64,000 bases of DNA from Chiloscyllium plagiosum (lineage: Eukaryota). Positions 1 through 64,000 of this stretch are shown one piece after another (within the stretch, counting starts at the first letter, position 1; each line of letters starts with the position of its first letter). The position numbers and the translations under genes were made by a program. The stretch covers positions 32,837,931 to 32,901,930 of the forward strand of contig NC_057719.1 of assembly GCF_004010195.1 (NCBI RefSeq). Reading direction: 5' to 3'. The notes under the pieces are model-generated. The model was not told the DNA's origin and made no database searches. It saw nothing but the letters and a program-made list of their open reading frames with translations.

Positions 1-550
1 GGCTGGGGCTATTTTCCCTGGAACGTCGGAGGCTGAAGGGTGACCTTATAGAGGTCTACAAAATTATGAGGTGCATGGATAGGATAAATAGACAAAGTCT
101 TTTCCCTGGAGTCAGGGAGTCCAGAACTAGAGGGCATAGGTTTAGGGTAAGCTGAAGGGTGACCTTATAGAGGTCTACAACATTATGAGGTGCATGGATA
201 GGATAAATAGACAAAGTCTTTTCCCTGGAGTCAGGGAGTCCAGAACTAGAGGGCATAGGTTTAGGGTAAGAGGGGAAAGATATAAAAGAGACCTAAGGGG
301 CAACGTTTTCACACAGAAAACGTTTTCGTACGTGAATGGAATGAGCTGCCAGAGGATGTGGTGGAGGCTGATACAATTGCAACATTTAAGAGGCATTTGG
401 ATGGGTAAATGAATAGGAAGGGTTTGGAAGGATATGGGCCGGGTGCTGGCAGGTGGGACTAGATTGGGTTGGGATATCTGGTCGGCATGGACAGGTTGGA
501 CTGAAGGGTCTGTTTCCATGCTGTACATTTCCATGACTCTATGACTCTAT
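1..550 (+). mobile_element. Young CR1 (HER1-like) LINE 3' fragment with an internal 119-bp tandem duplication
   Basis: C-terminal ORF2 motif LFSLE.RRL.GDL, then 3' UTR ending ccatgactctatgactctat. Very similar to 11820-12240. Confidence 0.9.
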
Positions 551-892
551 CTGCTCCAGGAAGGAGTAATGATTCAGTCCAGTGAATTTGCAGCATTAAT
601 TCATTAAAGCAAGACACCCATCAGGTGGGGAACAAGATGAAGGAGCAAAGCACAGAGTGGAGGGAATACATTAGTCATGTGAACTTGGTCAAAGCAGTTC
701 AGTGAGTTGGAGAGCAGAAAAGGAAAGGCAAAGGAAGATAAAAAGACATTAAATCAGAATTAGGGAAGAGTTAATGTATGTGACCAAAGATTTGTACAAA
801 AGAGCAATTAGCTGTGAGGAGCAGCTGGATAAGCCCAGATTGTTCTTTCCTTTGGAGGAGAAAAGGTTGAGGGGGGACCTGGTTGAAGTATC

Positions 893-1217
893 GGGCGGCA
901 CGGTGGCTCAGTGGTTGGCACTGCTGCCTCACAGCACCAGAGACCGGGATTTGATTCCCACCTCGGGCAACTGTCTGTGTGGAGTTTGCACGTTCTCCCC
1001 GTGTCAGCATGGGTTTCCTCTGGGTGCTCCGGTTTCCTCTCACAATCTAAAAATGTGCAGGTCAGGCGAATTGACCGTGCTAAATTGCCCACAGTGTCAG
1101 GGGTAAATATCAGGTAGGGGAATGGATATGGGTGGGTTACTCTTCAGAGGATTGGAGTGGACTTGTTGGGCCAAAGGACATGTTTCCACACTGTAGGGAA
1201 TCTGATCTCTAATCTCA
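893..1217 (+). mobile_element. HE1/V-SINE-type tRNA-derived SINE inserted into an older CR1 (about 620-1540)
   Basis: Head ggcggcacggtggctcagtggttggcactgctgcctcacagc, V-domain tgtgtggagtttgcacgttctccccgtg, CR1-like tail. Interrupts an FPLEEKRLRGDLVEV frame. Confidence 0.88.
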
Positions 1218-3258
1218 TAAGTGGAAAGGGTGGTTGGAAAGCAGCTATTCTCCTTAGCTGAAGAGTCAATAATGAGGGGCATAATGTTAAGGTGAAAGGC
1301 TGAACATTTAGAGGTGATTGAAGAAAATTCTTTTCATCCAGACAGTGGTGGGGGTGTGGAATGCACTGCTTGGGAGGGTAGTTGCGGCAGGCAATCTCAC
1401 AACCTTTTAAAAGCACTGAGATAAGTACTTGAAGTGTCACACCTTCCAATGTTGTAGGTCTGGTGCTGGAAGATGGGACTAGTGTACATTTAGTGCAGCT
1501 TTGGTTGTACAGACATGATAGGTCAAAGGGCTTCTTCTAGACTCTTGAGTCTTTGGTTCGATGAGCAGTTTTTGAGGAGGATATTAAAAGTAGTTACCAC
1601 AAAGAGTTCGGGAAAGAATTGTGATGCATCAGGAGTGTAATGCTTTAAAGTTCTAATGCTGATTGCTAACAGTGAAACTTGAGGAGTTATAATGGACCCA
1701 AATGCAAAACTGAACTTCAACTCCAACCCAACCCCAATATTGTAAACCTGAAAGAAAAATGGCAAAGAGCTGCATTGTGGTGACCCAAAGAGACACCTGC
1801 CATATTGAACGTCAAACACCAAATAGAAGAATTAAACATCAAATAAGCTAGTGTTTGCATGTTATTATATTTGTGTAGAGTTCTTGTGAAAATTTATGTA
1901 ACGTTAAAGCTTCATTTTCTTCTCTCGTGCTGCTCACGAGAAAAATAATGCTCCCCTGTTTGAAATTGGTGTTGATGGATGTTCATTGTTCATATGCAAA
2001 TTTGCATCCGAACACACAATTTACTTTTCCGTTGTCATTAATTCAGCAGAACCAGACAAGTTATTCCATTTTTGTTCACCACTTTCCTGAGCCAATGAAA
2101 TGTGATAGAAACAGTTCATAATTGCCTTGCAAATTTTTTGGAAGCATAATCAAGGTTCATTACACTGTACTAATTCTGTTGTTTTCTTTTTATGCTTTAT
2201 GTTACCATGTCAACAAGAAAAGTATTATATTTGCTGCTAAAATAACCACAAAGTTCATGGCACTTATAAATTATTGCAAATGCCACAGCATCTTTAGGCT
2301 TGCACAAATGCACAGTTAAGTTTGTAAATCCAAAAGTTCCCTTTCGTTAAGGCTGGATTTCACTGCATCATGAAGGCCATGAGGTTACTATATTAGTGTG
2401 GTAGGTGTGGGCTAAACTAACAATGTAAAGTAAAGTCTTATCCATTTAAGTATAAGTAATGTGAGTTAATTGCTGTCAGACAATAGAAAATTCACTCATG
2501 TAAATGTAACCTGATTTTGATGTTGAAAATTCACCCACTTAAATTTATGTTTCCTCCTCAACTTCGGAACTGTTTATTTCACAATCTTTGGGGTGATTCA
2601 TTAAAAAGTTATACAGTAATTTGGACTGTTCACTCATGCTCCCCAATACCCTGTCTGATTCCCAGCTTGCTTTGTTCACAAATCGTGATGTAAAGCATTT
2701 CTAAAATCCAAACATGATAGAAAGTCTAACACACAGCATGGGTCCTGTGATTGGAAATTATAGCTATTCCTATTTTTTAACCAATTAAATTACATCCCAA
2801 AATTTTAAAGGACAGTTTATAAGTAAATGTAAAATGCATAGAATTGTTTGAATGGTTCCTGATTTTATTTTATAATGTGTAGGCCATGTGAAAACAAAAT
2901 GCATTTGTTTTTTTTTAAAAAAAATCAAGCTATGAAGGATTGGATTTTACTCCAGTGGAGTTCATCGTGTCTGCCAGAAACAGCATGGTTCTCTGGAGGA
3001 GCTCTGAGTTCATTTAATTTGAGGTGTAACTACAATAATTCATTTTATCCAAGCAATTAGTTTTACCCCACATTATGTATCCACAGTTATTGATTCTCCC
3101 AGCTCCAACTTGATGTTATATCAATCAAATAAAATATCACGAGGTAAAACGGTGACAATGAAAAGAAACAGGATTATATTACACACTTTTCTTTTAGAAT
3201 TGTGAATATATTTCTGTTTAGACAGGGCCTTTTTAGTAAATGGAAATTGCTGCTTTAC

Positions 3259-3414
3259 CTTGCTTGGATCCACTTCGGTCAGCACTGGGTCCTGTATTTG
3301 GAGTGTACTTTGGGTTCCTGGTTGAAGCACTTTGTCTCGTCCAGTCAAAGTTATCAAGTCGATCTTGTGTGAATCCACAGATCTTCTCATTTTCAAATGC
3401 ACAGTTGAATTCGC
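3259..3414 (-). CDS. MDGA2: MDGA2 coding exon, N-terminal part of the MAM domain (156 nt, phase 1-1)
   Basis: Minus strand: ttgttaacag|GC GAA TTC...AAG CAA G|gtaaag. Translates (G)[51 protein letters not shown](G), with the MAM start motif CxFE..C.F.QD..D.FDW and the MDGA2-like [15 protein letters not shown]. Lies within ORF 3233..3445. Confidence 0.94.
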
Positions 3415-3909
3415 CTGTTAACAAATACATGCAACTTCGAATCATTTTATTACAGCTGTATTTATCATTATATATTTTGAAAAATGACAGTCCAGTAACA
3501 GCTTAAATGTACCAGTAACTGGACCATAAAGGTTTGATGCAATAATGTTTATTACAATCCTGTTATAGCTGCAGATCCAGATTGATTAGCTTGGTAGATC
3601 TTATTTTATTTTATTTTGGTTTTAACACTGTGGCATCTTGCTGAAACATTAGAATACAATGCTGTAGATTTTGGTTTGACAATAAATAAGAAGTTTATTA
3701 ACAGAATAAATGTGGATAAAATAGAATAAATCAAACCATCTTTTAAGCAAACAGTAAAAGTATAATCCCATCATTCCCAAAACACACTGTCATAAATGCA
3801 AAGAGAAATGACAGCCTATGCACAGTACACAACAACTCATGCATTATTCAAACAAGAGTCTCTGTCTCTAACAGTCCCTTGCGAGTTTAACTTATGAATT
3901 GGAACTGAA

Positions 3910-4586
3910 GGGCTCTTGTGGTGCAATGGTAGTGTTCCTAGCCCTGAACCAAGATGTCCAAGTTCACGTTCCACCTGCTCCTCAGGTCTGTAATACGATC
4001 TCTGAACAGGTTGATTAGAAAACTAGGATACAGTAAATAGGAATTGAAGGGCTCTTGCAGTGCAGTGGTCTGTTTCCACCTGTGAACAAGGAGGGTTGAG
4101 TTCAAGTCCCACCCACTCCAGAACTGGGCAATAACTTTTCTGAAGTGGTTGATTAGAAAAGTTGGATAAAAACATATTCAGATTAGATTTCCTACAGTGT
4201 GGAAACAGGCCCTTCGACCTAACTAGTCTACCGCGACCCTCCAAAGAGTAACCCACCCAGACCCATTTCCCCAACACTACGGGCAAGTTAGCAAGGACAA
4301 TTCACCTGACCTGCACGTTTTTGGACTGTGGGAGGAAATCCCCGCAGACATGCAAAGAATGTGCAAATTCCACACAGACAGCCACCCGAGGCTGGAATTG
4401 AACCTGGGACCCTGGTGCTAACCACTGAGCCACTGTGCCACCCCACTATGTATATAAAGAATTAGCACAGAAGAACTCTTGTGATGCAGTGGTAATGTCC
4501 CTACCTCAGTACCAGAAGACCTGGGTTCAAATTTTACCTGACCCGAGAGGTGTGTAACAACACCTTTGCAAAGGTTGATTAGGAAA
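3910..4586 (+). repeat. Three same-orientation copies of a ~113-bp tRNA-like SINE (3910-4022, 4049-4160, ~4473-4586)
   Basis: Each begins ~gggctcttgtggtgcagtggt (A-box-like), has a gttcaa-like B-box and ends ggttgattag(a/g)aaa. Confidence 0.7.
4180..4444 (-). mobile_element. HE1/V-SINE-type SINE
   Basis: Reverse complement of the HE1 head, V-domain and tail (gattagatt...ggaaacaggcccttcg...ctaaccactgagccactgtgcc). Confidence 0.85.
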
Positions 4587-5644
4587 GAAAAACTATCAAG
4601 TTGAACTGCATGCAACTTCTTCCTGCACCTACTGTTCATATTGTAATCAATGATATCATAAATTGAACACCATTTCAAGGAAATTAGACACTTTGACATA
4701 CAGGACTGCATTTGGTAAGTGCATTCAATATACATGAGTACAAAAAGATAATAAAACTGAATTGGTTCCATTAATCTTCCTCTACCATTTCATTATACAA
4801 CTTCATTTGCTACACTCTCCAAAAGGTAAAATGAGTAACATGGGAGGTAAAAGAAAAGCGGTGATTAATTTGAAAAAAGAATTCAGAAAAATTCCTCCTT
4901 GCCTGGATAAGGTCCTCATGGAAACACCAAAAGATCCATTTTTATCTATGACTCATCATTAGACATATTGAAATCACCGAATTTACTCTCACTGTCATTG
5001 TCAAACTGTGCTAATATCTTTGAGAATATATGGCTATAGAGAACAAACTATTGATCAAGCTTACTTAATAACAAAACAATTAGTTCTAAACTTCCAAGCT
5101 TCCTTATTCTTATCATTTTTACTTTGTAAAGTAACCTGCGTAGCGGCACTGTATCACAGTCTTCATCTACATTGACTTCATATAAACAAATTAAATCCAA
5201 TACATCATCAAAATATTCTGCTGGATCCATCAAACAAAACATACTACATGTCAACCCATGCAGACCATTATGTTGCAGTCACAGTTCATACTCTTGGTGA
5301 CTCTGCGGACTCTGCGGATTCCTAGCATGCACCAAATAGATCAGATTCACAAAACTACCAGAAACTTTGTTATCTCTAAGCACGGCCAGCCTTAATGAAT
5401 CCTGCAAGTTTGTTTTGGGAATTTCTATTACTTGTCAGAATTTTCCAAGTATTGCGAACCAACAGTATTAGACAATATAAAAGCAGTTTTCGTAAATGTG
5501 GGAGGGATTGCCACTGCTGGGACTTCGAGACACTTGCAAACCTGGGACCAAGTTTAAACCCCAGCTCCACAATACTTCAGATGTTATAAGCCAAGAACTG
5601 CCCTTCACTCTGTCATCCCACAGCATTACATCAAATGATTGAGA

Positions 5645-5830
5645 AGGGCAAGTTAGTTCCTCAGTTCACTTAGAGAGACATGAAACTTTTGGTAGAAAGA
5701 AGGACAGTGCGGTATCCAGCTGACCAGCAGAAGAGGCCATACCCCCATATTAGACAGCAGCCCACACTGTGCAGAGGTCCTGGTAACAAAGCCATGCCTG
5801 GTCTTCTGCATTCCACAAGGATGAGTGTCA
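5645..5830 (+). pseudogene. Decayed Myb/SANT-like ORF remnant, probably from a PIF/Harbinger DNA transposon
   Basis: Reads GKLVPQFT*RDMKLLVERRTVRYPADQQKRP, resembling the PRFS..D...L...V..RR..L(Y/F)P.D...RP start of Harbinger Myb-like proteins. Motif recognition only. Confidence 0.45.
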
Positions 5831-5879
5831 CCAACATCTCTGCTACCTCACACTCACAGGACCACCACTCACTTTGAGA

Positions 5880-6255
5880 AGAATGAGATGCAAACTCATT
5901 GAAACATATAAGATTTGGAGAGAATTTGACAGGGTATATAGGAAAAGTTGTTTCCACTTGTGGGAGAGTTAAGGACCAATGGGCATAATCTCATAAAAAG
6001 TGGTTGCACTTTTAAGACAGAGATGACAAGCAATTCTATCTTTCAGATGGTTGTAAATCTGTGAATTCTTTATGGCTGGGGCAGTAAATACATTGAAAGC
6101 TGAGAGAGATACAGCTATCTTTAAGTGAACCAAGGATTGTGGGAAAAAGACAGGAATGTGGAGTTAAGGATTATCGGATCAGTCATGATCTCATTGAATT
6201 TCAGAACAGACTTGATGGGCTGAATAGCCTACTTTTACTTCTCCTACGTCTTATG
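5880..6255 (+). mobile_element. Older CR1 3' fragment
   Basis: gagaagaatgag...ctcattgaaacatataag through 3' UTR ...gggctgaatagcctact; similar to 33450-33850 and 54630-55020. Confidence 0.75.
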
Positions 6256-6807
6256 CTACTCACACTCATGAACCACAACTTTCAGTACTGCAAGTAACAT
6301 ATACATTCAACACTACATCTCATCCTCACAAGCTCCCATACCTTTCTGCCCTCTGCACTTCGTACTCACTCACTGGGGACACTTTATAACATCTCCTGGT
6401 CCTACATCAGCGCGAACTGCTCTTCCATACATTGTCATCACAGTCAGTGCCTCCTTATGGCTCATTATAGAAAGGTTAGTGCACTCTCAAGACCCATGTC
6501 ACCACCCTATCCAGGCTGTCAGTCCTGTAATCCTGGAAGAGCACAGCAGTTCAGGCAGCATCCGAGGAGCAGCAAAATCGACGTTTTGGGCAAAAGCCCT
6601 TCATCAGGAATAAGGCAAAGAGCCTGAAGCGTGGACAGATAAGCTAGAGGAGGGTGGGGGTGGGGAGAAAATAGCATGGAGTACAATAGGTGAGTGGGGG
6701 AGGGGATAAAGATGATAGGTCAGGGAGGAGGGTGGAGTGGATAGGTGGAAAAGGAGATAGGCAGGTAGGACAAGTCATGGGGACAGTGCTGAGCTGGAAG
6801 TTCGGAA

Positions 6808-7653
6808 NNNNNNNNNNNNNNNNNNNNNNNNNNNNNNNNNNNNNNNNNNNNNNNNNNNNNNNNNNNNNNNNNNNNNNNNNNNNNNNNNNNNNNNNNNNNN
6901 NNNNNNNNNNNNNNNNNNNNNNNNNNNNNNNNNNNNNNNNNNNNNNNNNNNNNNNNNNNNNNNNNNNNNNNNNNNNNNNNNNNNNNNNNNNNNNNNNNNN
7001 NNNNNNNNNNNNNNNNNNNNNNNNNNNNNNNNNNNNNNNNNNNNNNNNNNNNNNNNNNNNNNNNNNNNNNNNNNNNNNNNNNNNNNNNNNNNNNNNNNNN
7101 NNNNNNNNNNNNNNNNNNNNNNNNNNNNNNNNNNNNNNNNNNNNNNNNNNNNNNNNNNNNNNNNNNNNNNNNNNNNNNNNNNNNNNNNNNNNNNNNNNNN
7201 NNNNNNNNNNNNNNNNNNNNNNNNNNNNNNNNNNNNNNNNNNNNNNNNNNNNNNNNNNNNNNNNNNNNNNNNNNNNNNNNNNNNNNNNNNNNNNNNNNNN
7301 NNNNNNNNNNNNNNNNNNNNNNNNNNNNNNNNNNNNNNNNNNNNNNNNNNNNNNNNNNNNNNNNNNNNNNNNNNNNNNNNNNNNNNNNNNNNNNNNNNNN
7401 NNNNNNNNNNNNNNNNNNNNNNNNNNNNNNNNNNNNNNNNNNNNNNNNNNNNNNNNNNNNNNNNNNNNNNNNNNNNNNNNNNNNNNNNNNNNNNNNNNNN
7501 NNNNNNNNNNNNNNNNNNNNNNNNNNNNNNNNNNNNNNNNNNNNNNNNNNNNNNNNNNNNNNNNNNNNNNNNNNNNNNNNNNNNNNNNNNNNNNNNNNNN
7601 NNNNNNNNNNNNNNNNNNNNNNNNNNNNNNNNNNNNNNNNNNNNNNNNNNNNN
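6808..7653. other. Assembly gap (846 N)
   Basis: Run of n. It falls where the RT C-terminus and GIY-YIG domain of the PLE are expected. Confidence 1.
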
Positions 7654-8789
7654 GTGCCCATGGCTACCCCTTTGGCCTGGAGGAAGTGGGAGGATGCGAA
7701 GGAGAAATTGTTATGGGTGAGGATCAGTTTGGCCAGACGAATGAGATTGTCGGTGGAAGGATACTGTTGGGGTTGTCGGGAGAGGAAGAAACGGAGGGCT
7801 TGGAGGCCCTGGTCATGGCGGATGGAGGTGTAGAGGGATTGGATATCCATGGTGAAGGTGAGGCGTTGGGGGCCGGGGAAACGGAAGTCTTGGAGGAGGT
7901 GGAGGGCGTGGGTGGTGTCTCGAACGTATGTGGGGAGTTCCTGGACAAGGGGCGATAGGACAGTGTTGAGGTAGGTAGAGATGAGTTCAGTGGGGCAGGA
8001 GCATGCTGAGACAATGGGTCGGCCAGGGTGGTCAGGCTTGTGGATCTTGCGAAGGAGGTAGAACTGGGCAGTACAGGGTTCCCGAACTATGAGATTGGAA
8101 GCTGTGGGTGGGAGATCTCCTGAGGTGATGAGGTTTTGTATGGTCTTGGAGATGATGTTTTGGTGATGGGGTGTGGGGTCATGGTCGAGGGGGCTGTAGG
8201 AAGAGGTGTCCTTGAGTTGGCGTTTGGCTTCAGCGGTGTAGAGGTCAGTGCGCCAGACTACCACTGTGTCCCCTTTATCTGCTGGCTTGATGATGAGGTC
8301 AGGATTGGATCAGAGGGATTGGAGGGCTGTGTGTTGTGAGGGTGAGAGGTTGGAGTGGGGCAGGGAGGTAGACAGGTTGAGGCGGTTAATGTCCCAGCGG
8401 CAGTTGGAAATGAAGAGGTTGAGGGCAGGTAATAGGCTAGTGCAGGGTGTCCAGGTGGATGCAGTGTGTTAGAGATGGGCGAAGGGGTCCTCGGAAGATG
8501 GGCGGGAATACTGATTGTGAAAGTAAGCTCGGAGGCGGCGGAAGAAATATTCGACATTACGGCATGTATTAAAATCATCGATGTGTGGATGGAGGGGGAT
8601 GAAGGTGAGTCCTTTGCTGAGGACTGATCGGTCATCCTCAGTGAGGGGAAGGTCTGGAGGGATGGTGAAAACTTGGCAGGGCTGGGAGTTGGGATCTGGT
8701 GTGGGTGTGGAGCTGGGAGTGGGGGCAGAGCCAGTGACTGGAGTGGGTGTGATGGTGGGGGGAATGGGGGAGGGAGTCATGAGCAGGGG

Positions 8790-9245
8790 CACCTCCACAC
8801 ATCTATTAGCCCTAGCTCCTTATTCAGATCCACCAGTTGTCTAGATCTAAGAGATATACCCATTGTATTCTTAGCTATGCAATCTGTCTCTAGGTTCATA
8901 ATACAGTTAAAATTTCCTCCTATAATTTTATGGCAGACCCCAAAAGCCATCAACTTAGAGAAAACTTTCATTACAAATTTACAGGGGCGCGCTGGGTGGG
9001 GCAATAAAGATTCAAAATTCCATATTCCTCTCTATATATTAGGGCTTTGTTCAGTATATTCCGTCCAGACTCATCTTTTATCTGGCTTAACATTTGGAAA
9101 GGAAGATTCTTCCGAATAAGAATGACTACTCTCCTACTTTTTGAACTGAAAGATGAGAAAAAAGCCTGATCAAATCCACCTTATTGTAGCTTTATGTGCT
9201 CTTTGTCAAGTAGATGTGTCTCCTGTAAGAGAGCTATGTCAACCC
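8790..9245 (-). pseudogene. L1-clade ORF2 AP-endonuclease fragment
   Basis: Minus strand: VDIALLQETHL..EHIKLQ*GGFDQAFFSSFSSKSRRVVILIRKNLPF...IKDESGR...ILNLYCP, frameshift, then IIGGNFN...LGLIDVWR. These are APE motifs QETH, N.Y.P, GGDFN and DxWR. Confidence 0.82.
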
Positions 9246-9352
9246 TTTCTTTTCATCCCCTCCCCCACTCACCTATTGTACTCTATGCTACTTTCTCCCC
9301 ACCCCCCCCCTCCTCTAGCTTATCTCTCCATGCTTCAGGCTCTCTGTCTTTA

Positions 9353-9387
9353 TTCCTGATGAAGGGCTTTTGCCCGAAACGTCGATT
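9353..9387 (+). ncRNA. Minimal type I hammerhead ribozyme motif in PLE pseudo-LTR (core intact)
   Basis: ttc CTGATGA a GGGC-tttt-GCCC GAAA cg TC ga. Core boxes intact, 4-bp helix II, palindromic ACGT in place of helix III, GUC triplet. Helix I is only about 2-3 bp. Activity untested. Confidence 0.7.
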
Positions 9388-10387
9388 TTGTTGCTCCTCT
9401 GATGCTGCCTGAACTGCTGTGCTCTTCCAGCACCATTAATCCAGAATCTGGTTCCCAGCATCTGCAATCATTGTTTTTAACCACCGTCCTGTAATCCTCA
9501 CAATCTCCAGATTACACAGACATGGATCCTTGAATCAAGCACCTGCCATGCCCTGGGGCAGGAACCTGAGCCAAAAAAGTACACTATTTATTAAGATCTT
9601 CCAGCTCACTGAGGATTCAGGCAATCTTATAATCTGCTGTGAAAGCTCTGCTTACATTTTAGCAGTTTTTGAACACCTCAGTTGAACCAATCCACAGCAT
9701 TCTAAAACAATCACCAATATTCCAAATGAAACAACCTATAATATTAAAAACATTAATTTGCCCTCTCTCACAATGTTTCATGGATATTTTATTTACAATG
9801 TTCCAATATTCAGATCCACGTCTTAGTTAAACATTAATCAACTCTTCTTTTGACCATACTTTGGATACCAATTTACATTGGAATCAGTACATTAGTTTTT
9901 GAGATTACTGTTTACAAACAGATAAACAAGGATGAAAACATTATCTCTCTCATCTTCAGTACTGGAGGTAATGAATTATATAAATGCATCTTTAATCGGT
10001 GCATGCCATGTTTTAAATCAACATCTTTTATTTTTAAAGTTATGTCCTCTTTAGTTTCAAATGAAGTTTCTATTATAATGTGCACTAAGATCCTAAATTT
10101 GTGTGGGTTTATAATCCTGCAAATTAGGTTATAATGAAGCTTTGCATACATGATGCAATTTATTTGAGAGTTCAGTTCTACATATCTTTGACTTAAACAC
10201 ATCAGTAGAGCGTCTGTCAAACACAAAATGGGCAAATAAATCAAGGTTATTACCTTGTCTTCTTGATCATTATCGCAAGTAAATTGGTTCCCCACGTTAG
10301 TACAAAATAGCATATCGACACCTAATGCTACTTTCATTCTTGTGAAATCTTTGGAATACTATATGGGAAAAGTGCAAAGCTATTCCA

Positions 10388-10855
10388 GGGCTGGATTTTC
10401 AGAGCAGGGTAAAGAATCCAAAACACAGATAAATTCTGGTTTCAGACTCTACAACATGATTTTGGGACATAAATGTTCTAATTGGGAATCTCATTGACAG
10501 CTCCTTTGAAGACGCCAGCAGTATTGACCCAGAACAAAGTGGCCGTGAAGGTAAAATGCAGGTACATCACTTGACATGGCACAAGCTGGCCGATGAAACA
10601 AATAAAATAAAATTACAAAAAAAATCTTTTAGATGTTTCATCAGGGGAACCTGACAGCTAGGAACTAGTGTGTAGCAAACTATTTGGGTTTGCTGATTTG
10701 CCCTTTGAAAATTCGAATGTCAATATTTGAATGGAGGCCACCAGGCTGAACGGGTTCCTGGCTCCCTTAGTCCACCAGCAGCAGTTTGAATATTGAAGAC
10801 TATCCTTGAGGTGTCAACATTTAGAGGCAACCTCCAAGACTCTAAAATTACACCC
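10388..10855. mobile_element. Possible non-autonomous PIF/Harbinger-type DNA transposon
   Basis: Imperfect terminal inverted repeats gggctggattttcagag and ctctaaaattacaccc. No convincing TSD. Confidence 0.35.
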
Positions 10856-10995
10856 AGCGTGAGTCCCAGCCTTGAAGACATTTGAAACTCAGGTTTTAAG
10901 TGCAGGTATACCTATGCAGTTAGTGGGACTCTCTCAGGCTGCCTGGAGGAACACTGGTGCTCTACCTCAACCCTAGTCTGCCACTTGGAGGCAAC

Positions 10996-12240
10996 TTGGA
11001 GTTTTTTGAGGAAGTAACAAAGAGGATTGATAAGGGCAGAGCAGTAGATGTGATCTATATGGACTTCAGTATGGCGTTCAACAAGGTTCCCAATGGGAGA
11101 CTGATTAGCAAGGTTAGATCACACGGAATAGAGGGAAACTAGCCATTTGGATACAGAACTGGCTCAAAGGTAGAAGACAGAGGGTGGTGGTGGAGGGTTG
11201 TTTTTCAGACTGGAGGCCTGTGAACAGTGGAGTACCACAAGGACCAGTGCTGGGTCCACTACTTTTTGTCATTTACATAAATGATTTGGATGTGAGCATA
11301 AGTGGTACAGTTAGTAAGTTTGCAGATGTCACCAAAATTAGAGGTGTAGTGGACAGCGATGAGGGTTACCTCAGATTACAACAGGATCTGGACCAGATGA
11401 GCCAATGGGCTAAGAAGTGGCAGGTGGAGTTTAATTCAGATAAATGCGAGGTGCAGCATTTTGGGAAAGCAAATCTTAGCAGGACTTATACACTTAATGG
11501 TAAAGTCCTAGGGACCATTGTTGAACAAAGAGACCTTGGAGTGCAGGTTCATAGCTCCTTGAAAGTGGAGTCACAGGTAGATAGGATAGTGAAGAAGGCA
11601 TTTGGTATGCTTTCCTTTATTGGTTAGAGTATTGAGTACAGGAGTTGGGAGGTCATGTTGCGGCTGTACAGGACATTGGTTAGGCCACTGTTGGAATATT
11701 GCATGCAATTCTGGTTTCCTTCCTATCGGAAAGATGTTGTGAAATTTGAAAGGGTAGAGAAAAGATTTACAAGATTCTTGCCAGGTTTGAAGTATTTGAG
11801 CTCTTGGGAGAGGCTAAACAGGCTGGGGCTGTTTTCCCTGGAGCATCGGAGGCTGAGGGGTGACCTTATAGAGGTTTACAAAATTATGAGGGGCACGGTA
11901 AATAGGGTAAATAGACAAAGTCTTTTCCCTGGGCTGGCGGTCCAGAACTAAAGGGCATAGGTTTAGGGTGAGAGAGGAAAGATATAAAAGAGACCTACGG
12001 GGCAACATTTTCACACAGAGGGTGGTACGTGTATGGAATGAGCTGCCAGAGGAAGTGGTGGAGGCTGGTACAGTTGTAATATTTAAGAGGCATTTGGATG
12101 GGTACGTGAATAGGAAGGGTTTGGAGGGATATGGGCCGGGTGCTGACAGGTGGGACTAGATTGGGTTGGGATATCTGGTTGGCATGGACGGGTTGGACTA
12201 AAGTGTCTGTTTCCATGTTGTACATCTCTATGACTCTATA
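10996..12240 (+). mobile_element. Young 5'-truncated CR1 LINE (RT and 3' UTR)
   Basis: ORFs 10957..12159: [45 protein letters not shown]. Tail tctctatgactctat. Confidence 0.95.
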
Positions 12241-12362
12241 ACTTCAGACAATGGTGCCCAATGTATCCAAGGACCTGGAGACTGACTGGACAATTCGAGT
12301 TGGCTTTCAGCAATAGACCTCATTAGACCATCATTGAGGAGAATTGGCTCATGGCCACTTAC

Positions 12363-12584
12363 TGGAGAAACTGAGGTCTGCAGATGCTGGAGATCAGAGT
12401 CTAGAGTGTGTTCCTTGAAAAGCACAGCAGGTCAGGCAGCATCCGAGGAGCAGGAAAATCGACGTTTCAGGCCAGAGCACTTCATCAGGAACTTCCTGAT
12501 GAAGGACTCTGGCCCGAAACGCCGATTCTCCTGCTCCTCGGATGCTGCCTGACCTGCTGTGCTTTTCCAGCTAGAAAATCTCAA
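12363..12584. mobile_element. Palindromic PLE pseudo-LTR insertion (family A) with two hammerhead motifs
   Basis: ~75-bp inverted arms (12417-12491 and 12493-12567). TSD ctcatggc(c/t)acttac at 12348-12362 and 12585-12599. Confidence 0.85.
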
Positions 12585-12924
12585 CTCATGGCTACTTACA
12601 GGTGCGTGACTCTACTGACTCCTCCCACACAATCCTACCTCCAGGACAATGGTTTGGGTTGGTGGGCATTAAGGTTGATAGAGGAAACTGACAGGTCAGC
12701 TAGCAGTAAGATACTCTGCATCTACGGACTTCTGCGTTGGCCCTATCAGGGCCAAATCAATTCAACGCGTACATTCAGTTTCCAAAGGTATACTGGTGAC
12801 ATCCAACTCTACCTCTCATCCATCCACCACCTACATGCAGCTGAATTACTTCACTGACATCCAGGCTTGGGGGTTCCAGTTTCCTGTATTTCAACACCTG
12901 ATGTAAGCATATGTGAGCGTAAGA

Positions 12925-13526
12925 TGTATAGTTAGTGAGCTTGCGGATGACACCAAAATTGAAGGTGTAGTGGACAGCGAAGAAGGTTACCGCAGATTAC
13001 AACAGGATCTTGACCAGATGGGCCAATGGCCCTCTTGAAAGGATGTTGTGAAACTTGAAAGGGTTCAGAAAAGATTTACAAGGATGTTGCCAGGGTTGGA
13101 GGATTCGAGCTATAGGGAGAGGCTGAACAGGCTGGGGCTGTTTTCCCTGGAGCGTTGGAGGTTGAGGTGTGATCTTATAAAATTATGAGGGGCATGCAAA
13201 TGAAAAATAGACAAAATCTTTTCCCTGGGGTCGGGGAGTCTAGAACTAGAAAGCATAGGTTTAGGGTGAGAGGGGAAAGATATAAAGGAGATCTAAGGTG
13301 CAACCTTTTCACACGGAGGGTGGTACATTAATGGCATGAGCTGTCAGAGGATGTGGTGGAGGCTGGTACAATTACAACATTGAAAAGGCATCTGGATAGG
13401 TATATGAATAGGAAGGGTTTGGATGCATACTGGCAGGTGGGACTAGATTAAGTTGGGATATCTGGTGGGCATGGATGAGTTGGACAGAAGGGTCTGTTTC
13501 CATACTGTACATCTCTATGACTCTAT
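12925..13526 (+). mobile_element. CR1 3' fragment with an internal deletion of about 0.3 kb
   Basis: Similar to 11310-12240 but jumps at ~13030 from the QDLDQMGQW region to KDVVKLERVQ. Same tail. Confidence 0.9.
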
Positions 13527-13769
13527 GTAACTGTATTTAGATCCTAACAGAATCTCCATATGTTTTCTGTTATTTCCTTTGATCCATGAACCCATGTTCT
13601 TCATTTTCTTACAAAGAGGATATTGATTAATTTCCTTAACATATTTTGTGGGCAGCCCCAGAACAGTCCATTACTGCTAAAGAAAACTCATACAGGTCAG
13701 AGGTTAGAAAACCCATGATGAGTAACTCACCTCCTATCTCCTTTAAACCAGTTCTGCTGAACAAAGTAG

Positions 13770-14305
13770 AGAGTGATGGAATACCCCCATTTGCCTGGAT
13801 GACTGCAGTTCCAACAGCATAAGAAACTTGACACCATCTGGGATAAAGCAGCCCACTTCATTGGCACCCAATCTGACATCATAGACATTCATGGTCCTTC
13901 ACCACAGAAGTACACTGGCAGTAGTACATATCATCTAAAAGATACACAGCAGCTACTCATCAAGGCTCTTCGATGAACCTTCTAAACCTGAGACCTCTAC
14001 CACCTAGAAGTACAAGGGCTGCAGGTATACTGGAGATACACCTCAAAACCACATCCAATCCTGATGCTGAATTACAGTCTTAGCTTGTTTTGAGAAGATT
14101 TGTAGCTCAGGTTGAGGTTTTGGATGGTGTTATTGTGTTGCGCTTTCGCTGTTGCTAGGACAAAATCTTAGAACTCCCCTTCTCACAACATTGTGTTTGT
14201 ACCTCCACCATGTGGACTGCACCAGTTCAAGAAAGTGGTCCAAGGCAATTAAGGATGGGCAACAAATGCTGGTAAAACCACATCCCATGAATGAATTAGA
14301 AAAAT
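13770..14305 (+). mobile_element. 3' fragment of a second LINE family (CR1/L2 group)
   Basis: Tail ggcaattaaggatgggcaacaaatgctgg...catcccatgaatgaatt is shared with ~47590-48290 and 62590-63045. Confidence 0.7.
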
Positions 14306-14704
14306 CATACAAGTACTGAAAAGTTAATTGTTATGATGTAAGACATCATTAATGAAGCTCTTTACAGATCCAGTATTCACAAATTATATTGGGCTGGCTA
14401 GTGTTAATATTTCAAAACCATTTTTCTCATTGGAATACTACAACACATTATCTTAAGTTGCATTAATAATGCTGTCATTGCGCCGAAATAACTTTGCAGT
14501 CACACTGATAACTGTAGAACTCTGCCAATATCTGTTTAATTACATTTTAATTTAAGATGATAGAACAGATTATTACTGCATTTATTTGTTCACTGTGAAT
14601 ATTAGACTTTGTCCGCATTAAATTGTTGATTTATAATATGCTTTGTTATCACACCATGTTTTTAATGCATTAATACACAAAGAAATTAAGTGGATATTTT
14701 TAAA

Positions 14705-14935
14705 CAAAAACAAAATACAGCAGACACCGGAAATATGTAATAAAAAGAAAGTACTGGACAAATACTGTAGTTCCAGCAGCATCTGTGGAGAAGGAAGCAA
14801 AGTTAATGTCTCAAGCTTCATGTGACCTTTCTTTGGAAGAAGATTTATACAGGTTCAAAATATTAATTCTGTTTCTCTTTCCACAGATGCTGTCAGACCT
14901 ACGAGTTTCTCTAGCACTTACTGTTTTTATTTGTG
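14705..14935. mobile_element. Old palindromic PLE pseudo-LTR pair (family C-like)
   Basis: Inverted pair cagcatctgtggag (~14778) and tccacagatgctg (~14880). Resembles the ends of the 21047-21795 element. Confidence 0.6.
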
Positions 14936-15063
14936 CATTTCTAATGCTTTGGAAGCATAGAACTGAACTGCTCCCATGTTTAACAGAGATATATTCAATT
15001 ACAACAATATCTTAACATACTGATAGATCAGCGATTGAATGTCTTGTGTTCCTAATTACTAAT

Positions 15064-15339
15064 GATTTGGAAATGCCGGTGTTGGACTGGGGTGTACAAA
15101 GTTAAAAATCACACAAACCAGGTTAGAGTCCAACAGCTGAAAATGTGTTGATGGAAAAACACAGCAGGTCAGGCAGCATCCAAGGAGCAGGAGAATCGAT
15201 GTTTCGGGCTTGAGCCCTTCTTCAGTCTTTTGCAGCGCCGCTCCTTCATCAGGTGGTAGATGAAGGAGCGATGCTCCGAAAGCTAGTGTGCTTCCAATTA
15301 AACCTGTTGGACTATAACCTGGTGTTTTGTGATTTTTAA
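15064..15339. mobile_element. Palindromic PLE insertion (family B) with an embedded family A piece (~15137-15225)
   Basis: Arms match 47981-48178. TSD ctaattactaat at 15052-15063 and 15340-15351. Confidence 0.85.
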
Positions 15340-15364
15340 CTAATTACTAATAACAGTGTCAGAG

Positions 15365-16200
15365 AAACAGGAAGCATAAGGACTCAGGCCTTTCAATCAG
15401 GCCTCAGGACTCTGCCAATCAAAAGAATCATGACTGAACTTCTCTCTTAGCTACACCTTACATTATCCACATAGCTTTAGATTCCTCTCGTATCCAAATA
15501 ATTTATCAATCTCTTGACTTGAAAATACTCAATTCCTCAAACACTCTGGAGCTCTCAGGAGGTAGAGAATTCTGTAGATGGACAATGCTTTGAGTGAAGA
15601 GATTCCTCCTCAATTCAGTGTTAAATGACCAGTTTCAAATTTCTAGATTCCCCACCAGATCAATCTTCCTCTCAGCTTTTATGCTACCAAGCTATCTAAA
15701 GATTAAATTATCTCTCATTCTTCCAAGCTGTGTGGAACACAAACCTATCCTGCTCAATTTCTTATGATAAAATAATTACTTTTCCCCAGAAATCAGCGTG
15801 TTGAATCTTCATCACACTCGTCTTAAGGCAAGAAATCCCTCCTTTACTTAGGACATAAGATGTGCACATAATACTGAAGGTGTGATCTCATCATGGCACA
15901 TAATGATTTCATTAAGACTTATTCATTCTATTATTCTCTCATTCCTTTGCATAAAATACAATAAATCATTTGTTTTTAAATGTTTGTTACACCTGCATGT
16001 TAACTTTCTGTGACTTATGCACAAGGGCACACAATTTCTCCAGTTTATCATCAATTAAAAAATAATCTGTTTCTCAGTGTTTCCTACAAAAATGCTCACA
16101 TCTCCACATTATATTCCATCTGCTACTTTCCTCAAAATGCACTTCACCTGAAAAAATTCAAGGATAGGTCATTCTTTCTCTGTTCATCATCTTGGAATTT
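15365..16200 (-). mobile_element. Old CR1 3' fragment
   Basis: Degraded reverse complement of CR1 3' UTR and ORF2 end (gagtgaagagattcctcctcaattcagtgttaaatg). Confidence 0.6.
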
Positions 16201-18200
16201 TTGAATTCCAACATTTTATTTCTGCTCAAATAGCAGATGGGTTTCACTCAAGTTAAAATAAATGCTTTGCTGTTAAATTTGCACTATCTTAAATTCCAGT
16301 TCACTTAAATTCTGTTTGATTTTCTTTATTGTATCCAAGAAGTGTTCAAACATCCCTTAAAAATGACTTCCCTGATAGAATGCTAAGGATGCCGAGTCCT
16401 AGCTCAAACCTACATTTCATTGCACAGATGCTGTACAAAAGCCCTTAGTTGGAATAAAGCTTAATTTCTGTAATAAATCTGTTTAATATCAGACCAAATT
16501 TGGCCCTTCTCTGTTATTAATAATGAATTATCATTGGGAGGAACACTAACATTTGAAATTTTCAGTGCTCATTTATTACAGGGGTTAATGTCCATAGCAA
16601 TTGTTAAACTCATCAATATGTTGAACAATACAGGAATTTGCAGAGTACACAGGACATTAAAAAGATTTTACTTCCTAAATAAATTTATTGTGCCTCTGCT
16701 TTCTGTGAACTGTTCTGTTTTTGACAATTAGTGATAAATAACTGAATTTTTCAGACTACCACAAATTTGGTATATTAAAAATAACAGTCGATCATGCTGT
16801 TGAATACATATTGCCAATATAAAACCTGCAGCTTTCTCTATACCTGTTAATTATACCTGCATAAATTATATTTGCTAACTTTCAACATTTGCCACTGCTC
16901 TTAATTTCACAATTCCCACTTCAAATTTTTCTCAATTAAAGGGCTTCATCCACCATTAAATCCACTTCCTCAAAAACACGGACAGTCTAGACAGTAATGA
17001 TAAAAATATGTTTGAATTAGCGACAAATGCAGGAGGTGATGTCAGAGAAAGGGGATTTCTTTTGACTTTGTCAATTTATACAGAAGAATCCATTATCTTT
17101 CAAACCCAGAACAGAGTCTCTCTGGTCAGAACTCCCAAATATTGTGATGGCAATGTCAGACTTTCCAGCTGCAGCCCCCAGATATTTGTACTTTTAGAGT
17201 TAAGCACTTCACATGATTGTTCATTGAAGCTAGTGTTTAGTGTTTAGAGTTAGTTCCTCAGATCTGCTTATTTCACCCCATGTTTCACAACTAAACAGAT
17301 ACACAGAAGCAGCTTTACGTCAGTTCCCCAGCCTTGCTACAACTGTGACTTACCCAAATTTACATGGAGGTCATTGCATTCCTTTCTGAAAGTGTACACC
17401 AATACACTCACACACCCTCAGTCAATATGGATCTGGATTTCACATCGAAGTTTGGTAGCAGATTACAGTATAAATCAGGGAGACAGTTGCATGAAACTTT
17501 TACATTGAAATGATACTGTCTCAGATGCATATCATGATATGTACAGCTGTAGAATTAATGCTTGGGCTTTGGATGGGCAAAGTGGACACCAGCAGTTTTA
17601 TTTCATCCAATCTGTTCAGTGTTCCTGAGAGTCTGTTGTGTGCTGCAGGCCCAAATGCACATGAAACTGGCTGGAGATTTTTTGAACTCAATTCACTGAG
17701 ACACCTTCCAGCCAGGAGACAGAACAAACAAACAAACTTTCATCAAATTAGATCAGACAAGTTTTGATGTCAGGACCTTGAGGCAAAAGCAGAATATACT
17801 GAGATACTGTGTCATCCTGTCCTTCCCTGTTGCCTGGTGGAAGTTGTTATAAAACATCTTTTATCGCACTTAAATTTTATGTCAATAGACGGTAAGAAGT
17901 ACACACTGTGCAAAGGGAAGGTTTGGACAGACTTAGTAATCAACGAGAAATGTTGCAACATTTTTCCTTAATTTCATACCTTCCTCACTCAGCCAACTGC
18001 CTAAAAATCTGGTCATGCCTTAGCAGCCATCTCATTGAAATGGGGATTTCAATGTCAAATGAATACTGCATTGAACTTTCTTGTTTGATCATTTCCAAAT
18101 TTTGATGAAAAGTCATTTGCTGGAAAGAAACAACATTGAAATAACCTCATTGTTCTACACACAGAGGTGCACCATGTCCACTATCAGCAGCATAGAACAA

Positions 18201-20084
18201 TGGCGGGAATCTTATTGGGATCTGAACAATGTGGGCTGTGGAGAAATTTGTGGCAGAATTAGACTAGAATTCCATAGAGGCCAATCTTGACATCAGGAGT
18301 ATCTCGCTGCATCTTTTGGGGTGGATTGCCAATTAAGAGGGATTGCTGCTTGTTAAATGCAGTGTTGATGATCCAACACCCTTCATTAATATTCAGATGT
18401 TGTGTCAAATTTGCCAAACAAGCTAGATACTGAGAAAACATGACATGGAAATCGGAACCTGGTGGATTCAGCTCCCCACTTGCACCAAAGGACCTCCATG
18501 TTGGACATCGAGCAGCAATATTTTAGGTCACATTCAAAGGATATGGACCGCATGCACTGCACGTCCATGAACATTGGTATCTGAAATGTGCCGGTCTGTA
18601 AGACTGCTAATGGCAGATTTCCAATTCATTTACATGTACTCCTTTACTTCAATGCTGCCATGGATAACTATCATTGTAAAGCTGTAACAAGGACAGTGTG
18701 TGTCAAGGACTTACATTCATTTCCATGGACTCAACTATGGTGTATCTCTGGGATCTTTACTTACTGTCATAGTTCTCACTCACTCTCAGTTTACCTGAAT
18801 GTCTTGCCTTGTCTTACCTTTGTGTACTTTGCTCCCTCAGCCAGAAATATCAGGCTCATATTACTGCTGTGTTGCTTTGCCTGGTTTTACGCAGTTAAAA
18901 TCGCATAACACCAGGTTATGGCTCAACATGTACATTTGGAAGTACGAGCTTTTAGAGCATTGCTCCTTCATTAGGTAACTAGTTATGATTTTTAACTTTG
19001 TCCACCCCAGTCCAACACCGACACCTCCACATCGTGGTATTACACTGTCACAAAGCCAAGAAGCTTTTCATGGTATTGAGCTAGCCTCAGTAAAGCCAAG
19101 GGAGATAACCTTTGCTCAGGGACCCCAGCACAATAAGTCAAGACCAGCCTCTGATGCCAGTCCTGGAACTTGGAAATAGTCAGTTAGTCACTTGGGGTGG
19201 TGAGAGTCAGGATGGTCTCCACATAATGAATGAGGAGCTGAACATCAGACAGCCCACCACCCAACTTGAGGTTTACTGTCCTGCTGGGGGGAGCTACTTT
19301 ACTCCTGGAATGAGAAAGAGACGCATATTAAGGGAGATGAAAGTGCATGGTACAGCGGTTATGTTTGTGCAGGTCAAGAGGTGTCCCAAGTGAGTAAGTA
19401 GGCAGCACAGGGTTAGTGATTTTGGGGATTGGGCTGCGTGACAGTGAGTGAGGGAAGATGTTACAGCCAATAGTGGAAGTGGTACAGTGGTACAGGAGCA
19501 GAGGTGGAATAGGTGGGAGGTATCGGATGGTGGCAATTACAATGGTGGAAAGATGAAGGTCATTGACCATCCTTCATCCTGTACATTTCTTCAAATGGAT
19601 GTGAATGGTTTAACACAGATGGCAACCTTGGACCAAGCTGCAAGGTCTGGTGATGTGACCTCCATTGGTGGGCCTTAGCGAAGAGGAGCTCCTGCCTCTG
19701 CATCACCCATCCCAGCAGGAGCTCCAGGCTCCTTCCTGCACATTGGGTTACTGATTTCCCATTGGCTGCCATGTGCGAGGCAATTGTCAGGAACTATGCA
19801 GAGCAGCTCTGGACTAACAGTGCTTACCCAGGTGCATAATACACTTTTACGCATGGTACAGGCAAAGGATGTCAGTGAATTCCAGGATAACTGGTGAATA
19901 AAAAATGGCCTGGGTATGACATTGTAAACTCGGGTTGCAACTGGATGTAATGGATGTCGATTAAGTAGTTAATGAAGTGAGTGTGTTAAAATACAGTGAG
20001 AAAACTTGCTGTGCTCCGCAACAGAAATTGCTGCAGAAATTTGACCCAGCTCAGACTTAACCAAACAAACATAAGATACAGCCT
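18201..20084 (-). mobile_element. Probable decayed PIF/Harbinger element with Myb/SANT-like ORF remnant (~19550-19772)
   Basis: Minus strand MAANGK...RSLELLLGWVMQRQELLF...RSHHQTL / AWSKVA...RN / RMVNDL resembles the trihelix pattern (L..L...V..R...LF...AW..VA...C.K..NDL). Weak TIR-like ends ggcgggaatcttat and ataagatacagcc. Confidence 0.5.
18894..19033. mobile_element. Degraded PLE family B insertion
   Basis: gttaaaatcgcataacaccaggttat...gctccttcattaggt, then gatttttaactttgtccaccccagtccaacacc; same layout as 47981-48178. Confidence 0.8.
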
Positions 20085-20377
20085 TATGTTTTAGGTGCCC
20101 TATTTTGTGTTGTCTTATTCACAATATATCATCACAGTCTACAAGATGTCAGTAGAACTTAGTCTTTGGAAGCTCGTGGTTGGGTTTGATAAATATTATT
20201 TTTTTAAAATGATTATATTTTTAAAAATCTCTGTTGCTTAGGGAGTGAAGACATAGCTGCAGACTCACTATGCACCCAGTGTATTCTGTTGACATTCGTA
20301 AAATTAATTGTTGTGACTCCCATTGCTCCTATTATCTACTTGTAGAAATAAATCGGTCAACCTGGATTAACATAATA

Positions 20378-20830
20378 CCATAAAGCATAAGGGCAGAAGT
20401 AGCCATTCAGCCCATCAAGCCAGTTCTGCTGTTCAATCAGGTCACATGTGATCTGATTATCCTCAACTATATTGGCCTGTCTTTTCCCTGTAATCTTTGA
20501 TTTCCTTACTGATTGGAAGTCTGTCTATCTCAACTTTGAATATAGTTAACAACCCAGTCTCAACAGCCCTCTGAGGTAAAGAATTTCACAGATTCACTAT
20601 CCTTAGTGAAGGAAGTCCTCCTCATCTCCATTTCAGATGTGCAATTCCTTATTCTGAAATGATGCCCTTGACATTCCCCACAAAGGGAAACAGTCTTCCA
20701 ACATTTACCCTGTCAAGTCCCCTAAGAATCATGTATGCTTCAATAAGATCATCCTTCATTCTTCTATAATCCAGTGAGTATAGATCAATCTATTCCACCT
20801 CTCCACATAAAACATAAAATTTCTCTCTGA
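20378..20830 (-). mobile_element. Older CR1 3' fragment
   Basis: ccataaagcataagggcagaagtagccattcagcccatcaag... is the reverse complement of the CR1 3' UTR seen at 6150-6255. Confidence 0.75.
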
Positions 20831-21046
20831 ACCCTGGAGCTGAAATGAGTTGCTCTTCCCTGTCGATCATGAGACACTGAACTGAGCACCCCAATTACCT
20901 TCTGCAAGCAGTGACATCAGCATCAGGTCCAAGCACGTTTGGACATTTGAAGGAAATTTGTGTCAAGATAGGAAGATAGGGATCAGCAAATCCAAATGTC
21001 ACACTGCACACAGTGAAACCTACAAATAACAGAACCTCCCAGTATT

Positions 21047-21795
21047 AGAATAAAACAAAGAATTGCAGATGCTGAAAATCCAAAACAAAAACAGACATTG
21101 CTGAGAAACTCAGCAGATCTTGCAGCATCTGTGGAGAGAGAAACAGAATTAACATTTTAAGTCCAGTGACCATCCTTCAGAACTGATAGTAACTAAGAAA
21201 AGTTGTTTTATATGTAAAGGTGGATCATAAGCCACCATTTCTGCCATCTCTAGCAGAATGCCACTACAAGACACATTTCTCCTGTCTTCCCTTGTCAACA
21301 TTTCATAGGTTCCCCTCAGGACACCTTGATCTACGCTTCCTCCACTCCCAACACCATCCACATCTCTATGGCACCTACCGATGCAATTGTTAAAGGTATA
21401 ACAATTGCCCATTTGTCTACTCACTATCTAAGGCTCGAGATCAACCTTCCAGATGAAGCAGCAATTTACCTCGACTGCACTCAAACTAGTTTACTGTGCT
21501 TGCTGCTCACAATGTGGTCTCCTCTACACTGGGGAGATAAAACGCACACTGGATGACTACTTTGCTGAACACCTTTTGTCTCGCTACCTGTCATTCTTTC
21601 TCTCTCTCTGGGCTCCATTTCTGCCCATCTGCACATTCCTTTGCCACCGCACCCCACTCCTGACCTTTAGCTTATATACCATGTTTTCCTGGCTACTTCT
21701 GAAGAAAGGTCACTGAACCTGAAACATTAAGTCTGCTTCTTCTCCACAGTTGCCAGACTTGCTGAATTTCTCCAACGATTTCAGTTTTTGTTTTC
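21047..21795 (+). mobile_element. Degenerate PLE (family C) with GIY-YIG fragment and inverted pseudo-LTRs
   Basis: ORF 21453: FTSTALKLVYCACCSQCGLLYTGEIKRTLDDYFAEHL. Inverted ends at ~21050-21185 and ~21695-21795. Hammerhead motif actt CTGAAGA a aggt-cactga-acct GAAA ca TT aagt at 21695-21732. Confidence 0.8.
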
Positions 21796-22446
21796 CCTAC
21801 ACATTAGTATAAATCTTTAAATAATCCACAACATGTGGACTGTTCCCTCAGTTAGTTCACCCAGATCACTAACACAGATATTATTGACTAATAATCCTCA
21901 CAGAAATTCCTGCAGGACTCTGCATTATCAAGTTCCATGCAAGAGGACGACTATTAATAACAATCTTCTGATTGCTAACATGCAACCAATTTTTTATCTC
22001 TCCTGTAGTCTGCTCTTTCAGTCCTAAATTATCAACATGATGTTAATGGTATTCCGTCTAGGTAATGATCATTTGCAAGTGACAAACAAATCGACTGCTT
22101 CAGAATAGTTAACTGAGAGAGCTTAAAAAGTTTGAAACCAAAGTCTAATGAAAAAATCAGACATCATTTGGGGAGTACACATTTTCAAGGTATTTCTTCA
22201 AAAGATTTTTTAAAAGTCTTTTTTAATGCTACCTAATATGAAAATTTCCACAGGGTGCTGGAGTTGGCACACATGAAAGTGAAGGCATCTTTGTTTGAAA
22301 AATTGTGCTTTGTAAATACATGGTGGCAGACCCCAATTCAAAATTTAACAAATCACATAATTATGGTCACAATCCTCCAACCAGAAAAAGAACCAAATAG
22401 TACAAATAGATTGGTGAGTCCATAGAAGAAAAGAAAATGCACTTAC

Positions 22447-22470
22447 CTAAATGTGGATTCGTCATGGGAG
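22447..22470 (-). CDS. MDGA2: MDGA2 24-nt microexon, FNIII-MAM linker, (A)PMTNPHL(G)
   Basis: Minus strand: cctttttgttttatttatag|CTCCCATGACGAATCCACATTTAG|gtaagt. Phase 1-1, keeps frame between the flanking exons. Peptide resembles the APVNPHL linker I recall from mammalian MDGA2. Confidence 0.88.
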
Positions 22471-23710
22471 CTATAAATAAAACAAAAAGGAATTTTGAGC
22501 CCCTTGCACATTATTACACTATTTCCACAACTCTACATATTTCTGTTCATTCCAGTTTGTCATGTGTCACTTAAAACCAAAACAAGCCAAATATATTTTA
22601 CCATATTAATTCATTCACACTTACCTAGCCTTGAGATCAGTGCTACCATAGTCCCATTAAGCCAATATTTTAATTCAAACATTTCTTTTGAAACGGAGAA
22701 CCAAAGGTTAGAGATTAGTTTAAGTGATGACAGTTAGCTACAGCACATCATTAAATGCATAACATAAAAGCAGTGTTAATTCTTGAAACACCTTTTCAGT
22801 TCCTTTTCTTTAACATTACAATAGTTTTTGCTTCAACCTTTTCAAATACTATCACAAGTCATAGCTCTTTGTGAATTTAAGCTTGTTCTTCATCTGCTGA
22901 GATATTCTTCCAATGCGTCCTGGGAATTCAGAGAAAACTGCTCACATTGTTATTATATACTTTTTAATTCTCTCTCATGTTTTCACATAATCATTGTTTC
23001 TGGACGGCAGCAGAATAATGATGCACTGGGTTACAAGGCTGATAATTCTTTTTGTACTGTCGCTTCTATCAATGAAGAACATTGTGTGGGCCATGTGTGT
23101 ACAAGTGGCATCACTATCTGCCCTGGGGAAATTACTGTAAATCTGCACAGCACCAGTAGAAATGAAATGCTGCACAAAACAATTTCTCCCCCCATATATT
23201 TAGCAATCAGATGAAACTATTAAACACTAATGAACAGATAGATGATCATGTTTATGCATATTACAAAAGTTTTAAACTTAACAAACTTCCTTGTGAACTG
23301 GAAAGCAACTATACGAGAAGTGAGTGGGAAAAAAGGGAAAAGAATTGATTTAATTTGGGTATTTATTGAGAAAATTAGTTGATAATAGGAGTCAAGGTTT
23401 AAGGAAACAGGCATTGCTCAGACTGGAGGAAGGTTGGAAGTGATGTGACAGAAAGTACTAATTTCTAACTTTGGTTCTTGATGTTTTTAAGAGATTGGGA
23501 TTAACAACACAATATGTTTGGTAAAGAAAAGAATGTGATTGTGCTTTGATGTGAAAGATATGAAAAGTGTGACTGAACAGAGGAATATAAAAGTACAAAG
23601 ATGGAAACATCTGAAAGTATGGAATCAGGTCGATAAATCCAGAAGAAGACCAATAGCATGTTGAATTTTACACCGAGGAACGTTGTGAAACAAGTGTGAA
23701 AAAGCAAGTG

Positions 23711-23830
23711 TATGGTGTGCTGAAACGTCCAATTCCTGCTCCTCGGATGCTGCCTGACCTGCTGTGCTTTTCCAGCCCCACACTCTCGACTCTAATCTCC
23801 AGCATTTGCAGTCCTCACTTTTGCCTAGTA
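23711..23830 (+). mobile_element. Short PLE family A 3'-end insertion
   Basis: gaaacgtcc...ggatgctgcctgacctgctgtgcttttccagc...tgcagtcctcacttt. TSD aaaaagcaagtg at 23699-23710 and 23831-23842. Confidence 0.85.
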
Positions 23831-24359
23831 AAAAAGCAAGTGACTGTTGAAAAACCATGTTTAGCATACCCAATGACAGAAAAGCCACTTTAGCCAAATA
23901 TTGTGCTCCACTGATTGACCCAGACGTTGCCAGAGATAGGAACAGTAATTAGGAGAAGAAATACGAGGTACTGGCAATATTTCCATTGGAACAGATGAGG
24001 CTAAATGGAGGTTGAATTGAATACATTTATTAAATTACAGCGAACCTTGTGAAGAATTATTTAACTGGCATCTGGAGGAAGCAGCAAGTGACCCTCAGTC
24101 TTTTTTTGAATGAGAGATTGTGGAAGTTTGCCTTCTTAAAGGATTGTTAAACTATATTTCACATTTGACTCCAAGATGAGCTCCTGGCTACATAGCGATA
24201 AATTCAGTAAGATCGCCTTTCTACTATGCTATCATTTCTCGACCATATCCTGTTTTCGGCTATTCTATTACTGAATAATCACTCATACTTTTCTTATCTC
24301 TGGACTCATTTATGCCAGTATATCACTGGCTGGTTTCCACATCATATCCTTTGTAAGCT

Positions 24360-24835
24360 TGAACTCACCAAACATTCTGCCTTCCCTGTCCTGAAATGCA
24401 TCGAATCATATGTAACCCCTGTGCTTGCGAACCGAAAATAGTTACTGGGCAAACATTATCTTGGTTTAAAATTCTATCCTTTTTTTCACATTCTTCCAAG
24501 ACTCAAGCTTCATTATCGCTGTAATCTCCTCCAGCTCTACATCCCTCCGACATATCTTTGTTTATCTAAATCTAGCCTCTCTAATATACTTGAATTTTAA
24601 TCCATCATTAGAGGCCACACCTGGTCCTAAGATCTGGAAATCCTTCTTCACATGTCTCTGACTCTTTACCTCTCTTTCTTCCTCAAATATTTCCGTTAAA
24701 ACCTTCTGCTTTGACAAAGCTTTTGGCCGTCTATTCTCATTATCATCTATGTGGCTTAGTGTCTAATTTGCTATGTAATGCTTCTGCAAAAGCCTAGGAA
24801 CATTTTCTTATGTTAAAAGTGCTTTATAAATATAT
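24360..24835 (+). mobile_element. Old L2-type 3' fragment
   Basis: Ends ...gcctaggaacattttcttatgttaaaagtgctttataaat. Similar tails at ~34140-34205, 45930-46245 and ~60350-60415. Confidence 0.6.
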
Positions 24836-25950
24836 GACTTTATTGAAAGAAAGTGTTTGAGGCAAAAATGATTGAATCTTTCCAGAAAGAAATCAATAAG
24901 TATTTGAAACAAAGGGCTACAGGATGAGAACACGGCCAAAAGAAATAAAGCAAATAGGTTCTGTTTTAATTGCTCTCATAAGGAATTGTCACACAAGATG
25001 AATTGACAGGCCTCGATGTTATCAATTTCTGTAGTACGTTTCACAATGTCTCAAAAACATTTTGCAACACTTACTTGAAGTACAGGGAATGTGTTACCGG
25101 CAATACAACAGCCAATAATAATCAACCGCTCAATTAATGGACAAATCATGCAGCACAATTCATATTTCTAAATGGAAAGGGATATGCAAGAGTTTACTGG
25201 TTGATGTCAAAGTGTAATCCTTCTTGCATGACTTTGCACAACAAGTCAGTGAAATGAATAACAGGAAACAAAAACATTTTTGATTAAATTCTAAAGAAAG
25301 ACTTTCAACTGAATATGTAATGGAATGAAATTCCTTTTCTCTAAAAAAAAATCAAAGCTTGTTAGGATTCTGCAAAGTATCAAAACCAAACAGTGCTATT
25401 AATCAAATAGACATGGTATAGTCAAAATAAAAGATCTGTGCAAAATGATGTTCCACATAGATTCCACACTTTGTTATAAAGCCTCATTAGGAGGTATCTC
25501 AGCTAGGCATGTGTGATTTCATTCAACCAGCCATTCAACTGTTAAGGTAGTATTCGAGACCGGAATTTACAGAAAGAAAGTCTGCTGATGTGCAGTGTCA
25601 TGTGATTTAACTTTAAGATTGAAACAAAATGTGATCTATCACTGGTTATCTTGATCCAAGGCTGTCATTGATAGGCCAGTGAGGCCTTGGCGATGTAACA
25701 TCATGTTCAGCATTGAAAGGAACTAGATGTAAAAGAAGCTGGTAACCTTGTGGCTGCAGGCACACTGATTAATCACAGAAGGAGAGCTGCAGCCAAGAGA
25801 AGAATAGCAGCCAAAAAAGGAGCGTGACTCATTTGCAGAACAAATCATCTGTTTTCAGCTCAGGACTAGTTATTTAAGGGCGACAGAACCTCATCTTTAG
25901 TGGAATATTTAAGAAAGCCTAAAACCCTTGTTGGGTGGACGTTTAAGGGA

Positions 25951-26320
25951 TGGAAAATGTGTTGCTGGAAAAGTGCAGCAGGTCAGGCAGCATCAAAGGA
26001 GCAGGAGAATCGACGTTTTGGGCATAAGCCCTTCTTCAGGAATCAGGAGGGTGTGCCAAGCAGGCTAAGATAAAAGGTAGGGAGGAGGGACTTGGGGGAG
26101 GGGCGTTGTTTACCTATCGCATTCCCAATGCCCCTCCTCCAAGTCCCTCCTCCCTACCTTTTATCTTAGCCTGCTTGGCACACCCTCCTCATTCCTGAAG
26201 AAGGGCTTATGCCTGAAATGTCGATTCTCCTGCTCCTTTGATGCTGCCTGACCTGCTGCGCTTTTCCAGTAACACACTTTTCAGTTCTGATCTCCAGCAT
26301 CTGCAGTTCTCACTTTCTCC
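25951..26320. mobile_element. Palindromic PLE family A insertion with ~155-bp inverted arms and two hammerhead motifs
   Basis: Arms ~25953-26108 and ~26127-26282. TSD tgga(c/t)gtttaaggga at 25936-25950 and 26321-26335. Confidence 0.9.
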
Positions 26321-28778
26321 TGGATGTTTAAGGGAGTCCAATGCATTGTTGCAAAAATATCTATGGAGTCTGGCGCATCATCAGAAAAATTGTGGGAGCC
26401 TGACCCATCATCAAAAAAAAAGTCTGCAATAAAAAGGAGTTTATGACTCATGCAACTATATAACAATTTAATAAGCTGAGTACTGCATTGTTAAATCATC
26501 TTTATTCAGAGGCTAAGGAGAGCTAATTTCTGGTTGAAAGATATAATTCTGTGTGCATTTGCTTTGTATGAGCTCTGTGGTTTGTTTTTCTTTATATTCT
26601 GTTTTGAGCCTTTATTCTGTGTGCATTGCTTGTCTGAGCGCATAAAGCTTAATATTTAATGTCAGTATGTGCGTGTTGTAGTTGGGTGTGCGCTGCCCCT
26701 TTAAGAGAATGGGTCACATGAACAGGAGGTGGGAGTTAGAGTGAGCTCCAGCCCACAAACTGTGCAAATTTCATTTTTTGGTTGGGTGGAAGGATGTAGC
26801 CCAGACTTTGAAAAAGATGTAGGATTGTGGAGATAACATTGAGGGAAGTGGTCATGAGAGGACTCGGGTCATGAGTGATGCCAAGGAAGAGTGGTACACT
26901 AGCATAGCTGGTAAGGGAGAGGTTGGCACAGAGAGCATTCACTGAGGGGATTCAGGCTGCAGTGGTGACTAGACTTGAATGGGAGAAAAATTCCTGCCAG
27001 CGAGAAAACAAAATGGTGGGTCAATTTGGAATGATGGTACTGTTTACCGAAGAGACAAAAAGTTGGATTCTATACCGAACGTTTTAATGTGTACTTAAAG
27101 GCGAATAAGGTGGCTGAAGACATTATGGTACAGGTTTTCTTCAGCACCATTGAGAGAAAGATCTTTGTGATTCTAATGTATCTGGTACAATCAGAGAAAC
27201 CCAGACATATCATGATCTAAGTAATGTGTTGGGGAGTTATCTTGCACTAAAGCCACTGATGATTGCAGAGCATTTAAGTTTTTATAAACACATACAACGT
27301 GAAGGAAAGTCCATCACCCAATTTTTGGCTGCCTTAAAGAGATTAGCAGAACATTGCGAATTCGAAGGGTTCCACCAAGATGTCTTGTGGGATCATGTGA
27401 TTTGTGGCTTCCAACACAAAGCCATCCAACAGAAGTTACGAACAAGGGGAGATTCCAAATCATTACCTCAACGAAGTTGGCTGCCAACACAGGTGACTGA
27501 TGATGCCTAGGTGCATAGAGTCGTAGCTGAGTGTAATATCACTCGGAGAATGCTGCCGATGTGGCAAGAGTGGCTGCAAGGAGTCAATATATTGTACTCG
27601 AGAAGCTAATGCTGCAGGTGTAACCGAGTGGGACATATTGACTGAAATCATTAGGTACAAGAGAAGGACATCATTCAGAGAGCGTGTCATCAGGTCCATT
27701 CTGTCAGCAAGTAGACTGAAAGTCAGCTGGGTCTGCGGGAGAAGAAGAAGGCCCAGAGTCAGCAGAGTTTCAGTTGAACATCCTGTTGGTATGGCGTGAA
27801 ACTGATTGTTCCTGGGTCCTTCCAGAGCAGAAGACAGTAAAGATTGAAGTGGATATGGCTGCAGCAGTGTCTCTGATTTCTGTTCAAGGGACTGGCCGGG
27901 AGAAAGAAATTCTCAAAATGAATTTGCCGCAGGCCTGCTTACATCTGGGGTCATGGAGGAGTGTCAGTTGCTGCTGACAATAGTACCCACAGGGGACTGT
28001 CCTGCATGAAGCGACTTCCCTTTGGCATCATGTCAGTGCTGGCTCTATTCCAAAGGGTCAACATCCAATTTGTGAGTGGATTGCCAGGGGTCCAGTGTTA
28101 TCTGGACAATGTTTTTATTACTGGATCTTCTGAAAAGGGGCATTTGAAAAGCCTAGAAAAAAATCCTAAGGAGTTTGCAGGAACACAGCCTGCGAGTAAA
28201 AAGAGAGAAATGTGAGTTTTTGTGAAGAATTCATAAAGTAGTTGGGTCATGTGATCAATGGCAAGGGATTACACAAGGCACCCAAGGAGATGGAGGCTAT
28301 CATGAAGGTCCCGAGATTAGAGAATGTGCCTCAACTGAGATCGTTCTGCTCAACATCGCTAAGACTCTATGACTGTAAGTTCATATCTGATCTGGCAACT
28401 GTGCTGAAACCTCTGCATTGGTGGCTGGGCAAAGGGCAGCTGTGGAAATGGACCTAAGAATGTGAGGAGGCTCACCAGATGAAGCAAGCCTTAAAATGAT
28501 CGAAAGGTTGACTCATTTCAACCCGCAGTTGACACTGCACTTGGTGTGTGAGGCCTCGCCTTATGCGGTTGGGGCTGTACTGTCACACATCCTGCTGAAT
28601 GGAGAGAAAAGGCTCATTGTGTTCACATTGAGGTCACTAATAAAGATGGAGGAGAAGTATGCCCAAGTGGAAAGGGAAGGATTGAACATTGGATTCAGTG
28701 TTAAGAAGTTCACCCAGTTCCTTGACAGCAGGCACTTTGTGCTGCTGACTGACTACAGGCCATTTTTGGTTACAGAAA

Positions 28779-29674
28779 GGAATTGAATTGAATGATTTAT
28801 TGTCACTTGTATTTTACAGTAAATAACACAGTAAAATAGAGTGAAAAATTTAACTGTCACCACAATCCACCATCATTTTGAATAATTTAAGAATAAAAAG
28901 ATAGAACAGAAAGAAAGTCAATTGCCATCCCACTGCCTCCACCACGAATCCTGAACCCACCAATATAGGAGTCACCACTCTTTAGGCACCATTTCCTTGC
29001 CACTGTGCCCACCTCACGGACACCATTGCTGATGCAGGGTCAAGTGCTGGACCCCCACACACCTCGTAACAAGGAGTTCCCTAGCTCTGGGCCTACCACA
29101 AAGAGGAGCTGCCACTACCGCCTCATAGATAACCAGAACTCCCCGCTCTGGACCTGCCCTGACCATAAGCAGGAATTTCTACTGCAGCCTCAATAACACC
29201 AGGAGTCCCGCCTCAGGGCATACAGTGCTGCAGCCTCTGCCTCGCCAATGCCTGGAGTCCCTCCTCAGGATCTACTGCAACTAGAAGTCCCTGGCTCTGC
29301 TGCCAGGCCAGGCCAGGCCACTGCCTTGCAAAGTGTCCCACTCTGCCTGCACTCCTCTGAGATGTTGCCATGCCAGTGCCCACCATCTTGAAAGGTCTGT
29401 TGCAGCCGCCATCTCCAATCACCAGGAGGAGCTGTGTCCACCACCTCCACCTCCTCCAACTTCTGGGAGGCTGCTACTATTCCGCTCTCGCTCCCAGGCC
29501 GATGCCACTGATTAACCCCCTGCAAAAGGCTTTAAAGAAAAACAAATTAAAAAACAAGAGGCAAAAAAGAAAAAGAGCAGAAGTGAAAAGGAACAAAAAA
29601 GGCAAGGAGATGGGAGTTAAAGAGCCCTGGGGTCAAGAACCAGCACGCAGCCCTACTACTCAGCTGTCATCTTG
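28779..29674 (-). mobile_element. Non-coding bipartite LINE-derived element inserted in the Gypsy pol
   Basis: Minus strand starts caagatgacagc, has a T-rich tract and GC-rich body, and ends gtgacaataaatcattcaattcaattc (Rex1/Babar-like tail, from memory). The Gypsy frame resumes after it. Confidence 0.6.
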
Positions 29675-30220
29675 TTCAGTGCCAGTAATATACCCTCAAT
29701 GGCAGCAGCATGCCTGCTGAGATGGGCATTGGCTCTGTCAGCCTAGTCTAATGAAATCAGATACCAACAGGCAGAGAAACACAGCAATACACACAATGCT
29801 TTGTCACCAAATAAGAATGTTCCTGACTGGAACCTGAAAATTATGTACTTTTTCCAGGATGACAAGGTGCCAGTGTGAGTGAGTCAGGCGCAGAGCGCTA
29901 CCCAGAATGACCCAGTGTTGAGCCGAATGATGGACTTAGTCCTGACAGAAAGGACTTGTCTTAGAAACTGCTCAGAATTATACCCTTACCTATCCAGGAG
30001 GTGAGAGTTGTCTGTATCATGAGGGGAGTGAGAGTTGTTATCCCTTCACCGTTAAGAAAGAAAGTGCTGGAACAAATGCACCAAGGGCAGCCTGGCATAG
30101 TGCAAGTGAAGGAAATAGCCAGGAGCTACTTTTGATGGCTGAATGGAGACTTCCAGGTTGAGGAGAAAGCGAGATCATGACAATCCTGTCCATTAGTAAG
30201 GAAGGTACCGCCATTATCAA

Positions 30221-30320
30221 CTAGGAGAAAGTGAGGGCTGCAGATGCTGAAGACCAGAGTTGAAAAGTATGGTGCTAGAAAAGCACAGCAGGCCAGGCAG
30301 CATCCGAGGAGCAGGAGACC
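30221..30320 (-). mobile_element. Short PLE family A 3'-end insertion in the Gypsy integrase
   Basis: ggagaaagtgagggctgcagatgctg...gaaaagcacagcaggccaggcagcatccgaggagcagg matches 12364-12455. Confidence 0.85.
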
Positions 30321-31423
30321 CCTTCACCCATGGGAATGGCCGCAATCACCATGGCAGTAGATTCATGTCGATTTCACAGGACCAGTAGAGGGAGAAATGG
30401 TACTAGTGGTCATGGATGCCCACTCCAAGTGGCCCAAGGTGGTGGTCATGAAGTTGGTATCAATGGAAGCAACAATAGACTGACTAGATGAAATCCTTAC
30501 CAGGTTCGGGAACCTCAAACAAAGCATGAGTGACAATGGTCCACAGTTTGTGTCGTGAAAGTTCAAGGGGTATCTGGAAAATCATGGAGTCTGACATGGC
30601 TCCATACCACCCTGTGACAAATGTCCAAATGAAGAGATTTGTATAAACCTTGAAGTAGGCCTTAAAGGCCTCACAAGGAGGGTACTCAATAGGACAGTGG
30701 CTCAACAAGTCCCTCAGCACGTACAGGAACACACCACACAACAAAGACCCAGCATTTGCCAATGTCCCTAATGTTCAACTGCCGGCTGAGAACCATGTTT
30801 GAAGAGAGCAGAGAGGTGATAGAGTGACATCAAGAAGGACAGATAGATGAGCAGGAACCTCAAAGTCAAGGATATTCCAAAGAGGAGAGATCACGTTGGC
30901 CTGGAATTACACTTCTGGGGAGAAATGGATCCCAACAGTGGCGGAGGCTTCAGCAGGACCATTGTCATATACAGTGCAGACCAGGGGTGAAGATGGTCTG
31001 GAGGAGACAGTTGGTTGCTGCACCTCGCCAATGGGGTGATTGTCCCTCAGACCACTGAGACGGTCCAGATGGATCCAATGGTGTCAACCGAGTCATGTAT
31101 CTCTGAGACAGAGTTGGCCATCCCCAGGGAGATAGCAGCAGCTTTGTCCCTGGACAATGGCAGCCAGAGAGAGATGTACCTGCAGAACAACAGGAGCTTC
31201 AGGGAGACCACATCAGATAAGGTTCCTGAGACCGTCTTTAAGGAATCACCATCTCCCTGAGAGAGTGATCTTGTCAATGTAGACTGCCAGACAGTCACTT
31301 TCTTTTTCCATGATTTGTTTCTGTTTAGAAAACTTCCTAATTATGTACATATGTTAACTATTACACCATGCCTAAATAATAGTTATAATTGTCGGATATA
31401 TATACACACATATATATGTAGTT

Positions 31424-31760
31424 ACCATGGTGGCTCAGTGATAAGCACTGCTGCCTCACTGTGCCAGGAACCCAGGTTCAATTCCATCCTAGAGTGACTG
31501 TCTGCATGGAGTTTGCACGTTCTCCCCATGTCTGCACGGGTTTCCTCCGGTGCTCCGGTTTCCTCTCACAATCCAAAGATGTGCAGGTCAGGTGAATTGG
31601 CTGTGCTAAATTGCCCACAGTGTTCAGGGATGTGTAGATTAGGTGTATTAGTCAAGGGTATGTGTAGAGTAATAGGTTAGGGGAATGAGTCTGGGTGGGT
31701 TACTCTTCAGAGGGTCAGTGTGAAGTTATTGGGCCAAGTGGCCTGTCTCCACATTCCGTC
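31424..31760 (+). mobile_element. HE1/V-SINE-type SINE
   Basis: ggtggctcagtgataagcactgctgcctcac...ggagtttgcacgttctcccc...gggccaagtggcctgtctccac. Confidence 0.88.
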
Positions 31761-32404
31761 TACAAGGATACGGAAATAAAGCAGAGACATATTATGTATG
31801 CAGTTAGGTGTGTGCTGCCCCTTTTAGAGAGCATGTCAGGTGATCTGGCACAGGAGCTAGGGAACGCAGTTAAACATTGACTGTGGAGCTAAGAAACCTA
31901 CAATAAAGTATTCCCTGTTCAAATTTACCTTCCATCTACCTCGTGTTTGATTCATGGTTCTTGTGAAATGCAAACATAACGGGTATGGTCTTATTATTTC
32001 TCATAATCCTTGTGTCCCAACTGTGGAGAAACCTATCAACAATTAGAAGGTCCAGTCCCGAGTTAGCCAAATGAATAATCAGTTGTGCATATAGTATTTT
32101 CTGAGACAAAGAACATCCATCATTATTTAGATTTTCATTAGGTTTTCTTTAATTTATTTGCACATTTACATCATTATTCGTGATCCAAATTTAAAATCAA
32201 CAAACATAACAAACCAAAATGAAGTAACAAATATGTCAGCAAACAGAAGATCAACTTTTGGTTTCTTTTACAATTAATAGTCAGGAACTGGAATAGAAAT
32301 CTCATGTGGATGAAGACTTGAGGATAAGATCAGCATACTGCTCAGCTGAGTAACTTGCTGACATTCATATTTAAGGTTCAGATGTGATGAATTATGTCTT
32401 TGGC

Positions 32405-33850
32405 AACATATTTGGATTTCCAGATGGCCTTTGGTGCCACACAGGAGGCTGCTAAATAAGATAAGAGCTCACGATGTTAGGGTTAAGGTTCTGGCATGGA
32501 TAGAGGATTGGCTGACTGGCAGACGACAACCATGATGTGGAGGTGCCAGTGTTGGACAGGGGAAGACAAAGTTAAGAATCACACCACATCAGCATTATTT
32601 GGAAGTACAAGCTTTCGGAGTGCTCCGTAGCTACCTGATGAAGGAGCAGTGCTCCAAAAACTTGTACTTCCAAATAAACCTATTGGACTATAACCTGGTG
32701 TTGTGTGATTTGTAACTTTGGCAGAAGGTAGACTGTGAGGAGAATGGGGTCAATTCAGGATGGCAGCCAATGTCTAGTGGAGTTCCACAGGGCTCTGATT
32801 TGAGACCACAGCTATTAATGTTGTACATTAGCGATCTGGATGAAGGAACTGATGGCATTGTTGCTACGTTTGCACATGATACAAAGGTAAGTAAAAGGAC
32901 AGGCATTGTTGACAAAATGGGAAGGCTGCAGAAGAACTTGTATAGGCTAGGCGAGTGGGCAAAGAAGTGGCAGATGGAATGCAGCATTGAAAAGTATGAG
33001 GTTACACACATTAGTGGGAAGAATAGAGGCATGGACTATTTTCTAAACAGGAAATGGCTTCAGAAATTTGAAACACAAAGGAACTTAAGAGTACTAGTTC
33101 AGGATTCTCTTAAAGTTAGCAGTCAGGTTCAGTTGGACGTTAGGAAGGCAAATGTAATGTTAGTATTCGTTTCAAGTGGGTGAGAATTCAAGACCAGAGC
33201 GGTAGTGTTGAGGCTGCAGAAGGCTCTGGTCAGACTGCACTTGGAATATTCTGAGCCGTTTTGGGCCCTGTGTCTCAGAAAATATCAAGTGAGGTGGGCT
33301 TGAAGCGCTAAATTGCCTACTCCAGCTCTTGATTCCGATGAAGGATGTGTTGGCCTTGGAAGAGGTCCAGAGAAAGTTTGAAGAATAACTCCAGAGATGA
33401 ACAGCTTGTCATATGTGGAGTGGTTGAGGACTGTTGGTCTGTACTCGATGGATGTTAAAAGGATGAGGTGGTATTTCATTGAAGCTTCCAGAATACTGAT
33501 AGGCTGAATCGACTGGAAGTGGAGAAGATGTTTCCACTAGTAGGAGAGACTGGGACCCAGGGGCACAGCCTCAGAGTGAAGGAATTGGCCCTTTAGAACT
33601 GAGACGAGGTGGAATTTCTTCAGCCAGAGGGGGTTAATCTGTGGATCTGACTACAGCAGAAGCCTGTGGAGGTCAAGTCTTTGAGTGAATTTATGACAGA
33701 GATGGATGGATTCTCGATTAGTAAGAACATCTTGGGTTATGGGGAAAAGGCAGGAGAATGGAGTTGAGAAACTTATCAGTCATAATTGAATGATGCAGTG
33801 GATTTGATGGATCAAATTGGCTAATTCTGCCCCGACATCTTACTCTTATG
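32405..33850 (+). mobile_element. Older CR1 fragment (RT to 3' UTR)
   Basis: ORF 32770: SGVPQGSDLRPQLL.LYISDLD...TFAHDTK...WAKKWQM. Interrupted by a PLE insertion. Confidence 0.88.
32531..32718. mobile_element. Palindromic PLE family B insertion inside CR1
   Basis: Contains tac CTGATGA aggagc-agt-gctcc aAAA (32632-32665). Degenerate duplication tggcaga(c/a)g at 32517 and 32719. Confidence 0.82.
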
Positions 33851-35039
33851 ATTTGGCAAGGTATCAGAGAACTAGAACAGAGCATCATAGCCCTGCAAAG
33901 AGTGGTCATCTTCAAGACAGACAGTAGGGGTGGGGATGAGACAAACAAAAAAAATGAAGGGATCCCGACGCTCTCAAAACATTCTACAAAGAGGAATTGT
34001 TAACTACTGTTTCTCACTGTCTATGTCAAAACTTTAAATTGCACCATAGGCAGCACTTGATGCATGCCACTGGTTTGAAACAGACAATTTTCTCACACCT
34101 AATACGATACTGCAATGTGTGTTGAATTTTCTTTGATAAGGCTCCAGTGAAGCACCTCAGGATATTTTGTAATGCTAAAAATGCTACAGAAACACAAATA
34201 GTTGTTGTATAATTCCAATACAGCTCACACACCAGGCTGGCGATGCCAGTGGTTCTCAGGCTGTGGGAGATAGCCCTTCTGTAGATAAACAAGAAAACAT
34301 TGCCTTTAAACCTGAATCACTTATTTGTATAGAATTGATAGGCTACAATGAACTCTTTTGTTTCCACAGTAATGATATAAAATAAGTATAAGTCAGTGCT
34401 TGGGTTTAAAAACAAATGATGTGGGGAAACTTGACAATTCCATAGAAACGTTTTGCATAGAAGCAGCTGCATGCCAAGTTCTTAAAAGGTAGGTAGTCAG
34501 CTTCCCATTGCTCTGATGCACATTTCATTGTTGCACATATTTACTTCTGAATTATCACTGTGGATCTGACTGGGGATAAAGGGAGACAGATAGAACTCTA
34601 GACAAACAGATGAATTGAGAAACCTAAAGAATGAAAAGAAACATAAAAAGAATCAGTAAGAGATGAAAGGGCTAGACAGGCATAGAGGAGAGGGAGTGAG
34701 AATACACAGAAATATAAAAACAAAGATTCAAATCAATGGACAATAAAATAGAGAAAACATACACACACACACACTTCTCAGAAAATTCTGTAGGACTGTG
34801 ATAGCATTTCCTAAGTCCAATTGGGTATTAGCTTTTTGAATAGCTCACTGAAACTTTAAACGCAATTTAATATATATTCTGTTGCCATGCCAACATTCCC
34901 CCTATGTTCAAGTCTGCATTTACCATCAGATTGTCATTCCAAAAAGACGTTTACCCTTTAGTAACCAATAGGCTGGTGATCTCAGACATTTCTAAAGACT
35001 TTGGATTCTGATTTCACAATAATTAGTACCAAAGACCCA

Positions 35040-36280
35040 CTTAGAGTCACAGAGGTGTACATCTTTTTCATCAAACTCATCTCTGCCAATCAGATATTCT
35101 AAATTAATCTAGTCCTATTTACCAGCATTTGGCCGATATCCCTCTAAACCCTTACTGAAGACAATAAATACTGAAGATCAAGTGGGCCAGACAGCATGTT
35201 TCAAGTCTAGATGACTCTTCATCAGAGCTGAAGTAAAGTGTGGAGGGGTCAGCATTTATTTGATAGTTTGGGGGGACGGTGGGCACTAGTGGTAGTGGGT
35301 GTAGGGTGTCAGAGAATAAAAGATGTTGATAGCGCAGATTAAGTGATCGGAATGTGAGAATGGCAGAACGATGGTGTGTCTCCTGCCACACATGGAAAGA
35401 TAGTAAGTGGGATGGGGGGAGGGGAGAGAGAACATGATGACAAGCTAAAAGAAAGGGAAGAAATAGTTCACAATTTGAAGGTGTGGAACTCAATATGAAG
35501 TCCAGAAGGCTGTAAAGTGCCTAGTCTGAAGATGAGATGTTGTTCCTCCAGTTTGCTCCATGATTCACTGGAACACTGCAGCAGGCCGAGGACAGACACA
35601 CCAGAGTAGGCCATGCTGGAGAAACCAAACGCAGACTGGGTGACCGCTTTGCAGAACATCTCCAGTCTGTGCACAAGTAAGACCCTGACCTTCCTGCAGC
35701 TGGTCATTTTAACACAACGTCCTGCTTGCCTGCCCTCATGTCTGTTCTCGGCATCTGCAGTGTTCCAGTGAATCACAGTGCAAACTGGAGGAACAACATC
35801 TCATCTTCAGACTAGGCACATTACAACTTTCTGGACTTAATATTGAGTTCAACACCTTCAAATTGTGAATCATTCCTTCCCTTTTTTTAGCTTGTTGTCA
35901 TGTCCTCCCCTTTCCCATCCCAGCGTCTGCCCTTTTAAGTCTGGCAGTGGACACACCGTTATTCCGCCATTCTCATATACTGATCATTTAATCTGAACTA
36001 AAAACATATTTTCTCCACCAGCACCCTGCATTCAGTACCTCTGCTTGCCCCCACCCCCCACCCCACCCCCCACACCTCACTTTTGCTCCAATGAAGAGTC
36101 ATCTGAATTCAAAACATTAGCTTCCTTTTTCTCCATGGAGGCTGTCAGACCTGCTGTGACCTCCAACATTTGTTGTCTTCAGTACAGATTACAGATTCTG
36201 TAGTAATTTGTTCCTCCCTTGAAACCCTTCCTATTCTTGTACCTATTAAGATGCCTTTTAAATATTGTAATTGTATCAGT
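35040..36280 (-). mobile_element. CR1 3' end split by a PLE insertion
   Basis: 35040-35153 continues at 36216-36280 (aaacccttcctattcttgtacc...gatgccttttaaatattgtaattg). Confidence 0.8.
35154..36215. mobile_element. Palindromic PLE (family D): two inverted copies of the GIY-YIG C-terminus plus pseudo-LTR
   Basis: Plus strand GETKRRLGDRFAEHL (~35618-35662). KLEEQHLIFRLGTLQ.SGL.IEF on both strands. Arms ~35155-35598 and ~35740-36185. TSD ccct(ct/tg)aaaccctt at 35140-35153 and 36216-36229. Confidence 0.88.
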
Positions 36281-36429
36281 TTGGCATAACATTATTTATA
36301 ACATGGATTATTTACAGTCATAGCAAAGGGTTAGTCCTGTAGTCTTTATTTGCGAAGCAACATTTTCTAATTCCAATTATTGTACATGAACATTTATCTA
36401 ATTTATCCAAGCACTAACAGAATAGTGTC

Positions 36430-37070
36430 AATACTCTTTTAAGAAGGCCTACAATGTGCTGTCTTTCATTAACAGTGGGATAGAGTTTAAAAGTCGCAAG
36501 GCATAGTGCAGCTCTATAAAGTTGTGGTGAGACCACTCTTGGAATATTGTGTTCAGTTCTGGTTGCCTCATTATAGGAAGGATGTGGAAGATTTAGAGAG
36601 GGTGCAGAGGTGATTTATCAGGATGCTGCCTGGACTGGAGGGCAGGTCTTATGAAGAAAGGTTGCAGGAGCTAGGGCTTTTCTATTGGAGTGAAGAAAGA
36701 TGACAGGTGACTTGATAGTGGTGTACAAGAGGATGAGAGGCATGCACATAGTAGATAGCCAGAGACTTTTTCCCATGGCAGAAATGGCTATCATGACGGG
36801 GGCATAATTCTAAGGTGATTGAAGGAAGGTTTAGGGGAGATATCAGAGAGAGTTCTTTACACAGAGAGAGATGGATGCGTGGAATGCACTGCCGGCGGTG
36901 TAGTAGAGTTAGATACATCCAAACTTGGATACATTAGGATAATTTAAGCAACTCTTGGATAGACACTTGGTTGATAGTAAAATGAAGGTTATATAGGTTA
37001 GTTTGATCTCAGAATAGGATAAAAGGTCGGCACAAAATCAAGGGCTGAAGGGCCTGTACTGTTCTGTGTA
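36430..37070 (+). mobile_element. CR1 3' fragment
   Basis: [25 protein letters not shown] region, then 3' UTR gggctgaagggcctgtactgttctgtg. Confidence 0.85.
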
Positions 37071-37449
37071 CCAGCTCAAATATTGGCAATTTTAATTACT
37101 TTGATATTTCAAAACAAAATCAGAGTACAGAATGTTGCATTCATATAAAGGCAGATAATTGCCTTTATCTTAAAGTTATCTTAATAAAATTTCTTGCGGT
37201 TTGATTATTTATAATTTTACAACTAGTATCACGGTTGTCACAAATGCAAATGTTAATCTGCTAATTGCTTCGCTACATGCTTTTGATGTAACACCAAGTT
37301 CTTCAGTTTCATAAAACTATCATAAATACAAATAATAGTTAAGTTTTATCCACAAAGGGTAAAAGAAGCTAATGAGAAACCTGTTATATAAATAAACTGC
37401 ATAATCATGCTGGAATAGCAACACCAAAATCCAAAATGTATCTTTTTCT

Positions 37450-38390
37450 TACTGCCAAATGAATGGGACTGGGTCTTTTTGCCCCTCAGACCTCTTCCAT
37501 CATTCAATGAACTCTTGGTTAATCTGCAACCGAATTTCTTGGGCCAATATCCCTCAGCACCTTTGGATGTAAATAAACCCCAATCTCAGATCTAAAATTA
37601 GCATCTATCTATTGCTGGTGCAGAGGAGTTCCTTAATTCTACCACTTTTTTGTGTAGACTTTTCAAATTGTCATTTTGACTCGCTGGCTTTAATTATTGT
37701 ACAGTGCATGTGGCCCTATGCACCCCAGTGCTGAACTCTCTAACTCATAAACCAAGGGTAAATAGAGAGAAAATGGTTCCCATTAACGCCTTGACAATTT
37801 TGATCACATCACACCATACAATCTAAATTCCAGAGAATAAACACAAATTTGTATGGTCTACTTTAATTGAACCTTTGGAGTCCAGGTATCATTTGATAAA
37901 CTATGCCGTAGTCTCTAAATTCCTACATACCCTTTGTAGGATATAGAGCCCAAAACTGTTCCCATTACTGAGTGTGATCAAATAATGGCTTTGTATAACC
38001 TCTACCCCATTGTACCCTTGTCCTTTAGCACTGAAGGTTTGCATTTAATTGGCCTTGTCTGTTAGTTTCAGGAGATTTGTTTATGTCATTTTAAATGATC
38101 TCTGTGCTGGCACCCCAAAGACTCTGTGGATTTCTAGTAATTCTGGCTTTTCACCATTTAGATAGCATTCTCATGTATCCTTTTGAGGTCCAATTTGAAG
38201 TATCTCTACACTGAAATCCATTTGCCACAGTTTTTCCCATTCATGTAATCTCTCTGTGATTTTATGCTTCCATTTACATGACTTACAATGCTGCCTTTCT
38301 TTGTGGCATCAGTAAGTTTGGATATGCGCCTTTCTATCCCACTGTCTAAATGGTTAATAAATAGTGATTAGTTGAGTCCCAGCAAAGAAC
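37450..38390 (-). mobile_element. Very old CR1-like fragment
   Basis: Degraded reverse-complement RT motifs (ctgaaatccatttgccac; gtggcatcagtaagtttgg, K.ADxTK-like). Confidence 0.5.
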
Positions 38391-39669
38391 CATTAACCCT
38401 CTGCAAAAGGTGCTTCATTTTCACAAATGGCAAGTTCAATAAAACGACATGAAATAAGGAAGCGTAGAAAAGAAATATTAAACATTTCAAATGAATAAAA
38501 AGCCTGAGGAGAATTTGTTAAACAAGTCCCCAGTTTGGAGATTATTTGAAAGACAATGAACTCAGCCTTTGGTATCAGGGCTTCAGCCTGATATAAATTG
38601 GTTTGATACAGGAACTATTTTTTGCTGCACAAAACACAAACCCATCTTTGTCTCAAGTAAAGTAACCTTCTGTATGTAATCTTTAAATATTATAAGCTAA
38701 GATCATGCCATATTGACTCTAACAATCCATTGTGGCCTTATTGTAATGAAAACTGAATTTCTTTAATATTTGTTTTGCCTATAAATCATATATTCAATAA
38801 ATCATACATTCAATGAACACACAATATCTTTAAATTATTTCCTTTGTCATGAATGGCATAAAATTAAAACAGAAAAGACTTCAAAATGGTCGAACAAGGT
38901 GACCTCTTTCCAATGTTTCTATGACATTAAAAGCACTATTGCAGATAAAGTCAACCACCAAACTTGAAACCTGCAGCTCAAGATGAAACTTATGGCTGAG
39001 GCCTGATCACTAGTTAAAAGATTTGAAATAATTATTCAGACATATGGAGCAGTTGCTACAGAGTGTAGTTATGGCTCAATGGTAGCACTTTCACGTCTAG
39101 GGCGTAGATGGATGAGAGTCACCCTCATTGAAACACAAAGATGTTTGTCCTGGCTGATGAGGCTAGAATCAGTGGACACAGTTTCAGAACAAGAGGGATG
39201 CAATTTAGGAATGAGATATAGAGTAATGTTTTCCCTCCAAAGACATTTAGGGATGTAACAATAATGCAGGAGTTTGATGCTGAAGTACAGGATCAGTTAT
39301 GATGTAGATGAGTGGCAACTTCAAAAGAGCAAATGGCTTTTGCTGTTTCTACTTCTTGTGCTCCTGCAACTGAATGCAGAGCATAGATTCACTTATACTG
39401 TTCCTCTGGGTGACTAGAGTTTTGTTCCCTTGAAATATCAGAAGGAGATAAGCTGGTGGAATGAAATAGATCTGGATAGTGATAGCAGAGGAGTTAAGCA
39501 GCCAATTGTTCCACATACTCGGCTATGGAGCCTTAAGGTGGTCAATGGCCTGATGTGTCCAGGCAAAGTGAATGCAGCATATAATGTTAAGCTGACCTAA
39601 TATGAAGTTAAATGTGACTCAAAGTAAATATGATTTTGGAGCAGTGAGTGTCCACCTGGTCAAACAGCA

Positions 39670-40930
39670 GCATTGGCTCTAGGTTACAGCAAGATAAAGA
39701 TAGATTACCAGAGAAATTAGGAATAACATTAGATTCCAATAGGAGACACAAAAATTGCAAGAAAAAGCACAAAGCCTGAGGATTGGGAAAGGATTAAAAC
39801 CCTTCAAAAGATGACAAAAAGATTGCCCAAGTGGGGGAAAATAGAGTATGAGAGGAAACTTGCAAGAAACATAAAAACTGACTGTAAAAGCTTCTATAAG
39901 TATGCAAACACACAAAAAAAATGAAGACAATTATCTGTTACAGTCAGAAAAGTTGGAAGTTACAGTGACGGACAAAGAAATGAAGAAAGAATTGAACATG
40001 TATTTTTGCTGTGTCTTCACAAAAGAGGGTGCAAGTAATTTCTCTGAAATGTTCGGGAATCAAGTGTCCACTGAGAGGGAGAATTGAAGAAAGTCAGTAT
40101 TATTAAAAAAAAAGAAGAGCTGCAGAAACTAATGGGGTTAAAGTCTAACAAATTGCCAGTGCCTGACAATCTGTATTGCAGGATACTACAGGAAATGGCC
40201 CTGGAAATATTGATGCAATAGCATCATCTTCTAAAATTCTGGAGACTCTGGAACAGCTCCAGAGTGGGGAGTGGCAAACGTAACCCCAATATTGAACAAA
40301 GGAGGGAGGGGAAGAACAGACAATTATGGACCAGTTAACATCAGTAGTCGGAAGAATTCTGGAACCTATTATAAAAGATGTGATAACAAAACACTTGAAA
40401 TGTGTTAATGAGACTAGATAAAGTCAGCATGAGTTTATGATTGCTTAACTAATTCTCTAGAATTTTTTGGCAATGTGGCCAATAGAATAGTTAAGGGAGA
40501 ACCTGTGGATGTGATATATTTGGATTCTGAAAAAGGCTTTTGATAAGTTCCCACAGAAGAGTTAATGGAAATAATAAATCATGCAAGATTGTGGTAATAT
40601 TCTGTCATAGATTGAGAACTGGTTGACAGGCTGAAATTAGACAGTGGTAATAAATGGATCTTTTTCTATGTAGCAGGCAAAGAAGTGTACTGTAGGAATC
40701 AGTGCTTGGCCCCCAGCTATTCACAATATAGATTTATAACTTGCATAAGGGAATGAAATGCAATATTTCCAAGTTTGTTGATGACACAAAACTGGTCAGG
40801 ATTGTGGGTTGTGAGTAATAAGGAGGATGCAAAGAGGCTTCAGGATGACTGAGACAAGTTGGGTATATGGGTAAGCACGTGACAGATGCAGTATAAAAGT
40901 GGATAAATGTGAAGTCATACACTTCGGTGT
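39670..40930 (+). mobile_element. Older CR1 ORF2 fragment (tether and RT)
   Basis: ELNMYFCCVFTKE, W.VANVTPI..KGGR...DNYGPV, PVDVIYLD, SKFVDDTKL, with stops and frameshifts. Confidence 0.85.
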
Positions 40931-41600
40931 CATAGAGTCAAAGAGATGTACAGCATGGCACAGACTCTTCAGTCGAACTTATCCATGCTAATCAGATATC
41001 CTAAATTAATCTAGTCCCATTTGCTAGCACTCTATACCCTTCCTATTCATGTACCCATCCAGATGCCTTTTAAATGTTTTAATTGTACCAGCCTCCACCA
41101 CATCCTCTGGAAGCACATTCCATACATGCACTACTCTTTGTGTTAAAAAGTTATCCATTAGGTCCCTTTTAAATCTGTCCCCTCTCACCCTAAATCCATG
41201 TCTTCCCAAACCAGCAAAAAGAACTTGTCTATTTACCCTATTCATGCCGCTCATAGTTTTATAAACCTCTGTCAGGTCACCCTCAGCCTCTGACGCTCCA
41301 GGGAGAACATCCCCAGCCTACTCAGCCTCTCCCTGTAGCTCAAACCGTCCAGCCCTGGCAACATCCTTGTAGATCTTTTCTGAACCCTTTCAAGTTGCAC
41401 AACAATCTTTCTCTGGGAGGGAGACCAGGATTGCACACTATATTCCAAATATGATCTAACCACTGTCTTGTACAGCCACAACATGACCTCACAACTCCGA
41501 TACTCAATGCTCTGACCAATAAAGGAAAGCATACTAAACTATCTTCTTCACTATCCTATTTATTTCAGACTTCACTTTCAAGGGACAATGAACTTGCATT
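40931..41600 (-). mobile_element. Young CR1 3' fragment inserted antisense into the older CR1
   Basis: ORFs 41272..41532 and 41024..41254 match the 11600-12240 copy. Confidence 0.92.
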
Positions 41601-43238
41601 CCAAGAGGTATGGGGAACAAGCAGAAATATTGTAGTGAAATGGAGGATCAGCCATAATCATGTTGAAAGGTGGAGCATGCTCTTAGGCTCACATGTGCTC
41701 CTGGTTTCTACAATACAGCTCTGTGTTAGGCAGCATTAACTTCTGCACTGTCTGTTTTGAATGGCTGTATGCAGAAGTCACCTCTGTCACATCGCACACA
41801 GTTAGGCTCTCACTTCTATAGCTGTAGTCTGTGCTCTTGATGGACAAATAAAATGGAAATTTCTAATTACAAAAGAAAAGTGATTAAAATGTTTGAGAAA
41901 GATCAAGAACTGGAAGGTTGAATCTCCTGAATATCCTCACAGCTGGAGAAAAAGAGGCACTGGAGCTGGGAGGCATAAAGACAGCGCATAAAACGTTGGT
42001 GAGACCCAGACAGAGAGTGCCCAGGTCGATACAAAAACATGTTCCAGGTTATGAGTAGTCAGAGGTCTGGAGTCTCAAGGCCCCAGACAACCAGAAGATG
42101 ACTGCCAATGCCAGTGTAGAGCATGGAGCAGGAAATTAGCCTTTCACTTTTATGTCAGCTAACACTACATTCACAAGTAGTTGAGAAACTATTTGGATTT
42201 CAGAGGGTTAAATTATATGTTTAGATGTCACCTTGCTGCTTAATTGCTTATAATGAATTTTAACACGCTGCATCACAGAGATATTCCTTCAGAAATGGCT
42301 GGTTCAGCGTCGGTTAATGGGTGCAGTGAGAAAGAGCACACTCAATGACATCAATGCATTTCCCAAGCCTGAGACTCACATGCTAACAGCTTCTGATCTG
42401 TGACATTTTAAGGGTTTTTAAGAAAAGTACAACAGGCTACAGAAGCTGTAAGATTCACACAGGGGTGTGAGGAAAATTTGGGAGAAATCTTTCTATTTAG
42501 CATTAGAATTGGCTTTATTGTCACATATACTCAAATAAAAAGTGTATAAGTTGCTTGTGAGCCATAAGCCTATCTCACATGTATCATATTGTCTTTTCTG
42601 GTGCTCCTTTGAAGTTCTCACTGTACGATGCCTTGTCACCATTCTCCTCCATATCCTTATCCTTGAGGGAGGTATCATGCTCCTAGTTGTCTTCATTGTT
42701 CAACACTTCTCTGTATTTTAACACCAGGTTTTATAGTGAACAGCTGACTACAAAGATATGCAACAACTTTGCTGGGACATATTGAAAGGCTGAGGTATAT
42801 AAAGACCCTGTGAGTCATATCTTTGTAAGCAATGTTTTGCATGATGGTCACTTGAGTTGTCCTATGGCAACTATTGCATGTCTCCTCTGCATTTGCACTT
42901 CGTTTTCGACAGACATACAGAGCCAAAGAAGCACCTGAAAAAGCCAGGTATGTTGGATTACTGAAATATGACAGCATCGTGACAGTTTCCCAGGAACCTA
43001 GCACAAACCTGAAAGGTCCTTTTGCAATGCTCTCACACACACACACTTAGAGCAAGAGAATGTTGTTCCAGTTAATAGAGGCTGCTGTCTACTCTCTTCA
43101 GGGCCATATGTATGCAGTCGATAATGGTCCTGATTCCTATAGAACTCTCAGTTTAAATATCCAGTGCATATATTGACCCTTCCCCTTCAATAGATCATTA
43201 ATGACCATCTTGAGGTGGCAATGAGCTATAAAATATGA

Positions 43239-43293
43239 AGCTCCTTGGATGCTGCCTGAACTGCTGTGCTCTTCCAGCACCACTAATCCAGAA
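43239..43293 (+). mobile_element. 55-bp PLE family A fragment
   Basis: gctccttggatgctgcctgaactgctgtgctcttccagcaccactaatccagaat matches ~9393-9447. TSD tata(a/g)aatatga at 43227-43238 and 43294-43305. Confidence 0.8.
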
Positions 43294-44664
43294 TATAGAA
43301 TATGAGATCCCATAGATATCTATAATGGATCCTGGGAATGATCCTGAGGTGTTGAGATTCAGCACAACAGACGCCTTCACTACAGCAACAGGAGTGTGCC
43401 ACTTCCCCTTGGTCTCGGATCCTCTTCTGTCACTTTGTACAGTCTCCCTGGAGAGACTCAATCTTTGGTGACACTGCTGCTCTAGCATTTGTGGAAAGCA
43501 GGGCCTCAGAGGTCACACCTCTCTGGTGGGTAGTGTGATTTGTGCAAGAGGCTGGTAGTTCACCAGCCTGTGTTTTCCTTGTCCTTCTAGCCTCCTAATC
43601 CTGATGCCGGAGTGCTGCTGCACCCTCCCTTTCTGATGCTCCTAAATGAGATCTCAAGATCTGATTGAATGGGGCACATTGAAAATTGTTGCATTCAATT
43701 CTCAGGACCTTGAGCCCCAAACTCCATGCATACAACTACCAAGTTTGACAGCACAATCCATTATGTCAGATAGATTTGGATAGACTCCAGATTGGGATTG
43801 TCACTGCCTACTCTTTCACACCTTCCCTACTGCCACCACTTACAACGGCTGCTGACTACAGTAACAATGTATCTTCAACTGAACATCTACTTCCTTAGAG
43901 TTAGCGAAGATGAATTCTTGCTTTCTCATGCATCAAAATATAAAATCTCTGGTAAATATCTTTTCATGACCTAACTGTTTAGTATATATAATTACCTTCC
44001 CATTACCTTCAAGCATGACTTCTACCTACCAGAATGGCTTCCTGTGGGAACTACCCTCCCCAGTAGCATGAACACATTGCGCTTCCCTTCTGAAGCCATT
44101 TTGATATCATTCTGCTGCTCTTTATTTCTCTCAAAACCCCAGTCTAAAACACAATATGTCATGGCAACATGAACCACTGAGAGAATGCACAAAATTGATG
44201 ACAGAACAATGAATCACTCCTTAAAAAAATCAGTGTAATACATTTTCCACTTCATTTTGTTTTATAGGCCATTGGTGTGCTTATGACCTATAGTTGAATG
44301 TCTTTTTGACAAGATTCTCAAGTGTCATACACCAATGCATGTCTTAAAATTAGTCAAGGTTAAGGGACTGACTAAACTGTCTGGTAATTTTAGTTAATGG
44401 GCCTAATTTGAATAATTATATTGAATCAAAGAGCTTTTTCACCACATAAAAAGCAAGGCATGAAAAGGCTGCATCAGTGTTATATGATTTCCTTTCTAAA
44501 AACTGTAAATGATGCTCTGTATGATGAAAGGATGCATTCATATATTACATATTTTAAAATTTTAAACAAGCTGACATATTGCTGGATTTCTCTCAAGCAA
44601 TTTATCTTCAGAGTTTTTTATATGAATTATCAGAATTTGAAATATCTCTAAGTATAATTCTTAC

Positions 44665-44845
44665 CATCAGTGTACTTAATGACTCGAATGGTGGAATCAC
44701 CTTCTCCAAATCGTGTAATCGGTGTCAGACGAACTTCATAGGCCTCAGGCTTCAGTAATTCAGTCAGGTTGTGTGTGATTAATTCTCCTGATTGGATCAT
44801 AGTATTCATTGAAATTTCTTGTTCCCACCAACGCTGTTGGCCAGT
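44665..44845 (-). CDS. MDGA2: MDGA2 coding exon, C-terminal half of the fibronectin type III domain (181 nt, phase 0 to phase 1)
   Basis: Minus strand: ttttattttcag|ACT...GAT G|gtaaga. Translates [60 protein letters not shown], matching vertebrate MDGA2 as I recall it ([10 protein letters not shown]...[11 protein letters not shown]...[13 protein letters not shown]). Not in the ORF track. Confidence 0.93.
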
Positions 44846-45294
44846 CTGAAAATAAAATTAACAATAACACTGATCAAGAAACTGGGAATCACTTCAACAG
44901 ACTTGTCATTATCCATGTCACTCAGCAAACTGACAAGAGCAGAAAGAAACTCGAATCTGACTGCTGTTTGACAACTTAATGAAGGTTAAAATCTTCCATT
45001 TCACTAAGACTCAGAGTCAAGAACAAGACGAAAGTGAGCCAGATTTCTATCTGTGCTGTTGGTTTGAGTTGCAAGATTAATGGCTTAAATTTATCTGAAA
45101 GGCTGATTTTTCAAATCTTGATTCAGAGCCAGTGGAACATGCATCTGGAAGGTGCTGTAACAGAACAGTTAACAGTGGCAAAGTCACAGGAATACAGATT
45201 AAGACGACTATAGAAGCTGGAATAGAAACCTGGAAGCAATTGCACAGGTTGTCCATGCCTGTTTTACTTCCAGACCTGACTACTGAAATGGAAG

Positions 45295-45425
45295 TACAAA
45301 ACTGCAGATGCTGGATATCTGAAACCAACACAAAACATGCTTGAGAAATGCAGGTCTGGCAGCATCTAATGGAGAGAGAAAAACAAAGATAATGTTTCTA
45401 GTCCAGTACGACTCTTCCTAAGGAC
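45295..45425 (-). mobile_element. PLE family C 3'-end fragment
   Basis: actgcagatgctggatatctgaaaccaacac...ggtctggcagcatc...ggagagagaaa matches 21060-21185. Confidence 0.7.
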
Positions 45426-45581
45426 TGATCACCAAGACCATTTCTTCTTCTGATTATTGTAATGTACTCCTAGTTTTCATCCTGAGTTCTAAATTTGAAG
45501 TCGTTCAAAACTCTGTTTTGGTCCTAACATGCTTGAAATTTTGTTCCCTCATGACTCTATGCTCACTGATCTAGTTACAAT

Positions 45582-45903
45582 GATTAGATTCTCTACAGTA
45601 TAGAAACACGAACATCGGCCCAACAAGTGCACACCGACCCACATGAGAGTAACCCACTCAGACCTATTCCCCTGCATTTTTACCCCTGACTAATGTACCT
45701 AACCTATGGGTAATTTAGCATGGCCAATTCACCTGACATGCACATCTTTTGATTATGGGAAGAAACCGGAACACCCGGAGGAAACCCACACAGACAGGGG
45801 GAGAATATGCAAACTCCACACAGACAGCTGCCCGAGGCTGGAATTGAACGTAAGTCCATGGCATTATGAGGCAGCAGTGCTAACCACTGAGCTACTGTGC
45901 CAC
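45582..45903 (-). mobile_element. HE1/V-SINE-type SINE
   Basis: Full-length reverse complement of HE1. ORF 45704..45907 is its spurious translation. Confidence 0.88.
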
Positions 45904-46674
45904 TCAAAATGCATCCCAGTTAGACAATGCCTCAATTATGAAAGTCTCATTGAATCCATCTCCTCCCCTCCAATTCGCTAGTCTTAAGAGTCCCTGGTTT
46001 TAATTCCTCCAATGTTGGTGACTGTGCTTTTAGCTACCTGGGCCTAACCTATGGAATTCCTCTCCAGGCCCCTGTGTGTCTCCACTTCACTTTTCTTCTT
46101 TCAGACACTGTTTTAAACTCACCCCTTTAATCAAGGCTTTGGTCATTAGTTCTGATATGGTATTAAATTTTGCCTCATTTTGTCTGTGAAGCTCACAGGG
46201 ATGTTTTGTTCTGTAAAAGGTGCTAGATGTATGCAAAGTGTTGTTGGAGCAAAGAGTGAAAAGACAGAGAATTTTCAAATTAATTTGAATTAATTTACTG
46301 AAAGACAGGAAGCTCATGGAAGCCAGCGACACAAGGAGAGAGGATGCAGAATTTTGGTTGAACGGGAGTATGTACTGAAGAACATCAGGAAAACAATGAG
46401 AGGACTGTTAATAAATTTGAGTCTTGAGATAAAATAAGGTTTCAACAATGTAAGAGGTGACTGACAATCACCACGTTAAGGGAATGTTGCAGAATTGAAA
46501 GTATGTTGTCCTTTTGATGAATGGGATATAGAGTCAATGGGTCAGCTCTGGTCCAAATTGGATGCTGAGACAGTGTCTGGTTTTACCTTGCAGAGCAGAG
46601 AAGGAAAGGAAGGAAGAGTTCAGACCTTGGCAGGAATTGAATTACATGACTTTATGCACTTACTGTTAGAGTCA

Positions 46675-47060
46675 AAGATTCAGACAGTGTGGAAACAGAC
46701 ACTTCGGTCCAAGTGGTCCGGACCAACCATATTCTAAAACAAAACTAGACCCACTTGCCTGCATTTGGACTATATCTCTCCAAAGCTTTCCTTTTCATGT
46801 ACTTACCTAAATGTCTTTTAAACATTGTAACTGTACTGGTATCTACCACATCCTCTGGAAGGTCATTCCACACACTAACCACTCTCTGTCTAAAAAGATT
46901 GCCCTTCATGCCCTTTTTAAAACTTTCTCCTCTCACTTTAAAAATTTGCCCCTTATTTTGAACTCTTCGATCTTGGGGAGAAGACGCCTGCTAGTCACCC
47001 TATCCATGCTGCTCATGATTTTATAAACCTCTGTAAGGTTACCCCTCAACCTCCTACATT
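46675..47060 (-). mobile_element. CR1 3' fragment
   Basis: ORF 46745..46936 RGESFK...RVVSVWNDLPEDVV...FKRHL. Confidence 0.85.
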
Positions 47061-47290
47061 TAACAGAAGGTATGGACTATATAACAGTGGGGCCAGGAAA
47101 TTGGGGATGCCCAAGAGGCTAGAATTGGAAGAGCACAACAAATGATGCAGAGACTGGAGACATTTATTCAGATCCCCAAAATGAGTGAGAGAATGAGCTG
47201 TAATCAACAAGTGGCCATTCAATCAGGAATTAAACAGTGAGGTGAACCTGCAATATATTTAATAATACAGAGAGAGGTTTAACAAGTCTG

Positions 47291-47580
47291 ACCCTTCCTC
47301 AGAAGTTCTGGGGAGGGGTTACTCGACCTGAGATGTTGGCTCTGGTTTCTCTCCACAGTTGCTACTTGACCTGTTGAGCTTTTCCAGCAATTTCTGATTT
47401 ATAGCATCCACAGTTCTTTCAGTTTTTATTTTCCTAGATACCATCAGTTCTGAGGAAGGGCTACTCGACCTGAAACAATAACTCTCATTTCTCTCTGCAG
47501 ATGCTGCCAGACTTGCAGAGCTTTTCCAGCAGTTTCTGCTTTTGTTACAAATTTACAGCATCTGCAGTTCTTTTGGTTTA
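47291..47580 (+). mobile_element. PLE family C insertion: short inverted stub plus two direct tandem pseudo-LTR units
   Basis: Units ~47305-47435 and ~47445-47575, each starting gttctg(g/a)gga(g/a)ggg.tactcgacctga. aacaagtctg duplicated at 47281-47290 and 47581-47590. Confidence 0.78.
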
Positions 47581-47980
47581 AACAAGTCTGGAGTGTGATG
47601 GAATGCTCTTCACATGTCTGGATGGTTATAATTTCAGACTCATTCAAAAGGATCTACACATTCAGGATGAAGGAGCTCAGTTGATTGACATCCTATTTAT
47701 CATCAGAAAAAAAATCACTCCTTCTCCCAATGGAGTACTATGGCAGCTGTATGTACCACCTACCAGATGCAGTGCAGCAACGTATCGAGGTTTCTGCAGC
47801 ATGACCTTCTAAACCCATGACCTCTACCAACCAGACACACACAACGCTACCATTTTTAAGTTGCACACCTTTATGACTTGAACATACATCGCTTCATCAT
47901 TGCTGAATCAAATTCCAGAACTCTATACTTAACAACACAAAGGCAACACATTCAGCACAAGCAGTGAAGCAGTTAGTAAA

Positions 47981-48178
47981 GTTAAAAATCACACAACACC
48001 AGGTTATAGTCCAACAGGTTTAATTGGAAGCACTAGCTTTCGGAGTGTAGCTCCTTCATCAGGTGGTTGTCCGCTCCGAAAGCTAATGCTTCCAATTAAA
48101 CCTGTTGGACTATAACCTGGTGTTGTGTGATTTTTAACTTTGTACACCCCAGTCCAACACCGGCATCTCCAAATCATG
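47981..48178. mobile_element. Young palindromic PLE family B insertion inside an older LINE tail (~47590-48290)
   Basis: 68-bp inverted arms 47978-48045 and 48074-48141 with one mismatch. TSD gcagttag(t/a)aaa at 47969-47980 and 48179-48190. Confidence 0.9.
48031..48065 (-). ncRNA. Minimal type I hammerhead ribozyme motif (core intact), sense to MDGA2 pre-mRNA
   Basis: Minus strand CAC CTGATGA a GGAG-ctaca-CTCC GAAA gc TA GTG. Helix I CAC/GTG, 4-bp helix II, palindromic AGCT, CUA triplet. Activity untested. Confidence 0.72.
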
Positions 48179-48671
48179 GCAGTTAGAAAAGGCAGCATTC
48201 CCATCCCCTTCATAACTGTAATGTGGGATGGACAAATGTTGGTCTTGCCAGTGACATTCACATTTTGGAATGAATTATAAAAAAAAAATTAAAACCAATG
48301 TCTCAGAATACAGGTTTTAAAGTCACATAAACATTTTAAATTGATTACAATTTGTACTGCAATGATATGTAACTCTAAGACCAGCTCCTTGCCAAGGATA
48401 CAATGTCACAGTGAAGCTGGTTTTCTCCTCAATCTCCAACCTGTATTTGCTTGAGATCATTTCAATTCTATAGAATTCATACCAAGAATATGAATGTCAA
48501 AGCCATTTGGAAATGATAAGGCTGGAATTCCAGTCTTCAAACACACATTGACTTGGAGTTAGAAACAAGATTGTGGTATAATCCTTCACAGATGAAAATA
48601 TGAGAAAGAAGAGTCATATAGTTCAGTGCGCAAATAATGAAAAGCTAATAATTCACAAATATTGGCATTTA

Positions 48672-50255
48672 CATAGTCATGAAGTCGTACAGCACAGAAA
48701 CAGACTCTTTGGTCAAACCAGCCCATAATCCCAAACCAAACTAGTCCTACCTGCTTGCACTTTCCTATAATCTCTCATAACATTTCTTATTTGCATACTT
48801 ATCCAAACGTCTATTTTAAACATTGTAACTGTACTCACTTCCACAACTTCCACTGGAAGTTCATTCGACATACAAACCATTCCGTGTAAAAAAAAAATAC
48901 TCCTCATGCCTTTATAAAACCTTTCTCCTCTCATCTTAAAAATATGCCTTCAGGCTTGAAATCCCCCACCCTAAGGAAAATAAAACACCCACCATTCATC
49001 CTATTTATACCCCTAATGAATTTATAAATCTCTATTAGGTCAACTCTCAACCTCCTAAGCTCCAGTGAAAAATGCCCCAGTTTGTCCAGCATCTCCTTAT
49101 AACACAAACCCTCCTTTCCTGGCAACTTCCTGTCAAATCTCTTCTGAACCCTCTCCAATTTAATAATGTTCCTCCCATAACAGGAAGACCAGAACTGGAC
49201 ACAGCACTCCAGAAAAGGCCTCACCAATGTCCTATACAACCTCAATGTGACATCTCAACTCCTGCATTCATAAGTCTGAGCATTGAAGGCAAGCATGCTA
49301 TATACCGTCTTAACCACCCAGTCTACCTTGACGCAAATTTTAAACAATTATGCACCTGAACCCCTAGGTCTCTGTATTCTAGGTGATGGCCTAATGATAT
49401 TATTGCTGGACTGTTAATCCAAAGAGCCAGGTCAAGTTCTGGGGACCTGGGTTTAAATTCCACCATGGTAGATGGTGGAATTTGTATTCAATAAAAAGTC
49501 TATAATTAGGAGTCTCATGATGACCATGGAAAGCCTATTTGGTTCACTAATGTCCTATGGGAAAAGAAACTGCTATCATTAACTGGTCCATTCTATCTTT
49601 GACTTCAAAGCCACAGCAATGTGGCTGACTATTAACTGCCCTCTGGGCAATTAGGGCTGGGCAAGAAATGCCAGCCTAGCTGGAGATTCCCTCATCCTGT
49701 GAATGAATGAAAAAAGCCCAAAGCCCTACTTTTAATTGTATAAGTCTTGCCTTTGTTTGTTTTTACCAAAATGCAAGACTTCGCATTTATCCAAATTAAA
49801 CTCCATCTGCAACTCTTCAGTCCTTGTCACTACTGATCAAGATTTCTTTGTAATCTTAGATAGCCTTCTTCACTGTCCACTATATGACTGATCTTGGTGT
49901 CATCTTCAAAATTACTAACCATGTTTTCTATGTTCTCCTCTAAATTGTTCATATAAATGACAAACCAAAGTGGACCCAGTGCCGATCCCTGTGGAACACT
50001 GATGGCCACAGGCCTTCAGTCTGAAAAACAACCCACCATCACTCTCTGACTCCTGCCGTTAAGCTAATCTTGTATCCAATTGGCAAGCTTACCCTGAATC
50101 CCACGTGATCTAACTTTACCAATTAGTCTATCATGTGGAACCTTGTCAAATGCTTTACTAAAGTCCATGTAAATAAATTCTACCCCTCTACCCTCATCAA
50201 TCTTCTTGGTTACTTATTCAAAAGACTCAATCAAGCTTGTGAGACATGATTTCCC
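48672..50255 (-). mobile_element. CR1 fragment (RT to 3' UTR) interrupted by a SINE
   Basis: ORFs 48931..49245 and 48713..48934. SVPQGSALGPLWF at ~49960-50000 on the minus strand. Confidence 0.9.
49383..49715 (+). mobile_element. tRNA-derived SINE (not HE1) with LINE-derived tail
   Basis: Head ggtgatggcctaatg...gacctgggtttaaattcc. Tail gggcaattagggctgggcaagaaatgc...gaatgaatgaaaaaa is shared with the LINE ends at ~14245-14305 and ~62971-63043. Confidence 0.75.
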
Positions 50256-52004
50256 TGTGGTTAGGATGCTGCCAAAGCATTCCCACAAGCAATGGTGACA
50301 GGATTGCTTCACAAAGTGTACACTGTACAGCCACTTAAAAAGTGTCACAATGTTCATTTTCACATGAAACACGAGAGATTTTACATGTTTGATAACTCTG
50401 GAGTAAGATTGAGGGAATGTATAAATGTCAGCTTCCCATTAAAGTCGCTTGCATATCTGACTTCTAAAGAAGCTCAGACTTTCACTTAGGACAAGTAAAA
50501 CCTGTTTGTGTAAACTAAGTGAGAAAACAGATTCTGTAGACCACTGGGGAATTTGCAATCAACACACTTTGTGTTTAAAGCTCCCCTGCAGTCAGTAAAG
50601 CAACTTTCAGCTCAGAATTCAATCATTTGTTTATTGTTTCTTCAAATATTATAATGGGTATGTGCTTCCCTGTCAAGAGACAAAGCAGTCTGTGAATGCA
50701 GTAAAACTTCATGCGTCATGGGAATTGAACACAAAAACTTTTATCGACAATTGTTTGATAGAAAAAGAAAACTCAAATCTCAATTAATTTAAATGACCAG
50801 ACATTATGAATCTGCATAAAAGGTTAGAGTGCAGTTCATCTTTATTAATGCACAAAAATGTGATGAATTAAATAATAAATATTAGAGTTGTATTTTGCTA
50901 CTTAATTTTGTGTAAGTTCAGCATAAATCATGAAATGCATAACACAATGGCAAACTATGCCAGTGTGCAATGCTGCAATCATAATGCTATGTTATTAATT
51001 ACAATGAAGCAGATCTGAATGGTAAATAACAAAATTAAAAGAAAAATACAGTCTGTCGCCCGCAGTTAATGATATGGTCATAAGCTACTGTCAAGCACAA
51101 AAGAAAATCAATGTCAGTGATTATGAGAGTAAGTGTGAAAGCATAAATCCTGGTTCCTGCAGGATTTATATACAACAAAGTAGCCACGATGTAAAATTCA
51201 TAAAGCATATTTGGGATAGTTCCTTAAAACGTTTCTTAAAAATGTTGTGGATCAAAATCAAGGATTAACCTGTTTTGGATTCGGTGTTGTCTAATGAGGC
51301 ATGTTTAATTTTTTAAAAAGTCAGAGTAAAAGATCCCCAGGAAACAGTGACAGCAACATGGTAGAATTTAGCAGTCAGCTTGAGAGAGAGAAATTTGGAT
51401 TCAAAACAACTGTGCTAAGCTTAAATAAGAATAACTAAGGAATTGAATGTAGAGCTCTCTGGGGTAGACTGGGGAAGGGGTTAGCAGCAAAGATAATTTA
51501 AGAACAATGGGAGATGTTGAAGAAAATAGTTCATGCTTCACAACAATTATATATATATATATATATATCCCATTGAGAAAGAAGGATTCTAGGAAGGGGA
51601 TAACCAGCTGGGGAATTTTCAGAAGTTTATGGTAGCATGAAATCAAAAGACAAAAGCATATAATGTATCAAAGAGTAATGGTAAGACAGAGGACTATGAA
51701 AGTTTCTAAAAACAAAAATAGATAATCAAATAAAAATAAAGCAAGCAAAAATAAACTATGAAGGCAAATTAGAAAGTAACATAAAAGCAAATAGCTAGAC
51801 CTTCGTTAAATAAAAAGGAAAAGAGAGGCCAAAGTTAACAATTGGAGCATGAGGCTGGATAAATAATAATTGAGAACCAGGGAATGGCAAACGAGTTGAA
51901 TAAGTGCTTTTCCTCCATCACTAATAGCATTCTAACAATAATAAATACTCACAGGGCAAAAGAAGGGAATGAAATGAACATATTAACTATCATTGAGAAA
52001 AAGT

Positions 52005-52690
52005 TCAAGATTTGTGTAAAGATTTGTAGCTTGGGTATCGGTTGCTGTGGTTGTGGGTGTGTTCGCCGAGCTGGGAATTTGGTTTGCAGTTGTTTTGTCC
52101 CCTGTCTAGATGAGATCTTCAGTGCTGTGGAGCTTTCTGTGAAGTGCTGCTGTACTGTGTTAGTTGGAATTTATTTGCTTTTGTTCCCGCTGCTTCTGGT
52201 TGCTTGTTGCGGTTTTCATTATAATGGTCGGTATATTGGTTCGAGGTCAAAGTGTTTATCGATGGAGACTGTGAACGAGTGCCATGCTTCTAGGAATTCT
52301 CTAGCTATCCTCTGTTTAGCTTGTCCTGTTATTGTTGTGTTGTCCCGGTTGAACTTATAGTCCTTGTTGTCTGTGTATAGGTACTAGGGCCAGCTGGTCA
52401 CAGCGTCTAGTGACTAGTTGACGTTCATGAATGCAGATTGCTAGCTGTCTGCCTGTTTGTCCTATATAGCATTTCATGCAGTCTCTGCATGGAGTCTTGT
52501 ACACCACATTTATCCTGCATATGATGGGCATTGAGTCTTTTGTTCTGGTGAGTTGTTATCTGAGCGTGTCTGTCAGATTATGTACTGTCATAAGTCCGAG
52601 TGGTCGGAGGAGTCGGGCTGTCAGTTCCAAGATGTCAGAGGACAACCAGAGAATTCCTAGAAGCTTGGCACTCATCCATGGACTTTTGAT
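52005..52690 (-). mobile_element. PLE of a different (Poseidon-like) family: GIY-YIG, 3' end and a short inverted stub
   Basis: Minus strand NVVYKTPCRDCMKCYIGQTGRQLAICIHERQL. Degenerate hammerhead gca CTGAAGA t...aAAA at ~52085-52125. 52650-52680 is inverted relative to 52270-52300. Confidence 0.82.
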
Positions 52691-52899
52691 AAGGTACACT
52701 TTAAGCTATTTAATAAGACAGGACCTCATGGTTTTGAAGATTGCATATTAACATGTACAGAGGATTGGTTAACTAATAGAAAGTTGGAATGGGTGGGATG
52801 CTTCCTCAGCATGGCAACTTGTAAGTAATGGAGTTTCTCATGGATTACTGCTGGGGCCAGAATTATTTACAGTATATATTAATTACTGGGATGAGGAAG

Positions 52900-53560
52900 T
52901 CCTGTAACAAAGACAGAGAGACCGATGAGTTCAGGTTCATAACTCTTTGAAATTTGCATCACAGATAGACAGGGTGTTTAAAAGGGCATTTGGAATGCTT
53001 GCCTTCATTGTGCAGACCTTTGAGGAAAGGAACTGCAACATTATGTTGAGGTTGTACAAGACATTGGTGAGGCCTCTTCTGGAGTACTGGATGCAGTTCA
53101 GGATGCCCCATTATCGGAAGGATATTGTTAAACTGGAGAGGGTTCAGAAAAGATTTACCAGGATGTTGGCGGGAATGGAAGGTTTGAGTTGTAAGGATAG
53201 GCTGGGACATTTTTCACTGGAATGTAGGAGGTTGAGGGGTGACCTTATGGACGTTTATAAAAACATAAGGGACATAGATAAGATGAATAGCAGGGGGTAT
53301 ATTTTTACAGTGAGAGGAGAAAGATTTAAAGAGGACATGTTTTTGCACAGAGAGATCTTAGTATGTAGAATGAACTTCCAGAGCATGTGGTGGATGCAGG
53401 TATACTTAAACTTAAAAGACATTTAGATAAGTGCATAAATAGGAAAGGTTTGGAGGGATATAGGCCAAATGCAGGCAGATGGGGACTAGTTTAGTTTGTG
53501 AAAATGGCCGGCATGGACTCGTTGGACCTGTTTCCATCCTGTACGACTCTATGACACTAT
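52900..53560 (+). mobile_element. Younger CR1 3' fragment nested in the old CR1
   Basis: ORF 52947..53426 LYKTLVRPLLEYW...LERVQKRFTRML. Tail gactctatgacactatga. Confidence 0.88.
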
Positions 53561-53777
53561 GATACAAAAGTAGGTGAGAGATCAAGCGATGCGAATGACA
53601 CAAGGAGTCTAGAGAGGGTTATGTACAGTTTAAGCGAGTGAGCAAAAATTTGTCAGATGGAATATTATGTGGAAAAGTGTCAGCCTTGGCAGGAATCGAG
53701 GGTTTGAATTTTATTTAAATGAAGGGAGACTGCAGAAGCTGCAGCACAGAGGGATTTGGGGATTCATTTGCATAAAT

Positions 53778-54108
53778 TGGCTCAGTGGTTAGCACTGCTG
53801 TCTCACAGTGCCAGGGACCCGGGTTCATTTCCAGCCTCGGGTAACTGTCTGTGTGGAGTTTGCACATTCTCCCTGTATCTGCATGGGTGTTCTAGTTTCT
53901 TCCCACAATCCAAAGATGTGCAGGTCAGGTGAATTGGCCATGCTAAATTGCCCGTAGTGTTCAGAGGTGTGTAGGTTAGGTGCATGAGTCAGGGGAAATA
54001 TAGAATAATAGGGTAAGGGAATGTTTCTGGCTGGGATACTCTTCAGAGGATCGGTGCAGACTTGTTGGGCCAAATGGGCTGTTTACACATGATATGGATT
54101 TTATGATT
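53778..54108 (+). mobile_element. HE1/V-SINE-type SINE
   Basis: tggctcagtggttagcactgctgtctcacagtgccagggacccgggttc...tgtgtggagtttgcacattctccc. Confidence 0.88.
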
Positions 54109-55349
54109 CAAAATTACAAATAGCTAGCAAACAAGCTCAGCAGGTAATTGGGAAAGCAAATTGATTGTTGGACTTTATTTTGAAGGAAATAGAGTATAAA
54201 AATAGAGAGGTCTTCCTAAGACTATTCTAAAAAAGGTAAAGTCATCGTAGTCGTACAGGACCATAAAGCTGCTCTCTCATTAGAAAGGGGTGATTGGTGT
54301 GGTTTAATCTGTGAGTCACCATGCCTCAGGTGGGGCAAGGGCTATGAAAGTGTGTTCTTTATGTTAACATCAAGGTGTAGGAATTGAACCCACACTATTT
54401 GTATCACTGTGCATTGCAAACCAGCCATCTAGCCAACTGTGCTAATTGACTCTCTAAAAGTGTGCAAGGCATGAGTCAGATCACACTTGGAATACTGTGG
54501 ACAGTTTTAGATAACTCAGGAAAGATATATTGTCATTGCAGGTAGTCCAAAGAGAGCTCACGAGGTTGATAACTGGTATGAATGGATTGTCTTAAAAGGA
54601 GGGATTGAGTAAATTGAGCTTGTACCCATTGGAGCAAAGAAGAATGAGAGGTGACCTTATTGAAACAAACAAATATCTCAGTAGACTCGACAGTCTCGAT
54701 GCAGGAACATTGCTTTCCTGTGTGGGACAGTCTGGGACCAGAGATCATAATCTCAGAGGAAAGGGTTATCCACTTACAACAGAGATAAGGAGGAATTTCA
54801 TCTCTCAGACGGTGGTGAATCTATGGAATTCTTTACTGCGGAGGGCTGCAGAGGCTGTGTCATTAAGTATATTCAAGACTGAAATAGACAGATTTTAATC
54901 AGGAAGATAATTAAGTGTTATGGAGAAAGAGCAGGAAATTGCAGATGAGGATTATTAGTTCAACCATGATGTCATCTAATGGCAGAGCACATTCAATGAA
55001 TTCAATGGCCTACTTTGTCTTATGGCTCTCCACTGAACTGAAATCTCATTTTGAACCCATCCTGTACTTAATCTATTCAACTACCTCTCCCCAATCTGAC
55101 AACTGAGCAGAAATACAGCCATAGCACTCCATCCATTGAGCAGATCCTATCACAAAATTCTCTCCCCAGGAAATGAGAAATAAGTTCCCAGCCTCTCCCA
55201 ACACTGAAAAGAAATCAGTACACAGTACCCTCCCAAACTGAATAAAAAGCTGCTATGAATACCTTAGTTCTCTCAAATCAGCGTATAATACAAACACTTA
55301 AATGCAAATTGAAGTAGCCAATTTTGCAAAGTAATAAGTATTTATGGAA

Positions 55350-55812
55350 TCAGAGAGTCATACAGCACAGACACAGATTATACGGCCTAACTTGTCCAGA
55401 TATCCTAAATTAATCTAGTCCTATTTGCCAGCATTTGGCCCATATCCCTCTAAACCTTTCCTAGTCATTTACCCATCCAGATGCCTTTTAAATGTTGTAA
55501 TTGAAATAGTGTCCACCACTCCTCTAGCAGCTCACTTCACATATGCACCACTCTTTGCGTGGAAAAGTTCACCTTCGGTCCCAGTTACATCTTTCTCATC
55601 GCATCATAAACCTATGTCCTCTACTTTTGGACTCCCTACCCTGGAAAAAAGACCTTGGCTGTTCATCCTACCCATGCCCCTCATGATTTAATAAACCTCT
55701 ATCAGGTGACCCCTCAACTTCCGTTGCTCCATGGAAAATAGCCCCAGCTAATTCAGCCTTACCCTACAGTTCAAACCCTCCACCCTGTGCAAAATTCTTG
55801 TAAATCTTTTGA
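55350..55812 (-). mobile_element. CR1 3' fragment
   Basis: Reverse complement of the young CR1 3' end (cagagagtcatacagcacag...gccagcatttggcccatatccctctaaacc). Confidence 0.88.
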
Positions 55813-57684
55813 CTAGAAACAGCTGATAATACCATTAAAATCAAATCACTGGCAGCTATCCATCGTGAGGGGTCATAATAGGGTTAAGCAGTGCATGCTG
55901 AAATGAAAATGATAGTGATCCTGACAACATTATCTGCCTTATGACATGTTTCTAGTGGAGTGCTGACAATTTCCAATGACGTTCACCTGGAAATTGGAAT
56001 GGACAGCCAATCAACAGTAATTTCTTGCTTCTGTTCACTTTTCCAACACTTATGAACATAGGTCTAAATGATTTTCAGAATCTGTGATTTGTCTGTTTAA
56101 TTTGACATATTCAGCAACTATAAATCAATAAGCCAGATGTGTTACCATGGTATAAGAGTCCTGATGTTACAAGACAGCATATTTCCCTGACTGACTGTGA
56201 ACTGTGAATGCTCTAAACATTGTACATGTGGTCTACACTTCTTGTCCATCACACTTCAGATTTATCTTATCATCTAATCTGAATTTCCATCATAGACACA
56301 ATTTACACTTTTATTCCAGTATTTCCTTGGTACAGCAACATAACCCACCCCTGTAAATGAGAAGTGTGCCCCTTAAGGACCAGAGTGACGGATACTTTAG
56401 AAAATGTTAACAAGATCCAAGATAACTCAGAGAACTGTAACTTGACAGACCAACTCCTGGAATTACAGGCATCACTTACAAACATGCCTCGATGTAATTC
56501 ATCTTTCACCAAAATGGATTAAGATGTACTCTTAGTTACTGAGCTTCAGCCTTTTGCTTTGTTTTTCTCTGTAAGTGTTTCTAATAAAATTAGTAGCATA
56601 CTGTATAATACTATCTACTATTGCAACATAGAGTACCTTGTAATATACGAGCAATGTAAAACTTATGTGGCATGCACTTCTTAAAGACATATAAATAAAT
56701 CTATATTGATACACAATATAATAAATTTGCCCTTTAAACTGAGATGACAAACTGAGCTTTACGGTTTCATCTGGCATAACTCTCTTTCTCGGCTGAATCA
56801 ACATTTTAAAAACACACAGTTATTAATTTGTTGGCTGCAAATCTGAAACTAACTACAGACTGCCCTCCAGGTAAAACAAGCTTGCCACAGAAATATAAGC
56901 CAATCTGGTTTGAAACGAAACAGGAACAAAGGATGTTGACATCTCTTAATAACTCCAGGTTAACTGTTATTCCGAGATAAGGTTGTCAATCCCCTGGTTT
57001 GGCCTTGTAGTTCTCTGGAATAAAAGAATGAATTCCAGGATTCTGCTGCGAGCAGAATGGGAGAACATTTGGAGGAACATTACAAAAAAATGTGATTTCA
57101 AAAAACAAATTCTAGGAAGACTTTTATTTTTGTGGTTATAATAACAGCTGACATGGGAAAATGTTTGACTGACATCCAAGAATCAATTAATTGCTTTAAT
57201 GAAGTCCATTTTCTTCTTCATTTAGTGTGAGAAGGTAGTACACTTAGAGAAAAGATGTATCAACAACCGATGGCAAGGGCATGGTTGGGGCAATGGGCAA
57301 CAAGAAAATAGCCAAGTGATAAAACCAGGAATTGGTCCTGCCAGAGTTGGTAACTTTAAACATTTTTTGAAATATTTGCCCAACCGAATGGAAAGTAAAT
57401 AAAGAATGGAAACAAATTCCAGCCTGATTGTCTGTTTGACTTAAGCTCTCAAAGTGGATTAACTGAATAGAATGGTTGTAAGCATCTAAGTACCATACAG
57501 TGCTCCTGAAGTGAATTGTCTGGTATGCTAATCTGTACAAACAGGACATGGCAAACAATGCAGATATTTAAATTCTACTGCATCAAAGCATCCGAATTGG
57601 TGCAGTCCTCATTCGTCTAGTGGTGTCTATTACACTTGACATGTCACACTTCAAAGTATAAGAGAAAGTATAAGAGAGTATTGT

Positions 57685-58014
57685 GGGAGGCACGGTGGCG
57701 CAGTGGTTAGCACTGTTGCCTCACAGCGCCAGAGACCTGGGTTCAATTCCCGCCTCAGGCGACTGACTGTGTGGAGTTTGCACGTTCTCCCCGTGTTTGC
57801 GTGGGTTTCCTCCGGGTGCTCCAGTTTCCTCCCACAGTCCAAAGATGTGCAGGTCAGGTGATTTGGCCATGCTAAATTGCCCTAGTGTTAGTTAAGGGGT
57901 AAATGTATGGGTGGGTTGCGCTTCAGCGGGTCGGTGTGGACTTGTTGGGCCGAAGGGCCTGTTTCCACACTGTAATCTAATCTAATCTAAATCTAATCTA
58001 ATCTAATCTAAATC
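57685..58014 (+). mobile_element. Young HE1/V-SINE-type SINE with (TAATC)n tail
   Basis: CpG-rich copy with clear A-box tggcgcagtggttag and B-box ggttcaattcc. Tail taatctaatctaatcta at 57973-58012. Confidence 0.92.
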
Positions 58015-58035
58015 ATGAGAAAGAAAGAACGCTCA

Positions 58036-58586
58036 GAATTGGAATTATCATGTGCACTTGAGTGAATGCAGTGAAAAGTTTGCAATGTCATCACTTGTGG
58101 TTTCGTCTTAGGTACAGATACTTAAGAATTTGGTGCAAAATTGAAAGCATAATAAATAAAAGTCCATAAAAGAATGAAAAAAAAAGTGCTTGAATTACAG
58201 TCCATTCACCCCAGTCTGTGCCAGCATGAGCCTCCAGACTGCAATGGGCCAAGTCTCCATACCACGCTGGGGTTCAAACCTTGCGGCCTTGCCTCCAGTC
58301 TAGAAGGGCCTCTCCTTCCCGTGCCAACCTCCTGTCTGGGACTCGTCTCCCCAAGACGGCCTCTGGTCCAGGACTCATGTCCGGGATTCACCTTCAGGAC
58401 TTGCCTCCTGAGCCGGCCTGGTCTGGAACTCACTTGTGATGGCCTTTGGTCTGGGAGTCACCTCCTCCATTTCCCTCCGAGTAAATTTAAAGTTAAAAGT
58501 TTGAAAATAAAAGAGAAAAAGGAAAAGAAAAAGAATGGGTGGAACAGAAAAGCTCTAAATGGAGTGTCCTAATCTGCTGCCATCAG
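58036..58586 (-). mobile_element. Second non-coding bipartite element with the same layout as 28779-29674
   Basis: Minus strand ctgatggcagc start, T-rich tract, GC-rich body, end cttttcactgcattcactcaagtgcacatgataattccaattc. Confidence 0.5.
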
Positions 58587-58765
58587 TTATGTCATGATTA
58601 ACTGTTTGTGTGACATCTTATTGTAAGCCTTTTTAAAATCAAGCTATGTTATTTCTGTTAGTTTCCCACTATCTTTCCTGCAAGTTACATAATTAAAGAC
58701 AATTGTCAGAAAGATTTCCTTTTTGGAAAATCACGAAGATGTATTCTCACTTACTTAATTACTGA

Positions 58766-59356
58766 TGTTCTGTATCCAAATGGCTAGTTCTCCCTGTAGT
58801 CTGTGAAATCTAACCTTGCTAATCAGTCTCCCATGGGAAACCTTGTTGAACGCCCTACTGAAATCCATATAGATCACATCTAGCGCTCTGCCCTCATCAA
58901 TCGTCTTTGTTACTTCCTCAAAATACTCAATCAAGTTTGTGAGACATGATTTCCCATGCACAAAGCCATGTTGACTATCCCTAATCAGTCCTTGCCTTTC
59001 CAAATGCATGTACATCCTGTCCCTCAGGATACCCTAAAAACAACTTGCCCACCACCGACGTCAGGCTCACTGGTCTATAATTCCCTGGCTTGTCTTTACC
59101 ACCCTTCTTAAACAGTGGCACCACATTAGCCAACCTCCAGTCTTCCGGTACCTCACCTGTGACTATCGATGATACAAATATCTCAGCAACCAATATTTAA
59201 GAGGCATTTGGATGGGTATATGAATGGGAGGGGTTTGGAAAGATATGGGCCAGGTGCTGGCAGGTGGGACTAGATTGGATTGGGATATCTGGTCGGCATG
59301 GACAGGTTGGACCAAAGGGTCTATTTCCATGCTGTACATCTCTATGACTCTATGAT
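58766..59356. mobile_element. Young CR1 with inverted 5' part: RT N-terminal piece on minus (58766-59190), 3' end on plus (59195-59356)
   Basis: Minus ORFs GEVPEDWRLANVVPLFKKG.KDKPGNYRPVSLTS and SQHGFVHGKSCLTNLIE...GELAIWIQN abut a plus-strand 3' UTR ending tctctatgactctatga. Confidence 0.88.
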
Positions 59357-61389
59357 TTGACATACTCCACTCCCCCTAACAACAGTCAATAGCGTTGCCT
59401 CTCCCCAGAGTTAAAAGGTGTGGATTTATAAAAAACTGAATTTACTGAAACATTCTACAAAAAGCAGCCTCTAATTGATTTCTTGAGATATCTATTTAAA
59501 GTATCCTTCCACAAAGACTATCTGGGTACTCAGGTTAAAGGAGAGGCATGTGTGAAACCTTCCTGCACAAATGACTCTCCACATCCAAAAAAAGACTAGA
59601 TCTGTGAACAATGAAGTCATTCATTGACTTGCTTAATTGTCTTCTCACTGACTCTAACAGCCCTTGGAAACACATTGGTTTTAGACACTCACTGTCCCAT
59701 CTGGGTTTGCTGATATCAGGGACTAAGTAACTAGAAGTGGGAAATTAGTCCTTGCACTTCTAGTCCCTCAAACCTCAATGTCATATCAAGTCTGTCTCTT
59801 TCAAAGGTTAATGATGTGTACAGAGCAAACCTAATAATGCCTTTACAATTCCTATGGCATTTCAAACCTTCTCAAATATTTAGACTATTAGAAGTCATTT
59901 TGATTATCACTGCACCATCATCTGACATCATGCATTTCCATTTTTACATTACCTGCACTAACCCTCAAAAGCAGTTCTAACATTCAGCATGTCAACATCA
60001 CAGATATCCACGGAGTATTTCTTAAATCATATTTAATGAACGTATTTATTGTCTCAACATACTTTATCTTCGGTAGATTCCTCTATGTGCATGCACATGT
60101 TCAATAATGTTTAAGAATATTCTATTATTAACTCATTCTGTTGCCAAGCAAACATTGGCAGCCAGAATGTACTAAAAGGTGAATTTGCATCATTAAAACA
60201 AAATAAAGATGGCAGTTACATGGGGTCTCAATGTTTCCTTGACAACAACACGTTTCTATTTATTATAAAGAAATGAACAACACTAAATATAATCAAGTTT
60301 TTGTATTCAACAACAAACTAGTGACTGCAATTTAAGAAAAAGTACTTCATTGGGCATTGAGCATGTTAGGATATCTTAAGAGATTGAAAAGTGCTATTTA
60401 AATGCAAGTCCTTGTTGTATTGTAGCTCTTAAGGCAGTAATGCTCTATGCAAGGCAATAGGTGATAAAATTACACTTAAATATAGATAGATCCAAATGGG
60501 CCAAAGAAAAAAGTTATAAATGCAGAGTAAGCGTAAGGTTGGATTTTTGCAGAGTCACAAACCTTTAAAAATGATGGGCAAGACCTGGATTTGGAAGTCT
60601 CACTCCTCTTTCTGAGAGATACAACTTTTGCTGGCAGGGGAAGGAGGTGGAGAATAGTTTTCATTGGCAAGAAATTTAAACTCAGCAGGACCATTTGAAA
60701 TTATTGCTAAGTTCAAACAAACATGTTCTGACTATGGCAAGGACATTACCTGAATGTAGGAGGCACACATTGATGAAATAAATTAAAAATGGTCTCCTAA
60801 GGGGCAGGTAAAGGCTTTTTAAATGTCATGATCTGAAGCTTCTTTTTAAATCCTCTGCTGTTTAAACATGAATGAAATAGACAGAAACTGTCAGCAACAG
60901 AGAAGAGAAACCCTCTGCAGACTTCTTTGATTGATAAACTAGCTTTAGTAACATATAATGAAAATAATTTGTTTGTACAGTTTCAACAGAGGTTTTAGCC
61001 AATGTTTTTTCTCACATCATTATTAAAATCTAGTTGAGTTTCAAATGCTATCATAATGTTAGCATGCGTTTCTGAGTTTACAATGTAATTAACAGTTTAA
61101 ATAAGCTATTAAAGAATTAGCTTTCTTTGATATTGGGTCTTTTTTTTCTTTTATGAAATTAAACATTTGAGATTTGAAAGTTTTGAATTGGTTTCACGAA
61201 TTTGTTATCTTTCACTATCGAATGTGCACAAATGATCACTCTTTGACTTCCTAGAATTAGAATCTAATAGGTGCTTCATTCAGGGTCAACTCTGCCAACT
61301 TGAGAAATTTCCTGACTTGAACTATTTGTCTCAGTAGTGAAACTCCAGTTCGTAATCTTTCATTTAAGTAACTCAACTGGATTTTCAGA

Positions 61390-61975
61390 AAACCTGCAAT
61401 ATGATCTTCCGAAAGGATTAGTGCTGGCACCACATTGGGAGTGTGGGTGCCAGGTAGAGACAATGAAGAGGTGTACTGCAAGAAGTTACAGGAGGTCATC
61501 AATAAATTTACAGTATGGGCATATAAATGACAAATGATGTTCACCACACATAAATGTGGGTTTGTATATTTTGATAGTAAGAATATGAAGGTGACTTATT
61601 ATTTGGAAGATGATACGTCTAAGCAGAGTAAAAGGACAAAGACCACAATGTCCATTGTTAAAAATTGTTTAACTTGATAGTAAGGTTATGTAAAATGCAA
61701 ACAATAGGCATTATTTCTTGAGGGATGTAATTGAAAATTAGAGAAACTATGCTATACCCATATTGAACATTCTTTTGAACACTCTTGGATTACTGTGTGC
61801 AGTTCTGGTTGCCATATTATAAAAACCATACTGAGGAACTACAGAGGATGTGAGAAAGTGTGCAAGGATAATAACCGAAATGTGTGGGTATATGAGGAAA
61901 GATGAAAGAAAGTTTGAGAGGTACGTAGAGACCAGCATGAATTAGTTGGGTTGAATGGTCTGTCTCTGTAGTATA
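61390..61975 (+). mobile_element. Old CR1 fragment
   Basis: Degraded LPKGLVLAP, W...WQM.F...KC and tactgtgtgcagttctggttgccatattat (YCVQFW.PYY). Confidence 0.6.
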
Positions 61976-62589
61976 ACCCAATATAAAGATAATTGAAGTT
62001 TTCAATGGTAATGTTGCTCATTTTATTTTTAAATGTATGATTAATACTACCAGGTGAAATACTTTAATTACATTTACATTTTAATACAATTACAGAATAG
62101 TGCGAAACAGAAATGGAAATTCATTAGTCTGCACAGGCTAAACACTATAATCTAATTATGATTTAAAGTAAGAGCAAGGAGTATAAAATTACAGGTGAAG
62201 TGGATAAAAATCATTGACATGTTCTAATTTTATATTTATTACATCAAGATTAAAAGAAAATCAAATTAATATTCAGCCTGGCATTTTGTGTTTCATACTG
62301 TTAAACAGTATTAAAAATATATTTAGTTTGAGTGATTATTTTCTTCATCATTCAGGTATGAGTACTTGGGTGATGACTTTCTTCAAAATAGCAAGAGAAA
62401 TCACATGAGAAGAGTCTTCAAGAGTATATGATAATTGAGACAAAAGTTTGAACATGAAGGAATATGCCCATTCATGGATTTTGCTGTAACATGGATTTTG
62501 ATTTCACTTGCACACACTAAACAATAAGATCAACTTCCATTAACACTATACTAAATTAACAAAGGGCCTTCATAAATGCATTTTAAATA

Positions 62590-63045
62590 AAGAAGCTTGA
62601 CAACATTCAGGACAAAGCTTGATTGGCACTTAATTCACAAACAGCTCTTCTCTGCACCACCAATATTCAGGAGCAGCAGTGTGCATTATCTACAAGGTGC
62701 ACAGCAGAAATTCACCAAAGATCCTCAGACAGTACCTTCCAAACCTACAACCGCTTCTATCTCGAAGGACAAAGGCAGCAGCACATGGGAACATGATCAC
62801 CTGCAAATTCCCCTCCAAGCCCCTCACCATCCTGACTTGGAAATATATCGCCATTGCTTCACTGTCGCTGGGTCAAGAACCTGGAATTGTCTCCCTAAGG
62901 ACATTGTGGGTCAACTCACAGCAGGTGAAATGCAGCGATTTTAAGAAGGCAGTTCACCATCATCTTTTCAAGGGCAACTAAGGAGGGGCAATAAATGCTG
63001 GCCAACCAGCGATACCCACATACCACAATTGAATACAAAAAAATG
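62590..63045 (+). mobile_element. 3' fragment of the second LINE family
   Basis: ORF 62597 ends FTVAGSRTWNCLP. Tail gggcaactaaggaggggcaataaatgctggcc...tgaatacaaaaaaa. Confidence 0.75.
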
Positions 63046-63232
63046 CAAAGTATTTACCAAAGGTGCCTTATATTATCAAAATTAATCAGAATATCAAAAT
63101 TTCAACTTTACACTATTATATTGCAACTGTCAGTCTAATAAAGAGGCAGGTAAGCATTTAACTTCACCTACTCACTTGTCCATTACTCACATGCCTGAAT
63201 TAATTGACTTTATTTAGTAACAACATGGCTAT

Positions 63233-63800
63233 TAGAACAAAGAACAGGAACAAAGAACAGTACAGGACAGGAACAGGCTCTTTAGCCCTCCAAACCTGCA
63301 TCAACACGTTATGCCCTTCCACACCAAAACTGTCTTCACTTACAGGATCTGTAACCCTCTCTGCCTTTCCAGGTGCTTCTTGAATGCTGCTATTGTGTCT
63401 GCTTCCACCACCCCCTCTGACATGTGTTCCAGGCTCTTACCACAGTTTGTGTGAAAAACCTGCCTTGCACATCTGTTTTAAACATTCCCCCTGCACCTTA
63501 AAAACCCATGTCCCCTAGTAATTGACCCCTCCACCCTGGGAAAATGCTTCACACTTTCCAATACTGTCTATGGCATTCACAATCTTATAAACTTCTACTC
63601 AGGGTACCCCCTCAATCTCCTGCATTCCAGTGAAAACAAACCCAGTCTTTCCAAATTTCTTCATAATTAAAATCCTCCTTATCAGGCAAGATCCTGGTCA
63701 CTCTTTTCTGTATTCTTTCCAAAGCATCCACATCCTTCAGGTCATGTGGTGACTGGAATTGCACACAATATTCCAAGTGTGGCCTAACTAAGGTTCTTTA
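63233..63800 (-). mobile_element. CR1 3' fragment
   Basis: agaacaaagaacag tail; ctccaccc...ttccagtgaaaacaa; gaattgcacacaatattccaagtgtggcctaac (VRPHLEYCVQF on minus). Confidence 0.82.
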
Positions 63801-63971
63801 AGCAGCATTTTAAATATCCTGATGTTTTCAAGATGATGTCTAAAATATTTTCAGTCAGTAACCACAGACTGAAGAAGTCCCTGTGATATGGTCTGGCTCT
63901 AAAATTGTTTCCATTTGACTCGATAATTTTGCATCAAATGCTTTAGTGTTTTGTTTAGTTTTCATCATTTT

Positions 63972-64000
63972 TGTTGTGGTCCTGTTCGCCGAGCTGGGGA
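63972..64000 (-). mobile_element. Start of another copy of the 52005 PLE family, cut by the window end
   Basis: gttgtggtcctgttcgccgagctggga matches 52050-52077. Only ~29 bp visible. Confidence 0.55.

Follow-up and report, generated by a model that had tools for sequence, protein, structure and literature searches.

Minimal hammerhead ribozymes in the end repeats of five Penelope-like families of Chiloscyllium plagiosum: copy ends and U6 junctions as a possible record of the template RNA

Minimal type I hammerhead ribozymes (min-HHRs) were described in 2014 in the end repeats (pLTRs) of metazoan Penelope-like elements (PLEs). They combine a type I core with an extra base between A9 and 10.1, a G10.1-C11.1 pair and a palindromic 15.2-16.2, and occur as several covarying families per genome, mostly as single truncated copies with some opposite-strand pairs (PMC4209133); the sections of that paper drawn on here hold no in vivo evidence, shark example or analysis of copy ends. 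The endonuclease-bearing (EN+) PLEs, Neptune and Penelope/Poseidon, are characterized by a single ORF with reverse transcriptase (RT) followed by GIY-YIG, by 5' truncation, by an inverted 5'-truncated partner and by a 30-40 bp tail at one end (PMC8557442). In Poseidon_Ac, from the green anole, RT reportedly starts at two internal sites, which define the tail, and both strands are extended; uncut RNA is the main template and the hammerhead is protein-assisted (PMC11167929). The relevant passages of PMC4209133, PMC8557442 and PMC11167929 treat as open questions the role of PLE hammerheads and the ability of the weak animal versions to cut in cells. Non-LTR retrozymes (PMC7229834; bioRxiv 10.64898/2026.07.22.740005) also carry type I hammerheads and show PLE kinship, and those of axolotl were counted at 126,247. 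Finally, U6/LINE-1 chimeric pseudogenes join the U6 3' end, with its T tract, to a 5'-truncated retroelement (PMC6789731). Judged by title and abstract opening, the literature yielded no account of shark PLE hammerheads, U6-Penelope chimeras, PLE 5'-end mapping or twin priming, and neither Penelope nor ribozymes are mentioned in the available portion of PMC11838501.

We analysed a window of 64,000 nucleotides of C. plagiosum contig NC_057719.1. Our main reading, to which we give a probability of about 0.7, is that its hammerhead motifs belong to end repeats of five PLE families, whose short copies are mostly by-products of the reverse transcription of uncut RNA starting near the ribozyme core. 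An earlier note on this DNA had listed 15 motifs and identified them as minimal type I hammerheads of PLE pseudo-LTRs from about five families, very abundant in the genome; all of this holds. All 15 motifs were found, at the same positions or a few bases off, and our own scan reproduced the two cuts it had predicted. They fall into families A (seven), B (four), C (one), D (two) and F (one, 52089-52122, with a long helix II). Strict motifs (exact CTGANGA, exact GAAA, helix II of at least 4 bp and NUH) number five in the window, against a mean of 0.05 (maximum 1) in 40 dinucleotide shuffles; relaxing the core by one mismatch raises the count to 12, against 0.65. Fully intact motifs have the CUGANGA/GAAA/UH core, the extra base, G10.1-C11.1 and a palindromic helix III. 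Helix II pairing and the 4-nt palindrome of helix III agree with the earlier account, and helix I covaries among families as well: ATTC/GAAT (A), CAC/GTG (B), AGCT/AGCT (C, from locus L013 and the window's plus-strand partner) and ACTT/AAGT (D), the covariation of helices I and II being read directly from natural copies. Rfam gave no hammerhead match in the window at E≤5, as expected for motifs so minimal, and returned only hairpin-driven microRNA matches below the gathering score. The features of the window are as follows.

3254-3414 (ends approximate), minus strand: host exon with the start of the MAM domain, MDGA family (Pfam MAM, E 8e-8; MDGA1 chain 5oj2, E 4e-18)
6533-8789, minus strand: family A (Neptune-type) Penelope-like copy, 5'-truncated, RT-coding, 3' end tail-less, N run at about 6809-7652
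6580-6607, minus strand: family A hammerhead with G12A, predicted dead
9252-9479, plus strand: tailed partner arm in inverted orientation; a 13-15 bp target-site duplication flanks the complete unit (6533-9483)
9356-9383, plus strand: hammerhead of family A, intact and antisense to the host gene, cut predicted after 9383
12359-12587, both strands: family A head-to-head pair, tail confined to the minus arm; motifs 12461-12488 (minus) and 12496-12523 (plus), both decayed; 15-bp duplication
15063-15341, both strands: family B head-to-head pair, broken by a family A piece (motif 15198-15225, minus); motif 15257-15285 (plus) lacks its first two core bases; 12-14 bp duplication
18893-19038, minus strand: old copy of family B whose motif (18946-18974) carries G5A and G12A; partner's tail present
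21417-21795, plus strand: family D copy, endonuclease remnant 21417-21575, motif 21699-21728
23722-23829, plus strand: tailed family A copy beginning within the motif; 15-bp duplication
25951-26321, both strands: family A head-to-head pair with 158-nt arms; motifs 26012-26039 (minus, G12A) and 26195-26222 (plus, CpG-decayed); 15-bp duplication
30223-30318, minus strand: tailed family A copy without motif
32529-32720, both strands: family B copies head to head, with G12A in the plus-strand motif 32635-32663
35150-36215, both strands: inverted pair of family C copies that keep remnants of the endonuclease C-terminus; the minus-strand motif (35195-35225) has lost NUH, and a decayed plus-strand partner lies near 36090
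43240-43294, plus strand: family A stub without motif; 12-bp duplication
44665-44845, minus strand: host exon with the end of the domain preceding the MAM domain, MDGA family (splice-site scan; 5oj2, E 5e-8)
47304-47580, plus strand: tandem of two old copies of family D, one with motif 47450-47479 and a decayed motif at 47308
47973-48179, both strands: family B copies head to head, the plus arm tailed; duplication of 8-13 bp
48034-48062, minus strand: hammerhead of family B, intact and in the sense orientation of the host gene, cut predicted after 48034
52000-52690, minus strand: old family F copy, GIY-YIG remnant near 52400-52520, decayed long-helix motif at about 52089-52122

The motifs had been called intact or decayed, and both states are present, but only two of the 15 (9356, plus; 48034, minus) are fully intact and many show CpG decay such as G12A. 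Headless or more decayed copies not listed before lie at about 21201 (minus), 23722 (plus), 30318 (minus), 36090 (plus), 43240 (plus), 45429 (minus), 47304 (plus) and 48073 (plus). A motif-like match at 3951 is part of another repeat and was discarded.

The earlier description of the motifs as lying mostly in separate non-coding inserts does not stand, given the RT-coding family A copy at 6533-8789 and the endonuclease-coding remnants beside the motifs of families C, D and F. The ORF of the family A copy (6720-8309) is 75% identical to P0002, an 893-aa protein with RT and GIY-YIG domains (RVT_1, E 6e-8; GIY-YIG, E 3.5e-4, just under the Pfam cut-off), and the homology stops at 8789. The RT fragment in the window gave no Pfam match by itself, and the family was assigned from longer copies. 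Full ORFs encode RT, a CX4CX2C linker and GIY-YIG and stop some 200 nt upstream of the family A motif (about 197-212 nt in most cases). The P0002 linker, CNRRRCNTC, fits the CX2-5CXXC between RT and endonuclease given as a feature of the Neptune clade, and true also of Nematis, in the relevant part of PMC8557442. Endonuclease matches were also found upstream of family B motifs (34% identity, two loci) and family C motifs, and endonuclease remnants accompany those of families D and F. We infer that the family F copy is Poseidon-like; intact relatives of this family were found outside the window. In a search for a partial tandem of pLTR and full ORF, the 12 long loci fetched were 5'-truncated or broken by N runs. 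The hallmarks of EN+ PLEs, namely 5' truncation, an inverted partner and a 30-40 bp tail at one end, are all present. The motifs are thus the hammerhead-bearing pLTRs of five endonuclease-bearing PLE families, most copies in the window being truncated, head-to-head, CpG-decayed by-products of autonomous elements.

As far as the cited sections of PMC4209133 and PMC8557442 allow comparison, the five families with minimal hammerheads belong to the kind already described in 2014, and they share with EN+ PLEs the organization outlined above, including a Zn-finger-like linker in family A, a putative member of the Neptune clade. The scale differs: about 118,000 exact copies of two tight patterns genome-wide, against about 4,000 in coelacanth and 9,000 in Xenopus obtained by a different search (PMC4209133). 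The retrozymes of axolotl likewise reach six figures, but in the portions available of the two retrozyme reports they form head-to-tail tandems with mostly canonical ribozymes, whereas the copies here are dispersed and head-to-head, carry minimal ribozymes and are linked to coding PLEs. The window holds no retrozyme-type head-to-tail array lacking ORFs; one old two-copy family D tandem and coding remnants are present. What goes beyond the known kind is a pile-up of 5' ends before the core, the pairing of tailed with tail-less arms, and U6 joins at the scissile bond.

With some 130,000 intact motifs (extrapolated) and about 0.9 million family A and B ends in the genome, copy ends can be read as a record of the template RNA. 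We counted them in 140 sampled 10-kb stretches of the genome. In family A, 86 of 246 copies begin at -36 to -26 and 14 in the 50 bases upstream; in family B, 30 of 87 fall in the pile-up and 2 upstream. The 5' ends therefore cluster just before the ribozyme core and away from the cut, which suggests that the element RNA starts just before the core and was copied uncut. The peak is about 10 nt wide, broader in family B and there without a clear initiator. In one young subfamily, genome-wide anchor-probe counts were 18,257 just after the cut, 19,734 just before it and 15,186 in the core, and above the core 5,373 at 14-19 nt and 4,825 at 35-40 nt. Flank inspection together with these counts ruled out a reference artefact behind the peak: the flanks of unpaired peak copies are mostly unrelated, and several have visible duplications. 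A few older peak copies run on into pyrimidine-rich sequence of unreferenced subfamilies.

The pile-up might instead reflect an RT stall or template switch, at the edge of a C/U-rich tract or by snap-back on the self-complementary TTCCTGAAGAA, with inverted pairs made by fold-back of one cDNA. An inverted partner is indeed found for 41 of 91 family A peak copies, and many junctions show short microhomology. However, many copies in the peak are unpaired, with duplications directly at the start, and the loss above the peak is slow, from 5,373 to 4,825 over 21 nt. Further, RT would reach the folded ribozyme from the 3' direction and should then stall near +5, a position without a peak. We consider this explanation unlikely. 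It is very improbable, in our view, that the short copies are non-autonomous mini-elements, SINE- or retrozyme-like, amplified from short master copies. About two thirds of young subfamily copies lack upstream sequence, and non-autonomous PLE derivatives exist (bioRxiv 10.64898/2026.07.22.740005; PMC8557442, in the parts available), but subfamily-diagnostic bases are common to short copies and ORF-linked long ones, and the short copies are not in tandem arrays, have junctions that vary from copy to copy and lack a canonical helix III.

Under the preferred reading, of an RNA that starts near the core and is copied uncut, most short copies would have arisen when the element's RT copied just the first 90-130 bases. 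The template would start four bases before the core, an internal pLTR promoter initiating it at the initiator-like TCATTCC. The start in D. virilis is placed upstream of an intron of 75 bp and not at the ribozyme (PMC2377424), which counts against such a leader. Looking for a G derived from a cap, we found one before copy starts in 13 of 59 cases, against 16.8 expected, hence without excess overall. Genome-wide, ATTCC is preceded by G in 434 cases and by T in 100, with a G outside the partner arm and duplication in at most 2 of 11 inspected places. In one single-cell run, molecule starts were not piled up on a young copy and 92% of its reads continued into unrelated sequence. Reads on this copy came mostly from host-embedded copies, and the other of two runs gave none.

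On the 3' side two ends are preferred, one about +60 from the cut and the other, which corresponds to the known 'tail', about +95. Among head-to-head pairs, a tailed arm faces a tail-less one in 34 of the 38 classifiable family A pairs (45 in total; P 3e-7) and in 19 of 20 in family B (22 in total; P 2e-5), and target-site duplications flank 34 of 63 pairs against 2 of 63 controls. We propose that the element protein introduces a nick in each target strand and uses each internal site once for priming; the two cDNAs would run off the RNA 5' end and then be joined head to head. Two internal RT starts with extension of both strands are what the accessible part of PMC11167929 describes for Poseidon_Ac, where uncut RNA is likewise the main template. 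Beyond what the consulted sections of PMC8557442 give, we provide figures for the near-strict one-tail rule and for the 5'-end peak; relative to those of PMC11167929, the family A motif here lies about 200 nt after the ORF stop.

Only a minority of the RNAs would be cut by the ribozyme, probably with the aid of the element protein or a second RNA, and the 5'-OH product would now and then be ligated to U6 and retrotransposed; RtcB ligates U6>p to 5'-OH RNA, according to the relevant part of PMC6789731. Of 44 U6 3'-end matches genome-wide, eight run directly into nucleotide 1.1, and none is joined to another position of the family A or B end repeat. Among 63 U6 junctions in the fetched loci, nine join family A, seven at offset 0 and two within the ORF. 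The eight joins at the predicted scissile bond likely record real germ-line cutting and offer indirect evidence that these weak ribozymes self-cleave at NUH in vivo. Plain truncations form no peak at the cut beyond the marginal excess given below.

That the ribozymes never cut in vivo, the U6 junctions coming from template switching at a preferred pause, seems to us improbable. In its favour, the anole data, in the part of PMC11167929 concerned, hold no reads ending at the cut site, and plain truncations at the cut are at most in faint excess here (4 of 246, P 0.045 uncorrected, two of them explained by microhomology). Yet seven of the nine U6-A junctions fall on a single bond that holds 1.6% of ordinary ends (P ~1e-11, or 3e-8 with a generous 5%), the junctions are without microhomology, the joined copies differ in subfamily variants, and family B shows the same offset. 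The U6 chimeras here point to in vivo cutting; in the U6/LINE-1 pseudogenes the junctions vary and the nuclease is not known, according to the portion of PMC6789731 seen, whereas here they lie at the PLE ribozyme scissile bond. Such junctions are a base-exact, testable sign of cleavage, and U6-trapped cut RNAs, if real, would be the first in vivo evidence we found that animal minimal PLE hammerheads cleave. We put at about even odds the fuller scheme in which the RNA begins at the ribozyme's first helix, uncut RNA copied from two internal sites gives mirror-image inserts, and rare cut RNAs are caught by U6 ligation. An RNA beginning there would lose its capped 5' end on cutting, which would make the ribozyme an off-switch rather than a maturation step.

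Once inserted, copies would decay, quickest at three CpGs within the motif: G12A affects 20 of 114 copies, whereas most non-CpG sites are changed in 0-5%. Of 107 strict motifs in the genome sample, 50 are fully intact. Inverted pairs would in addition close up the motif by folding, and cutting of the host pre-mRNA is therefore improbable.

Sequence matches assign the host gene, which lies on the minus strand, to the MDGA family. The domain ending in the exon at 44665-44845 is presumably fibronectin-III. Among 150 short ORFs scanned with Pfam, nearly all of them taken from a list of 166, only the MAM exon gave a match. We take the family to be of the neural adhesion type, which agrees with the neural gene named in the earlier note. 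The notion that the host uses intronic ribozymes to cut or tune MDGA pre-mRNA receives very little credence from us. One intact motif (48034-48062) does lie in the sense strand, and amniotes have domesticated intronic hammerheads (PMC6155905). Those have a canonical fold, are single copy and are conserved across species, whereas the motifs here are minimal, highly repeated and decaying. Seven of the eight sense-strand motifs are broken. For the remaining one, the predicted energy is -132.8 kcal/mol as a long hairpin and -107.0 as a hammerhead, so that by a margin of about 26 it should be locked in the hairpin. As a dimer it would lack an intact same-strand partner: the window holds no same-strand tandem pair of intact motifs, so that the dimer mechanism cannot operate in cis there. 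A special tie of the motifs to this gene is not supported, since strict motifs occur at 79 per Mb in the window and 78.8 per Mb in a 1.36-Mb genome sample. Gene-specific enrichment was rejected likewise for family A and B copies (269 per Mb in the window, 245 in the genome sample). With density at the genome average the gene is not special, and for MDGA the motifs are ordinary repeat background.

All fifteen hammerhead motifs claimed by the earlier note could be located in the window, where a strict descriptor found 5 motifs against 0.05 per shuffle, and one allowing a core mismatch found 12 against 0.65 (40 shuffles each). The core, the G10.1-C11.1 pair, a palindromic helix III and helix I are together intact only at 9356-9383 (plus strand) and 48034-48062 (minus strand); the remaining listed motifs each lack G12, G5, the NUH, one helix pair or their 5' part. 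About five families had been proposed, and they can indeed be separated by helix II and the sequence downstream of the cut, with seven listed motifs in family A (several subfamilies), four in B and two in D, and with C and F also represented. As had been claimed, helix II pairing differs by family yet persists, and natural copies read by inspection show that helix I covaries too. The family A motif contains three CpGs, and G12A was found in 20 and G16.2A in 26 of 114 copies, compared with 0-5% at most non-CpG sites. A motif-like match at 3951-3985 has its source in a separate short repeat (3896-4586, three copies).

The very large motif set suspected from the sequence was confirmed across the 3.56-Gb genome. 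One family A pattern had 93,987 exact matches and one family B pattern 23,926 (reversed controls, 0), and extrapolation from 140 stretches of 10 kb picked by round coordinates (1,358,210 non-N bases; a few adjacent and two apparently duplicated stretches were kept) gives ~131,000 intact motifs and ~870,000 A and B end fragments. The available text of PMC7229834 gives 126,247 canonical hammerheads in axolotl, a count of the same order, and that of PMC4209133 gives ~4,000 and ~9,000 minimal motifs in coelacanth and Xenopus.

The inserts had been described as non-coding, but reverse transcriptase (RT) or endonuclease coding accompanies the motifs, which makes these inserts fragments of coding Penelope-like elements (PLEs). 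The family A copy at 6533-8789 codes for part of an RT for which a first look at the genome turned up 40,742 candidates, 150 of them scored, and a long open copy outside the window has an 893-residue frame comprising RT, a CX4CX2C linker and GIY-YIG, which is the Neptune-type layout in the accessible part of PMC8557442. Of 48 hits to the endonuclease C-terminus in fetched DNA, 36 are followed by a motif ≤1.2 kb downstream, mostly of family A at ~200 nt; two precede family B motifs, at 447 and 751 nt, and endonuclease remnants of families C, D and F are present in the window itself. Both the element class and its minimal hammerheads are of a known kind, already described with low in vitro activity and, in the portion of the paper available, no in vivo evidence (PMC4209133). 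The long open frame at L032:3383-6061, a locus elsewhere in the genome, opens with four near-identical ~38-residue repeats, perhaps a local duplication or assembly artefact. At L032:3146-3151 (minus) an AATAAA of a young A subfamily lies ~50 bases past the cut, just ahead of the tail-less end; it is absent from other A subfamilies.

The majority of short inserts are head-to-head pairs flanked by a duplication, which measured 8-19 bp in 34 of 63 testable sampled pairs vs 2 of 63 shifted controls, and was seen in 10 of the 13 elements tested in the window, in some of them short or doubtful. Copies end at ~+60 or ~+95 from the cut, and one tailed and one tail-less arm were combined in 34/38 classifiable A pairs and 19/20 B pairs (pairs with other 3' ends, 7 A and 2 B, were left out). 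This agrees with the anole PLE, for which the accessible part of PMC11167929 describes reverse transcription from two internal sites with both target strands extended; both primings may occur within a single insertion event. Within the target-site duplication of a large family A insertion, ~460 non-PLE bases (8791-9250) separate the arms; they match another repeat (80% over 378 nt to locus L066, 65% to L203), resemble LINE-1-type endonuclease coding by eye, and are possibly foreign sequence captured during insertion. At 15139-15225 a family A piece replaces ~20 bases of one arm of a family B pair, explained either by nested insertion or by a switch of template from one family to the other.

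Copies begin preferentially just upstream of the ribozyme core, which starts at -28. In the sample, 86 of 246 family A copies start at -36 to -26, vs 14 over the next 50 bases, and the family B counts are 30 of 87 and 2. In one young subfamily, fixed-anchor probes matched 18,257 times directly past the cut and 19,734 times directly ahead of it, 15,186 times within the core, and then 5,373 times above the core and 4,825 times at a higher position. The probe directly past the cut misses a variant present in ~11 of 100 matches listed, which leaves room for no more than a few per cent of loss at the cut. A reference artefact behind the 5' peak is unlikely, as flanks of unpaired peak copies are mostly unrelated and the fixed-anchor counts agree. 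The start region reads TCATTCC, in agreement with the initiator consensus. An internal pLTR (end-repeat) promoter is described for the D. virilis element in the available part of PMC2377424. We infer that element RNA starts at -32 and that uncut RNA is the template, copied by run-off. In a cap test, G preceded 13 of 59 sampled copy starts vs 16.8 expected, and 6 of 10 at an ATTC start; genome-wide there were 434 G vs 100 T, but the 11 places inspected were mostly accounted for by partner arms, the duplication or substitution. RNA reads, mostly from host-embedded copies, showed no pile-up of starts.

Evidence bearing on cleavage came from copies joined to U6. Among all 44 genome matches to a U6 3'-end pattern (reversed control, 3), eight run straight into nucleotide 1.1, the first base after the predicted scissile bond: seven in family A, two of them arms of one insertion, and one in family B. 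None of the 44 continues into another position of the A or B end repeats. The fetched loci contain 63 distinct U6 junctions, typed against families A and B only; nine are with family A, seven at offset 0 and the others at -449 and -490. Counting the family B case, which lies outside the fetched loci, eight loci carry U6-to-cut-site junctions. Since the scissile bond is the starting point of only 1.6% of ordinary copies, seven of nine has P about 1e-11. The U6-joined copies belong to differing subfamily variants and show no microhomology at the junctions. Hammerhead cleavage leaves a 5'-OH end. RtcB joins mature U6, whose end carries a cyclic phosphate, to RNA with a 5'-OH (PMC6789731, accessible part). 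Ligation or a template jump alike would need an RNA end at the scissile bond, and the junctions point to germ-line cleavage, as indirect but specific evidence. No U6-PLE chimera at the cut site was found within the window.

At one further locus, L282, U6 is joined to the family F tail at the cut, by eye and ambiguous by one T. L256 (the same place as L228) and L280 are inverted pairs whose two arms share an identical U6-to-cut-site junction; this would follow from a chimera already present before the insertion, or from one arm serving as template for the other. Among the U6 copies at L212, L216-L234 and L252-L291, the partner is in many cases the 5' end of a SINE-like repeat, in some a LINE piece and in one a tRNA-like sequence; the copies at L248 and L288 join sequence similar to the 3896-4586 repeat.

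A literature search (PMC4209133 without its supplements) found no publication on shark PLE hammerheads, and none was found on the 5'-end peak or U6-PLE chimeras; the available part of a 2026 preprint (bioRxiv 10.64898/2026.07.22.740005) has one cartilaginous fish among the genomes sampled. The value of these results, of moderate interest, lies in an entry to the open question on PLE ribozymes.

A special link to the host gene was not borne out, the window (contig C10) having 79 strict motifs per Mb vs 78.8 in the genome sample, and the finding is an ordinary one within an MDGA gene. Two minus-strand exons match MDGA1 in PDB, and the gene is presumably MDGA2 rather than MDGA1. Twelve listed motifs lie between these exons and three upstream of exon 44665-44845. 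The gene has eight motifs on its sense strand. Seven are broken; the other one is predicted to be trapped in a hairpin that exceeds the ribozyme fold in stability by ~26 kcal/mol. Use of these ribozymes by the host is unlikely.

The window also contains other repeats:
27154-28786, remnant of an LTR retroelement that includes an RT RNase H domain (Pfam E 7e-17)
32-270, 10993-13533, 40929-41605, 48666-49379, 52913-53563 and others, many LINE 3' fragments and tRNA-headed SINE-like repeats
32-270, 119-bp tandem duplication

The LINE 3' fragments, probably CR1-type, include an RVT_1 match at 11118-11627.

Follow-up and report, generated by a model that had tools for sequence, protein, structure and literature searches.

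Inverted element copies in the window

The window analysed here, a 64,000 nt stretch of Chiloscyllium plagiosum (NC_057719.1, 32,837,931 to 32,901,930), contains eight palindromic insertions in which two copies of an element 3' end face outward, one arm bearing a terminal tail and the other lacking it (8/8). All seven that an earlier note had located hold such tail-out inverted arms, and an eighth (18893-19033) had been missed. Flanking duplications are 11-15 nt long, and the combination of inverted pseudo-LTR, one-sided tail and short duplication, a trait of Penelope-like elements (PLEs), is present in 8/8 palindromes. Five solo or direct-tandem PLE copies also occur, of which 2/5 lack a duplication above chance. 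The features are as follows (for E2 to E8 strand is given for each arm):

6522..6534, + strand: E1 left target duplication, 13/13 match with 9486-9498
6533..8800, - strand: E1 long arm, family A, with tail-less end (6533-6535), pseudo-LTR, a gap of 846 N (6808-7653) and PLE reverse transcriptase frame (7656-8306), 90% identical to P0001
8800..9250, - strand: E1 centre, a captured foreign piece occurring nowhere else in the window
9250..9485, + strand: E1 inverted arm, carrying a predicted hammerhead core (9356) and the tail
9486..9498, + strand: E1 right target duplication, 13/13 match with 6522-6534
12350..12599: E2, duplication 12350-12362, tail arm 12363-12491 (-), short arm 12493-12571 (+), filler 12572-12586, duplication 12587-12599 (12/13)
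15052..15351: E3, duplication 15052-15063, family B tail arm 15064-15136 (-), family A piece 15137-15225 (-), family B resuming 15227-15257 (-), short arm 15259-15341 (+), duplication 15340-15351 (12/12)
18882..19045: E8, family B, short arm 18893-18976 (-), tail arm 18986-19037 (+), degraded 11-nt duplication 18882-18892/19035-19045 (9/11)
23696..23842, + strand: solo tailed copy of family A (23720-23831) with a 12-15 nt duplication, its 5' junction holding 9 unassigned bases
25936..26335: E4, duplication 25936-25950, short arm 25953-26108 (-), tail arm 26109-26320 (+), duplication 26321-26335 (14/15)
30223..30318, - strand: solo tailed copy of family A, its flanks showing no duplication above chance
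32517..32731: E5, family B, lying in a CR1-like RT frame, with a degraded 13-nt duplication 32517-32529/32719-32731 (9/13) around tail arm 32531-32626 (-) and short arm 32628-32720 (+)
35139..36229: E6, family C, lying in a host repeat, with a 15-nt duplication 35139-35153/36215-36229 (13/15) around short arm 35154-35598 (-) and tail arm about 35605-36214 (+), and with coding pieces of the GIY-YIG C-terminal part
43227..43305, + strand: solo copy of family A (43240-43294) that stops at the tail-less site, with a 12-nt duplication (11/12)
45296..45429, - strand: solo copy with tail, related PLE family, no duplication above chance
47278..47590, + strand: direct tandem of two PLE ends (47291-47577) within a 13-nt duplication (11/13)
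47969..48191: E7, family B, duplication 47969-47981, short arm 47978-48071 (-), tail arm 48072-48179 (+), duplication 48179-48191 (12/13)

A putative vestigial inverted arm at 23711-23719 amounts to an 8-nt match only, equalled by 203/5000 random stretches. Foreign pieces lie at or near the centre in E1 and E3, and the family A piece within E3 begins at A's tail-less site. The E1 centre piece is probably an L1-type APE endonuclease fragment: its translation has motifs that we take to be those of that enzyme, and its Atlas features score 0.92-0.94 to endonuclease/exonuclease/phosphatase clusters; fragments of it found no match in a Pfam or PDB search.

The E1 reverse transcriptase frame has the PLE-type DKG motif (as PADKG) and 389 relatives at E<=0.001; in Pfam this fragment gave only a weak RVT_1 match (E=0.067). 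Pfam recognizes a GIY-YIG endonuclease at the C-terminus in full-length relatives P0048 and P0084, the same region of E1 being N, and an E6 piece matches P0048 at 815-834 (E=5e-08). The CX2-5CxxC linker that precedes the GIY-YIG domain (Neptune/Nematis) occurs in 24/38 relatives of more than 780 aa; in the shark element the linker region falls inside the N gap, and its Neptune label is putative, given by linker motif only. A hammerhead ribozyme is predicted from core pattern plus stem II in 7 PLE arms, of 9 pattern matches in the window, with 0 Rfam matches at gathering score. The tail is predicted to pair with upstream sequence in a stem of 9 bp in family B and 7 bp in family A, in unrelated sequences and in 4/5 arms tested (22-80 of 2000 shuffles). 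E6 has no tail stem, no covariation of the stem was seen within family A, whole-arm folding energies were no better than those of shuffles (z -1.4 to +1.0), and in the metagenome family consensus fold the corresponding helix has only 4 bp.

The same layout is found in the non-shark relatives L066 and L039, with duplications of 16 and 14 nt. Among two-armed metagenome loci with both flanks a clear duplication is present in only 2/5, with none above chance in L034, L056 and L060. Shark repeat patterns had no match in viral contigs or metagenome contigs.

Arm ends, duplications and flanks

The missing length of the short arm, given as ~30-55 nt in the earlier note, proved to be 35-40 nt in family B (E3, E5, E7, E8), about 37 nt in E6, and 36-38 nt in family A (E4, the piece internal to E3 and the solo copy at 43240-43294), with a second family A position at about -51 to -55 nt in E1 and E2. 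This second position, together with the ends of relatives L039 and L071 about 100 nt short, indicates that the site is not unique in every family. Within family B the short ends fall within 3 nt of one site in 4/4 copies at unrelated targets. Genome-wide, in reads of two further samples of Chiloscyllium plagiosum over the family B arm, depth drops in two steps centred on 48140 and 48176.5 (sites about 36 nt apart), each end class comprises 47-53% of arms (the short class in that range in 20/20 fits), and the short end is less sharply defined than the full one. The 1:1 ratio of classes could also arise from balanced solo copies; if ends chose independently at 50:50, one tail-bearing and one tail-less arm in 8/8 palindromes would have P=0.004. 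It is doubtful that, as previously proposed, the RNA end is where the full arm begins, since family sequence continues for a few bases past the full terminus in some copies, the upstream pseudo-LTR of one relative continues into the ORF, and both starts of the anole element PAc are internal (PMC11167929); the full terminus is probably internal to the RNA too.

Duplication scores of 9-13 were obtained for E1, E2, E3, E4, E6 and E7, a level reached by 6/556 control flank pairs; the scores of E5 and E8 do not exceed these controls (n=556). The E5 duplication is backed otherwise by the host CR1-like frame, which reads GRR at both sides and also supplies a single-copy empty site by proxy. The stretch duplicated at E6 is single in 7/7 other window copies of its host repeat, likewise a proxy for the empty site, and flanks of the remaining elements have no second copy in the window, E6 and, weakly, E5 being the exceptions. 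The E7 insertion junction is present in contigs of organisms B and C, with the site occupied in both, and no empty orthologue of an insertion site was found. Read flanks switch from an A-run to a T-run 12-14 nt past the element end in 14/14 listed consensus rows (row agreement only 0.34-0.37), with G at the switch in 6/12 full-end rows, which fits some microhomology at the short start. The 12-15 nt stagger suggested previously is supported by the window duplications and, indirectly, by these flanks.

Origin of the palindromes

We consider it probable (roughly 0.68) that these insertions are endonuclease-bearing PLEs of Neptune/Nematis type, made by twin target-primed reverse transcription from two family-specific internal sites; their anatomy suggests that a copy is begun from each of the two cut DNA strands, with a separate fixed position along the element RNA for each. 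The element protein would nick both strands 12-15 nt apart, favouring A-rich sequence ahead of each nick and T-rich sequence behind it, and each free 3'-OH would prime cDNA on the element RNA, placing both element 3' ends outward. The two cDNAs would start at the two internal sites, the tail being the distance between them, with one arm per start site (as observed in 8/8), and 0-4 nt of overlap may move a start by a few bases. Both cDNAs would halt at variable points, sometimes after a jump to another RNA, and be end-joined head to head, fill-in giving the duplication; priming from one end only would leave a solo copy.

The earlier note had likewise proposed that both target 3' ends prime and that the cDNAs join head to head, and this part is supported: outward arms lie inside one duplication in 8/8, centres differ in 8/8, arms cannot be mutual copies in 4/8, and extension of both strands in vitro is published. 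The last point concerns PAc, a Poseidon element of Anolis carolinensis, for which PMC11167929 reports that both strands are cut and extended in vitro, from two internal start sites that bound the tail and are not homologous to the cut DNA, and predicts a dimer. No difference in start site between the strands was seen there in vitro, so the result by itself does not predict strict one-of-each pairing; inverted insertions, duplication length and that pairing are not derived from it in the available part of the paper.

In a fold-back origin, one strand self-primes into a hairpin, by cDNA snap-back or antisense-RNA self-priming (PMC3846280), and an endonuclease trims one end to yield the tail (PMC8557442). 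One-of-each pairing and the 1:1 ratio would follow without further assumptions, the E2 arms end at an identical upstream base, and arms of one element have subfamily variants in common; such concordance cannot discriminate between one RNA and two, as the subfamilies are of different ages. Upstream reach argues the other way: the tail-less arm is longer in E1, E5, E7 and E8 (4/8), the tail arm in E3, E4 and E6, and the two are equal in E2, so neither arm type can be the copy in every element. If a target-primed cDNA snapped back, the second arm would be contained in the first, which fails in E1, E5, E7, E8, L060 and L066, where the longer tail-less arm also could not supply the tail; simple snap-back thus cannot produce the four in the window. 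Centres, moreover, have foreign pieces or blunt joins, and a free hairpin trimmed at either end, which may still apply, would need a strand-transfer step of a kind not known for GIY-YIG nickases. We regard a fold-back origin as unlikely.

The version in the earlier note, which resembles L1 twin priming, has one nick priming at the RNA 3' end and the other annealing internally at any microhomology. Its four quoted overlaps between short arm and duplication are where it placed them. Overlap reaches 2-4 nt at 4/9 short ends and averages 1.33 nt versus 0.70 by chance, a marginal excess (P=0.052, n=9; P=0.017 with L066 and L039 included). The fuzzier short end is compatible with this, as is the G that tops the consensus at the distal nick position in 6/12 full-end rows, the complement of the short start site, and L1 5' inversions have 12-18 bp duplications, with >=2 bp of microhomology in 71% (PMC11702581). 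However, full ends overlap too (mean 0.9-1.1 nt), and the short arms of E2 and E4 are followed not by overlap but by filler of 13-15 nt (without other match in the window at <=2 mismatches) and 2 nt. Nor do second starts take variable, microhomology-set places: the family B short ends cluster at unrelated targets, and reads place one site centre genome-wide. The second priming in L1 is microhomology-led at variable places beside the first cDNA's end, so that adjacent, nearly non-overlapping RNA parts are copied and no terminal inverted repeat results, whereas both shark arms are templated by the same RNA region, beginning at set sites; PAc starts are internal and non-homologous (PMC11167929). 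Selection of the short start by microhomology is therefore not borne out: since the ends cluster and overlap is marginal and present at full ends, microhomology at most fine-tunes that start, and we find an L1-like second priming an unlikely account of these insertions.

A pair of independent insertions into one favoured site, or subsequent loss of one arm's end by deletion, would accord with both end types occurring as solo copies, with pieces of two families inside E3, and with rare short-end/full-end joins on opposite strands in contigs. Yet every palindrome has the pair bracketed by one duplication, with none at the centre, and random deletion would not yield short ends sharing one position, making either course very improbable. 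MITE-like palindromic units copied whole, which small size, terminal inverted arms and duplication might bring to mind, merit almost no credence: the single fixed centre junction that the earlier note named as refuting its own reading does not exist in the window (centres differ in 8/8), reads contain 529 distinct joints (best opposite-strand row 216/60,156 reads), the E7 centre is nearly unique (read-span counts of 16 and 18, the 16 in X19 versus a plateau near 51,600), and the arms hold PLE RT, GIY-YIG and putative ribozyme sequence. For family B the MITE-like reading is refuted, barring a shared centre located upstream of the stretch covered by reads.

Relation to known elements and implications

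These mirror-image insertions are the footprint already known for PLEs, and the palindrome layout itself is already published. Pen2a_Av of Adineta vaga (PMC3846280) and the scheme in Fig. 2 of PMC8557442 have the same inverted, 5'-truncated pseudo-LTR joined head-to-head within a short duplication, a 30-40 nt tail usually on one end, a hammerhead in the pseudo-LTR (in the shark a predicted one) and foreign-sequence capture. Duplications are 11-15 nt in the shark versus the 8-10 nt reported from A. vaga, and those papers invoke self-priming or endonuclease resolution, whereas the shark arm extents favour two RNA-templated starts; PMC8557442 calls the way in which PLEs produce such inverted and tandem insertions undefined. 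With PAc (PMC11167929) the shark elements would have in common two starts that bound the tail, cutting and extension of both strands, AT-rich targets and an internal start window several bases wide (111-118 in PAc). PAc belongs to the Penelope/Poseidon clade, whereas the shark RT relatives mostly have the Neptune/Nematis linker, and steps following first priming are left unvalidated in that paper. L1 twin priming (PMC11702581) is alike in that both target 3' ends prime, duplications are discrete (12-18 bp) and the cDNAs are end-joined; priming of both target ends with a discrete duplication is seen in the shark by anatomy only. The available parts of PMC9977147, PMC8969392 and bioRxiv 10.64898/2026.07.22.740005 contributed no mechanism.

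Tens of thousands of genomic arms provide a testable constraint, two end classes at ~1:1, to which the palindromes add one of each end class per insertion and the flanks a signature of a second nick 12-14 nt away; the arm-extent argument rules out simple snap-back for half of the window copies. More tentatively, and at somewhat less than even odds, we propose that PLEs have an integration pathway of their own, in which an asymmetric dimer would cut the strands 12-15 nt apart and prime the two 3' ends at different points of a single RNA stem-loop, within the loop region for one and, for the other, past the stem 3' strand, which the tail itself would supply. If so, twin priming would be the default outcome in PLEs, versus an accident in L1, and tail, inverted pseudo-LTR and duplication would be explained by a single step.

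Palindromic insertions and their flanking duplications

Arm comparison bore out all seven insertions (7/7) that the earlier note had described as tail-out palindromes, and recovered an eighth that it had overlooked (E8, family B, 18893-19033). Each is a pair of Penelope-like element (PLE) arms joined head to head; spans below include the duplications.

E1, 6522-9498, family A
E2, 12350-12599, family A
E3, 15052-15351, family B
E4, 25936-26335, family A
E5, 32517-32731, family B
E6, 35139-36229, family C
E7, 47969-48191, family B
E8, 18882-19045, family B

A frame at 7656-8306 (-) encodes a PLE reverse transcriptase (RT) with 90% identity to a Chiloscyllium punctatum protein (P0001), the next named relatives belonging to further cartilaginous fishes, and after these to corals, molluscs and echinoderms. 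Within E1, 846 N at 6808-7653 hide the endonuclease region, with the RT frame in register across the gap. The hammerhead core pattern occurs nine times in the window, 7/9 within PLE arms, whose sense it fixes; an Rfam search of the hammerhead-bearing window sequence gave zero matches at the gathering score. An old PLE remnant at 21400-21800 holds a GIY-YIG-like coding piece and a hammerhead core at 21699. The insertions are real and show the footprint already known for PLEs, here in families new for the shark.

A flanking direct-repeat scan of 13 elements gave scores of 9-13 for E1, E2, E3, E4, E6, E7 and three of five non-palindromic copies, a score of 9 being reached by 2/156 swapped and 4/400 random control pairs; E5 (7) and E8 (6) lie inside the control range. 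In the CR1-like frame hosting E5, GRR is read on either side of the insertion, and in the repeat hosting E6 the duplicated stretch is single-copy in 7/7 other copies. Duplications in the window measure 11-15 nt. Among other copies, two diverged PLE ends stand in direct tandem at 47278-47590 with one 13-nt duplication around both. The solo at 30223-30318 has no duplication above chance, and its surroundings (30100-30450) contain a motif that may mark a decayed LTR-retrotransposon integrase. Another solo carries nine extra bases at its 5' junction (23711-23719), possibly a vestigial second arm judging by an 8-nt match to the antisense of the family A short end, which 4% of random stretches equal.

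Where full and short ends lie

Every palindrome (8/8) pairs one tail arm, with the complete 3' terminus (full end), and one tail-less arm (short end; P=0.004 under independent 50:50 choice). Family B short ends lie within 3 nt of one site (4/4) and full ends within 2 nt of a second (4/4), 35-40 nt beyond the first. In family A, three short ends precede the full end by 36-38 nt (E4, a piece in E3, a solo at 43240) and two by ~51-55 nt (E1, E2).

Family B ends were followed genome-wide against 48066-48365 (E7 tail arm plus flank), using two raw-read runs with the same species label (X19 and X20; ~4% of each read, ~60,000 reads placed per run) plus contig sets (X5, X11) from two related organisms. 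X19 depth in successive 10-nt bins was 51,675 (48116), 50,056, 37,839, 27,138 (48146), 23,954, 19,916, 3,731 (48176) and 16. A fit that presupposes two classes, allows for edge loss and covers copies at least 85% alike locates the short ends at 48140.0-48140.6 and the full ends at 48176.3-48176.6; the short class forms 47-53% of family B arms in 20/20 fits. Given a flank depth of ~0-2, arms number, roughly, tens of thousands genome-wide. Full ends at 48176-48178 account for 3046, 4613 and 4534 X19 reads; no short-end position appears among the six end positions listed for X19, so the short end must be spread over at least four positions, and 48141 is listed in both contig sets. This spread agrees with the published 8-nt start window of the anole element PAc.

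Joints of short end (48135-48142) to full end (48175-48178) on opposite strands, 3' ends facing, occur in a few contigs of organisms B and C and in 1-2 X19 reads, and in metagenome locus L041 two arms face inward with 2.2 kb between them; tandem palindromic units or artefacts of assembly could account for these.

Flanking sequence switches from an A-run to a T-run at position 12-14 past the element end in 14/14 listed consensus rows (agreement only 0.34-0.37). We read this as a second-nick preference at constrained distance, an indirect gauge of duplication length; together with the 11-15 nt duplications it upholds the constrained stagger proposed earlier. Primer pairing cannot be the source of T-richness past the nick. 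A G at the switch (6/12 full-end rows, 0/2 short-end rows) matches the short start site in complement and could come from primer pairing, though nick preference would be an equally good source.

The earlier note had microhomology choosing the second start, which is probably wrong. Overlaps were counted by eye. The E6 full end and the tandem were excluded for want of a known family continuation, and two solos for want of a duplication. Short ends (n=9; 2, 0, 2, 0, 2, 1, 4, 0, 1 nt) average 1.33 nt against 0.70 by chance (P=0.052), and full ends (0, 0, 2, 1, 0, 0-1, 2-3, 2 nt) 0.88-1.12 nt against 0.70 (P=0.15-0.34; pooled, P=0.03-0.06). A slight excess is plausible; the counts do not tie it to short arms in particular, and it cannot account for the short-end position.

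Nor does the full arm probably start at the RNA end, as had been supposed. Two family A copies share a further four bases beyond the point where E2 and E4 end; in metagenome locus L006 the upstream pseudo-LTR continues into a 599-aa frame and the downstream copy stops; and in PMC11167929 the main product did not move when the RNA 3' end was extended. Reads carry the same three letters, in element register, past 48177/48178 in 7/8 rows, a pattern that either continuing element sequence or target bias may explain.

Centres, arm extents and captured sequence

Self-priming by snap-back after target priming would confine the second arm to the range of the first cDNA, and priming at the short site yields no tail. 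In E1, E5, E7 and E8 it is the tail-less arm that extends further upstream (in E3, E4 and E6 it is the tail arm, and in E2 the two are equal), so snap-back after target priming fails in these 4/8, and both of their arms must be RNA-templated. MITE-like copying of a whole unit is rejected, since the shared fixed centre that the earlier note had set against its own reading was looked for and centres differ in 8/8, that of E7 being nearly private in reads placing centres from 48072 onwards (16 reads in X19 and 18 in X20, against 529 joints listed or counted and 216 reads in the best opposite-strand row).

The E1 centre holds 450 nt at 8800-9250 (-), oriented like the long arm, which probably are an L1-type endonuclease fragment, judging by motifs in the translation and an Atlas lead; Pfam and PDB searches with its fragments were negative, and neither poly(A) nor a duplication of its own was seen. 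The PLE RT may have jumped here to an unrelated RNA. In E3, a family A piece at 15137-15225 (-), with no duplication around it, begins at the family A tail-less site and replaces ~20 nt of B, which fits a cross-family template jump or a later insertion with deletion.

Both E2 arms, the three longer pieces of E3, the E5 right arm and the E7 and E8 left arms stop upstream within ~8 nt of the first hammerhead core base, and two solos begin 4-9 nt past the presumed cleavage site; from sequence, the ribozyme fold may stall RT or be a source of RNA 5' ends. Pairing of 9 bp in family B and of 7 bp in family A, the sequences being unrelated, joins the tail to a stretch upstream of the short site (48100-48165, 26240-26306, 9400-9475), so that the short site lies inside the enclosed loop region.

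Relatives and mechanism

An RT-alignment scan of metagenome contigs kept 80/332 loci. Inverted arms surround the RT at seven, two running into contig ends. Among the remaining five, one tail and one short arm within a clear duplication occur in L066 (16/16) and L039 (13/14), L060 has mixed arms without clear duplication, and L034 and L056 gave no duplication above chance. In one metagenome family the main short site again precedes the full end, by ~45-55 nt, and a few arms end earlier still. Terminal direct repeats of 127-797 nt around the PLE ORF in L014, L015 and L072 are as expected from tandem or circularly assembled units.

PMC3846280 reports inverted pseudo-LTRs of which one bears a 31-bp tail, together with duplications of 8-10 bp and an empty allele, and proposes a model of self-priming; PMC8557442 describes an often one-sided tail, attributed to endonuclease resolution. 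In PMC11167929 both strands are cut and extended, two internal starts bound the tail, the starts are not homologous to the DNA that is cut, and a dimer is predicted. Features of L1 twin priming follow PMC11702581. Literature searches for Penelope together with twin priming yielded no PLE-mechanism paper by title (Arkhipova 2006 and Evgen'ev and Arkhipova 2005 may hold the model), and a wider search found no further mechanistic PLE paper.

The earlier note's priming of both target ends is sustained by RNA-templated arms in 4/8 palindromes and by the both-strand extension in PMC11167929. Twin target-primed reverse transcription from two RNA-defined starts, the cDNAs joining head to head, is the best explanation, with a probability of about two in three. 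What the shark copies add is modest: a 1:1 ratio of end classes, the one-of-each rule and the arm-extent argument, by which the undecided PLE mechanism becomes testable.
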